NCBI GenBank assembly: GCA_963796285.1
Contig: CAWCKW010000012.1
Location: 704,001-768,000 of the forward strand
Length of the DNA stretch: 64,000 bases
Reading direction: 5' to 3'
DNA from: Nitrospirota bacterium
GTDB taxonomy: Bacteria > Nitrospirota > UBA9217
The notes under the pieces: model-generated
Seen by the model: the letters and a program-made list of their open reading frames with translations, nothing else
Databases searched by the model: none
Told to the model about the DNA's origin: nothing
Made by a program: the position numbers and the translations under genes
Shown here: in pieces, positions 1 through 64,000 of the stretch
Position numbering within the stretch: the first letter of the stretch is position 1
Layout of the letters: each line of letters begins with the position of its first letter

Positions 1-4
1 CGTG

Positions 5-35
5 AAAAAGGATTAACTCACTGAGTTAACCCTTT
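5..35 (-). terminator. Rho-independent terminator-like hairpin beside the tRNA fragment
   Basis: AAAAAGGATTAACTCA-C-TGAGTTAACCCTTT inverted repeat; the A-run reads as a U-tract on the minus strand; resembles the hairpin after tRNA-Gly at 58182-58214. Confidence 0.6.
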
Positions 36-55
36 GTGATTTTGGATATACAAAA

Positions 56-87
56 GGGATCGAACCCCCGACCCCAAGACTGCCAGC
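56..87 (-). repeat. Duplicated tRNA-Ala(GGC) fragment (anticodon loop to T-arm), att-like direct repeat
   Basis: GGGATCGAACCCCCGACCCCAAGACTGCCAGC matches 9409-9440 at 31/32 nt in the same orientation. Confidence 0.85.
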
Positions 88-277
88 GGAATCCTCGTAG
101 TTCATAAGCATTCTCTGCCTTTCCCTTTCCTTGTTTTGCTTACCCTTGCATTCAGGATTAAGAATAGGTTTTCCGTATTTTATCTTCTGTTTCCGTCCTC
201 TTCTGAATCACGAATTGCACGATATTAGTGGGCAACAGGCGCGGGGTACGGTTCAACAATAAATTGTTAATGCATAA

Positions 278-3200
278 TTACCTTGCTGCAATGATCACCT
301 CGACGGTGTGCTCCTGCCGGTCGTCGACAAGGGGAATCGTTTTGCCGCTTTGTTCAACTCCGTCGACAGTCACACTCGCAGCGCTGTTGTCATGTGTTTG
401 CCGGACGGTTATATGGTAGATGGTCTCCCGGTACCTATAGTGCAACTTAAATGCATCCCACTCTTTGGGCAGGCACGGCTCGAAGCGCAGCGCGTCTTTT
501 TCAAGCCGCAGCCCAAGAAGTGATTCAACGATAAGCCGGTACATCCACCCGGCCGATCCCGTGTACCAGGTCCATCCGCCCCGTCCGATGTGCGGAGAGA
601 CCGCATAGACGTCGGCGGCTGCAACGTACGGTTCTCCTTTGTAGATCGCGATTTCTTCGGGCGATCTCGCATGGTTTATCGGGTTGATCATTGCCAGCAG
701 ATCCCACGCGCGGCTGCCGTCGCCCAATGCGGCAAAGGCCATCGCGGTCCAAACCGCCGCATGGGTATACTGCCCGCCGTTCTCCCGTACACCGGGAACG
801 TATCCTTTGATATAGCCGGGATCCAAATCCGATTTGTCGAACGGCGGGTCCAGGAGCTGGATCAGTCCATGCTCCCTGCGAACGAGAAGCTTGTCCACCG
901 ATTCCATTGCCGTGCGGGAGCGCTCCACATTCCCGGCGCCGGAGAGCACAGACCAGCTTTGCGCAATGGAGTCGATACGGCATTCTGGATTGCTTGCCGA
1001 ACCCAGCGGAGAGCCGTCGTCAAAAAAAGCACGCCTGTACCACTCGCCGTCCCAACCATGCTCCTCTATATTTCCGCGCACAAGATCGGCTTCCCACGGC
1101 AGCGTTCAACGAATGACGGATCGTTGTGCAGGCGTGCGATCTCCGAAAACCGCACAAGCACTTCATACAGGAAAAATCCGAGCCAGACGCTTTCACCCTT
1201 GCCGTGCTGCCCTACCAGGTTCATGCCGTCGTTCCAATCACCCGAGCCGATGAGCGGCAGGCCGTGCTCTCCGCGGCTGAGGCCCTTCAGAATGGCCCGT
1301 ACACAGTGGTCGTACAGGCTTGCCGTTTCTGCAGAGGCGCGGGGAAGATCGTAATACGAGTCCTCGTCCGGATTTAACGGGCGGCCCTCGATGAAGCGGA
1401 CGGTTTCATCCAGCACCCCGGTGTCTCCGGTACTCAGAACGTAGCGGCACACGGCCATGGGCAGCCAGAGAAAATCGTCCGAACAGCGCGTACGCACCCC
1501 GCGTCCCGTCGGGGGATGCCACCAATGCTGGACGTCTCCCTCCTTGAACTGATGGGCCGCGCACAGGAGGAGGTGTTCGCGCACGAGCCGCGGCTCGGTA
1601 TGGATAAGCGCCATCACGTCCTGCAACTGGTCGCGGAAACCGAATGCGCCCCCGGACTGGTAGTATCCGCTCCGCGCCCAGAGACGGCATGCCAGAGTCT
1701 GGTATATGAGCCAGCCGTTGGCCAGCATGTTGACGGATTGGTCGGGCGTTTCCACCTGCACTGCGCCGAGGGTGTGATTCCAATACTCCCAGACCTTTTC
1801 AAGCGCTCTGCGCGCGGCAACGGATCCCTGGAAGCGGCGTACCAGTTTGCCTGCGTCATCGGAGCTTTTCCCTGCGCCGAGCCTGAAGATGATCTCCCGC
1901 TCCTGCCCGTCAGCGAGCTCGAAGGGGACCTGGATTGCGGCGCAGGGGTCCAGGGCAGCCCCTATCCTGCCGGAAAGCCGGGCACGGGTCATCGCAGCCG
2001 GTCTCTGAAGCGTGCCGTTGCGACCGAGGAACTCGGTCCGGTCGCCGGTCACGGTACGGGTAGATTCACCCGCATCAAAGAAGGCGGTCCGGTCGACGAA
2101 CTCCGAGTTATACGGGTTCCGCGCGAAGATCGCGCCGGTTTTGGGGTCGATTTCGGTGATCACCTGCATTGCCGTTTTCGGCCGCAGATCTCCCAGCACC
2201 CATTCCACGTAACCGGTGGCTGAGAGCCGGCGTGAACGGCCGGATCTGTTTTTAACCTTCAATACCGTAAATTTGATAGATGCATCCAATGCTACGTAAA
2301 CCCATACCTCTGAGCTTATGCCATCCTCTACGTGTTCAAAGACGCTGTATCCGAATCCGTGCCGGCTGACGTAATGCATCGCCCCGCCACCAGGCAGCGG
2401 AGTGGGGGACCAGAAACGGCCGCTCTCTTCATCGCGCAGGTAAAATGCTTCTCCGCCGGAATCGCTTATTGGATCGTTGTTCCAGGGAGTGAGGCGGAAC
2501 TCGTGGGCATTTTCGCTCCAGGTGTAAGCAACTCCGCTCTCCGAAACAATTGTTCCGAAAAGCGGGTTTGCCATCACATTCACCCATGGCGCCGGAGTCT
2601 TCTGCCCGGCAGAGGTCGTAATGATGTACTCACGGCCGTCAGGCGTGAATCCTCCGAGTCCGTTGAAGAAGCTCAGGTCGCGGCGGGGCGGTCCGGCGGC
2701 CGCGGGGTATTCGGCGCGATAGGTCCGGGCCGGCGTGAGCCGCGGGACCGGCACTTCCGCCAGTCGGCGACGGTGGATCTGGTCCCACAGCGTCCCCCGG
2801 CTGTCGGTGAGGATGGCGCGAGCGACCGTTTGCAGCAGAACGCGGTCCTCTTCCGATATCTGCTCCGCGAGCCTTAAAAAGATGCCGCCCGGTCGATCGG
2901 TCACATTGGCTTCGATGCCTGCGGCAATCAACCCTATGATTTGTTCCTGGAGCAGTTGTCGATAACCTGCATGATCTTCGTTCCAGATCACCAGGTCCAC
3001 TGCCAGCCCTTTCAAGTGCCAGTACGCATGCGCCTGCACGAGTTGGCGCACCAGGTCGATGTTCACCGGATCCGCGATCTGCACCAGCACGATCGGCAGA
3101 TCGCCGGAAATGGAATAGCCCCACAGGCCGGATTGCCCGCGGCGGTTCTTGATGAGAACGCTCGCGTCGGCGCGCAGAGAGGAATTGGCATAGATGACAT

Positions 3201-6200
3201 TGCCGGCAAGGTGCGCATAGAGTTGCGCGTCGGCCTCCGCGGCATTAAGCTGTTGCAGGACCACCTGTCCATGTGTCCACGCCAGGTCGATGGCGCGATC
3301 CGCGAGCCGCCGATCCTGATATTTTCCGACAAGGTTTAAAGCGGCGTCGCGGGTTTCGCAGGCGCCGGAGACGATATCTATCGTCGCCGATCCTTCCGGA
3401 TCGAGCGCGATCAGATGCCGGATCGCGACGATCGGATCGAGCACGGAGCCCTGGCTGTCCGAGAGCTTAGCGGGTCCTCTCATCGCTTGCGGATCAACGG
3501 CCGTGTTTCCGCGGCCGATGAACCTCATCCGGTCGGTCTCGCAGGAAACATCAACGGTGTCAGCCCCGTGCACGGCCATCAGGTGAAACATCCAGGGCAC
3601 CGGCTCATGGAGGGAGCGGGGACGGCGGGTGCACAGGATCGCCTGGCGTTGCGGGAGGATCTCCGTCTGGACGAAGAGGTTGCCGAACGCCGGATGCAAC
3701 GCGTCCGCGGCTGGCGAGGCAAGGACGATTTCCGCGTAACTCGTGACCTCGATCTCTCTGCGTGTTCTGCCGCGGTTGGTGATCGTGATCCTGCGAAGCT
3801 CAATATCATCCTCGGGAGAGACAACGATCTCGGTATGGGTATCGATATCATGGTCCCGGCGGCGGAACTCCGCTCGCGCGCCCGAGAAGATCGCTTCGTA
3901 GGTGTCCGGCCGTTTGAGCGTCGGCTGATAAGCGGTCGACCAAAACTCCCCGCTCGCCGCGTCGCGGAGGTAGCAGAACGTCCCCCAATTGTCGCAGGTG
4001 TTGTCCTCGCGCCAGCGTGTCACCGCGACGTCCTTCCAGCGGCTGTAGCCGCCGCCCGCGTTCGTGACCATCACATGGTATCTGCCGTTCGACAGAAGCT
4101 GCACCTCCGGCATCGGGGTGTCGGGGGTGCCGAAAACCCGGACCGGCATTTCCGGGCCGACGGCAGTCGTCCGCAGGTCGGAGATCTCGGCGGCGAGCGA
4201 AAAGAACGCCGTCGCCTTCGGAACCCGTTCCTGGAGCAACAGCATGGTCGCCTGGAACTGCGGATCCGACTCGAATCGCTTCTGCATCGGACGGTCCAGG
4301 AGCAGATAGGCCAGTGAGAGGAGGCTCATGCCCTCGTGATGCGCCAGGAAGGCCCGGACCACGGCACTCGATTGGCCGCGTCGTTGACGAGAAGGGGTAT
4401 AGTCGATAGCTTCAAAAAAACCGTATTTCCCGACGTACCCCTCGTCGGAGAGGCGCTGCAGATTCCGGCACGCTTCCTCGGGTGCCACCATCAACGCAAG
4501 CACCGAGGCGTACGGCGCGACGACCAGATCGTCCGCGAGGCCGCGTTTGAGCCCGAGGCCCGGTACGCCGAAGGCGCGGTACTGGTAATTGAGACGAATG
4601 TCGACCATGTTGTAGCAGGATTCCGACATGCCCCATGGTATGCCGAGCTGCCCCCCATACTGGATCTGCCTCGCGACGGCCGCCTTGCAGGTCCGGTCAA
4701 GCAGGGTATTTTCGTACGTCGGCATCACCAGGAGCGGCATAAGGTACTCGAACATCGAACCGCTCCACGAAAGGAGGATAGGCTCTCCACCAGCGGTCGT
4801 GAGCAGGCGCCCAAGGGCGAACCAGCTCTCCTGCGGCAGCTGACCCTGCGCAATCCCCACGAAACTGCACAATCTCGCTTCCGAAGCCAGCAGATCGTAG
4901 AAACTCGCGTCCCGCCTGCGCTCACCCACGTTGTACCCGATGGCCAGTAAATGACTCGCCCTGTCGAACAGGAAGTCATATTCCATGCGGCTCATTTCGC
5001 CGGACTGCAAAGCGAGCCGTTCGATGGCCGCGATCCTCTTTGCGGCAAGATCGTTTCCCAGTCCGGCCGAATCGCGCAGTGTCGGGATTTCGTCGTTTGT
5101 TCGACGGGAGGGCGGGGAGAGATGGATCAGATCTTCACGCGCGGCCCGGCATTGCGCGGCAAAGGCGCGCGCCCACCATACTTTCTGATCCTCCGGGTGG
5201 ATACCGGAATTATCTATCTGGGAAAGCAGTTCCTCTGCGGACGTTGTTAGTTGATCAAGGCACAGCTGTGCAGCCGCAAGAGTAGTCGGTGGGGAAGAAT
5301 ACGCGGACTCAAGGTCCTTCTGAAGTAGAGCAAGGACTTCGGCGAGCCCTTCGGCAGTGAGACGTGTCTGCGAGCCCTTCGGCAATGAGCTCAGGGGCGA
5401 ATTGGTCGCTTCGATCAGCTCAGGCGGGTTGTCCACCGGTTCTTCAGTTTCACTGGCATCCACAAGGATTTGCAGAGTGTCGCTCAGCCCGTCAAACCAT
5501 CTCGCATGCAGGATCTTGTGATCGGGAAGTGCAAGCAGGCCCTGTCGCAAGGTCAGCAGGTGAGCGGCGAGGTTCCCGCTGTCAACTGATGAAATGTAAG
5601 CAGGGAGCAGCGGCTTGAGAGACTGCGTGTCATACCAGTTGTAGAAGTGGCCCCGGTGCCGATCCAGGGCTTCCATTGTTCGCAATGCATTCTCCGTGCG
5701 CTCGATGAGTTGTCCGGCAGGAATGTAGCCGAAGTCGTACGCGGACAGGTTCGCAAGCAGCGCAAGACCCATGTTGGTCGGCGACGTGCGATGCGCGACC
5801 ATGGCAGCGCGATACTCCTGATAGTTATCAGGCGGCAGCCAGTTGTCCTCGGGGCCGACGAAGGTCTCGAAGAAGGCCCAGGTTTTTCGGGAAACCTTTC
5901 GGAGAAAAAGGATCTGGCGCATAGTCAATCGTGCTTCACGGCGCGTAAGCGGACGGCTGATCCACCACGCGATGACGGGTGAAGCAAACCAGAGCACCAG
6001 GAGAGGCCCGGCTGCTCCCAACGCAGCCGGATTCGAAAGAGCCAGAGTGATCGCCATGGCGACCGCGAGAAAGGGGGCGAACCACATCATCCGATAAACA
6101 GCGGCGAGGCCCGTTCGGCCCATTCGGTCCGGGTCGCCTGACGGACTCCATTCGAGAAGCTGCTTGTGAGTGATGAACATTCTCCCTGTTGTGCGAATAA

Positions 6201-8985
6201 CCGCATCCAGACTGAAAAACGCCTCGTAGGGGAGGCACGCAAGAGTAAACAGATCGTGAGCAAAGCGCATGCCAATGGAACGCCCTGCGGCAGCGAGATG
6301 CTGCCTGGGAAGCACATCGCGCGGTTTTTGAAGCAGATCCAGGACAGAGGAAATAAAAGAAGGGATCAGAATAATACCGATCATTGACACGGTCCAGAAC
6401 CAGGGTGAAGACAAGATCGTCCAACCGAGCACGAAGAGGAGCGTCATTGCCGAAGGCACGAGACTGCGCCGAAGGTTGTCGAAGAGCTTCCATTGGGACA
6501 GCAGCGAGAGGGGGTTCTTCCGGCGCTGCCGGTCACGCGCGGGTCCTGGGCCAGGGATGACCGCACCCAGCCAGGACAGAAGCTGCCAATCCCCGCGGAT
6601 CCAACGGTGGCGGCGGCTCACGTCCGCGCTGTAACGGGGAGGATATTCCTCGTATACCATTACATCGCTCAACAATCCGGCCCGGGCATAACACCCTTCG
6701 ATAAGATCGTGGCTCAGGATCCGGTTCTCGGGGAAGCGTCCGCCCAGCGCCCGCTCGAACGCGTCGACCTCGTAGATCCCCTTGCCGATAAAGGAGCCCT
6801 CAAGGAAGAGGTCCTGGTAAACATCCGAGACAGCACGCGTATAGGGGTCGATGCCCGGATCGCTCCCCTCCATGCGCGCGTATCGCGACCGGTTTGTACC
6901 CGGCAAGCTCACTGCCACCCGCGGCTGAAGGATGCCGTACCCCGCGACAACGCGCTGCTTGCCTTCGTCGTATTGCGCGCGATTCAGCGGATGCGCCATG
7001 GCTCCCACAAGCTGACGGGCGGCATCGCGCGGCAGCTGGGTATCCGTGTCCAGGGTGATCACGTACTTCACGTTGAGCAGCACCGCAGTATTGCCGACGA
7101 CGAGAGAGAACCGATCACGCGAGCCGTTGCGCAGAAGTGAATTCAGTGCCGCCAGCTTTCCCCGCTTGCGCTCGTAACCCATCCAAACGCCCTCCAGGGG
7201 ATTCCATTGGCGGGGGCGGTGAAAAAGGAAGAACGTATCGCTCTTTGCATTCCTGTATTTCTCATTCAGCTCTTCGATTCTCTGCCGGGCGAGCAGCAAG
7301 AGTGGTCCGTCCTCCGGCAGTATTTCCTCCGATGCGTCCGGAAAATCAGTCAGCAGTCCGAAGTGCAGGTTTTCATCGCGATTTGCCAGAAACCTGACTT
7401 CCATCGCCTCGACCAGATCTTCGATGTCCGGAGCGCTCGTAAGGAACGTCGGGATCACCACCAGGGCGAGCGATTTCTCCGGAATTCCTTCGGAGAAATC
7501 CATCCGCGGCAGCGGATGCGGCGTCACCAGCAACGTGGCCAACCAGTTCACCAACGCCACCGCCAGCTGACTTCCGACCAGCAGCGAAAGGAACCCCGTC
7601 AGCACGAGCAGCCAATCCGGGTACCCACCGGCATGCGTCTTTGCCAACAGGCTTCCTGTGAAAATCGCCGTCATCAGTATGATCGTGCCCAGATAGAAGA
7701 ACAAAGGAAACCGGCGGCCTGCCTTTCGAAGGGACTCTGTGACAGATAACCGGACCCCTGACAGGTGTTCAAGCTGCGCCAGTCCCTTGTCGATCAGGTA
7801 GTAGCCCACATGAGCCGAGCGATCGTCTCCGCCTTGAGTGTCGTTGTTACGGGCCGCGCTCTCGCGCGCAATCCGGACCGCGTTGGCTGCAACCTCCCCT
7901 TCAGATAGCCGGCCGCTCTTCGCAATCTTCTCCACTACGTGACGATAACGGTCACGAGTAGAAAAATCCATTTTGCCGTATGTACCGAGGGGGTCCTCAC
8001 GCAGGGTCTGTTCGACAACGCTCATCGTCTCGACGAACTCGCGCCAATCCATTGCGCCCAGGAAACGGAGGCTGCCGATGCTGTTGCTCATCGATACCTG
8101 ATCAGCCGCCAGCTGCTGGTTCTCCGACTGCACCAACTGATCGATCGTCATGCTGAACTCTGAGAGGTGCTGCTCGATCCAGGTGAGCGGCATTGCCAGG
8201 GCAGGGCCCTGTCCCTTAAGCCGGCGTGCAAATTCCGCAACAAAAGCACTCTTGAGCGGCGGGTTTGAGCGTGCCATGTCCGCAATGACCAGAATAAGAC
8301 CCTTCGGGTCCTTCGCGGCAACCTCGGTAATCCGGTCAGCCCAATAGCCGGCGAGGTTTCGGTCCATCCTGTCGGCAGCGATCCGGGCCCCGACGCGCCG
8401 GAGATTCTCGATCAACGCCAGGCGCAGCATGATGGGGATTGCCCACAATTCTCCCAGCTTGAGGACGGCAACTGTCTGGTAGGCAGCAAGGAAACTGCTG
8501 AGATTTTCCGGGTCCACCCGGCCGTCGCCATGCGAGATCGTCTCCAGGGCGATGTCATACACGCGCGGAAGCCCGGCGGATGGCCCGTCCAGCAAGCGGG
8601 GCAGTTCCCGGCTGTAACCCTTTGGCAAGTGTCTCCTTGCCGTGCGGATCTGTTCTTCGATCAGGTAGAAGTTATCGAGCAGCCATTCTGCCGCCGGCGT
8701 GATCCTGCGGTCCGTCTTGACCGCCTCTACCAGCAGGCTGTGGGTCCGGGTCAGAATGGCTTCATTCTCAGCCAACCGCGCCAGAAGCCGGTCACGTGCG
8801 TGTCCCGGGCGGAGCGTGTGAAGACCCGCCAGGGTCTTGCCATGCTGCTTCATCTGGTCGCTGCTGTACAATTCCGATCGTAGAGGCGGCTCGTATACAG
8901 CGTACTTTGCTTCCAGGTCTTTACCCTGAAGGCGGGCCAGCACATTGGGCAGGTTTCTGAGAATAGTTTTTTTGCTCAACTTCAA
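278..8985 (-). CDS. Cyclic beta-1,2-glucan synthase (Cgs/NdvB/ChvB-like; GT84 plus C-terminal GH94 phosphorylase), about 2900 aa, one apparent frameshift near 1093
   Basis: ORFs 1066..8985 and 278..1081 join (ERCRG|EADLVRGNIEEHGWDGEWYRRA); motifs GYERKRGKL, ITLDTDT, LSHDLIEG, RRHRWIRGDWQ, SPTNMG, SWSGSMFEYLMP, QSGGAFGFRDQLQD, GDWNDG, ENGGQYTH, WYTGSAGW. Confidence 0.9.
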
Positions 8986-9071
8986 TGAATACTCTCTTGA
9001 ATGGGAAATAACTCGAATGGTTACAATATTTTTAGAAATGAATCTAGCATAAATATAGCACAGTTAAATTG

Positions 9072-9394
9072 AAAAAGGGTCAGCTCAATTAGCTAAGCAT
9101 TTGATGACTTGGTAGAGCTTCCCCAACGCGCTCTTGTTCGATCTCTCTCTGCTGAAATAAAAAAGGCTGGCTAGTTAGCCAACCTTTTTGTATTTTCTTG
9201 GTGGAGCTGAGGGGGAAATCTCACTCGCTCGCATGCTCGCTTCCACAGGGGGCCAGCCCCCTATGGCGGCCGATAATGCCGGCCTGTGACCCCCGAAGCA
9301 TGAGGGAATCCTTTCCCTCAAACTCCCTTTGGTTCGATCCCCCTCATGAAAATAAAAAAAGGCCGGTCAATAATGACCAGCCTTTTGTTTATTT
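9072..9394 (-). repeat. tRNA-linked repeats: two extra tRNA-Ala 3' ends, each with a terminator hairpin, plus inverted T-arm copies
   Basis: TGGTGGAGCTGAGGGGGA at 9199-9216 and degenerate TGGTAGAGCT at 9110-9119 repeat the tRNA 3' end; GGTTCGATCCCCCTCA (9331-9346) and GTTCGATCTCTCTC (9136-9149) are inverted T-arm copies; hairpins near 9356-9386, 9159-9189 and 9072-9101. Confidence 0.75.
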
Positions 9395-9470
9395 TGGTGG
9401 AGCTGAGGGGGATCGAACCCCTGACCCCAAGACTGCCAGCCTTGTGCTCTCCCAGCTGAGCTACAGCCCC
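9395..9470 (-). tRNA. tRNA-Ala (GGC)
   Basis: Reverse complement GGGGCTGTAGCTCAGCTGGGAGAGCACAAGGCTGGCAGTCTTGGGGTCAGGGGTTCGATCCCCCTCAGCTCCACCA; 76 nt, G3:U70 pair, encoded CCA. Confidence 0.97.
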
Positions 9471-9494
9471 AAAATCTACCGTAACAAGGTGCTT

Positions 9495-9523
9495 AATTTA
9501 ACATCACGATATGTTGTTGTCAA
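9495..9523 (-). promoter_or_regulatory. sigma70 promoter of tRNA-Ala
   Basis: TTGACA-17 nt-TAAATT on the minus strand, about 25 nt upstream of the tRNA. Confidence 0.7.
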
Positions 9524-9605
9524 GAAAAAAGACGGTTGACACTCTATCGTTGCATTGTTTGAACGTCAATTTAATATTTCGAGCCGTATCACTTCTGCGC
9601 CGACC

Positions 9606-9730
9606 TGTAGCGCACCCGGTACCCTGGACACAAGATAAAAGTTATGCAACAGCTTTCAACAGGTGCTCATCGTATATTTGCCGCGGGCTTTTGAACTCGA
9701 GTTTTGCCACAAGCCGGTACTTATGGTGCC
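9606..9730 (-). mobile_element. Possible IS3-family-like remnant (transposase C-terminus plus terminal inverted repeat)
   Basis: Minus-strand peptide HKYRLVAKLEFKSPRQIYDEHLLKAVA* resembles the RxHxxLxYxSP tail of rve transposases; followed by an IR-like end TGTAGCGCACCCGGTACCCTGGACAC. Confidence 0.45.
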
Positions 9731-9809
9731 CGTTTTGAACTGTTTGCATGACCATTATAATTAATGAAAAAAACAATATAGATGTATATAAGAGATATAA
9801 TACAAGCAT

Positions 9810-12074
9810 ATGAGCGAACCGCAGGATAACAAAGAAGCCCAACCAGCACTCCCTCAGCAAGCCGAAAATGATATTCCGCTTGATACGCAGCTTTTATCTG
9901 AGGCTGTTATTGAGCTGAATATTTCTCGCAAGAATGTGGGCATCTACCCGCCTGGTCATATCCAAATCGCGAAAAGCATTGAACGTACCTATCAGATCCT
10001 CCAAAAAATGCTCGAGATTCGGGCAGAAATGACCCTCGGAGTGGCCAAGGACACGCTACTGGTCGGACAGGACTATCTTGACCAAAAAAATCCCGTGTAC
10101 CGGGATTTTGCGATTTCAATGAGCCAGCGTGAGATCGCGTCGGTCACGTTTATCCGCGGCCTGGACAAGGACGAGCTCGTTCGGTTTCAACAAATTCTCA
10201 CGACCAGATCGGAAGATATCAGGGGTTCGGGGGGTATCACCAAAGTCATGGCTGAGGTAGATATCCCTCATATCAGGATCCAGTCCATCGATTACGACAG
10301 GTTCCATTTCACCGAGGAACAGGAGATTTTCAAAGCCTCTGCCAAGGCCAAAGGAGATGAACAGTCAGACAACCATGTGTGGCAGGATTTTGTAACGCAC
10401 CTCTCAGCAGGTACTCTCGCCGAACCGGGTCAGGGGGTATCGGCGAAGGACGCGGAGCAGATAAACCCTGCCGAACTCGCACGGCTTCTCAATGAACGAA
10501 AGCTGGATGTGAAATCCGCGGTGGAAAGTTATGACCAGATCATTTCAACATATGTCCGCGGAACGGCAGAAAAAAAACAACTGACGCAGGAGCAATCGAA
10601 GACACTTGTAAGCATGAATGCTCTATTGAAAGATCTTCATCCCGAGCTTAGAAAGCAGTTTCTGTCCGTTGCGTTCAAAAACATTGCAGCGCGAACGGGG
10701 TCTCCCCTTGAGGCGGAAGCGGTGATCGGGGGTTTCACCGACGATATGGTGATCGAGATGCTGGGACAGGCAAGCGCTGAGGGGCGGGAGATATCACCGA
10801 CGCTTGCGGGTCTCATAGGCAAGCTTGCTCAGGCGCATACGGATGCCCCGGCAGTACCACAACGCGATCACAGTACGAAACCGGCAAAAGGATTCTTAGG
10901 CGTCACGTTTCAGGCGGAACACATGCAGAAGCTTTTTGACCGTGAAAAATACGAAGAGTATGTGAGCGATGACTATCAAACGATGCTCAGGCATTTGTCG
11001 GAAGGTCCGTCCGGTGCAGCTGAACCGTTCCCTCTGGAAGAGCATATAAGGTCGATGGAGGACGAACACCTGGACTTTCAGATCGGCAGGGCGCTGCTCG
11101 CTTTTTTGGAAGAGAATATCGATGAGGAGGATTATAAGGAATTCGCTCAAAAAATCGTCGCACTGATGCCCCAATTCCTTGAGACGGGAAATTTCGAGCT
11201 GCTTTGGCGTATTTTGGACGCGCTCCGCCGGCATTCAACGGACAAGCCAATACAGGGCATCAGGGACTGCGCCGAGGAAGCGAAAAAGCTATTTTCTGAT
11301 CCGGAATTTATTGTAAAGGTGCTGAACGCTTTCGACCGATGGATGAGGGAGAAGGGGCAAGAGGCTTCCGGATTGATCCAGGCCCTCGGACCGGATACAA
11401 TACCGGGCCTTATTGATATTTTCTGCAGGGACGATGCGGTTGGCGGAAGGCGTATTCTCTTTAATCTGTTGTGTCTTTTCGGAGATCCGGCCGTGAGCGA
11501 AGCACACAAGAGACTGAGGGACCCGCGGACAGCCACTGTCCGAAATCTGCTTATATTTATCGGACGAGCGGGCAACGCTTCGTCGATCTCTCAGGTAAAA
11601 CCGCTGCTGCGTCATCAGGATCCGATGGTAAGGCTCGAGGCGCTCGGCACGCTTCTGAAATTCAGGGATCCGGGAGCGGTTAATCTGCTTCGGAACGCGA
11701 TCCATGACAAAGATCCGGACTTTGCCTTTCAAGCCGTTATCCTGGCCGGGCAATATCGAATAATGGATGTTACCGGGGATGTCCTGTCGAAGATCAAACG
11801 GGTCATCCTTTTTGAGACGGACTATGCAGAGAATGAGGAGATCATCAGGGTACTCGGGAATATCGGAGACGCTCGAGCGCTATCCGAGTTGGAAAAACTT
11901 GCACGCGCGACGTGGTCGCTCTATCCGCATAGTCTTATGCACATGAAGGAAACGATCTTTAAGTCTCTCGCCCGATATCCTCGCGAGAAAATCGGCGGCC
12001 TGCTCAAAATCGGCGAAAAGCTCAACAGCGACACGATCCAAGAGATATGCAGTCAGCTCATGTTTAAGCAGTAG
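9810..12074 (+). CDS. HEAT-repeat protein with uncharacterised N-terminal domain (copy 1)
   Basis: 754 aa; C-terminal HEAT/PBS-like repeats (LRDPRTATVRN, LLRHQDPMVRLEALGTL); clear paralog of 13911..16178. Confidence 0.8.
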   Translation: MSEPQDNKEAQPALPQQAENDIPLDTQLLSEAVIELNISRKNVGIYPPGHIQIAKSIERTYQILQKMLEIRAEMTLGVAKDTLLVGQDYLDQKNPVYRDFAISMSQREIASVTFIRGLDKDELVRFQQILTTRSEDIRGSGGITKVMAEVDIPHIRIQSIDYDRFHFTEEQEIFKASAKAKGDEQSDNHVWQDFVTHLSAGTLAEPGQGVSAKDAEQINPAELARLLNERKLDVKSAVESYDQIISTYVRGTAEKKQLTQEQSKTLVSMNALLKDLHPELRKQFLSVAFKNIAARTGSPLEAEAVIGGFTDDMVIEMLGQASAEGREISPTLAGLIGKLAQAHTDAPAVPQRDHSTKPAKGFLGVTFQAEHMQKLFDREKYEEYVSDDYQTMLRHLSEGPSGAAEPFPLEEHIRSMEDEHLDFQIGRALLAFLEENIDEEDYKEFAQKIVALMPQFLETGNFELLWRILDALRRHSTDKPIQGIRDCAEEAKKLFSDPEFIVKVLNAFDRWMREKGQEASGLIQALGPDTIPGLIDIFCRDDAVGGRRILFNLLCLFGDPAVSEAHKRLRDPRTATVRNLLIFIGRAGNASSISQVKPLLRHQDPMVRLEALGTLLKFRDPGAVNLLRNAIHDKDPDFAFQAVILAGQYRIMDVTGDVLSKIKRVILFETDYAENEEIIRVLGNIGDARALSELEKLARATWSLYPHSLMHMKETIFKSLARYPREKIGGLLKIGEKLNSDTIQEICSQLMFKQ

Positions 12075-12127
12075 TTTCCCGATGAACGATGTAAACGCTG
12101 TTCACAGTAATACAGACAGGATGGAAT

Positions 12128-13312
12128 ATGGCCGACAATGACATTCATGAAGGTCTATCGCGGGCAATCTCGCAGCTCACTGCCGCTGTCACAAATACAA
12201 GCCTTTACTCACCGGCCCACCCCCAGGTGGCGCAGTATGTCGAAAAAGCACATGCGGTCCTTGCGGAAATCCTTCAGTACAGACCTGAGATCTCGTTGCT
12301 CATCATCGGCAACGATCTCGTCGCAGATAACCGGCAAATGGTTGCTACCGGTTCCGCGTCGTATGTAACGAATTTCATCCGGATCCTGAAAAAACAGGCG
12401 ATCGAGCGCATGACTTTTGTTTCCGGCCTTCCGAAAGAGGAATTGCAGAGCCTAATTCAGGCGCTCGCTTCATCGGATACACTCTCGGTCAGGTCCACGT
12501 CGTTCATCAAGCTCGGCAAGATGGAACTCAGGATCAAGAAGCCCGATGAACAGCAGTCCTCTGACGGGGCTGATGCCTCGTCGAATAGCTCGGATATGTC
12601 CACTGCCGATGTGCCCCACGCGGTGTTTCAGGAGTTGCTCGCATTGACTGCTGACGAACTGGATCTCCTCAAAGATCTTTACCTTCGCGCCAAGCGGCAC
12701 AAAAAGATAGATGTCAGAAGCGTGGACGATATGGTCAAGGGATTCATCAAGGGTTTTCGACAGGAGATCAACCCCTTGAGTCTCCTTGCATCGCTCAAGT
12801 CGGTGAACGAATATACATTTACCCATGTTACGAACGTTTGTATCCTGACCATGAGCCTCGCGGAAAATCTGGGCTTCAAAGGCGAGCATATGCATAAGAT
12901 CGGCGTCGCATCGCTCTTGCACGACATTGGAAAGATATTCATACCGGACGAGATCCTGAGCAAGCCGGGGATGCTCACCCCGGAAGAACGGAGGGTCATT
13001 GAGACCCATACGGAGAAAGGTGCGCGCTATCTGATGGGTATTGAGGGAATCCCGAAGTTATCGGTCCTCGCGGCATTGGAGCATCACCAGAAGTTCGACG
13101 GGAACGGATATCCGTCGATCAGAGGCGGCTGGACCCCGAACATTGTAAGCCAGTTGATCAGCGTTGCTGATGTCTTTGATGCCATGAGGAGCAGAAGGTC
13201 CTATCAGGAGCCGAAGCCTCTGGATCTCATTGAATCGGTACTCATGAAGGGGAAAAACACGTCATTCAATCCGATGGTCGTTGATCGTTTTCTCAAAATG
13301 ATAAAACGGTGA
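12128..13312 (+). CDS. HD-GYP cyclic-dinucleotide phosphodiesterase (copy 1)
   Basis: EYTFTHVTNV, LLHDIGK, EHHQKFDGNGYP, VADVFDAMRSRRSY motifs. Confidence 0.9.
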   Translation: MADNDIHEGLSRAISQLTAAVTNTSLYSPAHPQVAQYVEKAHAVLAEILQYRPEISLLIIGNDLVADNRQMVATGSASYVTNFIRILKKQAIERMTFVSGLPKEELQSLIQALASSDTLSVRSTSFIKLGKMELRIKKPDEQQSSDGADASSNSSDMSTADVPHAVFQELLALTADELDLLKDLYLRAKRHKKIDVRSVDDMVKGFIKGFRQEINPLSLLASLKSVNEYTFTHVTNVCILTMSLAENLGFKGEHMHKIGVASLLHDIGKIFIPDEILSKPGMLTPEERRVIETHTEKGARYLMGIEGIPKLSVLAALEHHQKFDGNGYPSIRGGWTPNIVSQLISVADVFDAMRSRRSYQEPKPLDLIESVLMKGKNTSFNPMVVDRFLKMIKR

Positions 13313-13358
13313 AATGATTTTATCGTCCTCAGTTATTAGTTTGGAATTATGACTGCCG

Positions 13359-13706
13359 TTATCAGGAATACACCAGTTCAGCTTCGACCTGATCATTTTG
13401 TGCATATCTTCCAAAAATGGACTGCGGCGATGCTTCAGCTCGATCGCAACGATCCCCGTTTTCCATGAATCCGTAAACACACACCAGGCATTTGCCTTGA
13501 CCATAGCGGCACCATGCTCGGGCTTGTAAGCCACGCTTAAGTTCGTCCGCACCTTTTGTATCATCCAGCCTGATTTAAGGTTCGCCCACAGGATGGTCTC
13601 CGCTTTGCGTTCATACAATGTATCGGGCCGATGCATGATGATCGTCTGTTGGGCCTGAATGGTCAGAAGCCGTCCTCAAAGAACCGGTAGTCGCGGCGCC
13701 GATCCC
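13359..13706 (-). pseudogene. Degenerate 3' fragment of the 17518..18912 outer-membrane protein gene
   Basis: Nucleotide similarity to 17518-17865; 1-nt deletions near 13430 and 13670; terminal Trp codon changed to TGA; 5' three quarters absent. Confidence 0.85.
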
Positions 13707-13910
13707 ACGGTGCATGACTCTACCAGTTGCTTAAGGGACATTGTCCATAGTTATGATTTATTCTGTCCGGACACAGAGAACAATTTCGTGTTTACGAAAT
13801 GTTGAGATATCCGTACAGTTGCTCATGCTGACCGTTTTGAACTCTTTGCGATTCCATCATAATTAATGAAAAAAACAATTAATCTGTATATAATGTATGA
13901 TGAATAGCAT

Positions 13911-16178
13911 ATGAGCGATCAGCAGGAAAAAAAAGAAAACACTCAGCCATTGCCGCCCCATAGCGCAGAGCGTGAAATCGCGCTCGATATGCGTCTCTTG
14001 TCCGAAGCGGTTATCGAGCTCAATATTTCCCGAAAAAATGTGGGAATATACCCGCCAGGCCATGTCCAGATCACGAAGAGCATTGAGCGTGCTTACCGAA
14101 TCCTCCAGAATTTGTTCGAGATCCGGACGGAAATGACCCTCGGCGTGGCCAAGGACACCCTCCTGGTCGGCCAGGACTACCTTGATCGAAAGAATCCGGT
14201 GTATCGGGATTTTGCGCTTTCCCTGAACCAGCAGGAGATCGCTACGGTCACTTTTCTCAGCGGTCTGGAAAAGGACGAACTCGTGCGGTTTCATCGGATT
14301 CTTACGACCAAGCCGGAAGAGATCAGGGCTTCGGGAGGAATCACCAAGATCATGGCCGAGGCCGGTATCACCCATATCGGAATCCAGTCCGTCGATTACA
14401 ACAGCCTCCATGTCACCGAGGAACAGGAGATTTTCAAGGCCCATCCACACTCTGGGGGAAGGGCTGAGTCAGACAGCGAATTGTGGCAGGATTTTGTAAC
14501 GCATCTCTCAGCAGGCACCCTCGCCGGACCGGATCAGGGAGCATTGTTGAAAGATATGGAGCAGATTGACCCTGCCGAGCTTGCGCGACTTCTCAATGAG
14601 CGCAAGCTGGATGCGAAATCGGCGGTAGAAAGTTATGACCAGATCATTTCAACTTATGTGCGCGGAACGGCAGAAAAAAAGCAACTGACCCACGAGCAAT
14701 CGACCACATTAGCGAAGATGAATACTCTGGTAAAAGATCTTCACCCGGAGCTCAGGAAACAGTTTCTGTCCGTGGCGTTCAAAAACATAGCAACACAAAA
14801 AGGATCTCCTGTTGCGGAGGAAGCGGTGATCGGGGGGTTCACCGACGATATGGTGATCGAGATGCTGGGACAGGCAAGCGCCGAGGGGCGGGAGATATCA
14901 CCGACGCTTGCAGGTCTCGTGGGCAAGCTTGCCAAGGCGCAGAATGATGGCTCGACAGGACAGCGGCATGCTAAAAGCAAGCAACCGACGGAGGTGTCCG
15001 CGGCCCTTGACTTCCAGCCGGAGCAGATGCAAAAGCTGTTTGACCGTGAAAAGTACGAAGAGTATGTGAGCGACGACTATCAAACGATGCTCAAAAATAT
15101 CTCGGAAGGCTCTTCGGCCTCGCCTGAACAGTTTGCTCTGGAAGAGCATTTGGAGTCGGTTGAGGAAGTGCACCTCGATTTTCAGATCGGCAGGGCGCTG
15201 CTCGCTTTTTTGGAAGAAAACATCGAAGAGGAGGATTATAAGGAGTTCGCCCAACAAATAGTTACTACCATGCCCCAATTCCTTGAGACCGGAAATTTCA
15301 GTCTGCTCCGGGATATTTTGGAAACGTTCCGCAGGCATTCGAGGGACAAATCGCCTGAAGGTATACGGGAGATTGCCGAGAAATCGATGAAGTACTTTTT
15401 CAATCCTGAATTTATTGCAAAGGCGCTGAGTGCTTTCGACCGCTGGATGAGGGAAAAGGGGCATGCTGCTTCGGAATTTATCCAGGCCCTTGGACCGGAT
15501 ACGATACCGGGCCTCATGGATATTTTCAGCAAGGATGAATCGGTGGGTGGCAGGCGCATTCTCTTTGATCTGTTGTGCAGCTTCGGGGAGCCGGCGGTGC
15601 TCGAAGCACAGAAAAGACTGAGGGCTCCTCAGGCGTACACTGTCCGGAATCTACTCATTCTTATAGGACGCGCGGGCAGCGCCGCGTCGATCCCCCATGT
15701 GCAACCGCTGCTGCAACATCAGGACCAGATGGTGAAGCTGGAAGCGCTCAGCACGCTTCTGAAATTGAAAGATCCGGGAGCGGTAGATCCGCTTCGGAAA
15801 GCGATCCATGATAAAGATCCGGACTTTGCCTTTAAGGCTGTTGCTCTGGCGGGACAACATCGAATATCGGATGTTACCGGGGATGTCCTGTCGAAGATCA
15901 AACGGGTCGTCCTTTTCGAGACTGATTACGTCGAGAATGAGGAGATCATCTGCGTGCTCGGGAATATCGGAGATGCCCGAGCGCTGCCCGAGTTGGAGAA
16001 GCTCGTACTCGCGACGTGGTCGCTCTATCCGCAAAGTCTTATGCGCATGAAGGAAACGATCTATTCGTCGCTCGCCCGCTATCCGCGGGAGAAGCTTGCC
16101 GGGCTCATAAGGATCGGCGAGAAGCTCAACAGCGACTCGATCCGCCGAACGTGCAGCCGGCTCCTGGAGAGGCGTTAG
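13911..16178 (+). CDS. HEAT-repeat protein (copy 2)
   Basis: 755 aa, colinear with copy 1 and sharing long identical blocks (GGFTDDMVIEMLGQASAEGREISPTLAGL). Confidence 0.8.
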   Translation: MSDQQEKKENTQPLPPHSAEREIALDMRLLSEAVIELNISRKNVGIYPPGHVQITKSIERAYRILQNLFEIRTEMTLGVAKDTLLVGQDYLDRKNPVYRDFALSLNQQEIATVTFLSGLEKDELVRFHRILTTKPEEIRASGGITKIMAEAGITHIGIQSVDYNSLHVTEEQEIFKAHPHSGGRAESDSELWQDFVTHLSAGTLAGPDQGALLKDMEQIDPAELARLLNERKLDAKSAVESYDQIISTYVRGTAEKKQLTHEQSTTLAKMNTLVKDLHPELRKQFLSVAFKNIATQKGSPVAEEAVIGGFTDDMVIEMLGQASAEGREISPTLAGLVGKLAKAQNDGSTGQRHAKSKQPTEVSAALDFQPEQMQKLFDREKYEEYVSDDYQTMLKNISEGSSASPEQFALEEHLESVEEVHLDFQIGRALLAFLEENIEEEDYKEFAQQIVTTMPQFLETGNFSLLRDILETFRRHSRDKSPEGIREIAEKSMKYFFNPEFIAKALSAFDRWMREKGHAASEFIQALGPDTIPGLMDIFSKDESVGGRRILFDLLCSFGEPAVLEAQKRLRAPQAYTVRNLLILIGRAGSAASIPHVQPLLQHQDQMVKLEALSTLLKLKDPGAVDPLRKAIHDKDPDFAFKAVALAGQHRISDVTGDVLSKIKRVVLFETDYVENEEIICVLGNIGDARALPELEKLVLATWSLYPQSLMRMKETIYSSLARYPREKLAGLIRIGEKLNSDSIRRTCSRLLERR

Positions 16179-16231
16179 CTTCCCGGCGGGAAGTTTATTC
16201 TTTGTCCCCCTTAATACATGCAGGATTGGAT

Positions 16232-17416
16232 ATGGTCGACGATAATTTTAAAGAAGGAATATCGAGGGTGATCGCGCAGCTCACCACTGCTGTCACGAAT
16301 ACGTGCCTCTATTCGCCGACCCATCCCCAGGTAGTACGGTATGTCGAAAAAGCGCATGACGTTCTTGCGGAGATCCTTCAGTACAAACCGGAGATCACAC
16401 TGCTCCTGGTCGGCAACGACCTCATTGTGCAAAACCGGCAGCTTAGGGCAACGGGGTCCGAGTCGTATGTAACGAACTTCATCAGGATCCTGAAGAAGCA
16501 AGCGATCGAGCGCATCACCTTTGTCTCGGGACTGCCAAAAGAGGAACTTCAGGGACTTATTCAGGAGCTTGCCTCTTCCAATACGCTCTCGATCCGGTCC
16601 ACCTCGTTCATTAAGCTCGGTAAGGTGGAGCTCAGGGTCAGGACACTAGATGAACAGGGATCCCCTGCCGGAGCCGTGGTCTCTTCGAAAAACGTCTCCG
16701 TATCCGCTCCCAATTTCACCCAGGAGCTGCCGCCGGAGTTGCTTGCACTGACGGCAGAAGAGATCGATCACCTGAAAGATCTTTACCTTGGTGCCAAGCA
16801 CCACAAGAAGATCGATGTCCGCAGCGTGGATGACATGGTCAAGGGTTTTATCCAGAGTTTTCGACAGGAGATGAACCCCTTGAGCATTCTCGCGTCTCTC
16901 AAGTCCGTGAACGAATATACGTTTACCCATGTTACGAACGTTTGTATACTGACCATGAGCCTCGCGGAGAATCTGGGCTTCAAGGGTGAGCACCTGCATA
17001 AGATCGGCGTCGCATCTCTGCTGCACGACGTTGGGAAGATATTCATCCCGGACGAGATCCTGAGCAAGCCGTTAATGCTCACACCGGAAGAGCGGAAGAG
17101 CATTGAGGCGCATACGGTGAGAGGCGCACGATATCTCATGGGTCTTCAGGGAATCCCGAAGCTGGCTGTCCTCGTGGCACTGGAGCACCACCAGAAATTC
17201 AACGGGAAAGGGTATCCTTCCATCAAAGGCGGCTGGACCCCGAACATTGTGAGCCAGTTGATCAGCGTTGCTGACGTCTTCGATGCCATGAGGAGCCGGC
17301 GGTCCTACCAGGAGCCGTTCTCCCTGGAAAAGATCGAGGACGTTCTGACCAAGGAGAAAGGCACGTCCTTTAATCCGATGGTTGTTGATCTTTTTCTCAA
17401 AATGATAAATCGGTGA
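16232..17416 (+). CDS. HD-GYP phosphodiesterase (copy 2)
   Basis: Start set at ATG 16232 by homology with copy 1 (both 394 aa); HDVGK and HHQKFNGKGYP motifs. Confidence 0.9.
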   Translation: MVDDNFKEGISRVIAQLTTAVTNTCLYSPTHPQVVRYVEKAHDVLAEILQYKPEITLLLVGNDLIVQNRQLRATGSESYVTNFIRILKKQAIERITFVSGLPKEELQGLIQELASSNTLSIRSTSFIKLGKVELRVRTLDEQGSPAGAVVSSKNVSVSAPNFTQELPPELLALTAEEIDHLKDLYLGAKHHKKIDVRSVDDMVKGFIQSFRQEMNPLSILASLKSVNEYTFTHVTNVCILTMSLAENLGFKGEHLHKIGVASLLHDVGKIFIPDEILSKPLMLTPEERKSIEAHTVRGARYLMGLQGIPKLAVLVALEHHQKFNGKGYPSIKGGWTPNIVSQLISVADVFDAMRSRRSYQEPFSLEKIEDVLTKEKGTSFNPMVVDLFLKMINR

Positions 17417-17426
17417 AGGGAACGAA

Positions 17427-17468
17427 TTAGTTCTGAGTTTTTAGTTCTTTGTTCTTAGTTTTGAGTTA
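17427..17468. repeat. Heptamer tandem repeat (TTAGTTC/TGAGTTT x6)
   Basis: ttagttc tgagttt ttagttc tttgttc ttagttt tgagtta between convergent genes. Confidence 0.7.
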
Positions 17469-17517
17469 AGAGCACGTACATCTTACTCCCTGCTTAAGAC
17501 TTCCCACTTGACTCTTC

Positions 17518-18912
17518 TTACCAGGAATACACCAGTTCCGCTTCAACCTGATCATTTTGTGCATACCTTCCAAAAATGGACTGCGGCGGTCCATCAAGCT
17601 CGATCGCAAGGATCCCTGCCTTCAATGAATCCGTGAACACATACCAGACACTTGCCTTTACCATGGTGGCGCCATGCTCGGGGTTGTAAGCCACGTTAAG
17701 GTTCGTCTCCACCTTCTGGTTCATCCAGCCTGCTTTAAGGTTTGTCCACAGAATGGTCTCCGCTGTGCGTTCATACAAGGTGTCCGGTCGATCGATGATG
17801 ATCGTCTGCTGGGCTTGCATAGTCAAGAGACCGTCCTCAAAGAGCCGGTAATCGACACCGATCCCGTAGTCGAGTTCGTCGCTTTTGTGTTCGATGGGAT
17901 TCAGGGGGTAAACGCCAGGTGCGAGGACAGTCGGATAGCCCCAGAGCTCGCGACGGATATTATAGTAGCGATCAAGGATAAATGCCGCCTCGGCCCGGAG
18001 ACTCCAGGCGCCCGTTACCGCTGCCGCATCAACGCCGAATGATGTGATCTTGTGAAAATCAGGAGTGTACCCGGGATCGATCAGGACCTCTCCTGGCTGG
18101 GGATCGATTACAAGGGCGGTTGTCTTGAAAACCGGCTTGGGATCAAATCCATGAAAAATATTGAGAGCCCACTCTATCTCTCCGGCATGTCGGGCGCGCA
18201 GGGCTATGCTGCCGTTCCCGATGGTACGCGACGGCAGGTCCGGTTCAGTTGGAACGATCTCGGCATTCGGGATCTGCGAAAGCGCCGCTGCGGCTGATAT
18301 GCCCGACCAGCGTTCATTCGGGAGGGGGAGGCGATAGGGGACGAAGACCGGGACCCAGACCGCATCAAAGGTCCAGTCGCCTTTATTCACGATCGCCGAG
18401 AACGACGGCACGCCGATCTTCCGGTCTTCGAGAGGTTTTACGAGAAATTGAGTGTAGTCCCAGGGATTTAAGAGGTCGTTCGACGGGTATTCGTCAAGCC
18501 TGCCCCAGGCAAAGCGCTGGATGCCGGCCCGTATATCAATGTCACCCGCTGTGTGTGAGAGGTACAATTCCTTGAACTCGAGATAGGGCGTGTTGCTCTG
18601 GTATACTTCATCGTAGTTCTTGAAAAGCTCCTTGTCCTGCGCCGGACGGGTTACGGTCCCGTCCCATCCTCCTTCGAGCCAGGAGTGGAATCGCCAGGAT
18701 GACTGAGACGTGTCGATCTTGATCCTTCCCGTCACGCCTGGTTCTTCCTTGACACTGTCGTTATTCTGCGCCACTGCACCCAACAGGTCCAGTCGGCCTG
18801 AGGTGGAGAAGGAGTCTTCGGCGATGGAAGGGGAGGCGATAAAAAGAATAAGAAATAAGAGAGCAGTTGATTTACGCCGGGAAGTTAATAAATGTTTGGA
18901 TTTCATCTGCAT
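17518..18912 (-). CDS. Putative outer-membrane beta-barrel protein (DUF1302-like)
   Basis: Signal peptide; KELYLS...DIRAGIQRFAWGRLD...DLLNP motif; C-terminal aromatic residue (LVYSW). Confidence 0.65.
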   Translation of the reverse strand: MQMKSKHLLTSRRKSTALLFLILFIASPSIAEDSFSTSGRLDLLGAVAQNNDSVKEEPGVTGRIKIDTSQSSWRFHSWLEGGWDGTVTRPAQDKELFKNYDEVYQSNTPYLEFKELYLSHTAGDIDIRAGIQRFAWGRLDEYPSNDLLNPWDYTQFLVKPLEDRKIGVPSFSAIVNKGDWTFDAVWVPVFVPYRLPLPNERWSGISAAAALSQIPNAEIVPTEPDLPSRTIGNGSIALRARHAGEIEWALNIFHGFDPKPVFKTTALVIDPQPGEVLIDPGYTPDFHKITSFGVDAAAVTGAWSLRAEAAFILDRYYNIRRELWGYPTVLAPGVYPLNPIEHKSDELDYGIGVDYRLFEDGLLTMQAQQTIIIDRPDTLYERTAETILWTNLKAGWMNQKVETNLNVAYNPEHGATMVKASVWYVFTDSLKAGILAIELDGPPQSIFGRYAQNDQVEAELVYSW

Positions 18913-19151
18913 ATTTTGAATGAGTAAATCTCGTTCTGTAGGTTACCTACAATTGTGTGCTTTGGACAAATAGCGACTATTATTGATTACTGAGTGCAAC
19001 AGGCAATGTATAAACATGATACCTGATTAAATAAAATGACAGTTTCAGTCTTTGACGGCTCCCCGGACATGATGAAGGGCAATGGAAAGACATAATCAAA
19101 CTTAATGAGTTAAATGAGGCGCAGGGGCAAACGCACTGTTGGGCGCAACGT

Positions 19152-19565
19152 TCAAATTTTCGGAGTTCCCATGTCAGGCTTCCCTTCATCCAATTCCATT
19201 CGTGCTTTGCGGGCCAGTGTCTCGTATTGACTTCGAAATTGGTCTAATGATTCCTCATCTAACTCTTCCAAATCCAGAAGTGCGTTGTGTGCGCCCTTTG
19301 TTGAACGGATCAACTCATCAAGTTTTACCTGGATGGCTTCCGTGTCGCGGTTTTGGGTGTTCTGGATCAAAAAGACCATCAAGAACGTGATTATCGTTGT
19401 TGCTGTATTGATTATCAGCTGCCATGTATCGCTGAAGTGAAAAAAGGGACCTGTTGCCAGCCATGCAATGATAACACTAACAGCAATGGCAAAACTGAGC
19501 GTTCGCCCTGTAACGCGCGACGCCCATTTTGCGAAGCTCGAAAACCATGTGTTCTTTTTTACCAT
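19152..19565 (-). CDS. Low-affinity iron permease family (Fet4-like) small membrane protein; cassette
   Basis: GPFFHFSDTWQLIINTATTIITFLMVFLIQNTQNRDTEAIQVKLDELI signature; GAGGAGG RBS. Confidence 0.9.
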   Translation of the reverse strand: MVKKNTWFSSFAKWASRVTGRTLSFAIAVSVIIAWLATGPFFHFSDTWQLIINTATTIITFLMVFLIQNTQNRDTEAIQVKLDELIRSTKGAHNALLDLEELDEESLDQFRSQYETLARKARMELDEGKPDMGTPKI

Positions 19566-19623
19566 GGCAAGGCCTCCTCAATATCTATGCGCTCAACGCT
19601 ATAAATTAGCGGTGGTTCTTATT

Positions 19624-20094
19624 TTAATATTCTCCTTTAATTACAAAAAACGAGCCCCGAATTGTTCCAGCTAGTTTAGACTTCTGCCTAGCAAACTTAA
19701 ACTTCCCTTCTAACTCCATTGGTACCTCCATCCCCTCAGAAAGCTTAAAACCAACGGCCCGCTTCTTAGGATCATCAACCGTATACATGACGTTGACCAC
19801 AAGACCATCCTCATAAAAGACATAGGCAAATTTGATATTTTCCACTTGAAAACGCGACGTTTCTAAAGGTTTGGCCGCAAACTCAATATCACGTTCTTCT
19901 TTCAAAATTTGGTTCACATAATCAAGGGTGTCCTGGCTTTCACTATCTGGTACAACCGTAAATTCATGATTGAACTTATTCATAAAGTAACGGGCTTCAT
20001 TAGCACGTAAACCAGCAAGCGCTTCTGCTACAGGTGAAGACTTTAAACCAATAGAAGACACATTTTTAAAATCAACGATATAGGACATTTCCAT
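19624..20094 (-). CDS. Hypothetical protein, low-GC cassette
   Basis: 156-aa ORF with natural composition between cassette core sites; function not recognised. Confidence 0.7.
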   Translation of the reverse strand: MEMSYIVDFKNVSSIGLKSSPVAEALAGLRANEARYFMNKFNHEFTVVPDSESQDTLDYVNQILKEERDIEFAAKPLETSRFQVENIKFAYVFYEDGLVVNVMYTVDDPKKRAVGFKLSEGMEVPMELEGKFKFARQKSKLAGTIRGSFFVIKGEY

Positions 20095-20199
20095 CCCGCC
20101 TTTTATCTCTTTATTTTCCGACCTTTTGATTTGGCGACCGCAACATTAGCTCTTAGCGTTCGCTTTTTTCTTTAGAGAATGCTGGCCACTGAATTTTAT

Positions 20200-20252
20200 G
20201 ACTAACGCTGGAGTTCAGCTGCGAGCGAAGCGAGTCCGCTGCAACGACGGGT
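20200..20252 (-). other. attC recombination site interrupted by a group II intron
   Basis: Top (minus) strand [TCCTA]AC-CCGTC-GTTGCAGC-GGACTCGCTTCGCTCGCA-GCTGAAC-TCCAGC-GTTAGTC: canonical R''-5-L''(8)-loop-L'(7)-6-R', 58 bp when rejoined, with one extra base in L''. Confidence 0.85.
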
Positions 20253-21739
20253 GTACGCCCGGCATGGGCGTGAACTTATGGGGTGAAAGTCCCCTGTACG
20301 AGAACCAATCATATGCTAACAAAAGTACGAGCCGAAGGCAAGGGCGTGTCCGTGAGGATGGGTCTGGAGGAAGCCGGAGGCAAGACGTGCGAGCCGACGG
20401 ACAGAAACCGCATAGGAAGGCTTAGCCTCCGGGTGAGTGGGCACGACATCACGAAACCCAATGGTTGCAGAGGGTAGGGTAAATGCGGCGGTTGTGCACG
20501 GACAGTTCACGTTCTTATCCGGGGAGATCTGCCCGACAGGCGATAGGATCGATGAGAACGGGATGAGCAACGGCACAGGCCGGCGTATCAGCGGCTGTCG
20601 CCTGATACGAGTCCCGACACGGGAAACACAAACCAGACAGCGATCACTGAGGAATCCTGAAGCGCCGCGAGTGGCAACACTTGTGGTGAGCGGGCAGAAG
20701 TCAGCAGAGGGCATAGTAGGTCTCATAGATAGACCGAAGGCCCGAACGAAGAAGTGAGAGGAGGTCATCTATGAGTTCGGAAGCGACGATGAATCCGCCA
20801 GGAGGAGTTGATTCCCGGCACGTCATGGAACGACATTCCCTCGATTCAGTCACAGTGGCGCAGGTCCTCGAAAGAGAGAACCTGCAGAAAGCGTGGAAAC
20901 AGGTGAAAGCGAACAAAGGGGCTCCCGGCGTGGATCACATGACGATCGAGGAGTTTCCTGAGTACGCTTTCAGGCACTGGGAGGAGATCACAACTGCTCT
21001 TCTGGAAGGGACATATCAGCCCTTACCGGTCAAGAGAGTCGAGATTCCCAAGGACAGTGGAGGAAAGCGCCCTTTGGGCATACCGACGGTCCTTGATCGA
21101 GTTATTCAACAGGCGATCTCTCAAGTGCTCACCCCGGTCTTCGACCCCTATTTCTCAGAAACCAGTTACGGATTCAGGCCCAAACGGTCCGCCCACCAAG
21201 CCGTAAGGAAAGTAGAGAAGGACGTAAGAGAAGGATACCGCTTTGCCGTGGACATCGACCTTGAGAAGTTCTTCGATACGGTCGACCACGACGTGCTGAT
21301 GAACCGGGTTGCCCGGCGAGTCAGGGACAAGGGACTCTTGCGTCTCATCGGCAAGTACCTGCGTGCGGGTGTGGTGGCAAACGGACGGCTTTGTTCGACT
21401 GTCAAAGGGGTCCCGCAGGGAGGCCCGTTGTCGCCGCTTTTGAGTAACATCCTCCTCGATGACTTCGATAAGGAGCTTGAGAAGAGGAAGCACCGATTCG
21501 CCCGATACGCCGACGACAGTATCATTCTTGTGAAGTCTCACAGAGCAGGTGTGCGCGTGATGGTCGGTATCACCAGATACCTTGAGAAATTGAAGGTAAA
21601 GGTGAACGCGGACAAAAGTGAGGTAGTCCGGGTGCAGGAGAGTTCCTTTCTGGGCTTCACGTTCAAGGGGAAGAAGCTCGCTGTCACCACAAAAGCCGTC
21701 GCCGACTTCACACACCGTCTGAAGAGACTTACGGGGAGT
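20253..21739 (+). mobile_element. Group IIC (IIC-attC type) intron, 3'-truncated
   Basis: 5' end GTACGCCCGGCATGGGCGTGAACTTATGGGGTGAAAGTCCC matches IIC intron starts; DIII-like CAGAAGTCAGCAGAGGGCATAGTAG; RT ORF in DIV; no DV/DVI seen. Confidence 0.88.
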
Positions 21740-21742
21740 TAG
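20771..21742 (+). pseudogene. ltrA: Group II intron reverse transcriptase/maturase, truncated in domain X
   Basis: NKGAPGVD, RPLGIPTVLDR, SYGFRP, DLEKFFD, GVPQGGPLSPLLSNI, RYADD, FLGF; stops after RLKRLTG at 323 aa. Confidence 0.9.
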
Positions 21743-21810
21743 GAGGCACGAATTCGCATAGCACGTGCAACACCGCCAAGTCACCGCTGGCGGCCCTATA
21801 GAAGGAAGGG

Positions 21811-22359
<549 letters not shown>

Positions 22360-22390
22360 TACGTAAGAGTACCTCTAAATCATAGGGCAA

Positions 22391-22420
22391 GCCTAACCAT
22401 TTATTGAGTAGACCCCCTAC
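22391..22420 (-). other. attI-like site (core GTTAGGC without attC palindrome)
   Basis: Minus strand GGGGGTCTACTCAATAAATG-GTTAGGC, 31 nt before the first cassette ATG. Confidence 0.5.
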
Positions 22421-22525
22421 TTAACACCCCAAATTGCGTGCTTACTAAGATTCAAGATAACATCACAAATCCGATGTTACTATCTCTGTAACGAATATGT
22501 TAAAGTGTTCACTATCTTATGCGCG

Positions 22526-22554
22526 AATATATGCTTGATACCTTGCATTGTCAA
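22526..22554 (-). promoter_or_regulatory. Pc-like sigma70 promoter facing the cassette array
   Basis: TTGACA-17 nt-TATATT on the minus strand. Confidence 0.65.
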
Positions 22555-22817
22555 CGATAACAATGGTATTTGATGTCGTATAGGTAAAATATAGGTAACA
22601 TAGAATGAGTTAATATCGTTCCGTTGGTTGTTTCAACTACGATCTTGCACCAGTGCGCGAGAAAAACGAATGCGGAATGTCATTGAAACGTGCATCTACG
22701 AAACCAGAGGCTCCGCAGTTTTGACAAATTGAAACGTTAATGATTTTCATCAGCTGCATTCGTTGATAAGAATCCCGTAACATTTCGTCACAGCGCCTCC
22801 TTGAGATATGGACCGCG

Positions 22818-23222
22818 CTAATCTGTCAGAAAACGTTCCATAAGAGACTTCATGTCTTTGCTGAACCGGTCTATATCGAAGGCCTTGTGGAGAAAGGCGT
22901 CCGCGCCCGCTTCGTAGCCCTTTTTTTCGTCTGCTTCAAGAGATGACGAGGTAACAAGGATCACGGGAATATGCTTCATCCGCTCATCGGCGCGAATTTT
23001 TTGCAACACATCGAAACCGCTCATGCCGGGCATTTTCAGGTCGAGAAGTATCAGCGAAGGCAAATCCGTCCCGCTGTGAAGAAGTTCGAGTGCGACTTCG
23101 CCGCGCGGGGCCGTTTCCAGATCCCATTTGCGGTCCATCCTTGCCAGGATTCTTTTGGCAATCTCGACATCGTCAAGATTGTCATCAATGATCAGAATCG
23201 TATGCGTCATGACAATCTCCAT
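22818..23222 (-). CDS. Single-domain response regulator
   Basis: ILIIDDN, LILLDLKMPGMSG, VTSS, FLHK. Confidence 0.9.
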   Translation of the reverse strand: MEIVMTHTILIIDDNLDDVEIAKRILARMDRKWDLETAPRGEVALELLHSGTDLPSLILLDLKMPGMSGFDVLQKIRADERMKHIPVILVTSSSLEADEKKGYEAGADAFLHKAFDIDRFSKDMKSLMERFLTD

Positions 23223-23225
23223 AAA

Positions 23226-26200
23226 TCAGGTCAGCGTAAAAAAGATCGTTGCCCCTTTTCCTGTGTTGCCTTCCGCCCAGATCCTGCCGCCGTGACGGTG
23301 GATGATCCGCTCGACGATGGCAAGGCCGATTCCGCTCCCCTCGAACTCCTGGTCCGAATGAAGACGGTGAAAGGGCAGGAACATCTTTCCCATATATTTC
23401 GGGTCGAATCCGGCGCCGTTGTCTCTTATGTAATAGACGGTTTTCCCTTTTTCCTCAAAGGAGCCGAACTCCATGCGGGCGTTGTCTGTTTTCGATGTAA
23501 ACTTCCATGCATTGCCTATGAGGTTCGAAAGAACTATATTGATCAGCAGCGGGTCGGCAAAAGCGGTAAGCCCTTCCTTTATGTCGACCTCCACGCTCCT
23601 GCCGGCCTCGGCCTCGCGCAGTTCCGAAACAATGGTCAGGCCGCTTTGCTTACATCGACCTCGGCGCGTTCGATCTTCTGCCGGGATATTCGAGAAAGGT
23701 GCAAAAGGGCCTCCACGAGCTGGTTCATCTTCTCGGCACCCCGGCGGACCCTGGTCAGATAGTCCTTTGCCTGTTCATCGAGCCGGCCTGCGTAATCCTC
23801 CATCACGATCCTGGAGAACTCCGATACGGACCGAAGCGGCGCCCGCAGGTCGTGCGATACGGAATAGATGAAGGCTTCGAGTTCCTTGTTTACCGTCTCA
23901 AGTTCCGAAATCTTTCGTTTAAGGTCCTCTCTCGCTGAGAATGTTTCGCATCCTTTTTCCGCCTTATCGCGGTCGGTGATGTCACGCTCGGTGGTGGCAA
24001 TCGCCTCTATCTTTTCCCCGGTCTCGTCCCACACGGCCGTCGCGGTCAGCCAGATATCCAATACACGGCCGTCCTTGGTATTGCGCCGGGTCTCGAAAGA
24101 AAAGACGATTTCCCCGGCGGACAGCCTTCGGATCAGGTCGGTGTTTTCGGCGATCTTGTCGGGAGGCGTCATGTCGCGGATGGTCATCCGCAAGGCCTCG
24201 GCCTCGCTCCACCCGTACATATCCTGCGCGCCCCTGTTCCATGTCAGGATGTTGCCGTCCGGATCAAACAGAAGGATCGCATCATTGGAATCCATCACAA
24301 CCGTGGCCAGCCGGCGGGTCTGCTTCTCAGCCCGCCTCACCCGGGTTATGTCGCTGAAGGTAACAACCACGCCGTCTATCTTGCCCTTCTGCGTGCGATA
24401 CGGCAGGACGCGCACCAGGTAGTGCGATCCGTCGGCATGCTGCACTTCCCGCTCGATAACGTCTCCTCCCGCCGCGACGGCGCGGGCATCGGACAGCAGG
24501 TCGAAGTCGATGAGATTCATCGACAGGTCGCTGATCGGCCGGCCCGTGTCCGAGGGGATCAGCTTCAAGACCCGCGTGGTCGCCGGAGTGAAGAGCTTGA
24601 TTCGCAGCTCGCTGTCCAGAAAAAGCGTGGCGACCTCCGTGGATTTCAGGAAGTTGGCCATGTCGCTGTTGGCCGCATCCAATTTCTCGACCTTGTCCTG
24701 GAGCTGACTGTTTACAATGGCTCAATTCCTCATTGACCGACTGCAATTCCTCTTTGGAGGTCTCCAGTTCTTCGACCGTGGACTGCAGTTCCTCATTGGT
24801 GGAGACAACTTCCTCGTTGGAGACCCGAAGTTCTTCATTGGACGCCTGGAGCTCCCCGATAGTGGCCTGGAGCTCCTGCTGCGTGGCCCTCAATTCATCT
24901 TCGAGCTGCTTCACCGCTGTTTCGCTTTCGCCGCTTTGGGCCGTTCGGCAGCCGGGGTCGCGGGCCGGGGAATATCCTCGAAGATCACGGCCAGCAGCGG
25001 CTCGGCTTCGCCCCGCTTTGAAGCGGGAGCAATGGTGACGCGAACGAAAGGGCTGCCTTCATCCCGCGTGACCGGAACGCTATCCAGCAGGACCGTCTTG
25101 CTGGTCTCGATCGCCTTGTGCAATGCGGACCGCAGTTTTGTGGAAAGCCCTTCCTTGGCCATGTCCAGCAGGTTCAGGCTGGGCTCGGCCGTCGGCATAT
25201 TGAGATACTTGCCGGTCTGACCATGGAACTGGAGGATCTGTCCTTTCCGGTCGACCAATACGACGGCGGCGGCAAAATGATTCAGGAGCGCCTGCCTGGT
25301 TATGTCCGCAAAAGCGGCCACCGGAGGCTTGATCGCCGTTGGCACGGCAGGCGGCAGCACTCTCTTCTTTCCCGGCACGATCGGTGAATCCAGGATGATA
25401 GGGCGGGCTGGGATAAGGCGGCGAAAAAGCCTCGCCTTCTTCGAGACGACATCGAACAGGTCGTCGTGGCCGCCGATCCCCTCGGACTTGCCCAGGAACA
25501 GATACCCGCCGGGATTGAGCGCAAAGTTGAAAAGCGGAATGAGTTTGGTCTGCGTTTCGGCATCCAGATAGATCAGGAGATTGCGGCAACTAACGAGGTC
25601 CATTTTGGAAAAGGGAGGATCGGTAATCAGGTTTTGGACGGCAAAGACCACGGACTTGCGGACCGGCTCGATGACCTGATAGCCCCGGTCCTTCCTGATA
25701 AAGAACCTCGACAGGCGTTCGGGCGCCACGTCCACGGCAATGCTCTCCGGGTAGATGCCCTGCCGGGCGAATTCCAGTGCCTCCTCATCGATGTCCGTCG
25801 CGAATATCTGCACGGGGCAGTTCTTGCGGGCCGCAGCGACTTCCTCCATCAGCAGCATGGCCAGGGAATACGCCTCCTCGCCGGACGCGCAGCCTGCGAC
25901 CCAGACCCTCAAGCGGCTCGTCGGTCTGTTTGGCCCGGACCAGCGGAGCAATGGCCTTCTGACGGAGTTCCTCGAACGCCTCCGCGTCCCGGAAGAACGA
26001 TGTGACGTTGATGAGCAGGTCCTTGAATAACTGGTTTACCTCATCGGCGTCCTGCCGAAGCAGGTCATAATACCGGGCCAGGTCCGAGATGCGGTGCAGG
26101 CCCATGCGGCGTTCGATGCGTCTTACGATGGTGCTCTTCTTGTAGCATCTGAAATCGCTGCCCTTTTTGGCCAGCACAAGGGACAGAATGTCCTGAAGGC

Positions 26201-26945
26201 CTCCGGGTTTTCCTTCGGCCTCAAGGACAGCCGCCGGCTCTCCACCCCTGACATAAGGATGCCGAAGGTAGTTCAGGAGGGCTTCAGGCATGCGGTCCGG
26301 AGAAAGGACGAAATCCACCAGCCCTGTAGCGATCGCATTTTTAGGCATATCGTCGAATTGGGCCGTCTGCGGGTCCTGCGCGATGGCCAGCCCTCCGGCG
26401 CCGCGGATCGCCCGGACCCCCAGGGTCCCGTCCGAGCCGGCCCCGGAGAAGAGGATGCAGATCGCCCGTTCCTGCCGGTCCTCCGCCAAAGAGCGGAAGA
26501 AAAAGTCGATGGGCATCCGAATGCCGTCATGGGTGACAGGCTCGGCCAGGTACAGAACTCCCTCGCGAATTGCCAGGTATTGGTTAGGCGGAATGACATA
26601 GACGCAGTTGGGTTCAACAGGCAACGCATCATGGGCTTGAACAACCTTCATGCGCGTTTGCTGGGCCAGGATTTCCGCCAGCAGGCTCTCGTGCGTTGGA
26701 GCCAGATGCTGTATAACGACGAAGGCGGCACCGCTGTCAGCGGGCATGGACGTAAAGAAAGTCTTAAAGACCTCCAAAGAGCCGGCCGACCCGCCCATGC
26801 CGACCACCGGGATTGTCAAAGGACCGTCGGCAGGTCCGGCGGCTTCCTTATCAGACCCGGCGGGCTTGTGAGTTTCATCACCGTCCAAGTGTGCGGCTGA
26901 CTGTTTCCGCTGTGTAGTAGACTGCGGTTTGGCTTTTTTTATCAT
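23226..26945 (-). CDS. CheB/CheR fusion with coiled coil, PAS domains and histidine kinase; about 4 apparent frameshifts
   Basis: Che[23 protein letters not shown]; Che[37 protein letters not shown]; NEELQST coil; SHDLRAPL H-box; NAWKF, DNGAGF, GIGLAI; breaks near 25910, 24920, 24715, 23640. Confidence 0.85.
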
Positions 26946-27069
26946 ATATCATCCGTGTATGCGAACAGTAAGACTGCCGATAAGCTATGAATAGTATAGC
27001 ACTTCATCATATCAACAGTCGCAGGGAGAAAGCTGTGGGCCATGAGAATTCGAACGTGGCTCTGTTTTT

Positions 27070-29478
27070 CTATAATTTGGAGAAATCATCCACCCGGATC
27101 ACCTCAATACGGGCAGCCAAAGCCAGACGCAAAATTTCCGCCTCGGCGCTTGTCACCACGCCTGCTCGGACCCCCTCTTCAAGGAGCAGGGCATCGGGTT
27201 GCTCCTTCAGTTTGCCGGCCCGCACCGCATCCCGCAGTTTTTTCTCGACCGGCTCAGCGGCGATGACTTTGGGCAACGCGTCTTCCAGTCGGCCCAGCGG
27301 CTCTGTCAAACTCTTAGGGAGAAACAGCCCGGCAGTCAAACGGTCCCTTGCCGAGGACGGTTCAAGCAGGATGCCCGCAACCCGGTGACCAAGGCGGTCA
27401 CTGGGTCCGGCAAACGGCCGGCCGAGCGGGAAAACGAGCAGCCTGAGAAGCCGGCCCGCCGGCTGATTCGGGAAGTTGCGCAGGAGGGCGACAAAACTCT
27501 CCTGGATCGTGAGAAGGCTTTCCTCACATGCCCATTGAACCAGCGGCCATTCATCCCGCGGCCGGTGCCGGTCCTCATACTGCTTGAGCACCGCCGAGAG
27601 CAGGTAGAGATTGCTGAGGATGTCCGCCAAGCGGCCGGACAGTTTTTCCTTGCGCTTCAAATTCCCGCCCAAAAGCATCAGCGCCGCATCGGCGGTCAGG
27701 GCAAAAGCCGCGCTCAGACGGGTAGCTTTCTGGAAATAGCGGCGGGCCGGACCGCCGGGAACTTTGACCAGCCGGCCGCCGGTCATTCCCAGGAAAAGAG
27801 TCCGCGCCACGTTGCTGATCATGAATCCGATGTGACCGAACAGTGCCCGATCGAAGAGCTCCAACCCCAGTCGCCGGTCCGGGTCGGCCGCCGCCCGCAT
27901 CTCTTGCTGAATATAGGGATGGCAGCGAATAGCGCCCTGGCCGAATATGATCATGGAACGGGTAAGTATATTGGCCCCTTCAACCGTAATCCCGATCGGC
28001 GCCGACTGATAGGTCCGGCCAAGGAAGTTGCGCGGGCCGAGGATGATACCGCCGCCGCCCTGTATATCCATGCCGTCATTGACCACCCTGCGCATCCTGT
28101 CGGTCAGATGGTATTTGACGATGGCTGAGAGCACCGCCGGTTTCCTGCCCTGGTCGATGGCGCCGCAGGTCATAACCCGCGCTGCATCCATCAGGTAGGT
28201 TGCGCCTCCGATCCTGGCCAGCGGCTCTTCGATCCCCTCAAAGCGGCCGATGGGGAGCTTGAATTGTTTGCGGATCCTCGCATAAGCGCCAATGGCGCGG
28301 GAAGTTAGTTTGCCGGCGCTGGTGCTGAGGGCAGGCAAAGAGATGCCACGGCCGGCAGCGAGGGTCTCCATGAGCATCCGCCATCCCTGGCCGGCCCCGG
28401 CAACACCGCCGATTATAAAATCGATGGGGATGAATACATCCTTACCCCAGGTGGGACCATTCTGGAACGGAATGCCGAGGGGATCGTGACGAGTGCCGAT
28501 GGTAATGCCGGGGAGTTTTGCGGGGACCAGAGCACAGGTGATGCCGATGTCCTCCTTGTCGCCGAGGAGGTGGTCGGGATCATGCAGCCTGAAGGCCAAA
28601 CCGATAATGGTCGCTATTGGGCCAAGGGTGATGTAACGTTTTTCCCAGGCGAGTCGGATGCCGAGTGTCTCTTTCCCCTCGAACACCCCGCGGCAGACGA
28701 TGCCGGTATCGGGAACGGACGCGGCGTCGCTTCCCGCCTCGGGCCCGGTCAGGGCGAAGCAGGGGACTTCCTCCCCCTTGGCAAGCCGCGGCAGATAGTG
28801 ATTCTTTTGCTGCTCTGTGCCATAGTGCAGCAGTAGTTCGGCGGGGCCAAGGGAGTTGGGGACCATCACGGTCACTGCGGCAGTAATGCTGCGGCTGGAT
28901 ATCTTCATGATCACCTGCGAATGAGCCAGGGCCGAGAACTGCAGCCCACCGTACTCCTTCGGGATGATCATACCGAAAAAGCCTTTGTCCTTGATGAACT
29001 GCCACACTTCCGGCGGCAGGTCGTGGAGTTCCTTGCAGATATTCCAGTCGTCGAGCATCAGGCAAAGCTCTTCCACCGGTCCATCGAGAAATGCCTGCTC
29101 CTCCGGAGTCAGTGCAGGAGCCGGTTCGGCCAGAAGTTTACGCCAGTCTGGTCGGCCGCTGAAGAGTTCTCCGTCCCACCAAACGGTGCCGGCCTCAAGC
29201 GCTTCCTGCTCCGTCTGGGACATGGGGGGGAGCAATTTTCGGAACAGGCCAAACAGCGGTCTGCTCAGGAGCATACGGCGGAGCGGCACGACATTCAAGA
29301 GTGCCGCCACCAGGACGAGGAAAAACCAGGCAGCCATGCTTCCCCCGGCGGTAACGATCCAATAGACCAAGAACGCCGTTACCACCGTGGTCCAGACCCA
29401 GAGCTTGGCCCGGAAATACGCCAATAACCAGACCAGAGATATCAACAGAACAATCGTCATGGCTCCCTCACTTGTCAT
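27070..29478 (-). CDS. fadE: Acyl-CoA dehydrogenase FadE
   Basis: 802 aa; ALEAGTVWWDGELF, VMVPNSLGPAELL, FALTGPEAGSDA, ITVEGANILTR, C-terminal IRVDDF. Confidence 0.92.
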   Translation of the reverse strand: MTSEGAMTIVLLISLVWLLAYFRAKLWVWTTVVTAFLVYWIVTAGGSMAAWFFLVLVAALLNVVPLRRMLLSRPLFGLFRKLLPPMSQTEQEALEAGTVWWDGELFSGRPDWRKLLAEPAPALTPEEQAFLDGPVEELCLMLDDWNICKELHDLPPEVWQFIKDKGFFGMIIPKEYGGLQFSALAHSQVIMKISSRSITAAVTVMVPNSLGPAELLLHYGTEQQKNHYLPRLAKGEEVPCFALTGPEAGSDAASVPDTGIVCRGVFEGKETLGIRLAWEKRYITLGPIATIIGLAFRLHDPDHLLGDKEDIGITCALVPAKLPGITIGTRHDPLGIPFQNGPTWGKDVFIPIDFIIGGVAGAGQGWRMLMETLAAGRGISLPALSTSAGKLTSRAIGAYARIRKQFKLPIGRFEGIEEPLARIGGATYLMDAARVMTCGAIDQGRKPAVLSAIVKYHLTDRMRRVVNDGMDIQGGGGIILGPRNFLGRTYQSAPIGITVEGANILTRSMIIFGQGAIRCHPYIQQEMRAAADPDRRLGLELFDRALFGHIGFMISNVARTLFLGMTGGRLVKVPGGPARRYFQKATRLSAAFALTADAALMLLGGNLKRKEKLSGRLADILSNLYLLSAVLKQYEDRHRPRDEWPLVQWACEESLLTIQESFVALLRNFPNQPAGRLLRLLVFPLGRPFAGPSDRLGHRVAGILLEPSSARDRLTAGLFLPKSLTEPLGRLEDALPKVIAAEPVEKKLRDAVRAGKLKEQPDALLLEEGVRAGVVTSAEAEILRLALAARIEVIRVDDFSKL

Positions 29479-29654
29479 GCGAGAATACGATTACTTAACA
29501 GTTTATTAAAATAAAAAATCAATCCATTCGGAAGAGATGAAGATTGTTGATTTCAACGTAGTATGCAATTCCCATAAAACATGACTATTGCGGAGTACGT
29601 GAAATAACGTCCTATTCATAAAATATCATAACCATGGCACATTACGATCAGAAG

Positions 29655-30475
29655 TTACTTCCCCGACCTTTCCAACGACCTTTGCGAGAAAAGATCGTCC
29701 GCGAATTGTGTATGATACTTGATGCTTTCGATCGTTAACTCGGTCCGGTGATTCGTCTTTTTGTTCTCCATGTCCATCTTGAAAGGCGTCGGGATCCCGT
29801 CAATGGTCCTGATATCCGAAAAAACTCCGGTGCGATAAATAGCATTGTCCTGATAGTAATCGATCTTCAGATGGACCCAGAGGTCCTTTGCCACCCAGGC
29901 GATGTACTTGGTATATTTCCGGTGGATCTTCGGCGTCACTTCGACAACATAGCACGGTTTGCCGTCGATGACCTCTTCTTTCAAGATACTGAACTTGTAG
30001 TCATCCAGGTTCGGCGGCCCGCCGAAGTCATCGTACGAAAAATCAGACCCGAAGAACGAATCATCCTGAGAACTTGTGGCAATGCGCCGCACGCGCTTGT
30101 ACTCCGGGAAGTAGGCCCAGAGGTCGCGGTCGGAGAACGTATGGGCGTGGATCAGGAACCCGACGTTTTTCAGGTCCGGCGGAGAGTTGAATACGATGAG
30201 GACCTTATATGCCTCGGGGTCGGACTTCTTGCCATACTCCGTGAGCGTGCGCGTGCGCTTGCCGCCGCCCTTATCGAAGAGGACCATGGTCACTTCGGTC
30301 TTTCTGTCGAGAGACCTGGAGCGTTGCTCGTGGACCTTTTCATACACTTCGCGGCCGCTCATTGCGTTGGCGGGGGATGCAGAAGTCAGGAGCCAGGAGA
30401 CAGATATCAGGAGACAGAAGCACAAAGGACAGCCGGGAGATGAACAGACGAGGAGCAAAGCGTTTTTTGTGATGC
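29655..30475 (-). CDS. Outer-membrane lipoprotein-sorting (LolA-like) protein; start uncertain
   Basis: FNSPPDLKNVGFL, LWAYFPEYKRVRRI, SFFGSDFSYDD, FSQRSL; signal-like region overlaps a heptamer repeat. Confidence 0.8.
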
Positions 30476-30534
30476 ACGCCGAAGGCAGTAATATCTTTAT
30501 CTGACTTCTGTCTCCTGACTTCTGTCTTCTGGGT
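30380..30534. repeat. Inverted heptamer tandem-repeat element (CAGRAGH x6 / YCTGWCT x5)
   Basis: cagaagt caggagc caggaga cagatat caggaga cagaagc ... tctgact tctgtct cctgact tctgtct tctgggt. Confidence 0.8.
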
Positions 30535-30537
30535 TTC

Positions 30538-33129
30538 CTATTCATACGAAAGCGCCTCCACGATATTGGTCTTTGCCGCCCGCTGCGCAGGGTAAACGCC
30601 GGCAAGGGCAGAGAGCAAGGTAGACAGAACGATCGCCCAGAAGAGTGAAGCCGTTTGGACGTGATACTGCATGCTGGCGCCATAATCGCCTTTCAGAAAA
30701 CCCTCAAGGCTCGTCCAGCCGATGATGATGCCGGCACCGGCGCCGAGGGTGCCGCCGATGATGCCGAGGAGCATGGATTCGATCACGACCACGCGGGACA
30801 CCTGGCTCCTGAGCATGCCGATGGAGCGCAGGATGCCGATCTCGCGCGTGCGCTCCAGCACTGACGCGAGCAGGGTAACGATGATCCCGAAGCAGGCGAT
30901 GGTCATCGTGATGATGTTGATCGCGTGGTTGACGGCAAAGCCCTGATCGATGACCTTCCGGATCTCATTTTTAAATTCCCTGGACGGCAGCACAAAGAGC
31001 TGGCGATCACGCCCGAACCTTCGCGCGATCTCGTCCCTGACTGATTCCACCTGGTCCTTCTGCGTTACCCGCACCGAGAATGAGTCCGCCAGATACTCCT
31101 TCCAGTATTTATGATAGGTATGCATGTCCATAAGGATCGATCCTGAGTCCGAGCTGTAGTCGACGTTCACGACAGCGATCTTGAACTCGATCGGCCCCTC
31201 CGGTGTCGGGAGCACCATCGCATCGCCGGGCTTGAGGTGTTCCTGCGCTGCGACGGCTTCGTTCACGGCGATGTAATTCTGGTCCGGCAGAAGGCGCGCC
31301 ATGTCTTCGCGCTTGCCCTGTGCGAACTTGAAAGGGCTGTATACCATCCTTCGCTTGATATCCAGGGTGAGGAGCAGGATGCGCCTGCCGTGATAGTCGA
31401 TGTAGACCTTTCGGAACGGGTCTGCTGAGAGCACGCCGGGTACTTTTTCGATCTCTTTCCACATTTCGACGGGCATGGGGATGTTCTGCGCGCCGGTGGT
31501 CGCGATGGGGTGTCCCGAGGTCACGATGATGTCGCCCCGCACATAGGAGTCGATCCAGTCGAGGACGGACTGCTTGGTGCTGTAAAGGATCCCCGATGAG
31601 CTCACAAAAACAGAGATCCCGTAGAAGATGGCGGCCGCTGCCACGGCATTCCGGGTGATGTTCTTCTGGAGGTTCAAGCCGGCGAGCCGACCGGCGGCGC
31701 CCACCCGCGGCGAGATGGTCTTGCGAAAAATGAGGAGAAATACCTGGAGTATGGTCGGTGTCGCGAGCGAAACACCGAGCAGGAAAAAGATCGTAGCCAG
31801 GAACATGGCAGCGCTGTTGTGAAAGAGCGGTGATGCCGGAAAGGTCTTGTACATCAACAGGACCGTTGCAGCGGTGAGGACAAAAGACATTGCCGCGATC
31901 TTCAACCGTTTCCCTGAGAGAAAGCCTTCTTCGGAGTAGGGCGTTGATCGAATGGCCGACACGGGCGTGATGCGGGTGCTTGCCAGGGCAGGGAACAGCG
32001 CCGCCGCAAGGCTCGCGACGAGACCGGTAACGAAGCCGATCGCGAGATTCGGCCAGGAGATGGCGAGCTCGGCGATCGAAGTCCTCATATAGAGTTCGGA
32101 AACGGTCTGGCCCACGGCACCGATCGCAGATTTTGCAAAGAAAATGCCGAGGCCGATACCCAGACCGGACCCGATAATGGCCATGACAAAGGTCTCTCCC
32201 ATGAAAAGTGAAATGATCTCTCGCCGTGTGGTGCCGAGGGCGCGCAGGATGCCGATCTCTTTTCTCCGCTGGACCACGGAGATCGAGACGGCATTATAGA
32301 TCAGGTACATGCCTACGAAGACAGCGATGAAACTGATGAGATTGATGTTCTTCTGGAAGTGGGAGATGAGGACCTCGACCTGCCTGGTCCTGCCTTCCGG
32401 CGTGATGACATTGTATCCGCCGGGGAGGGCCTTTATGATGCGCTCGCGGACAACATCCAGGTTCTCTCCGCGCAGGAGGCTCACGTCGATCCTGTCTATT
32501 CGTCCTTCCTTGCCGAAGGCCATCTGCGCCGCAGGGTAATCCATGATCGCAATACTGCCCGACATGATTTTTGCCGGCCCTTCGGGATTCAGCAGGCCAC
32601 GTACGCGGAAGGTCCGGATGCCGCGCACGGTCTGGATCTGTATGTTCTGATCCAGCTTGATCCCTTCCCGTTCCGCTAGCTCGCGGGTGAGCAGGATGGA
32701 ATCGGGACGGGCAAGGAACAGGAGCGGGTCCGGGATATCTGCGCTTTCATCGGAGAGTTTGTAATCCCGGATATTGCTGTCCTGGAGCACGTCCACGCCG
32801 AGGATCATGAGCGTTCGTTCTTTTGCACCGACGAGGATACCCTGCGTATCGATCACCGGGACGGCATACTCAACACCGGGGACCTTCTGAACGCGTTCGA
32901 TGAGTTCCTCGGGAAAGCCTGAAGCAGCTCCGGTGACCTGGAGAGCGGCACGTCCAGTTACGCGGTTGATCGAGTCTTCGAACGAGCGCATCACGCTCTT
33001 GTTCACGATCCCGATCGAAACGATGGCGGCAACGCCGAGGCTGATGCCCGCCACGGTCATGAGCGTGTGGACCTTCTGGAGCCGGATGCGTTTGATGCTG
33101 ATGTGTTTGAGCAGATTCAGGAGGTTCAT
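30538..33129 (-). CDS. ABC transporter permease (MacB/FtsX-like, duplicated domains)
   Basis: Two RRKEIGILRALG / RTREIGILRSIG motifs; GVYPAQRAA...EALSYE end. Confidence 0.9.
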   Translation of the reverse strand: MNLLNLLKHISIKRIRLQKVHTLMTVAGISLGVAAIVSIGIVNKSVMRSFEDSINRVTGRAALQVTGAASGFPEELIERVQKVPGVEYAVPVIDTQGILVGAKERTLMILGVDVLQDSNIRDYKLSDESADIPDPLLFLARPDSILLTRELAEREGIKLDQNIQIQTVRGIRTFRVRGLLNPEGPAKIMSGSIAIMDYPAAQMAFGKEGRIDRIDVSLLRGENLDVVRERIIKALPGGYNVITPEGRTRQVEVLISHFQKNINLISFIAVFVGMYLIYNAVSISVVQRRKEIGILRALGTTRREIISLFMGETFVMAIIGSGLGIGLGIFFAKSAIGAVGQTVSELYMRTSIAELAISWPNLAIGFVTGLVASLAAALFPALASTRITPVSAIRSTPYSEEGFLSGKRLKIAAMSFVLTAATVLLMYKTFPASPLFHNSAAMFLATIFFLLGVSLATPTILQVFLLIFRKTISPRVGAAGRLAGLNLQKNITRNAVAAAAIFYGISVFVSSSGILYSTKQSVLDWIDSYVRGDIIVTSGHPIATTGAQNIPMPVEMWKEIEKVPGVLSADPFRKVYIDYHGRRILLLTLDIKRRMVYSPFKFAQGKREDMARLLPDQNYIAVNEAVAAQEHLKPGDAMVLPTPEGPIEFKIAVVNVDYSSDSGSILMDMHTYHKYWKEYLADSFSVRVTQKDQVESVRDEIARRFGRDRQLFVLPSREFKNEIRKVIDQGFAVNHAINIITMTIACFGIIVTLLASVLERTREIGILRSIGMLRSQVSRVVVIESMLLGIIGGTLGAGAGIIIGWTSLEGFLKGDYGASMQYHVQTASLFWAIVLSTLLSALAGVYPAQRAAKTNIVEALSYE

Positions 33130-33240
33130 AATATCTTTCAAAAAAAAGAAGAAGTGTTGGAAGCGATTCACGAGTAACTTAAGAATTCAATTCTTAATAA
33201 AATATGGATCAACTATTAAGACGAAAACTTAAAGCACTGT

Positions 33241-33369
33241 CTCGCGCAATGGCCAAGTAGAGGGCCACACTGAGCCGCAAAGGCCGCAAAGAACGGCAAT
33301 AACAAAAGGGGCTTATTGTTTTAAATCAAGACTTCGAGACTTTCTTTGCGCCTTTGCGGCTTTGCGCGA
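33241..33369. repeat. Inverted 8/9-mer tandem-repeat element (CGCAAAG type)
   Basis: gccgcaaag gccgcaaag ... ctttgcgc ctttgcgg ctttgcgcga. Confidence 0.75.
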
Positions 33370-33385
33370 AAATGATTTGTCCGGT

Positions 33386-34078
33386 TCAGGCTTGTCCGAG
33401 TCCCTTCATCGCCGTGTCTTCGGCGATGCCGCCGTCCTTGAGCGTTATGACGCGCGTGCCGTGGGATGAGGCTTTGAGATCATGGGTCACCATAACGATG
33501 GTCTGGCCCTCCCGGTGGAGGCCTGCAAGCAGTTCGAAGATGTCCTCGCTGGTGCGTGAATCGAGGTTTCCCGTGGGTTCGTCGGCCAGAAGCACTGCGG
33601 GGTTCACGATGAGCGCACGTGCAATGGCAACGCGCTGCATCTCGCCGCCGGACAGCTGCTCGGGGCGGTGTTCGATGCGCTCCCCGAGACCAACTTTATG
33701 AAGCAGCGCTTCCGCTTTTGGTTTGACCCTGGAGAAGGGGGTGCCCTCGAGCAGCAGAGGAAGGCCCACGTTCTCTGCCGCAGTAAGAATAGGGAGAAGA
33801 TTGAAGAATTGAAAAATGAAACCTACGTGTCTGCGCCTGATGAGGGTGAGTTCATCGTCGGAGATATTGTGGAGCGGCCTGCCGTCGATGAATATCTCGC
33901 CGGAGCTCGGCTGGTCCAGTCCGCCGATAAGGTTCAGGAGCGTGCTCTTGCCGGAGCCGGAGGGACCCATGACGGAAAGGAACTCGCCGGTGCGTATGCT
34001 GAGAGTGATATTGCGCAAGGCCTGGATATCTTTTGTGCCGTGCCTGTAGCTCCGCGTAACACCTTTCAGCTCGATCAT
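33386..34078 (-). CDS. ABC transporter ATP-binding protein (LolD/MacB-like)
   Basis: GPSGSGKS, LSGGEMQRVAIARAL, LADEPTGNLD, VTHD. Confidence 0.95.
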   Translation of the reverse strand: MIELKGVTRSYRHGTKDIQALRNITLSIRTGEFLSVMGPSGSGKSTLLNLIGGLDQPSSGEIFIDGRPLHNISDDELTLIRRRHVGFIFQFFNLLPILTAAENVGLPLLLEGTPFSRVKPKAEALLHKVGLGERIEHRPEQLSGGEMQRVAIARALIVNPAVLLADEPTGNLDSRTSEDIFELLAGLHREGQTIVMVTHDLKASSHGTRVITLKDGGIAEDTAMKGLGQA

Positions 34079-34252
34079 GCGTCACCTCGTTGTAACAATT
34101 CTAGCGGCTCGGTAACATGTTGTAAAGGTAAATCTGGTTCGCTGAGATGTGCCATTCCCGAAAATGATTTTTTACAATACGGGTAATTTGTGTTATAAGA
34201 AGCAGGTCAACATACGTCATGAAGAATTCAATTCTATCCAGGGAGGTGCTTT

Positions 34253-34828
34253 ATGAAGGTCATTGCATTTAACGGCAGTGTGCGGAAGGACGGGAACACC
34301 GCTATTCTCTTGAACCTGGTGCTCGACGAGCTCAAGGCCGAAGGCATCGAAACCGAACTCTACCAGCTTGCAGGTAAGCCGGTCCAGGGCTGCATTGCCT
34401 GCTTCAAGTGTTTCGAGAAAAAGAACCGGCGCTGTGCCGTGGAGAAGGACATCATCAACGAATGCATCCAGAAGATGGATGCGGCCGACGGGATACTGCT
34501 CGGCTCGCCCACGTACTTCGCCGACGTGTCGGCAGGGATGAAGGCGCTGATCGAGCGGTGCGGCATGGTGGGGCGCGCGAACGAAGCCCTGTACAAACAA
34601 AAAGTGGGCGCGGGCGTGGTCGCGTGCCGGCGCGCGGGCGCGATCAATGTATTCAATTCGCTCAATTATTTCTTCACGATCAACGAGATGATCATCCCCG
34701 GCTCGAGCTACTGGAACATCGGCATGGGCAGGCAACCCGGTGAGGTCAATAATGACACCGAGGGCGTGCAGACCATGAAAAACCTGGGCAGGAACATGGC
34801 GTGGCTGATGAAGAAGATATATTCTTAA
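34253..34828 (+). CDS. Iron-sulfur flavoprotein / multimeric flavodoxin (WrbA-like)
   Basis: GSVRKDGNT, CIACFKC...C, GSPTYF, IIPGSSYW, MKNLGRNMAWL. Confidence 0.88.
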   Translation: MKVIAFNGSVRKDGNTAILLNLVLDELKAEGIETELYQLAGKPVQGCIACFKCFEKKNRRCAVEKDIINECIQKMDAADGILLGSPTYFADVSAGMKALIERCGMVGRANEALYKQKVGAGVVACRRAGAINVFNSLNYFFTINEMIIPGSSYWNIGMGRQPGEVNNDTEGVQTMKNLGRNMAWLMKKIYS

Positions 34829-35040
34829 TAGTTTGCACGCCGGCCATTGATCAATTGTTTGAAGCTACCGGATTTGGCCATGCTGGTCTGATTTCTGCTA
34901 TAATAAAATTTACAATGCAATGGATGACGCGAACACCTGTAGGTCATTAGTATTATTCGTGTAAATAGATTCTATTTTTTTTAAATTAGATCTGTTTATT
35001 ATGTTCAGGATGTAATTCTAAGGAATGGGAGGTATAAGAT

Positions 35041-35265
35041 ATGAAACAGGACAAGAATATGCTGGATGAAATATCGTGCGTCGCTTATGACCTTTATGAA
35101 AAACGCGGATGTGCCCCGGGGAATGATTTCGCGGACTGGCTGGAAGCAGAAAAAATCGTTACGAAGAAGCATTTAAAAGGGGTCCCCAGCGCAGTAAAGG
35201 CCGTTAAGACATCTCAGCCTATGAAGGCTAAAGCAAAAACAAGGCCCATGCATGATAGTGTATAA
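35041..35265 (+). CDS. DUF2934-like small protein
   Basis: EISCVAYDLYEKRG...DFADWLEAEK; GGAGG RBS. Confidence 0.8.
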   Translation: MKQDKNMLDEISCVAYDLYEKRGCAPGNDFADWLEAEKIVTKKHLKGVPSAVKAVKTSQPMKAKAKTRPMHDSV

Positions 35266-35387
35266 GCTATTTATCAAAAAAAGGTTTTTTGATATAACAT
35301 GTACCGTTTTAAGCTCAGACCAGTGACGAGTCTGCATCCTTTGACGACAATGAGGAATCAAACTGACCGTGCTGAATGAAAAATATC

Positions 35388-35417
35388 TTGACAGAACGGC
35401 AGCAGTTGAGGTATTGT
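35388..35417 (+). promoter_or_regulatory. Putative pyr operon promoter
   Basis: TTGACA-18 nt-TATTGT just upstream of the PyrR-binding hairpin. Confidence 0.5.
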
Positions 35418-35435
35418 AACCGCGTCGCAGAAATT

Positions 35436-35554
35436 CTCTTTAAGTCTGGTCCTGTGAGGCCAGGAAGGGTTTAAGATGAAAAAACATACCGGCACCATCA
35501 TGCACGCCATGTTCACGACAACCTTCTTCCTGATTCAGGAGAGAAGGTTTTTTT
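35436..35554 (+). promoter_or_regulatory. PyrR-binding site and transcription attenuator
   Basis: CTTTAAGTCTGGTCCTGTGAGGCCAGGAAGGG matches the PyrR loop (UCCNGNGAGGY); terminator AACCTTCTTCCTGATTCAGGAGAGAAGGTT plus T-run at 35520-35554; CAGGAAGGGTT can pair with the terminator 5' arm (antiterminator). Confidence 0.85.
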
Positions 35555-35670
35555 GTGCCTTTTTGAAACATCAAGCCAGCCCAAAGACACGAGGGCGCCA
35601 AGAAGAGCTGCGATCAAAGGTCTCTCTCTTTGTACGTAGCGATTTCGCGGCAGAATAAGGTGCGTCATAC

Positions 35671-36213
35671 ATGAGTATAAAAGAAAAAGCCCTGATCCTC
35701 GACAAGGCCGGCATCGACCGGGCGCTTACGCGGGTAGCCCATGAGATCCTGGAAAAGAACAAGGGAGCCCGGGACCTTGTGCTCGTCGGCATCCAGCGCG
35801 GCGGTGTACACATTGCCAGGAGACTGTCGGTACGGATACACGAGATAGAAAGAGTAGAAGTGCCGGTGGGCAGTCTGGACATCACCATGTATCGCGATGA
35901 CCTTTCAACGCGCAAATCCCAGCCAGTTCCCCAGGCCACGGACATTACCTTTGATATTCAGGACAAGGTGATGGTGCTCGTGGATGATGTGATCTTTACG
36001 GGCAGGACCATCCGCGCGGCGCTGAACAGCATCATGGACTACGGCAGGCCGCGGTGCGTCCAGCTTGCGGTGCTCGTGGACCGGGGACACCGGGAACTTC
36101 CGATCCGCGCCGACTATGTGGGCAAGAACCTCCCGACCTCGGCAAAAGAGAAGGTGGAAGTGATGCTGGCAGAGGACGGAGTGGAAGAGAAGATAGTGAT
36201 ATTGGGAGAATAA
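35671..36213 (+). CDS. pyrR: Pyrimidine operon regulator / UPRTase PyrR
   Basis: [53 protein letters not shown]. Confidence 0.97.
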
Positions 36214-36216
36214 TCA

Positions 36217-36275
36217 CGGGTCAAGTAGCAAGGGTCATGGAATTCCTGAACCCTGGACCCCGGACCCTTAACCCT
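36217..36275. repeat. Inverted heptamer element (GGGTCAA / CCTGRAC)
   Basis: gggtcaa gtagcaa gggtcat gg-aatt-cctgaac cctggac cccggac ccttaac cct. Confidence 0.7.
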
Positions 36276-36288
36276 CAAAGGTTTAATT

Positions 36289-37218
36289 ATGACACTCAGC
36301 TCAAAAGATCTGCTCGGTATAAAAGGTATGACCGCGGACGAGATCACACTCATCCTGGATACGGCTTCAACGTTCAAGGACGTGTCCGAACGTGACATCA
36401 AGAAGGTCCCGGTGCTCCGCGGCAAGACCGTGATCAACCTCTTCTACGAGGCAAGCACGAGGACGAGGACCTCCTTTGAACTCGCGGGCAAGCGTCTGTC
36501 CGCAGACGTGATCAACATATCGACCTCTACCAGCAGCGTGGTCAAAGGTGAGACGCTCCTCGATACCGCCCGGAACATCGAGGCCATGAAGTGCGACATG
36601 ATCATCGTGCGCCATTCCTGTTCAGGCGCTCCGGAGTTTCTTTCAAAACGGCTGAAGAGCGCGGTGATCAACGCCGGCGACGGTTTCCACGAACATCCTA
36701 CGCAGGCGCTGCTCGATATGTACACGATACGCGAAAAACTCGGCAAACTCGAAGGGCTTACCATAGCGATCGTGGGCGACATTGCCCATAGCAGGGTGGC
36801 ACGGTCGAACATATACGGGCTCACGACCATGGGCGCGAAGGTCAGGGTCTGCGGGCCGCCGACCATGGTGCCTCCGGGCATTGAAAGCCTCGGGGCCCAG
36901 GTCTCTTACGACATGAACGCCGCTGTTGAAGGCGTGGACGTGGTCATGATGATCAGACTCCAACTCGAGCGCCAGACCGCCGGACTTTTCCCGGGCGTGC
37001 GCGAGTACGCGAGATTTTATGGTTTGAACCAGACGCGCGTCGAGCGGGCGGCAAAACACGTACTGGTGATGCACCCCGGCCCCATGAACCGCGGAGTGGA
37101 GATATCGTCCGAGGTCGCGGATGGGACACCCGTCATTCTTGATCAGGTGACGAACGGTGTGGCTGTACGGATGGCGGTGATGTACCTCTTATCGGGCGGC
37201 ATAAAGGCGGAGGCTTAA
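36289..37218 (+). CDS. pyrB: Aspartate carbamoyltransferase catalytic subunit
   Basis: [37 protein letters not shown]. Confidence 0.97.
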
Positions 37219-37240
37219 TAAAGGCAACTTCTTTTCAGGT

Positions 37241-37320
37241 GAAATGGAGAAAGAGGGGGAAAGGGTGGAAAAGACAGCATTCATTAAACCCCATTTCGCC
37301 GTTACTTCCCCCTTTTCCCT
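37241..37320. repeat. Degenerate inverted octamer element (purine arm / pyrimidine arm)
   Basis: gaaatgga gaaagagg gggaaagg gtggaaaa ... ccccattt cgccgtta cttccccc ttttccct. Confidence 0.5.
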
Positions 37321-37344
37321 AAGGAGATTTTGAATCAGGTGCTC

Positions 37345-38611
37345 ATGATGAATATCTTGATAAAAAATGGCCGCGTGATCGATCCGGCGAATAAGGTTGA
37401 CGAGAAACTCGATATCCTCGTATCGGACGGCAAGATCGCGAAGCTCGGCAAGCCGGGCTCGTTATCAGCTGATGGCTCGCAGGCGATCGATGCCGCGGGC
37501 AAACTCATCGTCCCGGGCCTCGTCGACATGCATGTGCATCTCCGTGAACCGGGGTTCGAGTATAAGGAAACGATCTCGACAGGTACCGCAGCGGCAAAGG
37601 CGGGAGGGTTCACCTCGGTCTGCTGCATGCCGAACACCAATCCGGTGAATGACAACCGCTCGATCACCGAGTTTATCCTGTCTCGGGCCAGAGAAGCGAC
37701 GGCGCGGGTCTACCCCATCGGAGCTATCACCAAGGGTTCCAGGGGCGAGGAACTGGCGGAAATGGGCGAACTGCATCAGGCGGGTTGCGTTGCCGTATCG
37801 GACGATGGCAAGCCGCTTATGAATGCGGCGCTGATGCGCCGTGCCATGGAGTATTCGAAGATATTCGATATCCTCATCATTTCCCACTGCGAAGACAGTG
37901 CGCTGTCAGACAAAGGGGTGATGAACGAAGGCAGGATTTCAACCGAGCTCGGGACTTCGCGGGATCCCTTGCGCGGCTGAGGACGTGATGACCAGCCGTG
38001 ACATCTCTCTCGCCGAGTTGACGGGATGCAGACTGCACATAGCCCACGTGAGCACTGCCGGTTCAGTGGGCCTGGTCCGTGAAGCGAAGAAGCGGGGCGT
38101 ACGGGTAACGGCAGAGACCTGTCCTCACTACTTTACGTTGACCGATGAGGCGGTCCGTGGTTACAATACCATGGCGAAGATAAATCCACCGCTCCGTACT
38201 GCCGAGGATGTAGCAGCGATCAAGCAAGGTTTGAAGGACGGGACCATCGATGTGATCGCCACGGACCACGCGCCTCACGGCATGGACGAGAAATCAGGCG
38301 AGTTCGATTACGCTCCATTCGGGATCGTCGGCCTCGAGACCGCGGTCGCTCTTACGCTCAGGCTGGTGGAGGAAGGGGTGCTTTCGTTTTCCGAAGCGAT
38401 CAGGAAACTGAGCATCAATCCATCGGCAATACTCAAAATCAGCGCGGGCAGTCTCGCACCAGGCTCGGATGGGGACATCACGATCATCGATCAAAGCGCT
38501 GCATGGATTGTCGATTCGGCACAGTTTAAATCAAAGTCCAGGAACACGCCGTTCAATGGATGGAAACTCACGGGAAGGGCAGTACAGACGATCGTGGGAG
38601 GGAAACTTTAA
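37345..38611 (+). CDS. pyrC: Dihydroorotase (apparent extra base near 37952)
   Basis: [20 protein letters not shown] | HIAHVST, ETCPHY, KINPPLR, ATDHAPH, SRNTPF. Confidence 0.93.
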
Positions 38612-39476
38612 TTGCGGATTTCGGATTGCGGATTGCGGATTGGAAGGGTGCTCGCTGTATTTTTCTGTGTTCTGGCTGCCTCGTCGGTTTTCGCAGTGCA
38701 GGACCAGCAAATACAACAGAAGCTTGCTGCGCTCGAAAAGATCCAGGGCAAGTTTACATTCATCGTTATGGGCGATAATCGCTCTGGTGATGATATCTAT
38801 AGGAAGCTTGTTTCCACTGGCGATGGAACGGAAGCCGGATTTCGTCGTGAATACGGGCGATATGATCGTGGCCCCCGGCAACAAACGGGAATGGGCCAAG
38901 TTCTGGGAAATGTCGAAGCCGATAAGCGTACCCTATTTTCTGACCGTGGGCAATCACGACGCGCACCCGAAGGTGCCGTTGAGCGAGAAAACATATAAGC
39001 AGGAAGTGGACCTCCCCGGGAATGAGCTGTATTATTCTTTTGTCGCTGGAAATTCGCTCTTTATTGTCCTCGACTCTTGTATGGAAAACCAGGAAAAGAG
39101 GATCATTGGCGGGCAATTCAAATGGCTCGAAGCCGTTCTCGTGAATTCGACGCAGAAACATAAATTCGTATTTCTGCACCATCCCTTGTACACCGATCTG
39201 GGGAAGGGGCATCACGCTCATGACAGCCTCGACAAGTATCCGGAAAGCAGGGACAGGCTCGAGGCGCTCTTTGCGAAGTGCAAGGTTGATGCGGTATTCG
39301 CGGGACATGAACATTATTATGAAAAACGGAGTGTTGACAATGTCCTCTATATCATTACCGGTGGAGGCGGAGCGCCGGTCTATGATAAGGAAGAATATGG
39401 CGGGTTTAATCATTTTGTTCAGATGTCTGTGGACGGGGACAAGGTGAGCGGGGAAGTCATCGATATCAACAGGTAA
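38612..39476 (+). CDS. Exported calcineurin-like metallophosphoesterase (apparent extra base near 38814)
   Basis: Signal-like N-terminus; GDNRSG | NTGDMI, GNHD, FLHHP, FAGHEHYYE, TGGGGAP. Confidence 0.85.
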
Positions 39477-39506
39477 GATGAGGGATCAGTTCTGATGCAA
39501 AAGAGC

Positions 39507-39588
39507 TCCTCACCGCGGCACTCTCCGCAGAGGGGCGAGGGTGATTCGTTGTTCATACTTCCAGGCGGAGAGGATTGAGTGCGGGGAG
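39507..39588. repeat. Degenerate palindromic element (CCTCACC..CTCTCC..GAGGG / GGAGAGG..GAG..GGGG)
   Basis: ctcctcaccgcggcactctccgcagaggggcgaggg ... ggcggagaggattgagtgcgggg. Confidence 0.45.
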
Positions 39589-39614
39589 ATTATGATGCTG
39601 GAAGGTAGATCAGG

Positions 39615-40745
39615 ATGAAAAAAGCGATACTTGCATTGGCAGATGGCATGGTGTTCGAGGGACACTCTTTTGGCGCGGAAGGCGAGGCTTCCGGCGAGGT
39701 GGTGTTCAACACGAGCATGACCGGATACCAGGAAATTCTTACCGACCCGTCGTACAAGGGCCAGATCGTTACCATGACCTCCACGCAGATCGGCAACTAC
39801 GGGGTGAACGACGAGGACGTGGAAGCCGCAAAACCGTACGTGGAAGGCTTCATCGTGAAGGAGTATCTCGACATCCCGAGCAACTGGAGGTCAACAAAAT
39901 CCCTCCACGAGTACCTCAAGGAAAGCGGCATCGTCGGCATCCAGGGAATCGATACCCGCGCGCTGACCCGTCACCTCCGCGATTTTGGCGCGCAGCCGGG
40001 GGTCATCACGACAAAGGACATGAAGCCCGAGAGTATCGTTGCCCGGGCAAAGGCGCTGCCGAACATGAGCGGCCTTGATCTGGTGAAAGAGGTCACGTGC
40101 AAAACAGCATATACGTGGGATGAAGGTGACTGGGACCTCAAGACCGGTTACAGCAGGAAGAGGTCTTCTCGCTATCATGTCGTGGCCTATGATTACGGCA
40201 TTAAGCGGAATATTCTGCGGCTCCTCACGGCAGCGGGATGCGATGTGACCGTTGTGCCTGCGACCATGCCGGCGGAAGAAGTGCTTGCCATGAAACCGGA
40301 CGGCGTATTCCTGTCGAACGGGCCCGGAGATCCTGAGCCGGTCAACTATGCTGTCGAGAACATCAAAAAGTTACTGGGCAGGAAGCCGATCTTCGGCATC
40401 TGCCTCGGACAGCAGCTCTTCGGTCTCGCCCTTGGCGGCAAGACCTACAAACTCAAGTTCGGGCATCATGGCGGCAATCAGCCGATCATGGACCTTTCCA
40501 CACGCAAGGTCGAGATCGCGGCGGAGAACCATGGCTTCGCGGTTGACTTGGAGACCGTGAAAGACAAAGTCGTCATGACGCACATGAACCTGAACGACAA
40601 TACCTGCGAGGGGATCCGGCATAAAACACTTCCTGCGTTTGCAGTACAGTATCATCCTGAGGCATCGCCGGGACCGCATGACAGCAGGTATTTGTTCGGC
40701 CGCTTTATTGATATGATGGAAAAAGAAAAGGAACGGAAAAACTAA
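39615..40745 (+). CDS. carA: Carbamoyl-phosphate synthase small subunit
   Basis: [46 protein letters not shown]. Confidence 0.97.
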
Positions 40746-40748
40746 TTT

Positions 40749-40835
40749 TCTCGCAAAGACGCAAAGTACGCAAAGAAAGGCGAAACTTCTAGTTTATTTG
40801 ACTTTAACCTTTGCGACCTTTGCGTCTTTGCGAGA
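40749..40835. repeat. Inverted 8/9-mer tandem-repeat element (CGCAAAG x3 arms)
   Basis: TCTCGCAAAGACGCAAAGTACGCAAAG ...33 nt... CTTTGCGACCTTTGCGTCTTTGCGAGA; arms 25/27 complementary. Confidence 0.85.
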
Positions 40836-40850
40836 GATAGAATTTGTTTC

Positions 40851-41756
40851 ATGGCTTTATTGATCTCAAATAATGAACTAAACGAACGCATTGACGCGGC
40901 CTACGAGCTTCTCGCATCCTGCCGCGTCTGCCCCCGCGAATGCGGGGTGAACCGGCTGAAGAACGACAAGCTCGGTTTCTGCCGGTCGGGGTTGAATCCA
41001 ATCATCTCGAGCGTGAGCCCGCATTACGGCGAGGAGCCTCCGCTCTCGGGCACTAAAGGTTCGGGCACGGTATTTTTCACCAACTGCAACCTCAGGTGTG
41101 TATACTGCCAGAATTACCCGATAAGCCAGATGGGGAACGGCGAGGAGCGGACACCGGGTGAACTCGCATGTCAGATGCTCTGGCTTCAGGAGCAGGGATG
41201 TCATAATCTGAACCTGGTGACCCCGACACATTTTGTGCCGCAGATCCTGAAGGCGCTCGGCATTGCAATGCAGCGTGGTTTCAATCTGCCGATCGTGTAC
41301 AACACGAGCGGGTACGAGTCGGTGGAAACCCTCACTCTGCTCGACGGCATCGTCGACATTTATCTTCCGGACATGCGATACTCCGACAACGCCGCTGCAA
41401 TGAAGTACTCCATAGCCCCTGATTATCCGGAGATCAATCGCGCGGCGATAAAAGAGATGTATCGGCAGGTCGGGAACCTTGTCCTTGATGAGCAAGGGGT
41501 CGCCAGACAGGGTTTGATCATCCGGCATCTTGTCCTGCCCGGCAACATTGCGGGGACAGAACGAGTGATGAAGTTCCTTGCCGAGGAAATATCGACAGAC
41601 GTCTCTATCAGCCTCATGTCCCAGTATTTCCCGGCATACCGTGCCAGGGAGTTTCAAGAGATCAACAGAAGGATCACGACCGAAGAGTATGAGAAGGCCT
41701 ACCAGATCATGCTGAAGTATGGGCTGGAGAACGGGTGGGTACAGGAACACGAATAA
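40851..41756 (+). CDS. Radical SAM protein, PflX-like
   Basis: CRVCPRECGVNR, HYGEEPPLSG, CNLRCVYCQN, NLNLVTPTH, IIRHLVLPG. Confidence 0.9.
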   Translation: MALLISNNELNERIDAAYELLASCRVCPRECGVNRLKNDKLGFCRSGLNPIISSVSPHYGEEPPLSGTKGSGTVFFTNCNLRCVYCQNYPISQMGNGEERTPGELACQMLWLQEQGCHNLNLVTPTHFVPQILKALGIAMQRGFNLPIVYNTSGYESVETLTLLDGIVDIYLPDMRYSDNAAAMKYSIAPDYPEINRAAIKEMYRQVGNLVLDEQGVARQGLIIRHLVLPGNIAGTERVMKFLAEEISTDVSISLMSQYFPAYRAREFQEINRRITTEEYEKAYQIMLKYGLENGWVQEHE

Positions 41757-41764
41757 AAAACATT

Positions 41765-41950
41765 CACCACGGAGACGTAGCCTGCTCTTGCGAGGACGCG
41801 GCCATAAACGGAGACGCGGAGAAACGATCTCTTTAACAGGATGGACAGGATAAGATCTGATTTGATGGTATATATTAAATCCGTCAATTCTGTTATTCCG
41901 TCTGATAAAGTCTTTAGAATTTCTCTGCGACCTCTGTGTTCTCTGCGGTA
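41765..41950. repeat. Nested inverted nonamer elements (CACGGAGAC type outside, ACAGGAT type inside)
   Basis: caccacggagac..ggagacgcggaga [aacaggatg gacaggat ... aatccgtc aattctgtt attccgtc] tctctgcga cctctgtgt tctctgcggt. Confidence 0.7.
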
Positions 41951-41985
41951 AAAATAGATTTGTTTTAGTTTGTGAGGGGAATTGA

Positions 41986-44900
41986 ATGCCGAAACGGACA
42001 GACATTAAAAAGATCCTTATCATCGGTGCGGGGCCGATCGTGATCGGCCAGGCCTGCGAGTTCGACTACTCCGGTGTGCAGGCCTGCAAGGCGCTCAAGG
42101 AAGAAGGGTACGAGATCGTGCTCGTGAACTCGAACCCGGCAACGATCATGACAGACCCTGACATGGCTCACCGCACCTATATCGAACCGATCACGCCTGA
42201 GGTGGTCGCGAAGATCATTGAACGCGAGCGGCCCGACGCCCTGCTCCCGACCATGGGCGGCCAGACCGCGCTCAATACGGCGGTGTCCCTGGCCGAATCA
42301 GGGGCGCTCGAGAAATATCACGTCGAGCTTATCGGCGCAAAGCTGCCTGCCATCAAAAAAGCGGAAGACCGCGAACTGTTCAAGAAGGCGATGGAAAATA
42401 TCGGGCTCGAGGTGCCGAAGAGCGGGTTCGCAACGAGCAAGGAACAGGCCTATGAGATCCTCGAAAAGGTCGGATTTCCCGCCATCTTGCGGCCGGCGTT
42501 CACGCTCGGAGGCACGGGCGGCGGCATTGCGTACAACCGTGAGGAATTTACCGAACTGATCACGCGCGGCCTTGAAGCAAGCCCGGTCAAACAGGTGCTG
42601 GTCGAAGAATCGGTCATGGGGTGGAAAGAGTTCGAACTCGAGGTCATGCGCGACACCAAGGACAATGTGGTGATCGTCTGTTCTATCGAGAACCTGGACC
42701 CGATGGGGATCCACACCGGCGACAGCATCACGGTGGCGCCGGCGCAGACGCTCACTGATAAAGAGTATCAGCTCATGCGCGATGCTTCTCTCAAGATCAT
42801 CCGCGAGATCGGCGTGGACACCGGCGGGTCGAACATCCAGTTCGGGGTCAACCCCGTGGACGGCAGAATGGTCGTGATCGAGATGAACCCGCGTGTTTCA
42901 CGGAGCTCGGCGCTTGCTTCAAAGGCCACCGGCTTCGCCATCGCCAAGATCGCGGCAAGGCTCGCGGTAGGCTATACCCTTGACGAGATCACGAACGACA
43001 TCACAAAAGCCACACCGGCATCGTTCGAGCCGACCATCGACTATGTCGTAGTGAAGTTTCCGCGTTTTGCCTTTGAGAAGTTCCCCCAGGCTGATGCGAC
43101 GCTCACGACGCAGATGAAGTCCGTTGGGGAGGCCATGTCCATCGGCAGGACCTTCAAGGAATCGTTCCAAAAGGCGCTTCGCTCGCTCGAGATCGACCGC
43201 TACGGACTCGAGTCGCGCCGTGACCGTGACGGTGAGGAAGAACACGGGATCGCCGATATTCGCCAGAAGATCAGCGTGCCGAACTGGGAGCGGATATGGT
43301 ACATCGCAGACGGTTTCCGAGTCGGGATGACCGTGGACGAAGTATTCAGCCTTTCCAAGATCGACCCCTGGTTCCTGCATCAGATCAAGCAGATCACCGA
43401 TATGGAAAAAGAGATCCGTGACAATGGGGCACGCATAGTAAGCGATAAGGATCCTTCGATCGATCATCCTCTCAGGCGCGCGAAAGAATACGGTTTCTCG
43501 GACCGCAGGCTTGCCAAGCTTCTTACGACCACTGAAAGCGCCGTGAGAAAGTTGCGGATGGAGCTCGGCATTATCCCCGTGTTCAAGACCGTGGACACCT
43601 GCGCCGCCGAGTTTGAGGCGCATACGCCGTATCTGTATTCAACGTATGAGAAGCCGTTTTACAACCTTGGGAGCCAGGAGCCAGGAGCCAGGAGCCAGAA
43701 TGCGGAATGCGAGGCGAATCCGACGGGCCGCAAGAAGATCGTTATCCTCGGCGGGGGACCGAACAGGATCGGACAGGGCATCGAGTTCGACTACTGCTGT
43801 GTGCACGCGGCCTTCGCGCTCAAGGAAGACGAGTTCGAGACCATTATGGTGAATTGCAATCCCGAGACCGTGAGCACGGACTACGATACCGCGGACCGGC
43901 TTTATTTTGAGCCCTTGACACTCGAAGATGTTTTACATATTATACATCGCGAGAAGCCTGTTGGAGTGATCGTGCAGTTTGGGGGCCAGACGCCGCTCAA
44001 GCTCGCGGTGCCGCTCGAGAAAGAGGGAGTGCGCATCCTCGGCACCTCACCCGACAGCATTGACCGCGCTGAGGACCGCAAACGGTTCAAGGACCTTATC
44101 GATAAGCTCGGTCTACTACAGGCCGAGAGCGGCACGGCCGTCTCCTGCGATGAAGCGGTGCATGCCGCTAATCGTATCGGATACCCCGTCATGGTGCGGC
44201 CGTCCTACGTGCTCGGCGGCAGGGCCATGGAGATCGTCTACGACGAAGAGAGCGTAAGAAATTACATGTCCCGCGCCGTGAAGGCATCCCCGGACCGTCC
44301 CGTTCTCGTTGACAAGTATCTGGAAGACGCTATCGAGATGGACGTTGATGCGATCTCCGACGGGACCACCGTGGTCGTCGCGGGCATCATGGAGCATATC
44401 GAGGAGGCGGGCGTACACTCAGGAGATTCTGCGTGTTCGCTTCCACCGTTCTCGCTCCCGCCGGACATCATCCGTGAGATCGACCGTCAAGCCCGGGTGC
44501 TTGCGCTCGAGCTCGGTGTGGTCGGCCTCATGAACATACAGTTCGCGGTTAAAGAGGGCAGGATCTACGTGCTCGAGGTGAACCCCCGGGCGTCGCGGAC
44601 AATACCATTCGTGAGCAAGGCCATCGGAGTGCCGCTTGCCAAACTTGCCGCAAGGGTCATGGCGGGCAAGACCCTCGTTGAACTCGGATTCACCAAAGAA
44701 GTGCAGATCAAACATATCGCGGTCAAGGAAGCGGTGTTCCCCTTTGCCAAGTTCCCCGGCGTGGACACACTGCTCGGCCCGGAGATGAAGTCCACCGGCG
44801 AGGTCATGGGTATTGACGCGGACTTTGGCATGTCCTTTGCCAAGTCCCAGATGGCGGCCGGGAACCCCCTGCCGATAACCGGCCGTGTGTTCCTGAGCGT

Positions 44901-45279
44901 AAAGGACCAGGACAAGTCCGGCGGACTGCTTGAGGCGGCGCAAGGACTACAGAATGCCGGGTTCTCCATTGTAGCGACAAGAGGAACGGCAGAGTATCTG
45001 AGGAAACAGGGCATTACGGTCGAAACAGTGAACAAGGTGGCGGAAGGCAGGCCGCATATCGTTGACCGTATTACGGACATGCAGATCGATCTGGTGATCA
45101 ACACGGTATCAGGCGCGGAGTCGCAAAAAGACTCTTACTCAATCCGGCGCACGACGCTCGTGAAGGGGGTCCCCTATTTCACCACGATATCTGCAGCGAA
45201 GGCCGCGGTCCGGGGTATTTCAGCGATCAAAACAAGACCTTTGCAGGTCAAGACCATTCAGGAGTATCATACGAAATGA
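41986..45279 (+). CDS. carB: Carbamoyl-phosphate synthase large subunit
   Basis: [61 protein letters not shown]. Confidence 0.98.
43670..43711 (+). repeat. In-frame heptamer repeat inside carB: (GGAGCCA)x4 (GAATGCG)x2
   Basis: Encodes [14 protein letters not shown] at the junction of the two synthetase halves. Confidence 0.85.
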
Positions 45280-45758
45280 CTCAGAAGATCCCCATGACCA
45301 AAGAGGGCTACGAGAAGCTTAAAAAGGAGCTTGACCGCATTCTCAAAGTCGAGCGTCCCAAGAACATCAGGGATATTGAGGAAGCACGCGGACACGGAGA
45401 CCTGTCGGAGAACGCCGAGTACCACGCAGCCAAGGAAAAGCAGGGTATGCTTGACGCCAAAAAGCGTGAGTTGCAGCACAAACTTGCGCATGCGCAGATC
45501 ATCGATATCTCGAAGCTTTCGAACGAGAAGGTGGTTTTCGGAGCGACGGTCACGCTTGCGGACACTGATTCCGGCGACACCAAGAAGTACATGCTGGTAG
45601 GGCAGGAAGAGGCTGATTTTAAAAAGGGCAAGATATCCATACAATCACCTGTCGGCAAGGCCCTGATCGGACATAAAGCGGGTGATGTCGTCTCTATCAA
45701 GACGCCGACAAAGACCGTTGAATATGAGATTCAGGAGATTGAGATAACCCTTGATTAA
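45276..45758 (+). CDS. greA: Transcription elongation factor GreA
   Basis: [38 protein letters not shown]. Confidence 0.97.
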
Positions 45759-46566
45759 GCTGCACAAGGCAACGATACTTTCACACCGATCTGCGGGCAG
45801 GGGATATTACCGTCTCGTGTTGAAGGCCCCGGAGGCGGCGGTGAACGCGCTCCCGGGCCAATTCGTGATGCTTAGGGTGTCCGAGAACATGGACCCTCTC
45901 CTCGCTCGACCCTTCGGCATATCTTCCATTCCTTCAAAAGCATCCATCGAGATTCTCTACCGCGTCGTAGGCACTGGAACAGCGCTGCTTACCCAAAGGT
46001 CGGTCGGCCAGACGCTCTCACTGCTCGGGCCGCTTGGAAACGGGGTTCCCGATGCCGGATAAAACCGTCACGCCGGTTCTGGTTGCCGGTGGAAGCGGTT
46101 TTCCTCCGCTGCATTTTCTGTCCCTTCGCACTGGTACGCGGGCGCATTTTTTCGTCGGGGCACGGAACAAAGAGTGTCTGCCGCCTATAAGTGTTTTAAA
46201 AAAGTCTCAGGGACCATGCGGTAAAGGTACATGTTGCGACAGAGGATGGGAGCTCAGGACAACAAGGGATGTCCACGGACATACTGAATTCCTTCCTGAC
46301 GCACGAAAGAGCAGAAGACCCATCTCGTGCTCTATGCCTGCGGTCCCCATGGCATGCTTGCCGAGGTGAGCAGGATCGCTGCGGAGCATTCGATCACCTG
46401 TTATGTCTCGACAGAGGAACGCATGGCCTGCGGACTTGGAGCATGTATGGGCTGCTCGGTCCCGATGAAGGCGGGCGGTTACAAACGCGCCTGCAAAGAG
46501 GGGCCCGTGTTTGATTCGCGGGAGATCGAGTGGGCGGAGCAGGTGATGGTGAAGTTGAGAAGGTAA
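45751..46566 (+). CDS. pyrK: Dihydroorotate dehydrogenase electron-transfer subunit (about 3 apparent frameshifts)
   Basis: PGQFVML, LARPFGI, LGPLGNG|F, VAGGSG, |VATEDGS, |YACGP, EERMACGLGACMGC, CKEGPVF. Confidence 0.88.
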
Positions 46567-46569
46567 TCA

Positions 46570-46713
46570 GATTGCGGAAGTTGCGGAGTGAGGAGTAAAA
46601 TTGCAAATGACATCATGCGAAATACAAATATATAGATGCGGATTAAAAATGACCGAATGCGGAGCCAGACATGATCGGTAAACAATCCGCAATCCGCAAT
46701 CCGCAATCCGCAA
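46570..46713. repeat. Inverted heptamer element; right arm (AATCCGC)x4 lies inside the pyrD 5' end
   Basis: gattgcg gaagttgcg gagtgag ... gaatgcg ... aatccgc aatccgc aatccgc aatccgc aatc. Confidence 0.8.
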
Positions 46714-47633
46714 TCGGCCCCACCGACCTTTCTATCGACTTCGCCGGGATCAAGCTCAAGAACCCGGTGCTGACCGCATCAGGCACGTTCGGATACGGTG
46801 AAGAGTTTGCGGATTTTGTGGATTTGAACAAGCTCGGCGGCGTGATCGTGAAGGGTGTATCGCTCAAACCGATCAAGGGCAACCCTCCGCCACGCATCTG
46901 GGAGACGCCTTCGGGCATGCTGAACGCAATCGGGCTTGAGAACCCGGGCGTTGATGTGTTCATCAACCAGAAACTCCCCTACCTGAGGCAGTTCGACACC
47001 GCGGTGATCGTGAACGTTTTCGGGTACAGCCTGGAAGAGTACGTCGGCGTTGTGGAGCGGCTTGACAATGTTTCCGGCGTATCGGGCATTGAAGTGAACA
47101 TCTCGTGCCCGAATGTGAAAGCCGGCGGGATTGTATTCGGCACGAACGTCAAGGCGGCCTTCGAACTCCTCTCCGCTGTCCGAAAGGCAACGAAACTGCC
47201 GGTCATCGCGAAGCTTTCGCCGAACGTGACCGATATCACCGAATTTGCCCGGATCGCACGCGAGGCTGGCTGTGACGGCCTTTCGCTCATCAATACGCTC
47301 CTCGGCATGGCCATCGACGTGCGCTGCCGTAAGCCGCGGCTCGCGAACTGTACCGGCGGCCTGTCCGGTCCGGCCATCCGGCCCGTGGCTGTGCGCATGG
47401 TATGGCAAGTGGCGAAGGCGGTTCCGCTTCCGATCATCGGCATGGGCGGAATAGTTACTGGCGAGGATGCGCTTGAATTCATTCTGGCAGGAGCTTCAGC
47501 GGTGGCAATCGGGACAGCGAATTTCATCAATCCACGGGCCACGCTTGACGTGATCGAAGGGATCGAGGTTCTCATGCGTGAGCAGGGCGTCGGCGATATA
47601 AAGAGCCTTATCGGAAAGGTGAGTGTCGGGTGA
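46671..47633 (+). CDS. pyrD: Dihydroorotate dehydrogenase (class 1B)
   Basis: ASGTFGYG, GMLNAIGLENPG, NISCPNV, KLSPNVTDI, GGLSGPAIRP. Confidence 0.96.
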   Translation: MIGKQSAIRNPQSAIGPTDLSIDFAGIKLKNPVLTASGTFGYGEEFADFVDLNKLGGVIVKGVSLKPIKGNPPPRIWETPSGMLNAIGLENPGVDVFINQKLPYLRQFDTAVIVNVFGYSLEEYVGVVERLDNVSGVSGIEVNISCPNVKAGGIVFGTNVKAAFELLSAVRKATKLPVIAKLSPNVTDITEFARIAREAGCDGLSLINTLLGMAIDVRCRKPRLANCTGGLSGPAIRPVAVRMVWQVAKAVPLPIIGMGGIVTGEDALEFILAGASAVAIGTANFINPRATLDVIEGIEVLMREQGVGDIKSLIGKVSVG

Positions 47634-49108
47634 GGATCGTAACCAGCCTCAAGAGCAAGATCATCATTGCGGTCGCCGCCATCCTGGCGTTGACCATCGG
47701 CCTGGGTACGTGGATCAACATCGGCTTTCAGCGTTCGCAAATGGAGGATGCACTTGAAGACAACGTGCTCGTCATCTCGAACACCATTCAGCGCAGCCTT
47801 GAGAACGCCATGCTCGATGGAAAGAGTAAAGAGGTGCAGCACATCCTTAGTGCTGTTGGCACCTATCAGAACATCCGAGAAGTAAAGATCTTCAGCCCGA
47901 ACGGAGTTGTCCTGAAATCGTCAAATCGCAGTATGATCGGCAGGCAGATCGATCCTATCACGCAAAAATGGTTTCTCGCTGACAAGTTTAAGTCGCCGAT
48001 CAAGCGCCGTGAAGAGGGCATATTTTCGGTACTGTTCCCCATAGAGAACGATTCACGTTGTTATCACTGCCACGGTTCTCAGGCAAAACTGAACGGGGTG
48101 CTTGCCGTGGATATCTCCATGGTGCAGACGCAGGAAAAGGTGCGGAAACTCAGTAAAACCATGTCTCTCTGGGCCTTCGGGGTGACCGCGATCCTTGCCG
48201 TATCCCTGTCACTTGTTTTGACGCACCTTGTTTCCAACCCCATCCAGACACTGATCGGCACAATGGAGCGTGCTGAGCGCGGTCTGGAGGTCCGGGTGGA
48301 GGTGAAAAGCTTTGATGATATAGGACGACTTGGTGAGGCGTTCAACTCGCTCTTAACGAAACTTGAGAGCGCCCAACGACGGGTGGAGCAGTATCATTAT
48401 GAGCAAATGACGCGGGCCGACCGTCTTGCATCTATTGGCGAGATGGCAGCAGGGATCGCCCATGAGATCAAGAACCCCCTGGCCGGCATCGCGGGCGTGA
48501 TCCAGGTGCTCAGGAAAGAGCATGCCGTCGGCGACCAGAAACGGGTCATTCTGGATGAAGTGCTTGTACAGGTCGAGCGCATGGATAAAGCGGTGCGCAA
48601 CCTGCTCTCTTTTGCACGGCCGCCGGAGCCGAAGATGACTCTGGCAGATATCAACGAACTGATCAGCAGGCTGCTCAACTTCCTCGCGCCTCAGTTTGCC
48701 AGGAATTTAATTACAGTTGATCGGAAACTGACGGTAGGCCTTCCCTGGCTTACGCTCGATCCGGACCTGTTGCAACAAGCGCTGATCAATATCGCACTGA
48801 ACGCGATCCAGGCCATGCCGGATGGCGGTAAATTTATTGTGGAAACCCGGTCAGTCAAGCCGGACGGGAACAATTCCGGATCAATAGAGATCTTGTGCTC
48901 GGACACGGGGAAGGGTATTCCCCTGGAAAATCTGAGCACGATATTCAATCCATTTTATACGACGCGCCAGCAGGGCACCGGCCTGGGTTTGTCTATCACC
49001 CAGAGAATCATCGAGCAGCATGGCGGCGAAATTAACGTCGTAAGCTCTCCCGAAAAAGGGACGACCTTTACCCTGTCGTTCCCGTATCCACAGAGCGCCA
49101 ACGCATAA
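47630..49108 (+). CDS. Membrane sensor histidine kinase with periplasmic heme-c motif and HAMP
   Basis: Two TM segments flanking CYHCH; DDIGRLGEAFN; AHEIKNPL; NAIQAM; DTGKG; GTGLGL. Confidence 0.9.
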   Translation: MRIVTSLKSKIIIAVAAILALTIGLGTWINIGFQRSQMEDALEDNVLVISNTIQRSLENAMLDGKSKEVQHILSAVGTYQNIREVKIFSPNGVVLKSSNRSMIGRQIDPITQKWFLADKFKSPIKRREEGIFSVLFPIENDSRCYHCHGSQAKLNGVLAVDISMVQTQEKVRKLSKTMSLWAFGVTAILAVSLSLVLTHLVSNPIQTLIGTMERAERGLEVRVEVKSFDDIGRLGEAFNSLLTKLESAQRRVEQYHYEQMTRADRLASIGEMAAGIAHEIKNPLAGIAGVIQVLRKEHAVGDQKRVILDEVLVQVERMDKAVRNLLSFARPPEPKMTLADINELISRLLNFLAPQFARNLITVDRKLTVGLPWLTLDPDLLQQALINIALNAIQAMPDGGKFIVETRSVKPDGNNSGSIEILCSDTGKGIPLENLSTIFNPFYTTRQQGTGLGLSITQRIIEQHGGEINVVSSPEKGTTFTLSFPYPQSANA

Positions 49109-49122
49109 AAGGAGCGCGATCA

Positions 49123-49521
49123 ATGCCATATAAGATCCTGATCATCGATGATGAAAAACTGATCAGGTGGGCACTCGAACAACATCTGGTGAAGCAGGGA
49201 TACCAGGTTGCGACAGCAGAATCCGCTGAGGAAGGGCTGGTACTGCTCACCGAAGACGCACCCGATCTGCTTCTTCTCGATAATTGTTTGCCGGATATGA
49301 CAGGTATTCAATTGCTCGAGAAACTCCATGATCGGGAAAAAAGGTTTAAGGTCATTATGATCACGGCATACGATATGGAGGAGACCGCGGTCAAGACCAT
49401 GAATTTAGGAGCTTACGAATATATCAGCAAGCCCTTCAACCTTGAAGAGCTCACTGCGCTGATAAAAAAAACGCTGGATACGGAACATCCCGGACCAGGT
49501 AGAAGAGATGGGGATTCATGA
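49123..49521 (+). CDS. Single-domain response regulator
   Basis: ILIIDDE, LLLLD, MITAY, YISKPF. Confidence 0.88.
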   Translation: MPYKILIIDDEKLIRWALEQHLVKQGYQVATAESAEEGLVLLTEDAPDLLLLDNCLPDMTGIQLLEKLHDREKRFKVIMITAYDMEETAVKTMNLGAYEYISKPFNLEELTALIKKTLDTEHPGPGRRDGDS

Positions 49522-49571
49522 AGAATGAGATCGGCGCATAGGCACTATACTCTTACCACTCCCTGATATCC

Positions 49572-49600
49572 TTGCTTTTTCCGCGGCAATAACATAGAAT
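49572..49600 (+). promoter_or_regulatory. sigma70 promoter upstream of the xerD leader
   Basis: TTGCTT-17 nt-TAGAAT. Confidence 0.6.
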
Positions 49601-49771
49601 CAAATTATCGAGGGTTCTTTCAAACGTCCTTGTCTGATCGGGTTGTCGCAACCTTCAGTGTGTTTTTTATTGTTTTTACCGCGATGTGGACGAAGCTTGA
49701 AGCTTGCGGCGACAAAGACGAGGCAGTTGTAAGATCCTCTCGTTAATCATTTTTCTACGCAGGCGCCAGTC

Positions 49772-50653
49772 ATGAAAAAAGAACTTCTGGAGAATTTCCT
49801 CAATTATGTTGCCGTCGAAAAGGGGCTTGCGCGGAATACCGTCGAGTCCTATGAGAGGGACCTACACAAGTACTTTTTCTTTATGAAGGCAAAGGAACCC
49901 GACGCGATCACCCGTTCCGATGTGGTCTCATTCATGACACATCTGACATCAGAAGGAATCTCCACCCCCTCGGCCGCCCGATGCCTGGCCGCAGTCAGAG
50001 GATTTCACAAATATCTGATGACCGACGAACACGCACACGACGACCCTACCGTGAATATCGATACGCCCCGAGGATGGAAACGCCTGCCCAAGACCCTTTC
50101 TCTTGCCGATGTGGACGCGCTTCTCAGACAACCGGACCCTGCCACTCTTATCGGGCTTCGCGACAAGGCCATGCTTGAACTGCTCTATGCCACCGGCCTT
50201 CGCGTGAGCGAACTGGTCGATCTCAAACTGAACGATGTCAACCTCGAACGGGGATACCTGGTTGTGATAGGTAAAGGGTCGAAGGAACGGGCCGTGCCCA
50301 TGGGTGAGATTGCCATGGCTGCGCTCTCCCGGTATCTCAGTGCAGGGCGTGCCGCTCTCTTGAAAGGCAGTGATTCCGACACCCTGTTTATCAGTTCGAG
50401 GCGCAGGGGTATAACCCGTCAGATGTTCTGGAAACGTATCAAGCACTATGCGGTAAAAACCGGAATCAGAAGAAACATCTCACCGCATACACTGCGCCAT
50501 TCCTTTGCAACGCATTTGCTTGATAACGGCGCCGACTTGCGGGCGGTACAGGCCATGCTTGGCCATTCGGATATTTCCACGACGCAGATCTATACGCAGG
50601 TTTCACGCGAACGGCTCAAGAAGGTGCATGAGAAATATCATCCGAGAGGGTAA
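49772..50653 (+). CDS. xerD: Site-specific tyrosine recombinase XerD
   Basis: EKGLARNTVESYERDL, RDKAMLELLYATGLRVSEL, GKGSKER, SPHTLRHSFATHLL, LGHSDISTTQIYT, HPR end. Confidence 0.95.
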   Translation: MKKELLENFLNYVAVEKGLARNTVESYERDLHKYFFFMKAKEPDAITRSDVVSFMTHLTSEGISTPSAARCLAAVRGFHKYLMTDEHAHDDPTVNIDTPRGWKRLPKTLSLADVDALLRQPDPATLIGLRDKAMLELLYATGLRVSELVDLKLNDVNLERGYLVVIGKGSKERAVPMGEIAMAALSRYLSAGRAALLKGSDSDTLFISSRRRGITRQMFWKRIKHYAVKTGIRRNISPHTLRHSFATHLLDNGADLRAVQAMLGHSDISTTQIYTQVSRERLKKVHEKYHPRG

Positions 50654-50657
50654 ATGC

Positions 50658-50794
50658 ATTGCGGAATTTGGATTGCGGATTGCGGAATGAAGAACAAGAA
50701 TGGAGCTTGCGTATTTCGGATTGTAGCATAAAGGATAAGCGGACACGTGATTCAAAGGGTTTCAATCCGCATTCCGCAATCTGAAATCCGCAAT
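50658..50794. repeat. Inverted heptamer element (ATTGCGG / CAATCCG)
   Basis: attgcgg aatttgg attgcgg attgcgg aatg ...about 73 nt... caatccg cattccg caatctg aaatccg caat. Confidence 0.85.
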
Positions 50795-50800
50795 TGAACT

Positions 50801-53440
50801 ATGGAAATCATCACCAGTCATACAAACGCTGATTTCGATGCCCTGGCCTCCATGGTCGCGGCAAAGAAGCTCCATCCCGACGCCCGGCTTGTATTTCCCG
50901 GGTCGCAGGAGAAGAGCATGCGGGATTTTTTTCTCGAGTCAGCGTTCTACGCGCTCGAGGTCGATCGTCTTAAAAATATCGATGTGGACAGTATAACCAA
51001 ACTTATCATCGTCGATAACCGGAATCCCGCGAGGCTGGGAAAACTGGCGGGCGCGCTGAAGCGACCCGGCGTCACGGTGACCATTTACGATCACCACCCC
51101 GCAGCGGACGGCGATATCCGCGGTGAACTTGAAATTGTCGAAGAGGTCGGTGCCACGATCACGATCATGGTGGAACTGCTCAAGCAGAAGGGCATCCCGA
51201 TCACTCCTATCGAGGCGACCATTTTCGCCCTGGGCATTTATGAAGAGACAGGCTCCCTCACGTTCGTATCCACCACGGAGAGGGACGTTCAGGTGGTGGC
51301 ATACCTCCTCTCCCAGGGGGCACAGCTCAATATCGTCTCGGATTTCATCTCACGCGAGCTTACTGTCGATCAGATCGCCATTTTGAACAACCTGATCGAG
51401 TCCGCCAAGAGTTTTGACATTAATGGTGTGCCGGTGGTGATTGCAACGCTGGCGATACCACACTTTGTCCCTGATCTCGCGATCCTGGCCCACAAGATGA
51501 GGGATATGGAGAGCCTCGACGTGCTTTTCCTCGTGGTGCAGATGGGGGACAAGACGCATGTGATTGCCCGCTGCAGGATCCCCCAGGTGAACGTCGGCAT
51601 GGTTCTCGAGGAACTGGGCGGCGGCGGACATGCCACTGCTGCATCCGCGGTGGTCAAGGACATGACACACGTGCAGGCCACGGAGCGCCTGATCGATATT
51701 CTTAAACAGCATATCAAGCCCGGACAGGTGGCGAGCGAGGTCATGACCTCGCCGGTCAAAACCATCCCGTCAGGCAGTACGATCGCTGACGCGGGCGAGG
51801 CCATGACCAGGTTCAGCGTGAACGTTCTGCCGGTCCTGCGCGAAGAAAAGTATCTGGGCAGTATCACCCGTGAGGTCGTGCAGAAGGCTCTTTTCCACAA
51901 CCTGGGCAAACAGAAGGTCAATGAGTTCATGACCACGGGCGGCCCCGTCGCGTCACCCGACATGCCAATGGGACTGGTGGAGAAGATCATGATCGAGGAG
52001 CATCAGCGATTTATCCCGGTCATCGACAGGAACGGCAGGCTCGTGGGCGCGATCACCCGTACCGATCTCCTGCGATCTCTCCACGAAGAGCGTCTGGCCG
52101 AGGTGGCCGGGTCCGAAGCGGTCATGCTCCGATCTGCCAGGAATGTGCAGAGAATGATCGAAGAGCGCGTTCCCCCGGATGTACGCGAAGCGCTCAGATT
52201 GGTCGGTGAGGTCGCCGACGAGGCCGGGTTCCCGGTCTACCTCGTGGGCGGCATTGTGCGCGATCTGTTCCTGCGGGTCATGAACCTGGATATAGATATC
52301 GTGGTCGAGGGCGACGGCATCGTCTTCGCGGATATTCTCGTGAAGCGTGCCGGCGGTCGCATGAAAGCCCATCAAAAGTTCGGAACCGCAGTCGTCGTGC
52401 TGCCGAACGGGATCAAGCTCGATATTGCCACGGCCCGGCTCGAATATTATGAATCACCTGCTGCCTTGCCTACCGTAGAGCTTTCTTCAATTAAAAAAGA
52501 CCTCTATCGTCGTGACTTCACGATCAACACGCTTGCGGTGCGGCTGAACAGACAGCGCTACGGTGAGCTCATCGATTTCTTCGGCGGCCTGCGTGATATC
52601 AAGGAGAAGGCCCTCCGTGTTCTGCATAGTCTCTCGTTCGTGGAAGACCCTACGCGTGTTCTGCGGGCCATACGGTTTGAGCAGCGCTTCGATTTTAAAC
52701 TCAGTAAGCATACCCAGAACCTTATCAAGAGCGCCGTGAACATGAAGCTCTTCAATCGCTTGACCGGCAAGCGGATCTATGCGGAACTCATCCTGCTGTT
52801 CTCGGAGGCCGAACCGCTGAAGGTCCTTAAGCGCATGAAAGACCTCGATCTTCTGAAGTTCATCCATCCCACTCTGAAAGCCACGGTGGAAGCGGAGCGT
52901 CTCTTTACCGGAATAGGAGAGACCCTCACATGGTTCAGGCTTCTCTATCTGGATCTTACGATAGAAAAATGGTTTGTGTTCTTTCTCGGATTGCTCGATC
53001 GACTGAAGGACCCCGCAGTTAACGAGACGCTCGAGCGGCTCTCGGTCCCGGTCAGGAACAGGGAGCGGATTCGGCATTCACGGGCTGCGTACCGCGAGGT
53101 GCTCGCCGCGTTCTATAAGGAGCAGAATCTCACCCCCAGCCGTATCTATGAACTGCTCGTACAGCTTGATACTGAATCGCTCCTGCTCATGATGGCCAAG
53201 GCAAAACAGGACAAGGCCAAGAAGTACATTTCTCTGTATCTTACCCAACTCCGCACGATCAAGGTGGAGCTGAGCGGAAACGACCTCAAAAAAATGGGAA
53301 TACCGCCCGGACCGCGATATAGGAAGCTGCTTGCCGAACTTCTGGATGCGAAGCTGGACGGAAGCGTGAGAAACCGTGAGGAAGAAGTGGCTTTTGTACG
53401 GGAACGAGCGGGAGGAACGAAAATTCCCGTTGACGAATAA
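50801..53440 (+). CDS. DHH-CBS-tRNA nucleotidyltransferase (probably A-adding type)
   Basis: HTNADFD, YDHH, GGGGH; CBS pair; VGGIVRD..DIDIVVEG, ATARLEYY..PAALP, DLYRRDFTIN, SFVEDPTR. Confidence 0.9.
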   Translation: MEIITSHTNADFDALASMVAAKKLHPDARLVFPGSQEKSMRDFFLESAFYALEVDRLKNIDVDSITKLIIVDNRNPARLGKLAGALKRPGVTVTIYDHHPAADGDIRGELEIVEEVGATITIMVELLKQKGIPITPIEATIFALGIYEETGSLTFVSTTERDVQVVAYLLSQGAQLNIVSDFISRELTVDQIAILNNLIESAKSFDINGVPVVIATLAIPHFVPDLAILAHKMRDMESLDVLFLVVQMGDKTHVIARCRIPQVNVGMVLEELGGGGHATAASAVVKDMTHVQATERLIDILKQHIKPGQVASEVMTSPVKTIPSGSTIADAGEAMTRFSVNVLPVLREEKYLGSITREVVQKALFHNLGKQKVNEFMTTGGPVASPDMPMGLVEKIMIEEHQRFIPVIDRNGRLVGAITRTDLLRSLHEERLAEVAGSEAVMLRSARNVQRMIEERVPPDVREALRLVGEVADEAGFPVYLVGGIVRDLFLRVMNLDIDIVVEGDGIVFADILVKRAGGRMKAHQKFGTAVVVLPNGIKLDIATARLEYYESPAALPTVELSSIKKDLYRRDFTINTLAVRLNRQRYGELIDFFGGLRDIKEKALRVLHSLSFVEDPTRVLRAIRFEQRFDFKLSKHTQNLIKSAVNMKLFNRLTGKRIYAELILLFSEAEPLKVLKRMKDLDLLKFIHPTLKATVEAERLFTGIGETLTWFRLLYLDLTIEKWFVFFLGLLDRLKDPAVNETLERLSVPVRNRERIRHSRAAYREVLAAFYKEQNLTPSRIYELLVQLDTESLLLMMAKAKQDKAKKYISLYLTQLRTIKVELSGNDLKKMGIPPGPRYRKLLAELLDAKLDGSVRNREEEVAFVRERAGGTKIPVDE

Positions 53441-53464
53441 GGAAAATGCAGGCATAGTACCGTC

Positions 53465-55105
53465 ATGATATTCATCAGCCTCTTCGGCGGGATGCTTCTC
53501 CTGCTCTACGGTATCAAGCTCCTGAATGACGGCCTTCAGAATGCCGTAGGCCCGAAGATCCGATCGCTCCTCCGGTCGCTCACGAGCAACAGACTCGCCG
53601 CAGTGGGTGGAGGCGCATTCATCACCGGCCTTATCCAATCGAGCAGCGCAACGTCGGTCATGCTGGTGGGTTTCGTGAGCGCCGGTCTCATGAGTTTCCA
53701 TCAGACCCTCGCGGTCATCCTCGGCGCCGATATAGGCGCCACGCTCACGGTACAGCTCATTGCCTTTCACGTCTACGATTACGCAGTGCTCCTTGTCGGG
53801 ATAGGTCTGTCCTTCACGCTCTTTGCCAAAAAGATGCTCTTCAAAAATATCGGCCAGGGCGTGCTCGGTTTTGGCTTTGTGTTCCTCTCGATCAAGATCA
53901 TGATCGAGGCAATGACACCGCTCCAGGGGAACGAGTTGTTCCGGCAGGTTTTCATCGCGCTCACCGATACACCGCTTATCGGCATCGTGCTCTCGGCCGG
54001 CGTAACGGCCCTCATCCATAGCAGTGCGGCGACCATGGGCATCGCGCTCGTCCTTGCCACGAGCGGTCTGATACCGCTTCCCGCCGCGATCTATATCATC
54101 CTCGGCGCCAACATCGGCACCTGCGCCACTGCGTTCCTCGCGAGCCTGCGCTCGCCTGTCGAGGCGCGGCGCGTGGCCTGGGCGCATCTGCTCTTTAAAG
54201 TATTCGGCGTTCTGCTGTTTCTGCCGCTCCTCATCCCCTTCGCGCAGCTGGTCACTGCAACGACCCCGGACCTTACCCGTCAGATCGCAAATGCCAATAC
54301 GCTGTTCAACGTCATCATGGCCGTGGTCTTCCTCCCTTTTATCGGGCCATTCTCGAGATTGGTCATGAAACTGGTGCCTGAAGAGGAGGAGGAGAAAAAG
54401 GTCGGGCCCAGGTACCTTGACGAGCACGTGCTCGGTACGCCCGCGCTTGCGCTGGGACAGGCGAGCCGGGAGGCGCTCCGGGTTTCCGATATTGTGCGCG
54501 AGATGCTGGTCGATGCGATCCCTGTTTTTCAGACCGATGATCCTGCTTCCATAGCTGCCATAAAGAACAAGGACAACCTGATAGACCTCCTGGACCGGCA
54601 TATCCGGCTTTACATCACCCGGTTGTCGTCGTCTCCCATTACCGAGACCCAGTCACGGCGCTCGATGGCTGTGCTCGAGATTTCACGCAATCTGGAGAAC
54701 ATCGGCGACATCATCGACCGGAACATTATGCCGCTTGCGATGAAGCGGATCAGCAAGGGGATCACGTTCTCCCGGGAGGGATTGGACGAGATCATCCTCT
54801 TTCACAAGAAAGTCATTGAAAATTTCGATACCGCGATCTCGGCATTCGCGGGCAACGACCGGGTCCTTGCGGACCAGGTGCTCCGGAACAAGGAAGAACT
54901 CGGCATGATGGAGCGAGAGCTGGTCCAGGCGCATCTCGACAGGCTCCGCAAAGGGTTCCGGGAATCCATCGAGACGAGCCACATCCATCTTGACCTCATC
55001 GGCAACCTTGCGCGCATCAATTCGCTTATTACGCACATCATCTATCCGATCATTGATGAAAAACGCAACAGGGTGCATGATGAAGTGGGGATCGAGGAGC
55101 ATTAG
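53465..55105 (+). CDS. Na/Pi cotransporter family protein with PhoU-like C-terminus
   Basis: IQSSSATSV, ILGADIGAT, IHSSAA, LGANIGT, NLENIGD. Confidence 0.92.
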   Translation: MIFISLFGGMLLLLYGIKLLNDGLQNAVGPKIRSLLRSLTSNRLAAVGGGAFITGLIQSSSATSVMLVGFVSAGLMSFHQTLAVILGADIGATLTVQLIAFHVYDYAVLLVGIGLSFTLFAKKMLFKNIGQGVLGFGFVFLSIKIMIEAMTPLQGNELFRQVFIALTDTPLIGIVLSAGVTALIHSSAATMGIALVLATSGLIPLPAAIYIILGANIGTCATAFLASLRSPVEARRVAWAHLLFKVFGVLLFLPLLIPFAQLVTATTPDLTRQIANANTLFNVIMAVVFLPFIGPFSRLVMKLVPEEEEEKKVGPRYLDEHVLGTPALALGQASREALRVSDIVREMLVDAIPVFQTDDPASIAAIKNKDNLIDLLDRHIRLYITRLSSSPITETQSRRSMAVLEISRNLENIGDIIDRNIMPLAMKRISKGITFSREGLDEIILFHKKVIENFDTAISAFAGNDRVLADQVLRNKEELGMMERELVQAHLDRLRKGFRESIETSHIHLDLIGNLARINSLITHIIYPIIDEKRNRVHDEVGIEEH

Positions 55106-55182
55106 GAGCGAGAGATAGGGGATGTGGGACGAAGGATGAATGATGTCAGGCCTTGCCGTATCCATCATATAAGGGGGTTTGC

Positions 55183-55581
55183 ATGCTCAGACAGCTCAGG
55201 GTGAAGACGAATTCCAGGACAGAGCTTGTGGACATTACACAAGGGGTGCAGCGTCTCGTTGCGGAAAGCGGTGTCCGCTCGGGCATGTGCTATATCTCTG
55301 TTCCTCACACAACCTCGGGTATCACGATCAATGAGAACTCCGATCCGAACGTGGGGAGAGACATCCTGAAGGAGTTGAATAAGGTTATCCCCTTTGACGA
55401 CCAGTACGGACATAGTGAAGGAAATTCCGCGGCGCACATCAAATCGAGCATCATCGGCGTGTCGAAGGCCGTGATCGTAGAGGAAGGACGGCTGGCGCTC
55501 GGCACGTGGCAGGCTGTGTTTTTCTGCGAATTCGACGGCCCCCGAGACCGCAGGGTAATGGTGAAGGTGATGAAGGATTGA
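55183..55581 (+). CDS. yjbQ: YjbQ/UPF0047 family protein
   Basis: PHTTSGITINEN, HSEGNSAAHIK, LGTWQAVFFCEFDGPR. Confidence 0.92.
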   Translation: MLRQLRVKTNSRTELVDITQGVQRLVAESGVRSGMCYISVPHTTSGITINENSDPNVGRDILKELNKVIPFDDQYGHSEGNSAAHIKSSIIGVSKAVIVEEGRLALGTWQAVFFCEFDGPRDRRVMVKVMKD

Positions 55582-55629
55582 GAAGCAGTAATCAGGAGTC
55601 AGGAGATACCGCTGGTAGTCGCAGACACT

Positions 55630-55800
55630 TGCTTCCGCGTTTGACGTACACCTTGGCCTTGGCGTCGCGTACTTCGATCTCCAGGACGACAAATATGCTG
55701 AAAGAGAATTATCTAAAGCTGTCGAGATCAATCGCTGAAAAAAGGTATCCTGGCTTCTTATGAAGAATTCGAGCGCGGGTGGAAGAGAGTCGTTCGAGTA
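55630..55800 (+). pseudogene. Possible TPR-protein remnant
   Basis: Unlisted frame reads DVHLGLGVAYFDLQDDKYAERELSKAVEINR*, a TPR-like helix pair with no start codon. Confidence 0.4.
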
Positions 55801-56069
55801 ATCTCGCTGCGGAGATAAATAACGAGATAACTCCTAAAGCCAATATATACAATCCAAATAGAGCCAAAGTTCAGCCACAAAGGCTCCATGACACATAAAC
55901 CAGTGAATGAATTTATTCGTGCTTTGGCCTGTCCCCGGCGGATTCTGTCAGGGGTGGGTCGGTGTTGCCCTCTTCTCGGCCATTGTGGCATAGTTGGTCC
56001 CGGTTTATCCGGGCTGGAATTTCGTGATATGAATTTGGAATTTGCACCATCATATGGTACTATCCCGTC

Positions 56070-57113
56070 ATGACTTCACCGGTTGCAGAATCCCTTACCA
56101 TTACCGATTTCGACTTTGACCTTCCCAAGTCTCTCATTGCGCAGGAGCCATCCTTGCAAAGGGACCGTTCACGCCTTTTGGCCCTCAATCGCTCTACCGG
56201 CAATATGGCGCATCGCATTTTTACGGACATCGATCAGTATCTTCTTCCCGGAGACCTGTTGATCATAAATGACACGAAGGTTTTCCCGTGCAGGCTTCCG
56301 GCAACAAAGCCTGGGGGCGGCAGGGCTGAGATATTTCTCCTGTTTGAACGAAGACGGAACCTCTGGGAAGTGCTGGTGAAAGGCTGCGGCACTGCCGGGA
56401 AGAGGCTGCGCATCACCGATGGCGTGGAGGCTGAGATCACCGGGGAGGGAGTTGACAGCGTCAGAACTGTACGCTTTCACGGTATCGAAGACATCAGGTC
56501 AATTCTACCTGAGATCGGGAAAACCCCGCTTCCACCTTATATAAAGCGTGAAGCGGATAAAGTTGACCAGGAGCGTTATCAGACCGTATACGCGGCTCAT
56601 GAAGGTGCGGTTGCGGCGCCTACAGCGGGTCTGCACTTCACCGGGGAACTGCTTCAACGGCTGACGACAAAGGGAATTGAGATTGCCACGGTCACACTCC
56701 ACGTGGGTCCTGGTACGTTCCAGCCTGTCCGTATGCAAACGATCAGTGAACATCGTATGCTGCCTGAGCGGTACTCGATTACCGAGAACTCCGCTCAGCG
56801 AATCAATCGCGCAAAGGCCGAAGGCAGGCGGGTGATCGCCGTGGGGACCACAAGCGTGCGAACGATCGAAACCGCTGCGGCCGGCAGCAACAGGGTCGCG
56901 CCCGGAGATAGCAGCTCGGAGCTGTTCATCTATCCCGGATATTGTTTCACGGTCACGGACGGCATCATCACCAATTTTCATCTGCCGAAGTCCACGCTCC
57001 TCATGCTGGTGTCTGCATTTGCCGGCAGGGAGCGGACCCTCTCGGCCTATCGCACGGCAATAGCCGAAAAGTATCGCTTTTACAGTTATGGAGACGCGAT
57101 GATCGTTGCCTAG
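56070..57113 (+). CDS. queA: S-adenosylmethionine:tRNA ribosyltransferase-isomerase
   Basis: DFDFDLPKSLIAQEP, PLPPYI, RYQTVYA, AAPTAGLHF, LHVGPGTF, TNFHLPKSTL, YRFYSYGDAM. Confidence 0.97.
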   Translation: MTSPVAESLTITDFDFDLPKSLIAQEPSLQRDRSRLLALNRSTGNMAHRIFTDIDQYLLPGDLLIINDTKVFPCRLPATKPGGGRAEIFLLFERRRNLWEVLVKGCGTAGKRLRITDGVEAEITGEGVDSVRTVRFHGIEDIRSILPEIGKTPLPPYIKREADKVDQERYQTVYAAHEGAVAAPTAGLHFTGELLQRLTTKGIEIATVTLHVGPGTFQPVRMQTISEHRMLPERYSITENSAQRINRAKAEGRRVIAVGTTSVRTIETAAAGSNRVAPGDSSSELFIYPGYCFTVTDGIITNFHLPKSTLLMLVSAFAGRERTLSAYRTAIAEKYRFYSYGDAMIVA

Positions 57114-57205
57114 AGCAGAGAGCTTAGGGCATGGAGAAGAGGATAGAGAATTGAGCGCAAAGGCAAAGGGTTATGCTCCATGCCCCTTGCGCCATGCTCT
57201 CTGCC
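57112..57205. repeat. Inverted heptamer element (AGAGCAT / ATGCTCT)
   Basis: agagcag agagctt agggcat ggag ... atgctcc atgcccc ttgcgcc atgctct ctgc. Confidence 0.75.
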
Positions 57206-57235
57206 GGCATAGTGAATGTAATGAAAGGGAAAAGC

Positions 57236-57898
57236 ATGATCAACAATCAACAAGGCGGCATCCTATCCAAGATCTTCATTATCCCCGTTGGAGTGGCCCT
57301 CATGGTGGGGTTCTTTTTTTTAGGTTACTATGTGGGAAAATATCAGAGCAAGTCCAGTACCTCTGGAGAGATCTCGCAACCACTTCCTGAGGTGTCTTCG
57401 GGCACGGGGACAAAAAAGGAGGAATTTACCTTTTACAAGACCCTGACCGACAATACCGACAAGACGGTTTCGATCGATCTCAAGGCCAGACCAGCGCAAG
57501 AGGAGAAGAGACCAGAGAAACAGCAAGCCGCACCAATGGAAAAGCGGGTTGAGATAAAAGTTGAAAGAGAAGCACTCTCACCGGTTAAACCCAAGCAAGC
57601 ATCTTCGAATCAATCTCAGACGTCAACGAAGAAAGAGTCTGCCAAGTCATCCGCAGGCGTAAAGCTTCGGTACACCGTGCAGACTGCATCGTATCAGGAA
57701 AAAGAAATGGCCGAGGATGAGGTGAAGAGGTTGAAACAGCGTGGATACGCGGCATTCATTTATTCATCACAACTGCCGGGCAAAGGTATCTGGTATCGTG
57801 TGAGGCTCGGTAGTTTCTCGAACAAGGCCGCGGCGGAAAAACTCCAAAAGACGATCCACGCAAAGGAAGGGATTTCGCCAATTATAACGATTGAATAA
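57236..57898 (+). CDS. SPOR-domain membrane protein (FtsN/DedD-like)
   Basis: N-terminal TM (FFFLGYYVGK), FTFYKTL, C-terminal YTVQTASY...WYRVRLGSF. Confidence 0.88.
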   Translation: MINNQQGGILSKIFIIPVGVALMVGFFFLGYYVGKYQSKSSTSGEISQPLPEVSSGTGTKKEEFTFYKTLTDNTDKTVSIDLKARPAQEEKRPEKQQAAPMEKRVEIKVEREALSPVKPKQASSNQSQTSTKKESAKSSAGVKLRYTVQTASYQEKEMAEDEVKRLKQRGYAAFIYSSQLPGKGIWYRVRLGSFSNKAAAEKLQKTIHAKEGISPIITIE

Positions 57899-58181
57899 AA
57901 TTGAGGAAGTTGATGAGAGATGATGCTGCAATATGCTGATTTAAAAGCATATCTTCCCTATATCCGTCAATCAGTATTCATAATCGATCCAATTATCCTG
58001 AAGACATACCGAAACACTTGAAGTGTAAGGGATGCCGAAAAGTATGCCCACTATGCCAGGGAGTCAAGTCAAACCTGTTGCCGTAACACCAGAAAAGAGA
58101 TGACCGAAGCCCTGGTGTTTCAGATCCTACTGAAGAACATACATACTGAGTTAAACCCTCACAAAAACCGACACACAAAAC

Positions 58182-58214
58182 AAAAAGGAGTTAACCCGTA
58201 TGGGTTAACCCCTT
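58182..58214 (-). terminator. Terminator of tRNA-Gly
   Basis: AAAAAGGAGTTAACCC-GTAT-GGGTTAACCCCTT. Confidence 0.75.
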
Positions 58215-58222
58215 ATCATTTA

Positions 58223-58298
58223 TGGAGCGGGTGGCGAGATTCGAACTCGTGACCCCAACCTTGGCAAGGTTGTGCTCTACCAGCTGAGCTACACCCGC
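58223..58298 (-). tRNA. tRNA-Gly (GCC)
   Basis: Reverse complement GCGGGTGTAGCTCAGCTGGTAGAGCACAACCTTGCCAAGGTTGGGGTCACGAGTTCGAATCTCGCCACCCGCTCCA. Confidence 0.97.
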
Positions 58299-58334
58299 AT
58301 GAGCCGGAAATGTTCCTGCCCTTTTGACCTCGCA

Positions 58335-58363
58335 AATATAACAAAGTGGTATTTCATTGTCAA
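58335..58363 (-). promoter_or_regulatory. sigma70 promoter of tRNA-Gly
   Basis: TTGACA-17 nt-TATATT on the minus strand. Confidence 0.7.
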
Positions 58364-58400
58364 TAGAAAAGAACGTTCGGGACAGGGATGGTTTGTCAAT

Positions 58401-60407
58401 TTACGGCGCTTCATCATGGATAGGCGGTTCATCACTGAGAACGCTGGTCTTATCACAATACTGCCTCGGTTCCGTTCCCGGTAGAAACGCCTCGAGAACG
58501 GACTGTCTGCAGTTTTCCGTGCTGAGCAGGCCGTTCCGGGGATCGATCTGCTTAAAAAGGATGCCCTCGGGAGCAACAAAATCCTCGGGCGCACGGTCGT
58601 CATTCGCTTTTTTCATGAACGCAAGCCAGATCGGCAGCGCGGCGCGCGCTCCCGTTTCCCGGTAGCCGATGCTCGTCTGGTCGTCGTAACCGACCCAGAC
58701 GCCGGTCACCAGGCTGGGCGTGTATCCGATGAACCATGCATCACGGTAGTCATTCGTGGTCCCCGTTTTGCCTGCCGCGGGCCTTCCGAGTTCGCGGGCC
58801 TTCCATCCCGTTCCGTGCTCGATCACACCTTTAAGCAGATCGGTGGTAAGGTACGCTGTCTCAGGCTTGATGGACTGGGTGGGAAGTGCATCGTTCGTAT
58901 ACAGCACACGGCCCGTGTTGTCGGTGATCGACAGGATTGATACCGGACCCATACTGATACCGTGATTGGCGAACACGGCGTACACGGCGGTCAGTTCGGC
59001 AAGGGTCATGTCTGAACTGCCGAGGGCCAGCGACAAATAGGGGTTGAGCGTGCTTTTGATGCCGAGTTTTCTTGCATACTGGATGGTATCGTGAATGCCG
59101 ATCTTTTCAAGCAGCCTGATCGTCGGCACGTTCAACGACTGGATGAGCGCATTCCGCAGAGTCACCCTCCCCTGAAAGGTCCGTGAAAAGTTCTCGGGTG
59201 ACCAGTTTTTATTCCGGTCCAGCTTGATCGTCAGGGGTGAGTCGTCAAGGATGTCGGAAGCGCCGAACCCGCGGTCGAGGGCCGCTGCATAGATGACCGG
59301 TTTGAACGCCGAACCGGGTTGCCGCAGGGCCTGCCAGGCTCGATTGAACTGACTTTGCCTGAAGTCCCGTCCGCCGACCATGGCCCGGATGCGGCCGGTC
59401 GCCGGCTCGATTGCAAGAAGCGCTGCCTGGAGGGGAGACTTGACGTGAAGTTTATGCCGGGACTCGATTTTCAAAATACCATCAGCCACGGCCTGCTCCG
59501 CGTAGTTCTGGAGGTCATCGTTTATACTCGTATAGATGTTCAGACCGCCGGAATAGAGAATGCTCGATCCAAACCGATCCTCAACCTTTTGACGCACATA
59601 TTCGATGAAGTAGGGTGCCCGTCCGCCTGTCTTGACCGGGGACTCGAAAGACAGGGGGGCTTTTTTGGCCTCATCGGCCTGTGCCCTGGTAATGACGCCG
59701 CTAGCTGCCATCCGGTTCAGGACATAGGCGCGCCTTCCCGCGGCCCTTAGTGGCGATTTGAAAGGTGAGTAGTATTTCGGGGACCGGGGAAGACCGGCGA
59801 GGAGCGCGCACTCGGCGATATTCAGATCTTTGGCGTGTTTCCCGAAGTAGATCTGGGACGCTGCTTCAACGCCGTAGGCGCCGCTGCCGAAATATATCTG
59901 GTTTAGATAGAACGAGAGGATCTCCTGTTTGGTGTATCGCTGCTCGATCCTGAGCGCGAGGGTCATTTCCTTGAACTTGCGCGAATAACTTCGTTCGGGG
60001 TTCAGAAAAAGCACTTTGGCGAGCTGCTGCGTCAGGGTGCTGCCGCCCTCAACCACCTTCCGAGCCTTGATATTACGGTACATGGCCCGGGCGATCCCGC
60101 GCAGATCAAGCCCGAGATGACTGTAGAACCTGGTGTCCTCGGTAGCAATAAGCGCCTTGATCAGCATATCGGGTACGTCTGTGAAAACCACGGGAGTACG
60201 GTTCTGAAGGAAGAACTCGGCAAGCAGTTTATTGTCGTCGGAATAGACGCGGGAGGTAATGCTCGGTTTGAATTGTTCGAGGATATTGACCTCAGGCAGG
60301 TCCCAGAGTGAAAAAATAATATATCCGGCACCCCCGCCGATGAGAACGGCGAAGAGCGTCAGGAACAGGTAGAGGAGGAACGGTCTGCTTTTTTGCATGT
60401 TGCGCAT
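58401..60407 (-). CDS. Class A penicillin-binding protein (PBP1A family)
   Basis: EDTRFYSH, GGSTLTQQLAK, RKFKE, YLNQIYFG; SAFK, SLN, GKTGT; start ATG 60407 after GGAGGT. Confidence 0.95.
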   Translation of the reverse strand: MRNMQKSRPFLLYLFLTLFAVLIGGGAGYIIFSLWDLPEVNILEQFKPSITSRVYSDDNKLLAEFFLQNRTPVVFTDVPDMLIKALIATEDTRFYSHLGLDLRGIARAMYRNIKARKVVEGGSTLTQQLAKVLFLNPERSYSRKFKEMTLALRIEQRYTKQEILSFYLNQIYFGSGAYGVEAASQIYFGKHAKDLNIAECALLAGLPRSPKYYSPFKSPLRAAGRRAYVLNRMAASGVITRAQADEAKKAPLSFESPVKTGGRAPYFIEYVRQKVEDRFGSSILYSGGLNIYTSINDDLQNYAEQAVADGILKIESRHKLHVKSPLQAALLAIEPATGRIRAMVGGRDFRQSQFNRAWQALRQPGSAFKPVIYAAALDRGFGASDILDDSPLTIKLDRNKNWSPENFSRTFQGRVTLRNALIQSLNVPTIRLLEKIGIHDTIQYARKLGIKSTLNPYLSLALGSSDMTLAELTAVYAVFANHGISMGPVSILSITDNTGRVLYTNDALPTQSIKPETAYLTTDLLKGVIEHGTGWKARELGRPAAGKTGTTNDYRDAWFIGYTPSLVTGVWVGYDDQTSIGYRETGARAALPIWLAFMKKANDDRAPEDFVAPEGILFKQIDPRNGLLSTENCRQSVLEAFLPGTEPRQYCDKTSVLSDEPPIHDEAP

Positions 60408-60576
60408 TATACCTCCGGAGACAGGGAAAAAGCAAAGCCGATACGGCGTCACATCTCATAGGTAACTACTGAGTGCCGACTCGACGAGTGAAAAACGTTT
60501 GCATCTTCTTTTCTTGAGTTTTACAGGTCAAGATGCTATGATTCGTCATGATTGAGCATGAATAGAGGGACGGATT

Positions 60577-61107
60577 TTGCAAAAAGGACTCGTGATCGTT
60601 TTTACCGGAGATGGCAAGGGGAAGTCGAGCGCGGCTTTGGGAATAACGCTCCGCGCCTTCGGACATAACTTGTATGTATCCATTGTTCAGTTTATCAAAA
60701 GCCCGTCCGCTACGGGTGAGTCGCGGGCGGCTGAACGGCTTGCTCCTGAGATCGAATTCGTTTCACTGGGCAAGGGTTTTGTAAACTGTTGCGGCAGTAC
60801 CAAGCCATTGGACGAACATAAAAAAGCGGCTCATGAAGCGTTGGAAGCGGCACGCCAGCGCATCTTCGCGGGCTCCTGGGACGTCGTGGTCCTCGACGAG
60901 ATCAATAATGCGGTTCACCTTGGTCTGATCGATATCGGGGAGGTCCTGGAACTCGTCCGGAGCAAACCGTCCAAGCTGCACTTGATACTCACTGGACGTG
61001 ATGCGCACCCTGACCTTATTGCTGCGGCAGACATGGTCACTGAAATGCGTGATATAAAACACCCTTACCTTACCGGTATAGCCGCGCAGAAGGGCATAGA
61101 CTACTAA
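60577..61107 (+). CDS. cobO: Cob(I)alamin adenosyltransferase (CobO/BtuR)
   Basis: FTGDGKGKSSAALG, VQFIK, VLDEIN, LTGR, KHPY..G..AQKGIDY. Confidence 0.92.
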   Translation: MQKGLVIVFTGDGKGKSSAALGITLRAFGHNLYVSIVQFIKSPSATGESRAAERLAPEIEFVSLGKGFVNCCGSTKPLDEHKKAAHEALEAARQRIFAGSWDVVVLDEINNAVHLGLIDIGEVLELVRSKPSKLHLILTGRDAHPDLIAAADMVTEMRDIKHPYLTGIAAQKGIDY

Positions 61108-61189
61108 AAGTCAAATTGACTTTGAAATTTCAAAATGTTAACATTAATCAAGTTACACCGGTCCTGCCAACCCGGTGTAGCACACCCTC

Positions 61190-62155
61190 ATGAATACCTT
61201 TTCCGTTAATCTGACCATAGAAAACGAACAATCCCTGCCAAGCCTCTACGGTGACATGGACAAAAATCTCAGGCTGATCGAGAATACCTATGGAGTGATC
61301 CTGCACGCCCGAGGGAACAGGATCCAGATCGAAGGCGACGAGAAAACGGTTTCGAAAGTCGAGCATCTTATCAGACAGCTTGCCGATATGCTGGCGCAGG
61401 GAATCATTGTCCAGAAAGACGACGTAAAAGACGCAATCCAGGCCTTTTCCTCCAATTCATCCTCTACCTTGAAAGACATATTTCAGAAAACGATCCCCGT
61501 CTCGAGCAGAAAGCGTCCTGTTACGCCGAAGAACGAAACCCAGCGCGGATACATAGAGGCGATCAGGCAATACGATATCGTGTTCGGCATAGGACCGGCC
61601 GGCACGGGTAAAACCTATCTTGCCATGGCCACGGCTGTGTCCGCGCTCCTGCGGCGAGAGGTAAGCAGGATCATCCTCGTACGCCCTGCCGTGGAGGCGG
61701 GTGAGAAGCTCGGATTCCTGCCAGGCGACCTTTACGAGAAGATCAATCCCTATCTGCGTCCGCTGTATGATGCGCTTTACGACATGATCGAGACGGAAAA
61801 AGCGAACAAACTCGTAGAGCGCGGGGACATCGAGATCGCGCCGCTGGCCTTCATGCGCGGACGCACGCTGAACGACTCCTTCATCATCCTGGATGAGGCG
61901 CAGAACACAACGATGGAACAGATGAAAATGTTCCTCACCCGGCTCGGGTTCAACTCAAAGACCGTTATCACCGGCGATATCACCCAGGTCGACCTCCCTC
62001 GTGACAGGAGTTCCGGTCTCGTCGAGGCGCAGAAGATCCTCGAGGGCATTGAAGACATCCGGTTCGTCTATTTTACGAACAAAGATGTGGTGCGCCACAA
62101 ACTGGTGCAGCAGATCATCAGGGCATACGAACAGTATGAGGCAGCGGATGAATAG
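61190..62155 (+). CDS. phoH: PhoH-like ATPase
   Basis: GPAGTGKTYLA, RPAVEAGEKLGFLPG, APLAFMRGRT, LDEAQN, DVVRH. Confidence 0.95.
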   Translation: MNTFSVNLTIENEQSLPSLYGDMDKNLRLIENTYGVILHARGNRIQIEGDEKTVSKVEHLIRQLADMLAQGIIVQKDDVKDAIQAFSSNSSSTLKDIFQKTIPVSSRKRPVTPKNETQRGYIEAIRQYDIVFGIGPAGTGKTYLAMATAVSALLRREVSRIILVRPAVEAGEKLGFLPGDLYEKINPYLRPLYDALYDMIETEKANKLVERGDIEIAPLAFMRGRTLNDSFIILDEAQNTTMEQMKMFLTRLGFNSKTVITGDITQVDLPRDRSSGLVEAQKILEGIEDIRFVYFTNKDVVRHKLVQQIIRAYEQYEAADE

Positions 62156-63942
62156 CAGCGATAAAACAGCGGCGAGGCTACTGACCAAGCCCCAAGACCA
62201 GGATCACGACGGTGATGGTGTACTTGAAAGCCGCTTTCCTTCAGTCCGGATACTTAATATCGCAGTAGCCCTGGTGACTGCGGCCATTCTCGCCTTTGTG
62301 TTGCTTCCGCGGATCCCACTGCTGGAAGAGGGTGAGATAGCCATCAGCAATATCATAGCGCCGCAAACCCTGTATATCGAAGACCAGGGGTCTGACCAAA
62401 CTTCGATTTCGTTCAAGGTGAATAAGGGAGAGCTGATCGTTGGAGCAGGGCAGCGGGTAACGAAACGGGAGGAACGGATCCTCCAGGAAACCGCACATTT
62501 GGAAGGCATTGGCAAGCAGCTCGATGTCTATTTCGGCCTGTGCGTGTTCATCCTGATATTCCTCTACCTGTTCTACCGGGACATCAAGCGGTACCGGCCG
62601 GCGCTCATTGCTGACAGAAAAAAGATCGTGCTCCTCGCTGTCCTCCTGTTGGTGACGGTCATACTGTCGTACGCGGGGATATTCGTATTGTCGCTTGTTG
62701 CAAATAAGCTGCATCTTGATATCATGACGATCGGCTTCGTGCTTCCCGTGGCCGCGGGCGCTATGCTGACAAGCCTGTTGCTCGATTTCCATCTCGCCCT
62801 GGGATTCTCCTTTGTCGTCAGCATCCTGCTCGGCATCCTGTTCCCGGGTGAACCATTCATACCGGCCTACTACTTCCTGGGCAGCATCACGGCCGCGCTC
62901 AGCGTTATCCGGTGCAAGAAGCGGACAGCCCTATTGAAGGCAGGGGCATTGACGGCACTCGTCAACCTCTTGTCCATCATCGGAATTGACCTGTTCCGGG
63001 GGGAGCTCTTGAACCGCGGCATCTACGACCTGACCGCGGGTGTGCTCGGCGCCATCGCCGTGTCAACGATCGTCTCAGCGTTACTGCCGTTCTTTGAAAC
63101 GGTGTTCGACATCGCCACGGACATCAAGCTGCTGGAATTCCTTGATCCCAACCAACCGCTGCTCAAAGAGCTGGTGTATAAGAGTCCAGGGACCTACCAC
63201 CACAGCATTCTCATAGGAAACCTGGCCGAGGCAGCCGCCGAAGCGATCGGCGAGAACCCCACCCTTGCACGCGTCGGGTCCTACTACCACGATATCGGGA
63301 AGATCCACAAACCCGAGTATTTTATCGAGAACCAGCGGCCCACGGAGAACAAGCATGATCGCCTCATGCCGTCGATGAGCAGCCTGGTCATCGCGGCTCA
63401 CGTCAAAGAAGGAGTGGAGGTCGCCCGCGCGCACCGACTTCCGACCCAGATCATCGACATCATTCAGCAGCATCACGGCACCTCGCTTGATCACATATTT
63501 CTACCAGAAAGCGAAAGAGCTCCAGCCGTTCTCTCCCATCGCCGAGGAAGACTACCGCTATCCCGGACCCCGTCCAAGGACGAAGGTGGCCGCCATCGTC
63601 ATGCTGTCCGACTCCGTCGAGGCTGCTTCCCGGACCCTCGACAATCCGACACTCGATCGAATCCAGATGCTGACGAACAGCGTCATCACCCGCTTTTTTA
63701 TCGACGACCAGCTGAGCATGTGCGACCTTACGCTCAATGACCTGCGGGTCATATCCAAGAGCTTCAATCTCGTCCTGACCGGCAGCTTTCACCAACGGAT
63801 CGACTATCCCGGTATGGATTTCAAAGGAGACAAGAAACACAGTGAACATCAGGATAAAAAACACCCTCAGGAAAAGAAGGCTGCCAACTACGGCACTCCT
63901 GAAAAGGCTCACGAAGCTGCTGCGGAGTCTCGGTCTTCCTGA
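62148..63942 (+). CDS. 7TM-HD phosphodiesterase (PgpH-like), apparent extra base near 63488
   Basis: Multiple TMs; SPGTYHHS, YYHDIGK, YFIENQ, QHHGT | YRYPGPRP, MLSDSVEAASR, HQRIDYP; ATG overlaps the phoH end. Confidence 0.88.
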
Positions 63943-64000
63943 TGCCGAGTTGAGCATACTGTTCATCGGCGACCGGGCCATGCGCACCCTCAATCATACG
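63842..64000 (+). CDS. ybeY: rRNA maturation endoribonuclease YbeY (N-terminus, runs off window)
   Basis: GTG start; MNIRIKNTLRKRRL...LGLPDAELSILFIGDRAMRTLNHT; conserved phoH-pgpH-ybeY order. Confidence 0.75.
   Translation, partial: MNIRIKNTLRKRRLPTTALLKRLTKLLRSLGLPDAELSILFIGDRAMRTLNHT

Follow-up and report, generated by a model that had tools for sequence, protein, structure and literature searches.

Inverted tandem-repeat elements at gene junctions of a Nitrospirota genome: probably derived, as gene-less, half or nested forms, from two related cassette classes

Many gene junctions in one stretch of a Nitrospirota genome (UBA9217) carry short tandem arrays that are followed by their own reverse complements, which raises the question of what these elements are and how they come to lie there. 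The DNA studied, called the window here, is the 64,000-nt stretch at positions 704,001–768,000 (forward strand) of contig CAWCKW010000012.1 in assembly GCA_963796285.1. A sequence-only reading had claimed such elements at about a dozen junctions. We called arrays in the window with Tandem Repeats Finder (TRF) and checked the 13 previously listed sites on the printed sequence, and all 13 contain elements as described (Table 1). One further array, at 43670, is missing from the earlier list, while TRF made no call at 55105, 55582 and 57112 or for the left arms of 41765 and 46570, which are degenerate.

The arrays are in large excess throughout the genome. In the 3.58 Mb scanned, there are 230 period-7 arrays of at least three copies as compared to 12 after dinucleotide shuffling in 1-kb blocks, and 61 period-8 arrays as compared to six. 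Of the 429 arrays left after merging, 163 are accompanied within 300 nt by an inverted partner (score of at least 24) and 13 by a direct one; within 2.5 kb (score of at least 28), 133 have an inverted partner, as compared to 4 and 12 for reverse-only and complement-only control sequences. The genome-wide scan suggested by the sequence-only reading thus bears out its paired arrays. Arrays of 7-nt units peak at four to five copies (median 30 nt) and those of 8-nt units at three copies (24 nt), with a median of 26 nt for 9-nt units.

The window holds 61 inverted pairs, and the four longest all belong to these elements: 50658/50761 (34 nt, 85% complementary), 30380/30501 (31 nt, 84%), 40749/40809 (27 nt, 93%), and 30393/30505. 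The arms in the window measure 25–34 nt and are 76–93% complementary, so that stem-forming terminal inverted repeats are present; the hairpin at 30380, for example, has arms of 27–31 nt (84–89% complementary) around a spacer of about 90 nt. Folded as RNA, six of the nine two-armed sites clearly beat their shuffles, and the folds of the other three are weak. No element has an Rfam match at gathering score, and no rRNA is found in the window. The sole Rfam match at E ≤ 1, a plant microRNA model on the 40749 hairpin, is spurious (36 bits against a gathering score of 70).

Table 1. Repeat elements of the window, with their place, RNA fold, TRF arrays, and the state of the same junction in the close relative G004 and in other genomes where compared
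Position	Strand	Element	Place	Fold site and z against shuffles, or basis	TRF arrays (period in nt × copies)	G004 (others)
17427..17467	.	Single-arm heptamer array, TTAGTTC × 4.9	10 nt past stop of HD-domain gene, convergent genes		17427 (7 × 4.9)	
30380..30534	.	Two-armed heptamer hairpin, CAGAAGT / CAGGAGA	3 nt from macB-like stop, minus strand	30380, −3.8	30387 (7 × 4.4); 30500 (7 × 4.6)	Element of other unit, GCGGAGT-type
33241..33369	.	Two-armed hairpin, 8/9-nt class, GCCGCAAAG / CTTTGCGS	16 nt from ABC ATPase stop, minus strand	33260, −4.7	33274 (9 × 2.0); 33344 (8 × 3.0)	Same family, diverged
36217..36275	.	Short two-armed heptamer element, GGGTCAA type	pyrR/pyrB	36215, −0.8 (weak)	36245 (7 × 3.4)	Identical (GGGTCA-type elements in L004, G008)
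37241..37320	.	Degenerate two-armed element, purine-rich then pyrimidine-rich	pyrB/pyrC	37239, −2.2 (weak)	37249 (9 × 2.4)	Near-identical (similar one in L004)
38611..38642	+	Single-arm heptamer array, ATTGCGG × 4.6	Begins on final base of pyrC stop codon		38611 (7 × 4.6)	All units AGTGCGG- or AGTCCGG-like (G008 bare)
40749..40835	.	Near-perfect 8-nt-class hairpin, TCTCGCAAAG ACGCAAAG TACGCAAAG / reverse complement	carA/radical-SAM	40747, −8.3	40752 (8 × 3.0); 40807 (9 × 3.1)	Different element (G008: bare 8-nt gap)
41765..41950	.	Nested composite; outer arms CACGGAGAC / CTCTGCG class, inner arms ACAGGAT class	Radical-SAM gene/carB	41760, −4.6	41921 (9 × 3.0)	
43670..43698	+	Perfect heptamer array, GGAGCCA × 4.1	Inside carB, in frame, variable linker between CarB halves		43670 (7 × 4.1)	
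46570..46716	.	Two-armed heptamer element, GATTGCGG... / CAATCCG × 4.7	After pyrK	46568, −5.3	46683 (7 × 4.7)	One GCGGAGT-type arm, different PyrD N-terminus
50658..50794	.	Two-armed heptamer element, ATTGCGG family	xerC/D-like/CCA-adding-enzyme-like	50656, −6.6	50658 (7 × 4.1)	GCATAGCGCAAAG-type hairpin instead
55105..55165	.	Heptamer cassette remnant; left arm GGGACGA / GGATGA-type, short trace of right arm	Na/Pi cotransporter gene/UPF0047 gene	Sequence inspection		Cargo-filled (see text)
55582..55612	+	Weak single arm, about two CAGGAGT units	Directly after UPF0047 stop	Sequence inspection		Kept until large indel beginning at 55615
57112..57205	.	Degenerate two-armed element, AGAGCAG / GGGCATGGAG ... 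CTCCATGCCC / GCTCTCTGC	Overlaps queA stop codon	57110, −1.2 (weak)		About 92% conserved

The units differ between sites, and the sequence-only reading had taken this as architecture without conserved sequence, unlike a REP or a MITE. Neither description holds, since the elements fall into recurring, multi-copy sequence families. The distinct canonical heptamer units of the genome number at least 81, and among the recurring canonical units are AATCCGC (25 arrays), ACTCCTG (19), AAAGACGC (18), and AAATTGG (17). By BLAST, single window elements match between 0 and 39 other genome loci: 39 for 33241 (17 of them covering at least 70% of the element), 29 for 40749, 26 for 38611, and none for 17427 and 57112. 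The composite at 41765 has no further full-length copy in the genome, and its left outer arm holds a conserved module of about 33 nt that is present at no fewer than six loci. Apparent joints among 38641, 46684, and 50760 in sequencing-run contigs over 36000–55999 are other ATTGCGG-armed loci and not rearrangements. Twenty sequencing runs share words with the window, of which one is RNA (share of words 0.14).

The elements are also polar. Of 97 two-armed elements in the genome, 82 have a purine-rich left arm and six a pyrimidine-rich one, and strict pairs of threefold CRCRRAG arrays within 600 nt run purine-then-pyrimidine in 22 cases and in the opposite order in none. In both classes described below, the repeat motif reads 5′ to 3′ toward the centre from both ends, and the 5′ arm is therefore purine-rich on either strand. 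The strand bias of single arms is weak: among 125 unpaired noncoding arrays at co-directional junctions, the sense strand is purine-rich in 64, pyrimidine-rich in 42, and neutral in 19 (p = 0.04).

Every element of the window is placed between protein-coding ORFs or at the end of one, and none is in a 23S rRNA helix (9, 25, or 45). The proposed bias toward stop codons is clear in the window, where, measured against ORF ends, 11 of 13 elements start within 10 nt of the upstream stop (gaps of −2, −1, 0, 0, 3, 3, 3, 3, 4, 8, and 10 nt; the exceptions are 33241 at 16 nt and 37241 at 22 nt); genome-wide it is noisy, with 21 of 84 distances at 0–10 nt from crude, ORF-based gene calls. Short elements lie between co-directional genes in 68 of 78 cases and between divergent genes in two (background 81% and 9.7%). 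The elements occupy short gaps between a stop codon and a ribosome-binding site (RBS), mostly of co-directional genes, and so are transcribed inside operon mRNAs. The ancestral stop-to-start gaps at the compared junctions are only 8–40 nt, so that selection against insertion anywhere else would produce an identical picture, and either this selection or targeting of gene junctions may explain the placement.

Two elements touch coding sequence. The only in-frame start of pyrD (ATG 46671) lies within the spacer of the 46570 element, and the right arm is consequently translated as PyrD residues 5–16; tblastn matches of PyrD in relatives start at residue 19. In a protein alignment, the CarB linker that contains the 43670 array is absent in one compared genome and variable in four others.

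The sequence-only reading had placed similar arms around four-helix-bundle and GxxExxY genes in other genomes, and we found such arms in the genome studied here as well. Six PF05635 matches are present, three with inverted tandem arms on both sides and three with an array on one side only, and all three PF13366 loci have arms on both sides. The cassettes fall into two classes. The first has arms of about four to five tandem 7-nt units, and its full form carries a four-helix-bundle gene (TIGR02436 / PF05635, '23S rRNA IVS protein', Avd-related; 122.8 bits to TIGR02436). The second has arms of about three tandem 8–10-nt units with the core CRCRRAG, and its full form carries a GxxExxY gene (TIGR04256 / PF13366, named PDDEXK_3 in Pfam; 140.6 bits to TIGR04256), for which a PDB sequence search gave nothing significant (best E 0.11). 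For example, the hairpin at 40749 is the gene-less twin of a GxxExxY cassette at C12:1321404-1321875, with common TCTCGCAAAG... arms. Gene-less copies predominate, as there are 110 threefold CRCRRAG arrays against three GxxExxY loci in the genome; a PF05635 ORF is absent from the window elements but present in copies at other places in the genome and in G004. The idea of gene capture is not supported, as only two gene families are found inside arms, and the longer "spacers" are housekeeping genes between two separate elements.

The link between arms and cargo extends to the family. Across 21 of its genomes, arms at a score of at least 28 flank 27 of 30 GxxExxY loci (best control 4) and 18 of 27 four-helix-bundle loci (best control 2), being missing at this threshold from three and nine loci, respectively. 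The arm period follows the cargo: it is 8–10 nt in 22 and 7 nt in one of the 27 armed GxxExxY loci, and 7 nt in 14 of the 18 armed four-helix-bundle loci (Fisher p = 2e-7, with related genomes in the census not independent). In three genomes of the family that have neither cargo, CRCRRAG arrays number one each and CAGRR arrays none, as compared to 7–165 CRCRRAG arrays in GxxExxY-bearing genomes. Heptamers follow four-helix-bundle genes only weakly at the genome level (Spearman 0.38), and there are counter-examples: in G016, no four-helix-bundle gene is matched at E ≤ 1e-10 despite 76 CAGRR matches, and GxxExxY is missing from G036, where CRCRRAG arrays number 26. CRCRRAG counts correlate almost equally with both cargoes (0.73 for four-helix-bundle, 0.79 for GxxExxY), and the genome-level test therefore does not show specific pairing.

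Between close relatives the elements turn over fast, relocate, and lose their cargo. G004 is about 94% identical to the studied genome (coding identity 96–98% in pyrR, pyrB, and carA; whole blocks 90–96%), and the alignment breaks exactly at the elements. Among 11 comparable sites, three are the same, one is of the same family but diverged, six have another unit or family, and one is cargo-filled, so that 7 of 11 differ and orthologous junctions are not invariant. At the cargo-filled site, the remnant at 55105 corresponds in G004 to a cassette of about 500 nt whose inverted arms are GGGACGA-type and whose PF05635 gene (33.7 bits) is frameshifted. This supplies the empty and filled states of one junction that the sequence-only reading had anticipated. 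Conversely, the junction holding the four-helix-bundle cassette C12:142705 is gene-less in all five other genus genomes that hold the region. In G008, the junctions carA|radical-SAM, pyrC|next gene, and pyrK|pyrD are bare. No transposase and no defined insertion boundary were found for the elements.

We consider it probable that the elements of the window derive from two related classes of palindromic cassette and represent gene-less copies, halves, or nested forms. This reading includes steps of RNA cleavage and spread. In these steps, the operon RNA would fold into a stem of 20–35 bp that RNase III would cut, by analogy with a heptamer-armed intervening sequence (IVS) in the 23S rRNA of another bacterium, and the cut would split or destabilise the operon transcript. 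RNA-level punctuation of operons, as the sequence-only reading had also suggested, is plausible on this analogy. The genome has an RNase III gene, and the arms of C12:142705 contain a GACAGAT-like unit. The elements would spread via some copy mechanism, and between copying events their arms would presumably be reshaped by local slippage and arm-on-arm templated repair.

A bolder proposal, which we hold to be doubtful, is that a new selfish element relies on an 'arm code', with the cargo proteins as its specificity factors, and that this code covers reading, copying, and insertion into gaps. About five 7-nt units would be read by a pentameric four-helix-bundle protein, and three 8–10-nt CRCRRAG units by the nuclease-fold GxxExxY protein; both would act on extruded hairpins or RNA and drive cassette copying into stop-to-RBS gaps, with the far more numerous gene-less copies moved in trans. 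If true, the arm code would explain why heptamers are in excess in bacteria, how rRNA intervening sequences arose, and what two very large families of orphan genes do.

Local birth without mobility, in which arrays arise by slippage where a gap permits it, arms are copied through fold-back or hairpin-templated repair, the stem is selected, and cargo is inserted separately, seems to us distinctly improbable. It would account for the graded variants of an NNCAGRR unit that six genus genomes show at one orthologous junction, where change in place fits as well as replacement, and it agrees with the 38611 array, whose units are all changed alike in G004, with a CGCAAAG-to-CGCAGAG difference in both arms at one cassette junction, and with the narrow array lengths, the many single arms, and the in-frame array within carB. 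However, identical 23–24-nt arms occur at many loci within single genomes (G015 and G013), another genome (L013) carries a 31-nt array identical to that of 38611 at a different junction, and entire elements with their spacers are found at 11–17 loci. The nested composite, spacer included, aligns in inverted orientation to a different junction in G004, carA|radical-SAM (80% over 193 nt, E 2e-40), and the strict 22:0 polarity is hard to get by independent slippage.

Paired arrays have been described before in Geobacter metallireducens, where class 1–3 sites comprise 24, 21, and 8 pairs of tandem octa- or heptanucleotides on opposite strands at variable spacing, some with IS elements noted beside them, and where binding of IHF or HU was suggested (Aklujkar et al. 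2009, PMC2700814). Like the window elements, these are intergenic and have three to five tandem units of 7–9 nt, and two of the three consensus units match: TCTCCGTS[Y] is a reverse-complement match of the window unit CACGGAGAC, and MTYCTGA fits CTCCTGA, which is TCAGGAG of the window in reverse complement. They belong to another phylum, and the part of that report available to us draws no link to four-helix-bundle or GxxExxY genes, hairpin RNA, or mobility (PMC2700814). That our elements are sites for such a global DNA-binding regulator is very unlikely, as one genome holds so many distinct units, relatives keep pairing and period but not sequence, and divergent, promoter-bearing gaps are avoided. 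In addition, the operon is unchanged in close relatives whose sites have been lost or replaced or are bare.

We regard it as extremely unlikely that the elements are REP/REPIN-type palindromes moved by a RAYT (Y1 transposase) or ordinary IS-family MITEs. REP/REPINs and MITEs are dispersed intergenic hairpins in hundreds of copies, with rare full copies that carry a gene between the same repeats, and MITEs are recognized by terminal inverted repeats, duplication of the target site, and an autonomous, transposase-bearing IS to which they are related. The elements here resemble them in being intergenic, multi-copy, mostly gene-less hairpins that are depleted in divergent gaps, have rare coding copies between the same repeats, and possess inverted ends. 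However, no transposase lies between any arms, and no Y1 or IS transposase is associated: of two Y1_Tnp matches in the genome, neither has a tandem array within 1.5 kb, and the intact locus has an unrelated CAGCAGAGCTGCTG-type palindrome on its flanks. At the junctions that we compared, where divergence blurs the boundaries, no target-site duplication could be recognized, and the arms are tandem-unit arrays in many unit dialects rather than a single conserved palindrome.

It is scarcely credible that the elements are G-quadruplex or other non-B DNA regulatory repeats, as proposed for the Xanthomonas GGGAATC arrays, which are 89–93% intergenic with 70–75 convergent pairs per genome, lie nearer the 5′ neighbouring ORF, and form G-quadruplexes in vitro (Rehm et al. 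2015, PMC4692102), as G runs are lacking in most of our units (CGCAAAG, TTAGTTC, ATTGCGG, CAGAAGT) and the conserved property is arm-to-arm complementarity. The Xanthomonas repeats and the Nostoc GGGGA(C/T)T repeats share with ours the heptamer excess and the scarcity of arrays between divergent genes, but they have one G-rich unit per genome and are read as G-quadruplex-forming. In two Xanthomonas pathovars, the repeats lie between the same ORFs in 90% of cases (PMC4692102), in contrast to our 7 differing sites out of 11 at about 94% identity.

Integron gene cassettes were rejected, as arms lie on both sides of the gene, elements are dispersed singly, and only two cargo families occur; integron cassettes have one attC each, are arrayed beside an integron integrase, and carry diverse cargo. 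The xerC/D-like gene at 49772–50653 has ordinary Phage_integrase and SAM_1 domains. Cyanobacterial STRRs are likewise tandem heptamers in intergenic DNA, described as direct arrays.

A close parallel to the favoured reading, that of derivatives of two cassette classes, is the 23S IVS of Coxiella burnetii, in which tandem GACAGAT heptamers at the 5′ end lie just upstream of an S23p ORF, strains differ in the number of heptamers, the ORF is in decay, and cleavage by RNase III in the stem was demonstrated experimentally; an ORF-bearing IVS of Leptospira is cited there as well (PMC4990558). As in our cassettes, a small four-helix-bundle gene lies between stem-forming terminal inverted repeats. Unlike this IVS, the window elements lie between protein-coding genes, mostly without an ORF, their stem cleavage is predicted, and there is a second class with 8–10-nt units and a different cargo gene.

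Parts of this picture are thus already in print for Geobacter in 2009, Xanthomonas in 2015, and the Coxiella IVS in 2016. In the literature searched, we found no link among the Geobacter pairs, the Xanthomonas and Nostoc heptamers, and the heptamer-armed 23S IVS; such a connection may be in print. The locus presents these observations as one phenomenon with two cargo-specific arm types, which is evolutionarily active among near-identical genomes. The arms create false ORF extensions by supplying start codons and N-termini, as for pyrD here; they break assemblies, as the contigs of G002 stop at a cassette, and they draw in unrelated sequencing reads. If the stems are processed, the elements would constitute a widespread, unannotated layer of operon punctuation.

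The intergenic hairpins of the window, whose arms are arrays of short tandem-repeat units matched by a reverse-complement array, are mostly gene-less units with defined ends and two arm types linked to cargo genes; they turn over rapidly by gain, loss, replacement and relocation. The arrays described in the sequence-only reading are present at all 13 of their positions, and Tandem Repeats Finder detects most of them, making no call at 55105, 55582, 57112 and two degenerate left arms. The longest four of the 61 inverted pairs in the window are these elements, and RNA folding places six of the nine two-armed sites far beyond shuffled sequences (z −3.8 to −8.3), the remaining three not being so (37239, z −2.2; 57110, −1.2; 36215, −0.8). 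Across the genome (G000; 3.58 Mb in 13 contigs), we found 230 period-7 arrays of at least three copies as compared to 12 in a dinucleotide shuffle, and 61 period-8 arrays as compared to 6. An inverted partner lies within 300 nt of 163 of 429 merged arrays, a direct partner accompanies 13, and inverted partners within 2.5 kb at score 28 or better were found for 133 arrays versus 4 and 12 in two controls. The paired arrays merge into 97 two-armed elements, 72 of which have a spacer of 0–100 nt.

The window (C12:704001-768000; G+C 54.8%) contains a pyrimidine operon flanked on either side by other housekeeping genes, and its CarA has its closest named relatives among Nitrospirota MAGs (82–85% identity). 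Given this operon context, the PyrR-binding attenuator ahead of pyrR is probably real. The group II intron domains with the ORF that follows them probably represent a group II intron and its reverse transcriptase. In three DNA runs, contigs are one base short at 37950, 38814–38819, 46042, 46204, 46304 and 49612; at 37950, the base is absent from every contig placed there from the runs X1, X2 and X5. The G000 assembly, a MAG, contains single-base indel errors, and because the DNA-run contigs lack one base there, the apparent splits of pyrC, pyrK and the metallophosphoesterase gene are probably assembly errors and not pseudogenes.

Features of the window, with arm type and state in the close relative G004 where assigned
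Position	Feature	Arm type	State in G004
1066–8985 (minus strand)	ORF, 2639 aa		
17427	Element	Four-helix-bundle	
20346–20742	Group II intron domains (Rfam RF02001, 125.6 bits; RF01998, 71 bits)		
20771–21742	ORF, 323 aa		
30380	Element	Four-helix-bundle	Other unit or family
33241	Element	GxxExxY	Same family, diverged
35433–35556	PyrR-binding attenuator (Rfam RF00515, 52.3 bits; gathering score 54), upstream of pyrR		
35671–47633	Pyrimidine operon: pyrR, pyrB, pyrC, metallophosphoesterase gene, carA, radical-SAM gene, carB, greA, pyrK, pyrD		
36217	Element	Four-helix-bundle	Unchanged
37241	Element		Unchanged
37330–37980 / 37985–38611	pyrC, apparently split		
	Metallophosphoesterase gene, apparently split		
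38611	Element	Four-helix-bundle	Other unit or family
38611–38642	ATTGCGG array		
40749	Element	GxxExxY	Other unit or family
41765	Nested element	GxxExxY (both layers)	Other unit or family
41775–41810	Conserved module, between units 1 and 2 of left arm		
41986–45279	carB		
43670–43698	Perfect (GGAGCCA) x4.1 array	Four-helix-bundle	
45751–46566	pyrK, apparently split in three pieces		
46570	Element	Four-helix-bundle	Other unit or family
46683–46716	ATTGCGG array		
50658	Element	Four-helix-bundle	Other unit or family
50760–50794	ATTGCGG array		
55105	Remnant		Cassette, ~500 nt
55582	Weak array		
55615–55732	Short internal piece of an ORF		~1.1 kb extra
57112	Element		Unchanged

The repeat units had been taken to be unrelated from site to site, and the elements to be unlike a REP or a MITE; neither view holds. 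Canonical units recur genome-wide (AATCCGC in 25 arrays, ACTCCTG in 19 and AAAGACGC in 18), and the elements form dispersed sequence families, in that respect REP- or MITE-like. Individual window elements match up to 39 other loci of the genome, 11–17 of which in some cases cover at least 70% of the element length, and the 40749 element matches many places across 18 genomes of the family. A module of about 33 nt (GTAGCCTGCTCTTGCG...GCGCGGCCATAAAC), conserved between the 41765 element and C13:466897, C13:302830, C12:1855604, C13:24870, C12:177014 and C13:429489, lies between the first two units of the left arm in a sub-family of the 8-nt class and mostly occupies one arm only, leaving an asymmetric bulge. 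At the ATTGCGG arrays, dozens of unrelated contigs, from peat, soil and wetland metagenomes and from one soil RNA run, terminate inside the array or span it; the mutual agreement of their loose ends is only 0.37–0.45, and in those communities this unit is therefore spread over numerous loci or organisms.

The left arm is purine-rich in 82 of the 97 two-armed elements and pyrimidine-rich in six, several of which are cross-pairs of neighbouring elements. Strict matches to three CRCRRAG units, at most 600 nt apart, occur in the order motif-then-complement in 22 pairs and never in the reverse order; as an inverted repeat is identical on both strands, the arm motif always reads towards the element centre from both ends. 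This inward polarity is expected of a unit with defined ends, not of independent arrays. Arrays are also constrained in length, with heptamer arrays peaking at 4–5 copies (median 30 nt), 8-mer arrays at three copies (24 nt) and 9-mers having a median of 26 nt.

The genome contains six PF05635 (four-helix-bundle, "23S IVS protein") matches and three PF13366 (GxxExxY) loci. Inspection of their flanks revealed inverted tandem arms on both sides of three of the six PF05635 matches and of all three PF13366 loci, while the other three PF05635 matches have an array on one side only. Against TIGR04256, the GxxExxY protein reaches 140.6 bits, and the four-helix-bundle protein reaches 122.8 bits against TIGR02436. 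For example, the GxxExxY gene at C12:1321463 lies between TCTCGCAAAGACGCAAAGGGCGCAAAG and its reverse complement, the same arms as in the empty hairpin at 40749 of the window. Where spacers measure 300–450 nt, the nameable ORFs all belong to these two families; longer apparent spacers are ordinary, housekeeping-type genes flanked by two distinct hairpins of a single family (named from their sequence alone as purA-like, rpe-like, hisH-like and others). These results therefore argue against the gene-capture system that had been proposed.

In 21 genomes of the taxonomic family, we surveyed the arms at 30 loci of each cargo gene, GxxExxY and four-helix-bundle, by aligning the left flank of every gene with its right flank in reverse complement; of the four-helix-bundle loci, three were dropped, two because tblastn did not relocate the gene and one because it lies at a contig edge. 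Arms scoring at least 28 were present at 27 of 30 GxxExxY and 18 of 27 four-helix-bundle loci, as compared to 4 and 2 loci, respectively, in the better of two controls. Each cargo gene has its own arm period: it is 8–10 nt at 22 and 7 nt at one of the 27 armed GxxExxY loci, whereas 14 of the 18 armed four-helix-bundle loci have a 7-nt period (Fisher p = 2e-7, a significance overstated since the genomes are related). GxxExxY arms have the common core CRCRRAG (CGCAAAG, CGCAGAG, CACAGAG, CACGAAG, CACGGAG). Across the family genomes, array counts follow whether the cargo genes are present. Three genomes with neither cargo family (G010, G011 and G039, 86–89% complete) have one CRCRRAG array each and no CAGRR arrays, while GxxExxY-bearing genomes have 7–165 CRCRRAG arrays. 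The exceptions are G036, with 26 CRCRRAG arrays and no GxxExxY gene, and G016, with 76 CAGRR matches and no four-helix-bundle match at E ≤ 1e-10; genome-level correlations are too alike (0.79 vs 0.73) to tell the two cargo families apart.

Comparison with G004 (96–98% identity in pyrR, pyrB and carA, 90–96% over whole blocks) covered 11 comparable window sites, and the alignment is interrupted exactly at the elements. Junction by junction, at about 94% identity, it yields one relocation and one filled/empty pair. In G004, the cassette opposite the 55105 remnant encloses a PF05635 gene (33.7 bits) with a frameshift, between arms of GGGACGA type. The 193-nt nested element at 41765 has an inverted match on the opposite side of the radical-SAM gene in G004 (80%, E 2e-40) and no second full-length copy within G000. 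Separately, the window lineage has lost most of an ORF at 55615–55732 through a deletion that starts directly after the weak array at 55582. At C12:142705, a four-helix-bundle gene is found in G000 only, and all five other genus genomes holding the region have gene-less NNCAGRR-armed hairpins. The related genome G008 is bare at carA/radical-SAM, after pyrC and at pyrK/pyrD and retains a GGGTCA-type element at pyrR/pyrB; in more distant relatives (CarA 70% identity), these junctions have no elements.

The main rival explanation is that slippage, together with the use of one arm as template for its partner, accounts for the elements alone; both probably act too. All units of the 38611 array are altered alike between G000 and G004, and at C12:1321404 the unit is CGCAAAG in both arms of G000 and CGCAGAG in both arms of G004. 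The GxxExxY gene at the latter junction has diverged far beyond its flanks, and the junction has gene-less hairpins of other families in G003 and G007 and an unrelated ORF in G008. Identical 23–24-nt arms at many loci of G015 and G013 point to recent copying. No transposase was found in arm-enclosed DNA of G000, and neither of its two Y1 transposase loci is related to the tandem arrays; the one at C13:80663-81028, with a CAGCAGAGCTGCTG-type palindrome on both flanks, resembles a RAYT accompanied by a REP of its own.

Proximity to stops is evident in the window, where 11 of 13 elements start no more than 10 nt from the preceding stop codon and the next start, where callable, lies 6–35 nt beyond the element. 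As the only in-frame start of pyrD lies in an element spacer, the right arm is translated, and relatives align from residue 19. The 78 short elements genome-wide comprise 68 co-directional, 8 convergent and 2 divergent cases, and background junctions are 81%, 9.6% and 9.7%, respectively, by crude ORF-based gene calls made for this analysis. Because the stop-to-start gap in relatives without elements is just 8–40 nt, the apparent targeting of stops may simply reflect the only tolerated place. The array within carB, absent from the earlier list, is in frame and part of a hypervariable linker joining the two CarB halves. This linker is missing from the relative locus L027, and those of L001, L003, L047 and L007 are of different length and sequence; tolerant coding linkers are thus a further place where heptamer arrays settle.

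Paired repeats of the same design in Geobacter metallireducens, whose consensus units match those found here, have been described as putative IHF/HU sites, their five heptamers or three 8/9-mers per array being the same numbers as here (Aklujkar et al. 2009, PMC2700814), and convergent heptamer pairs of Xanthomonas were presented as G-quadruplex candidates (Rehm et al. 2015, PMC4692102). The available passages of both accounts do not tie the repeats to either gene family or to an IVS, and a full-text literature search combining GxxExxY, TIGR02436, TIGR04256, PF05635, PF13366 or "intervening sequence protein" with heptamers turned up no such link among the entries listed. By analogy with the published Coxiella 23S IVS, and given the RNase III gene in G000, we infer that operon transcripts would form stems of 20–35 bp that RNase III could cut.
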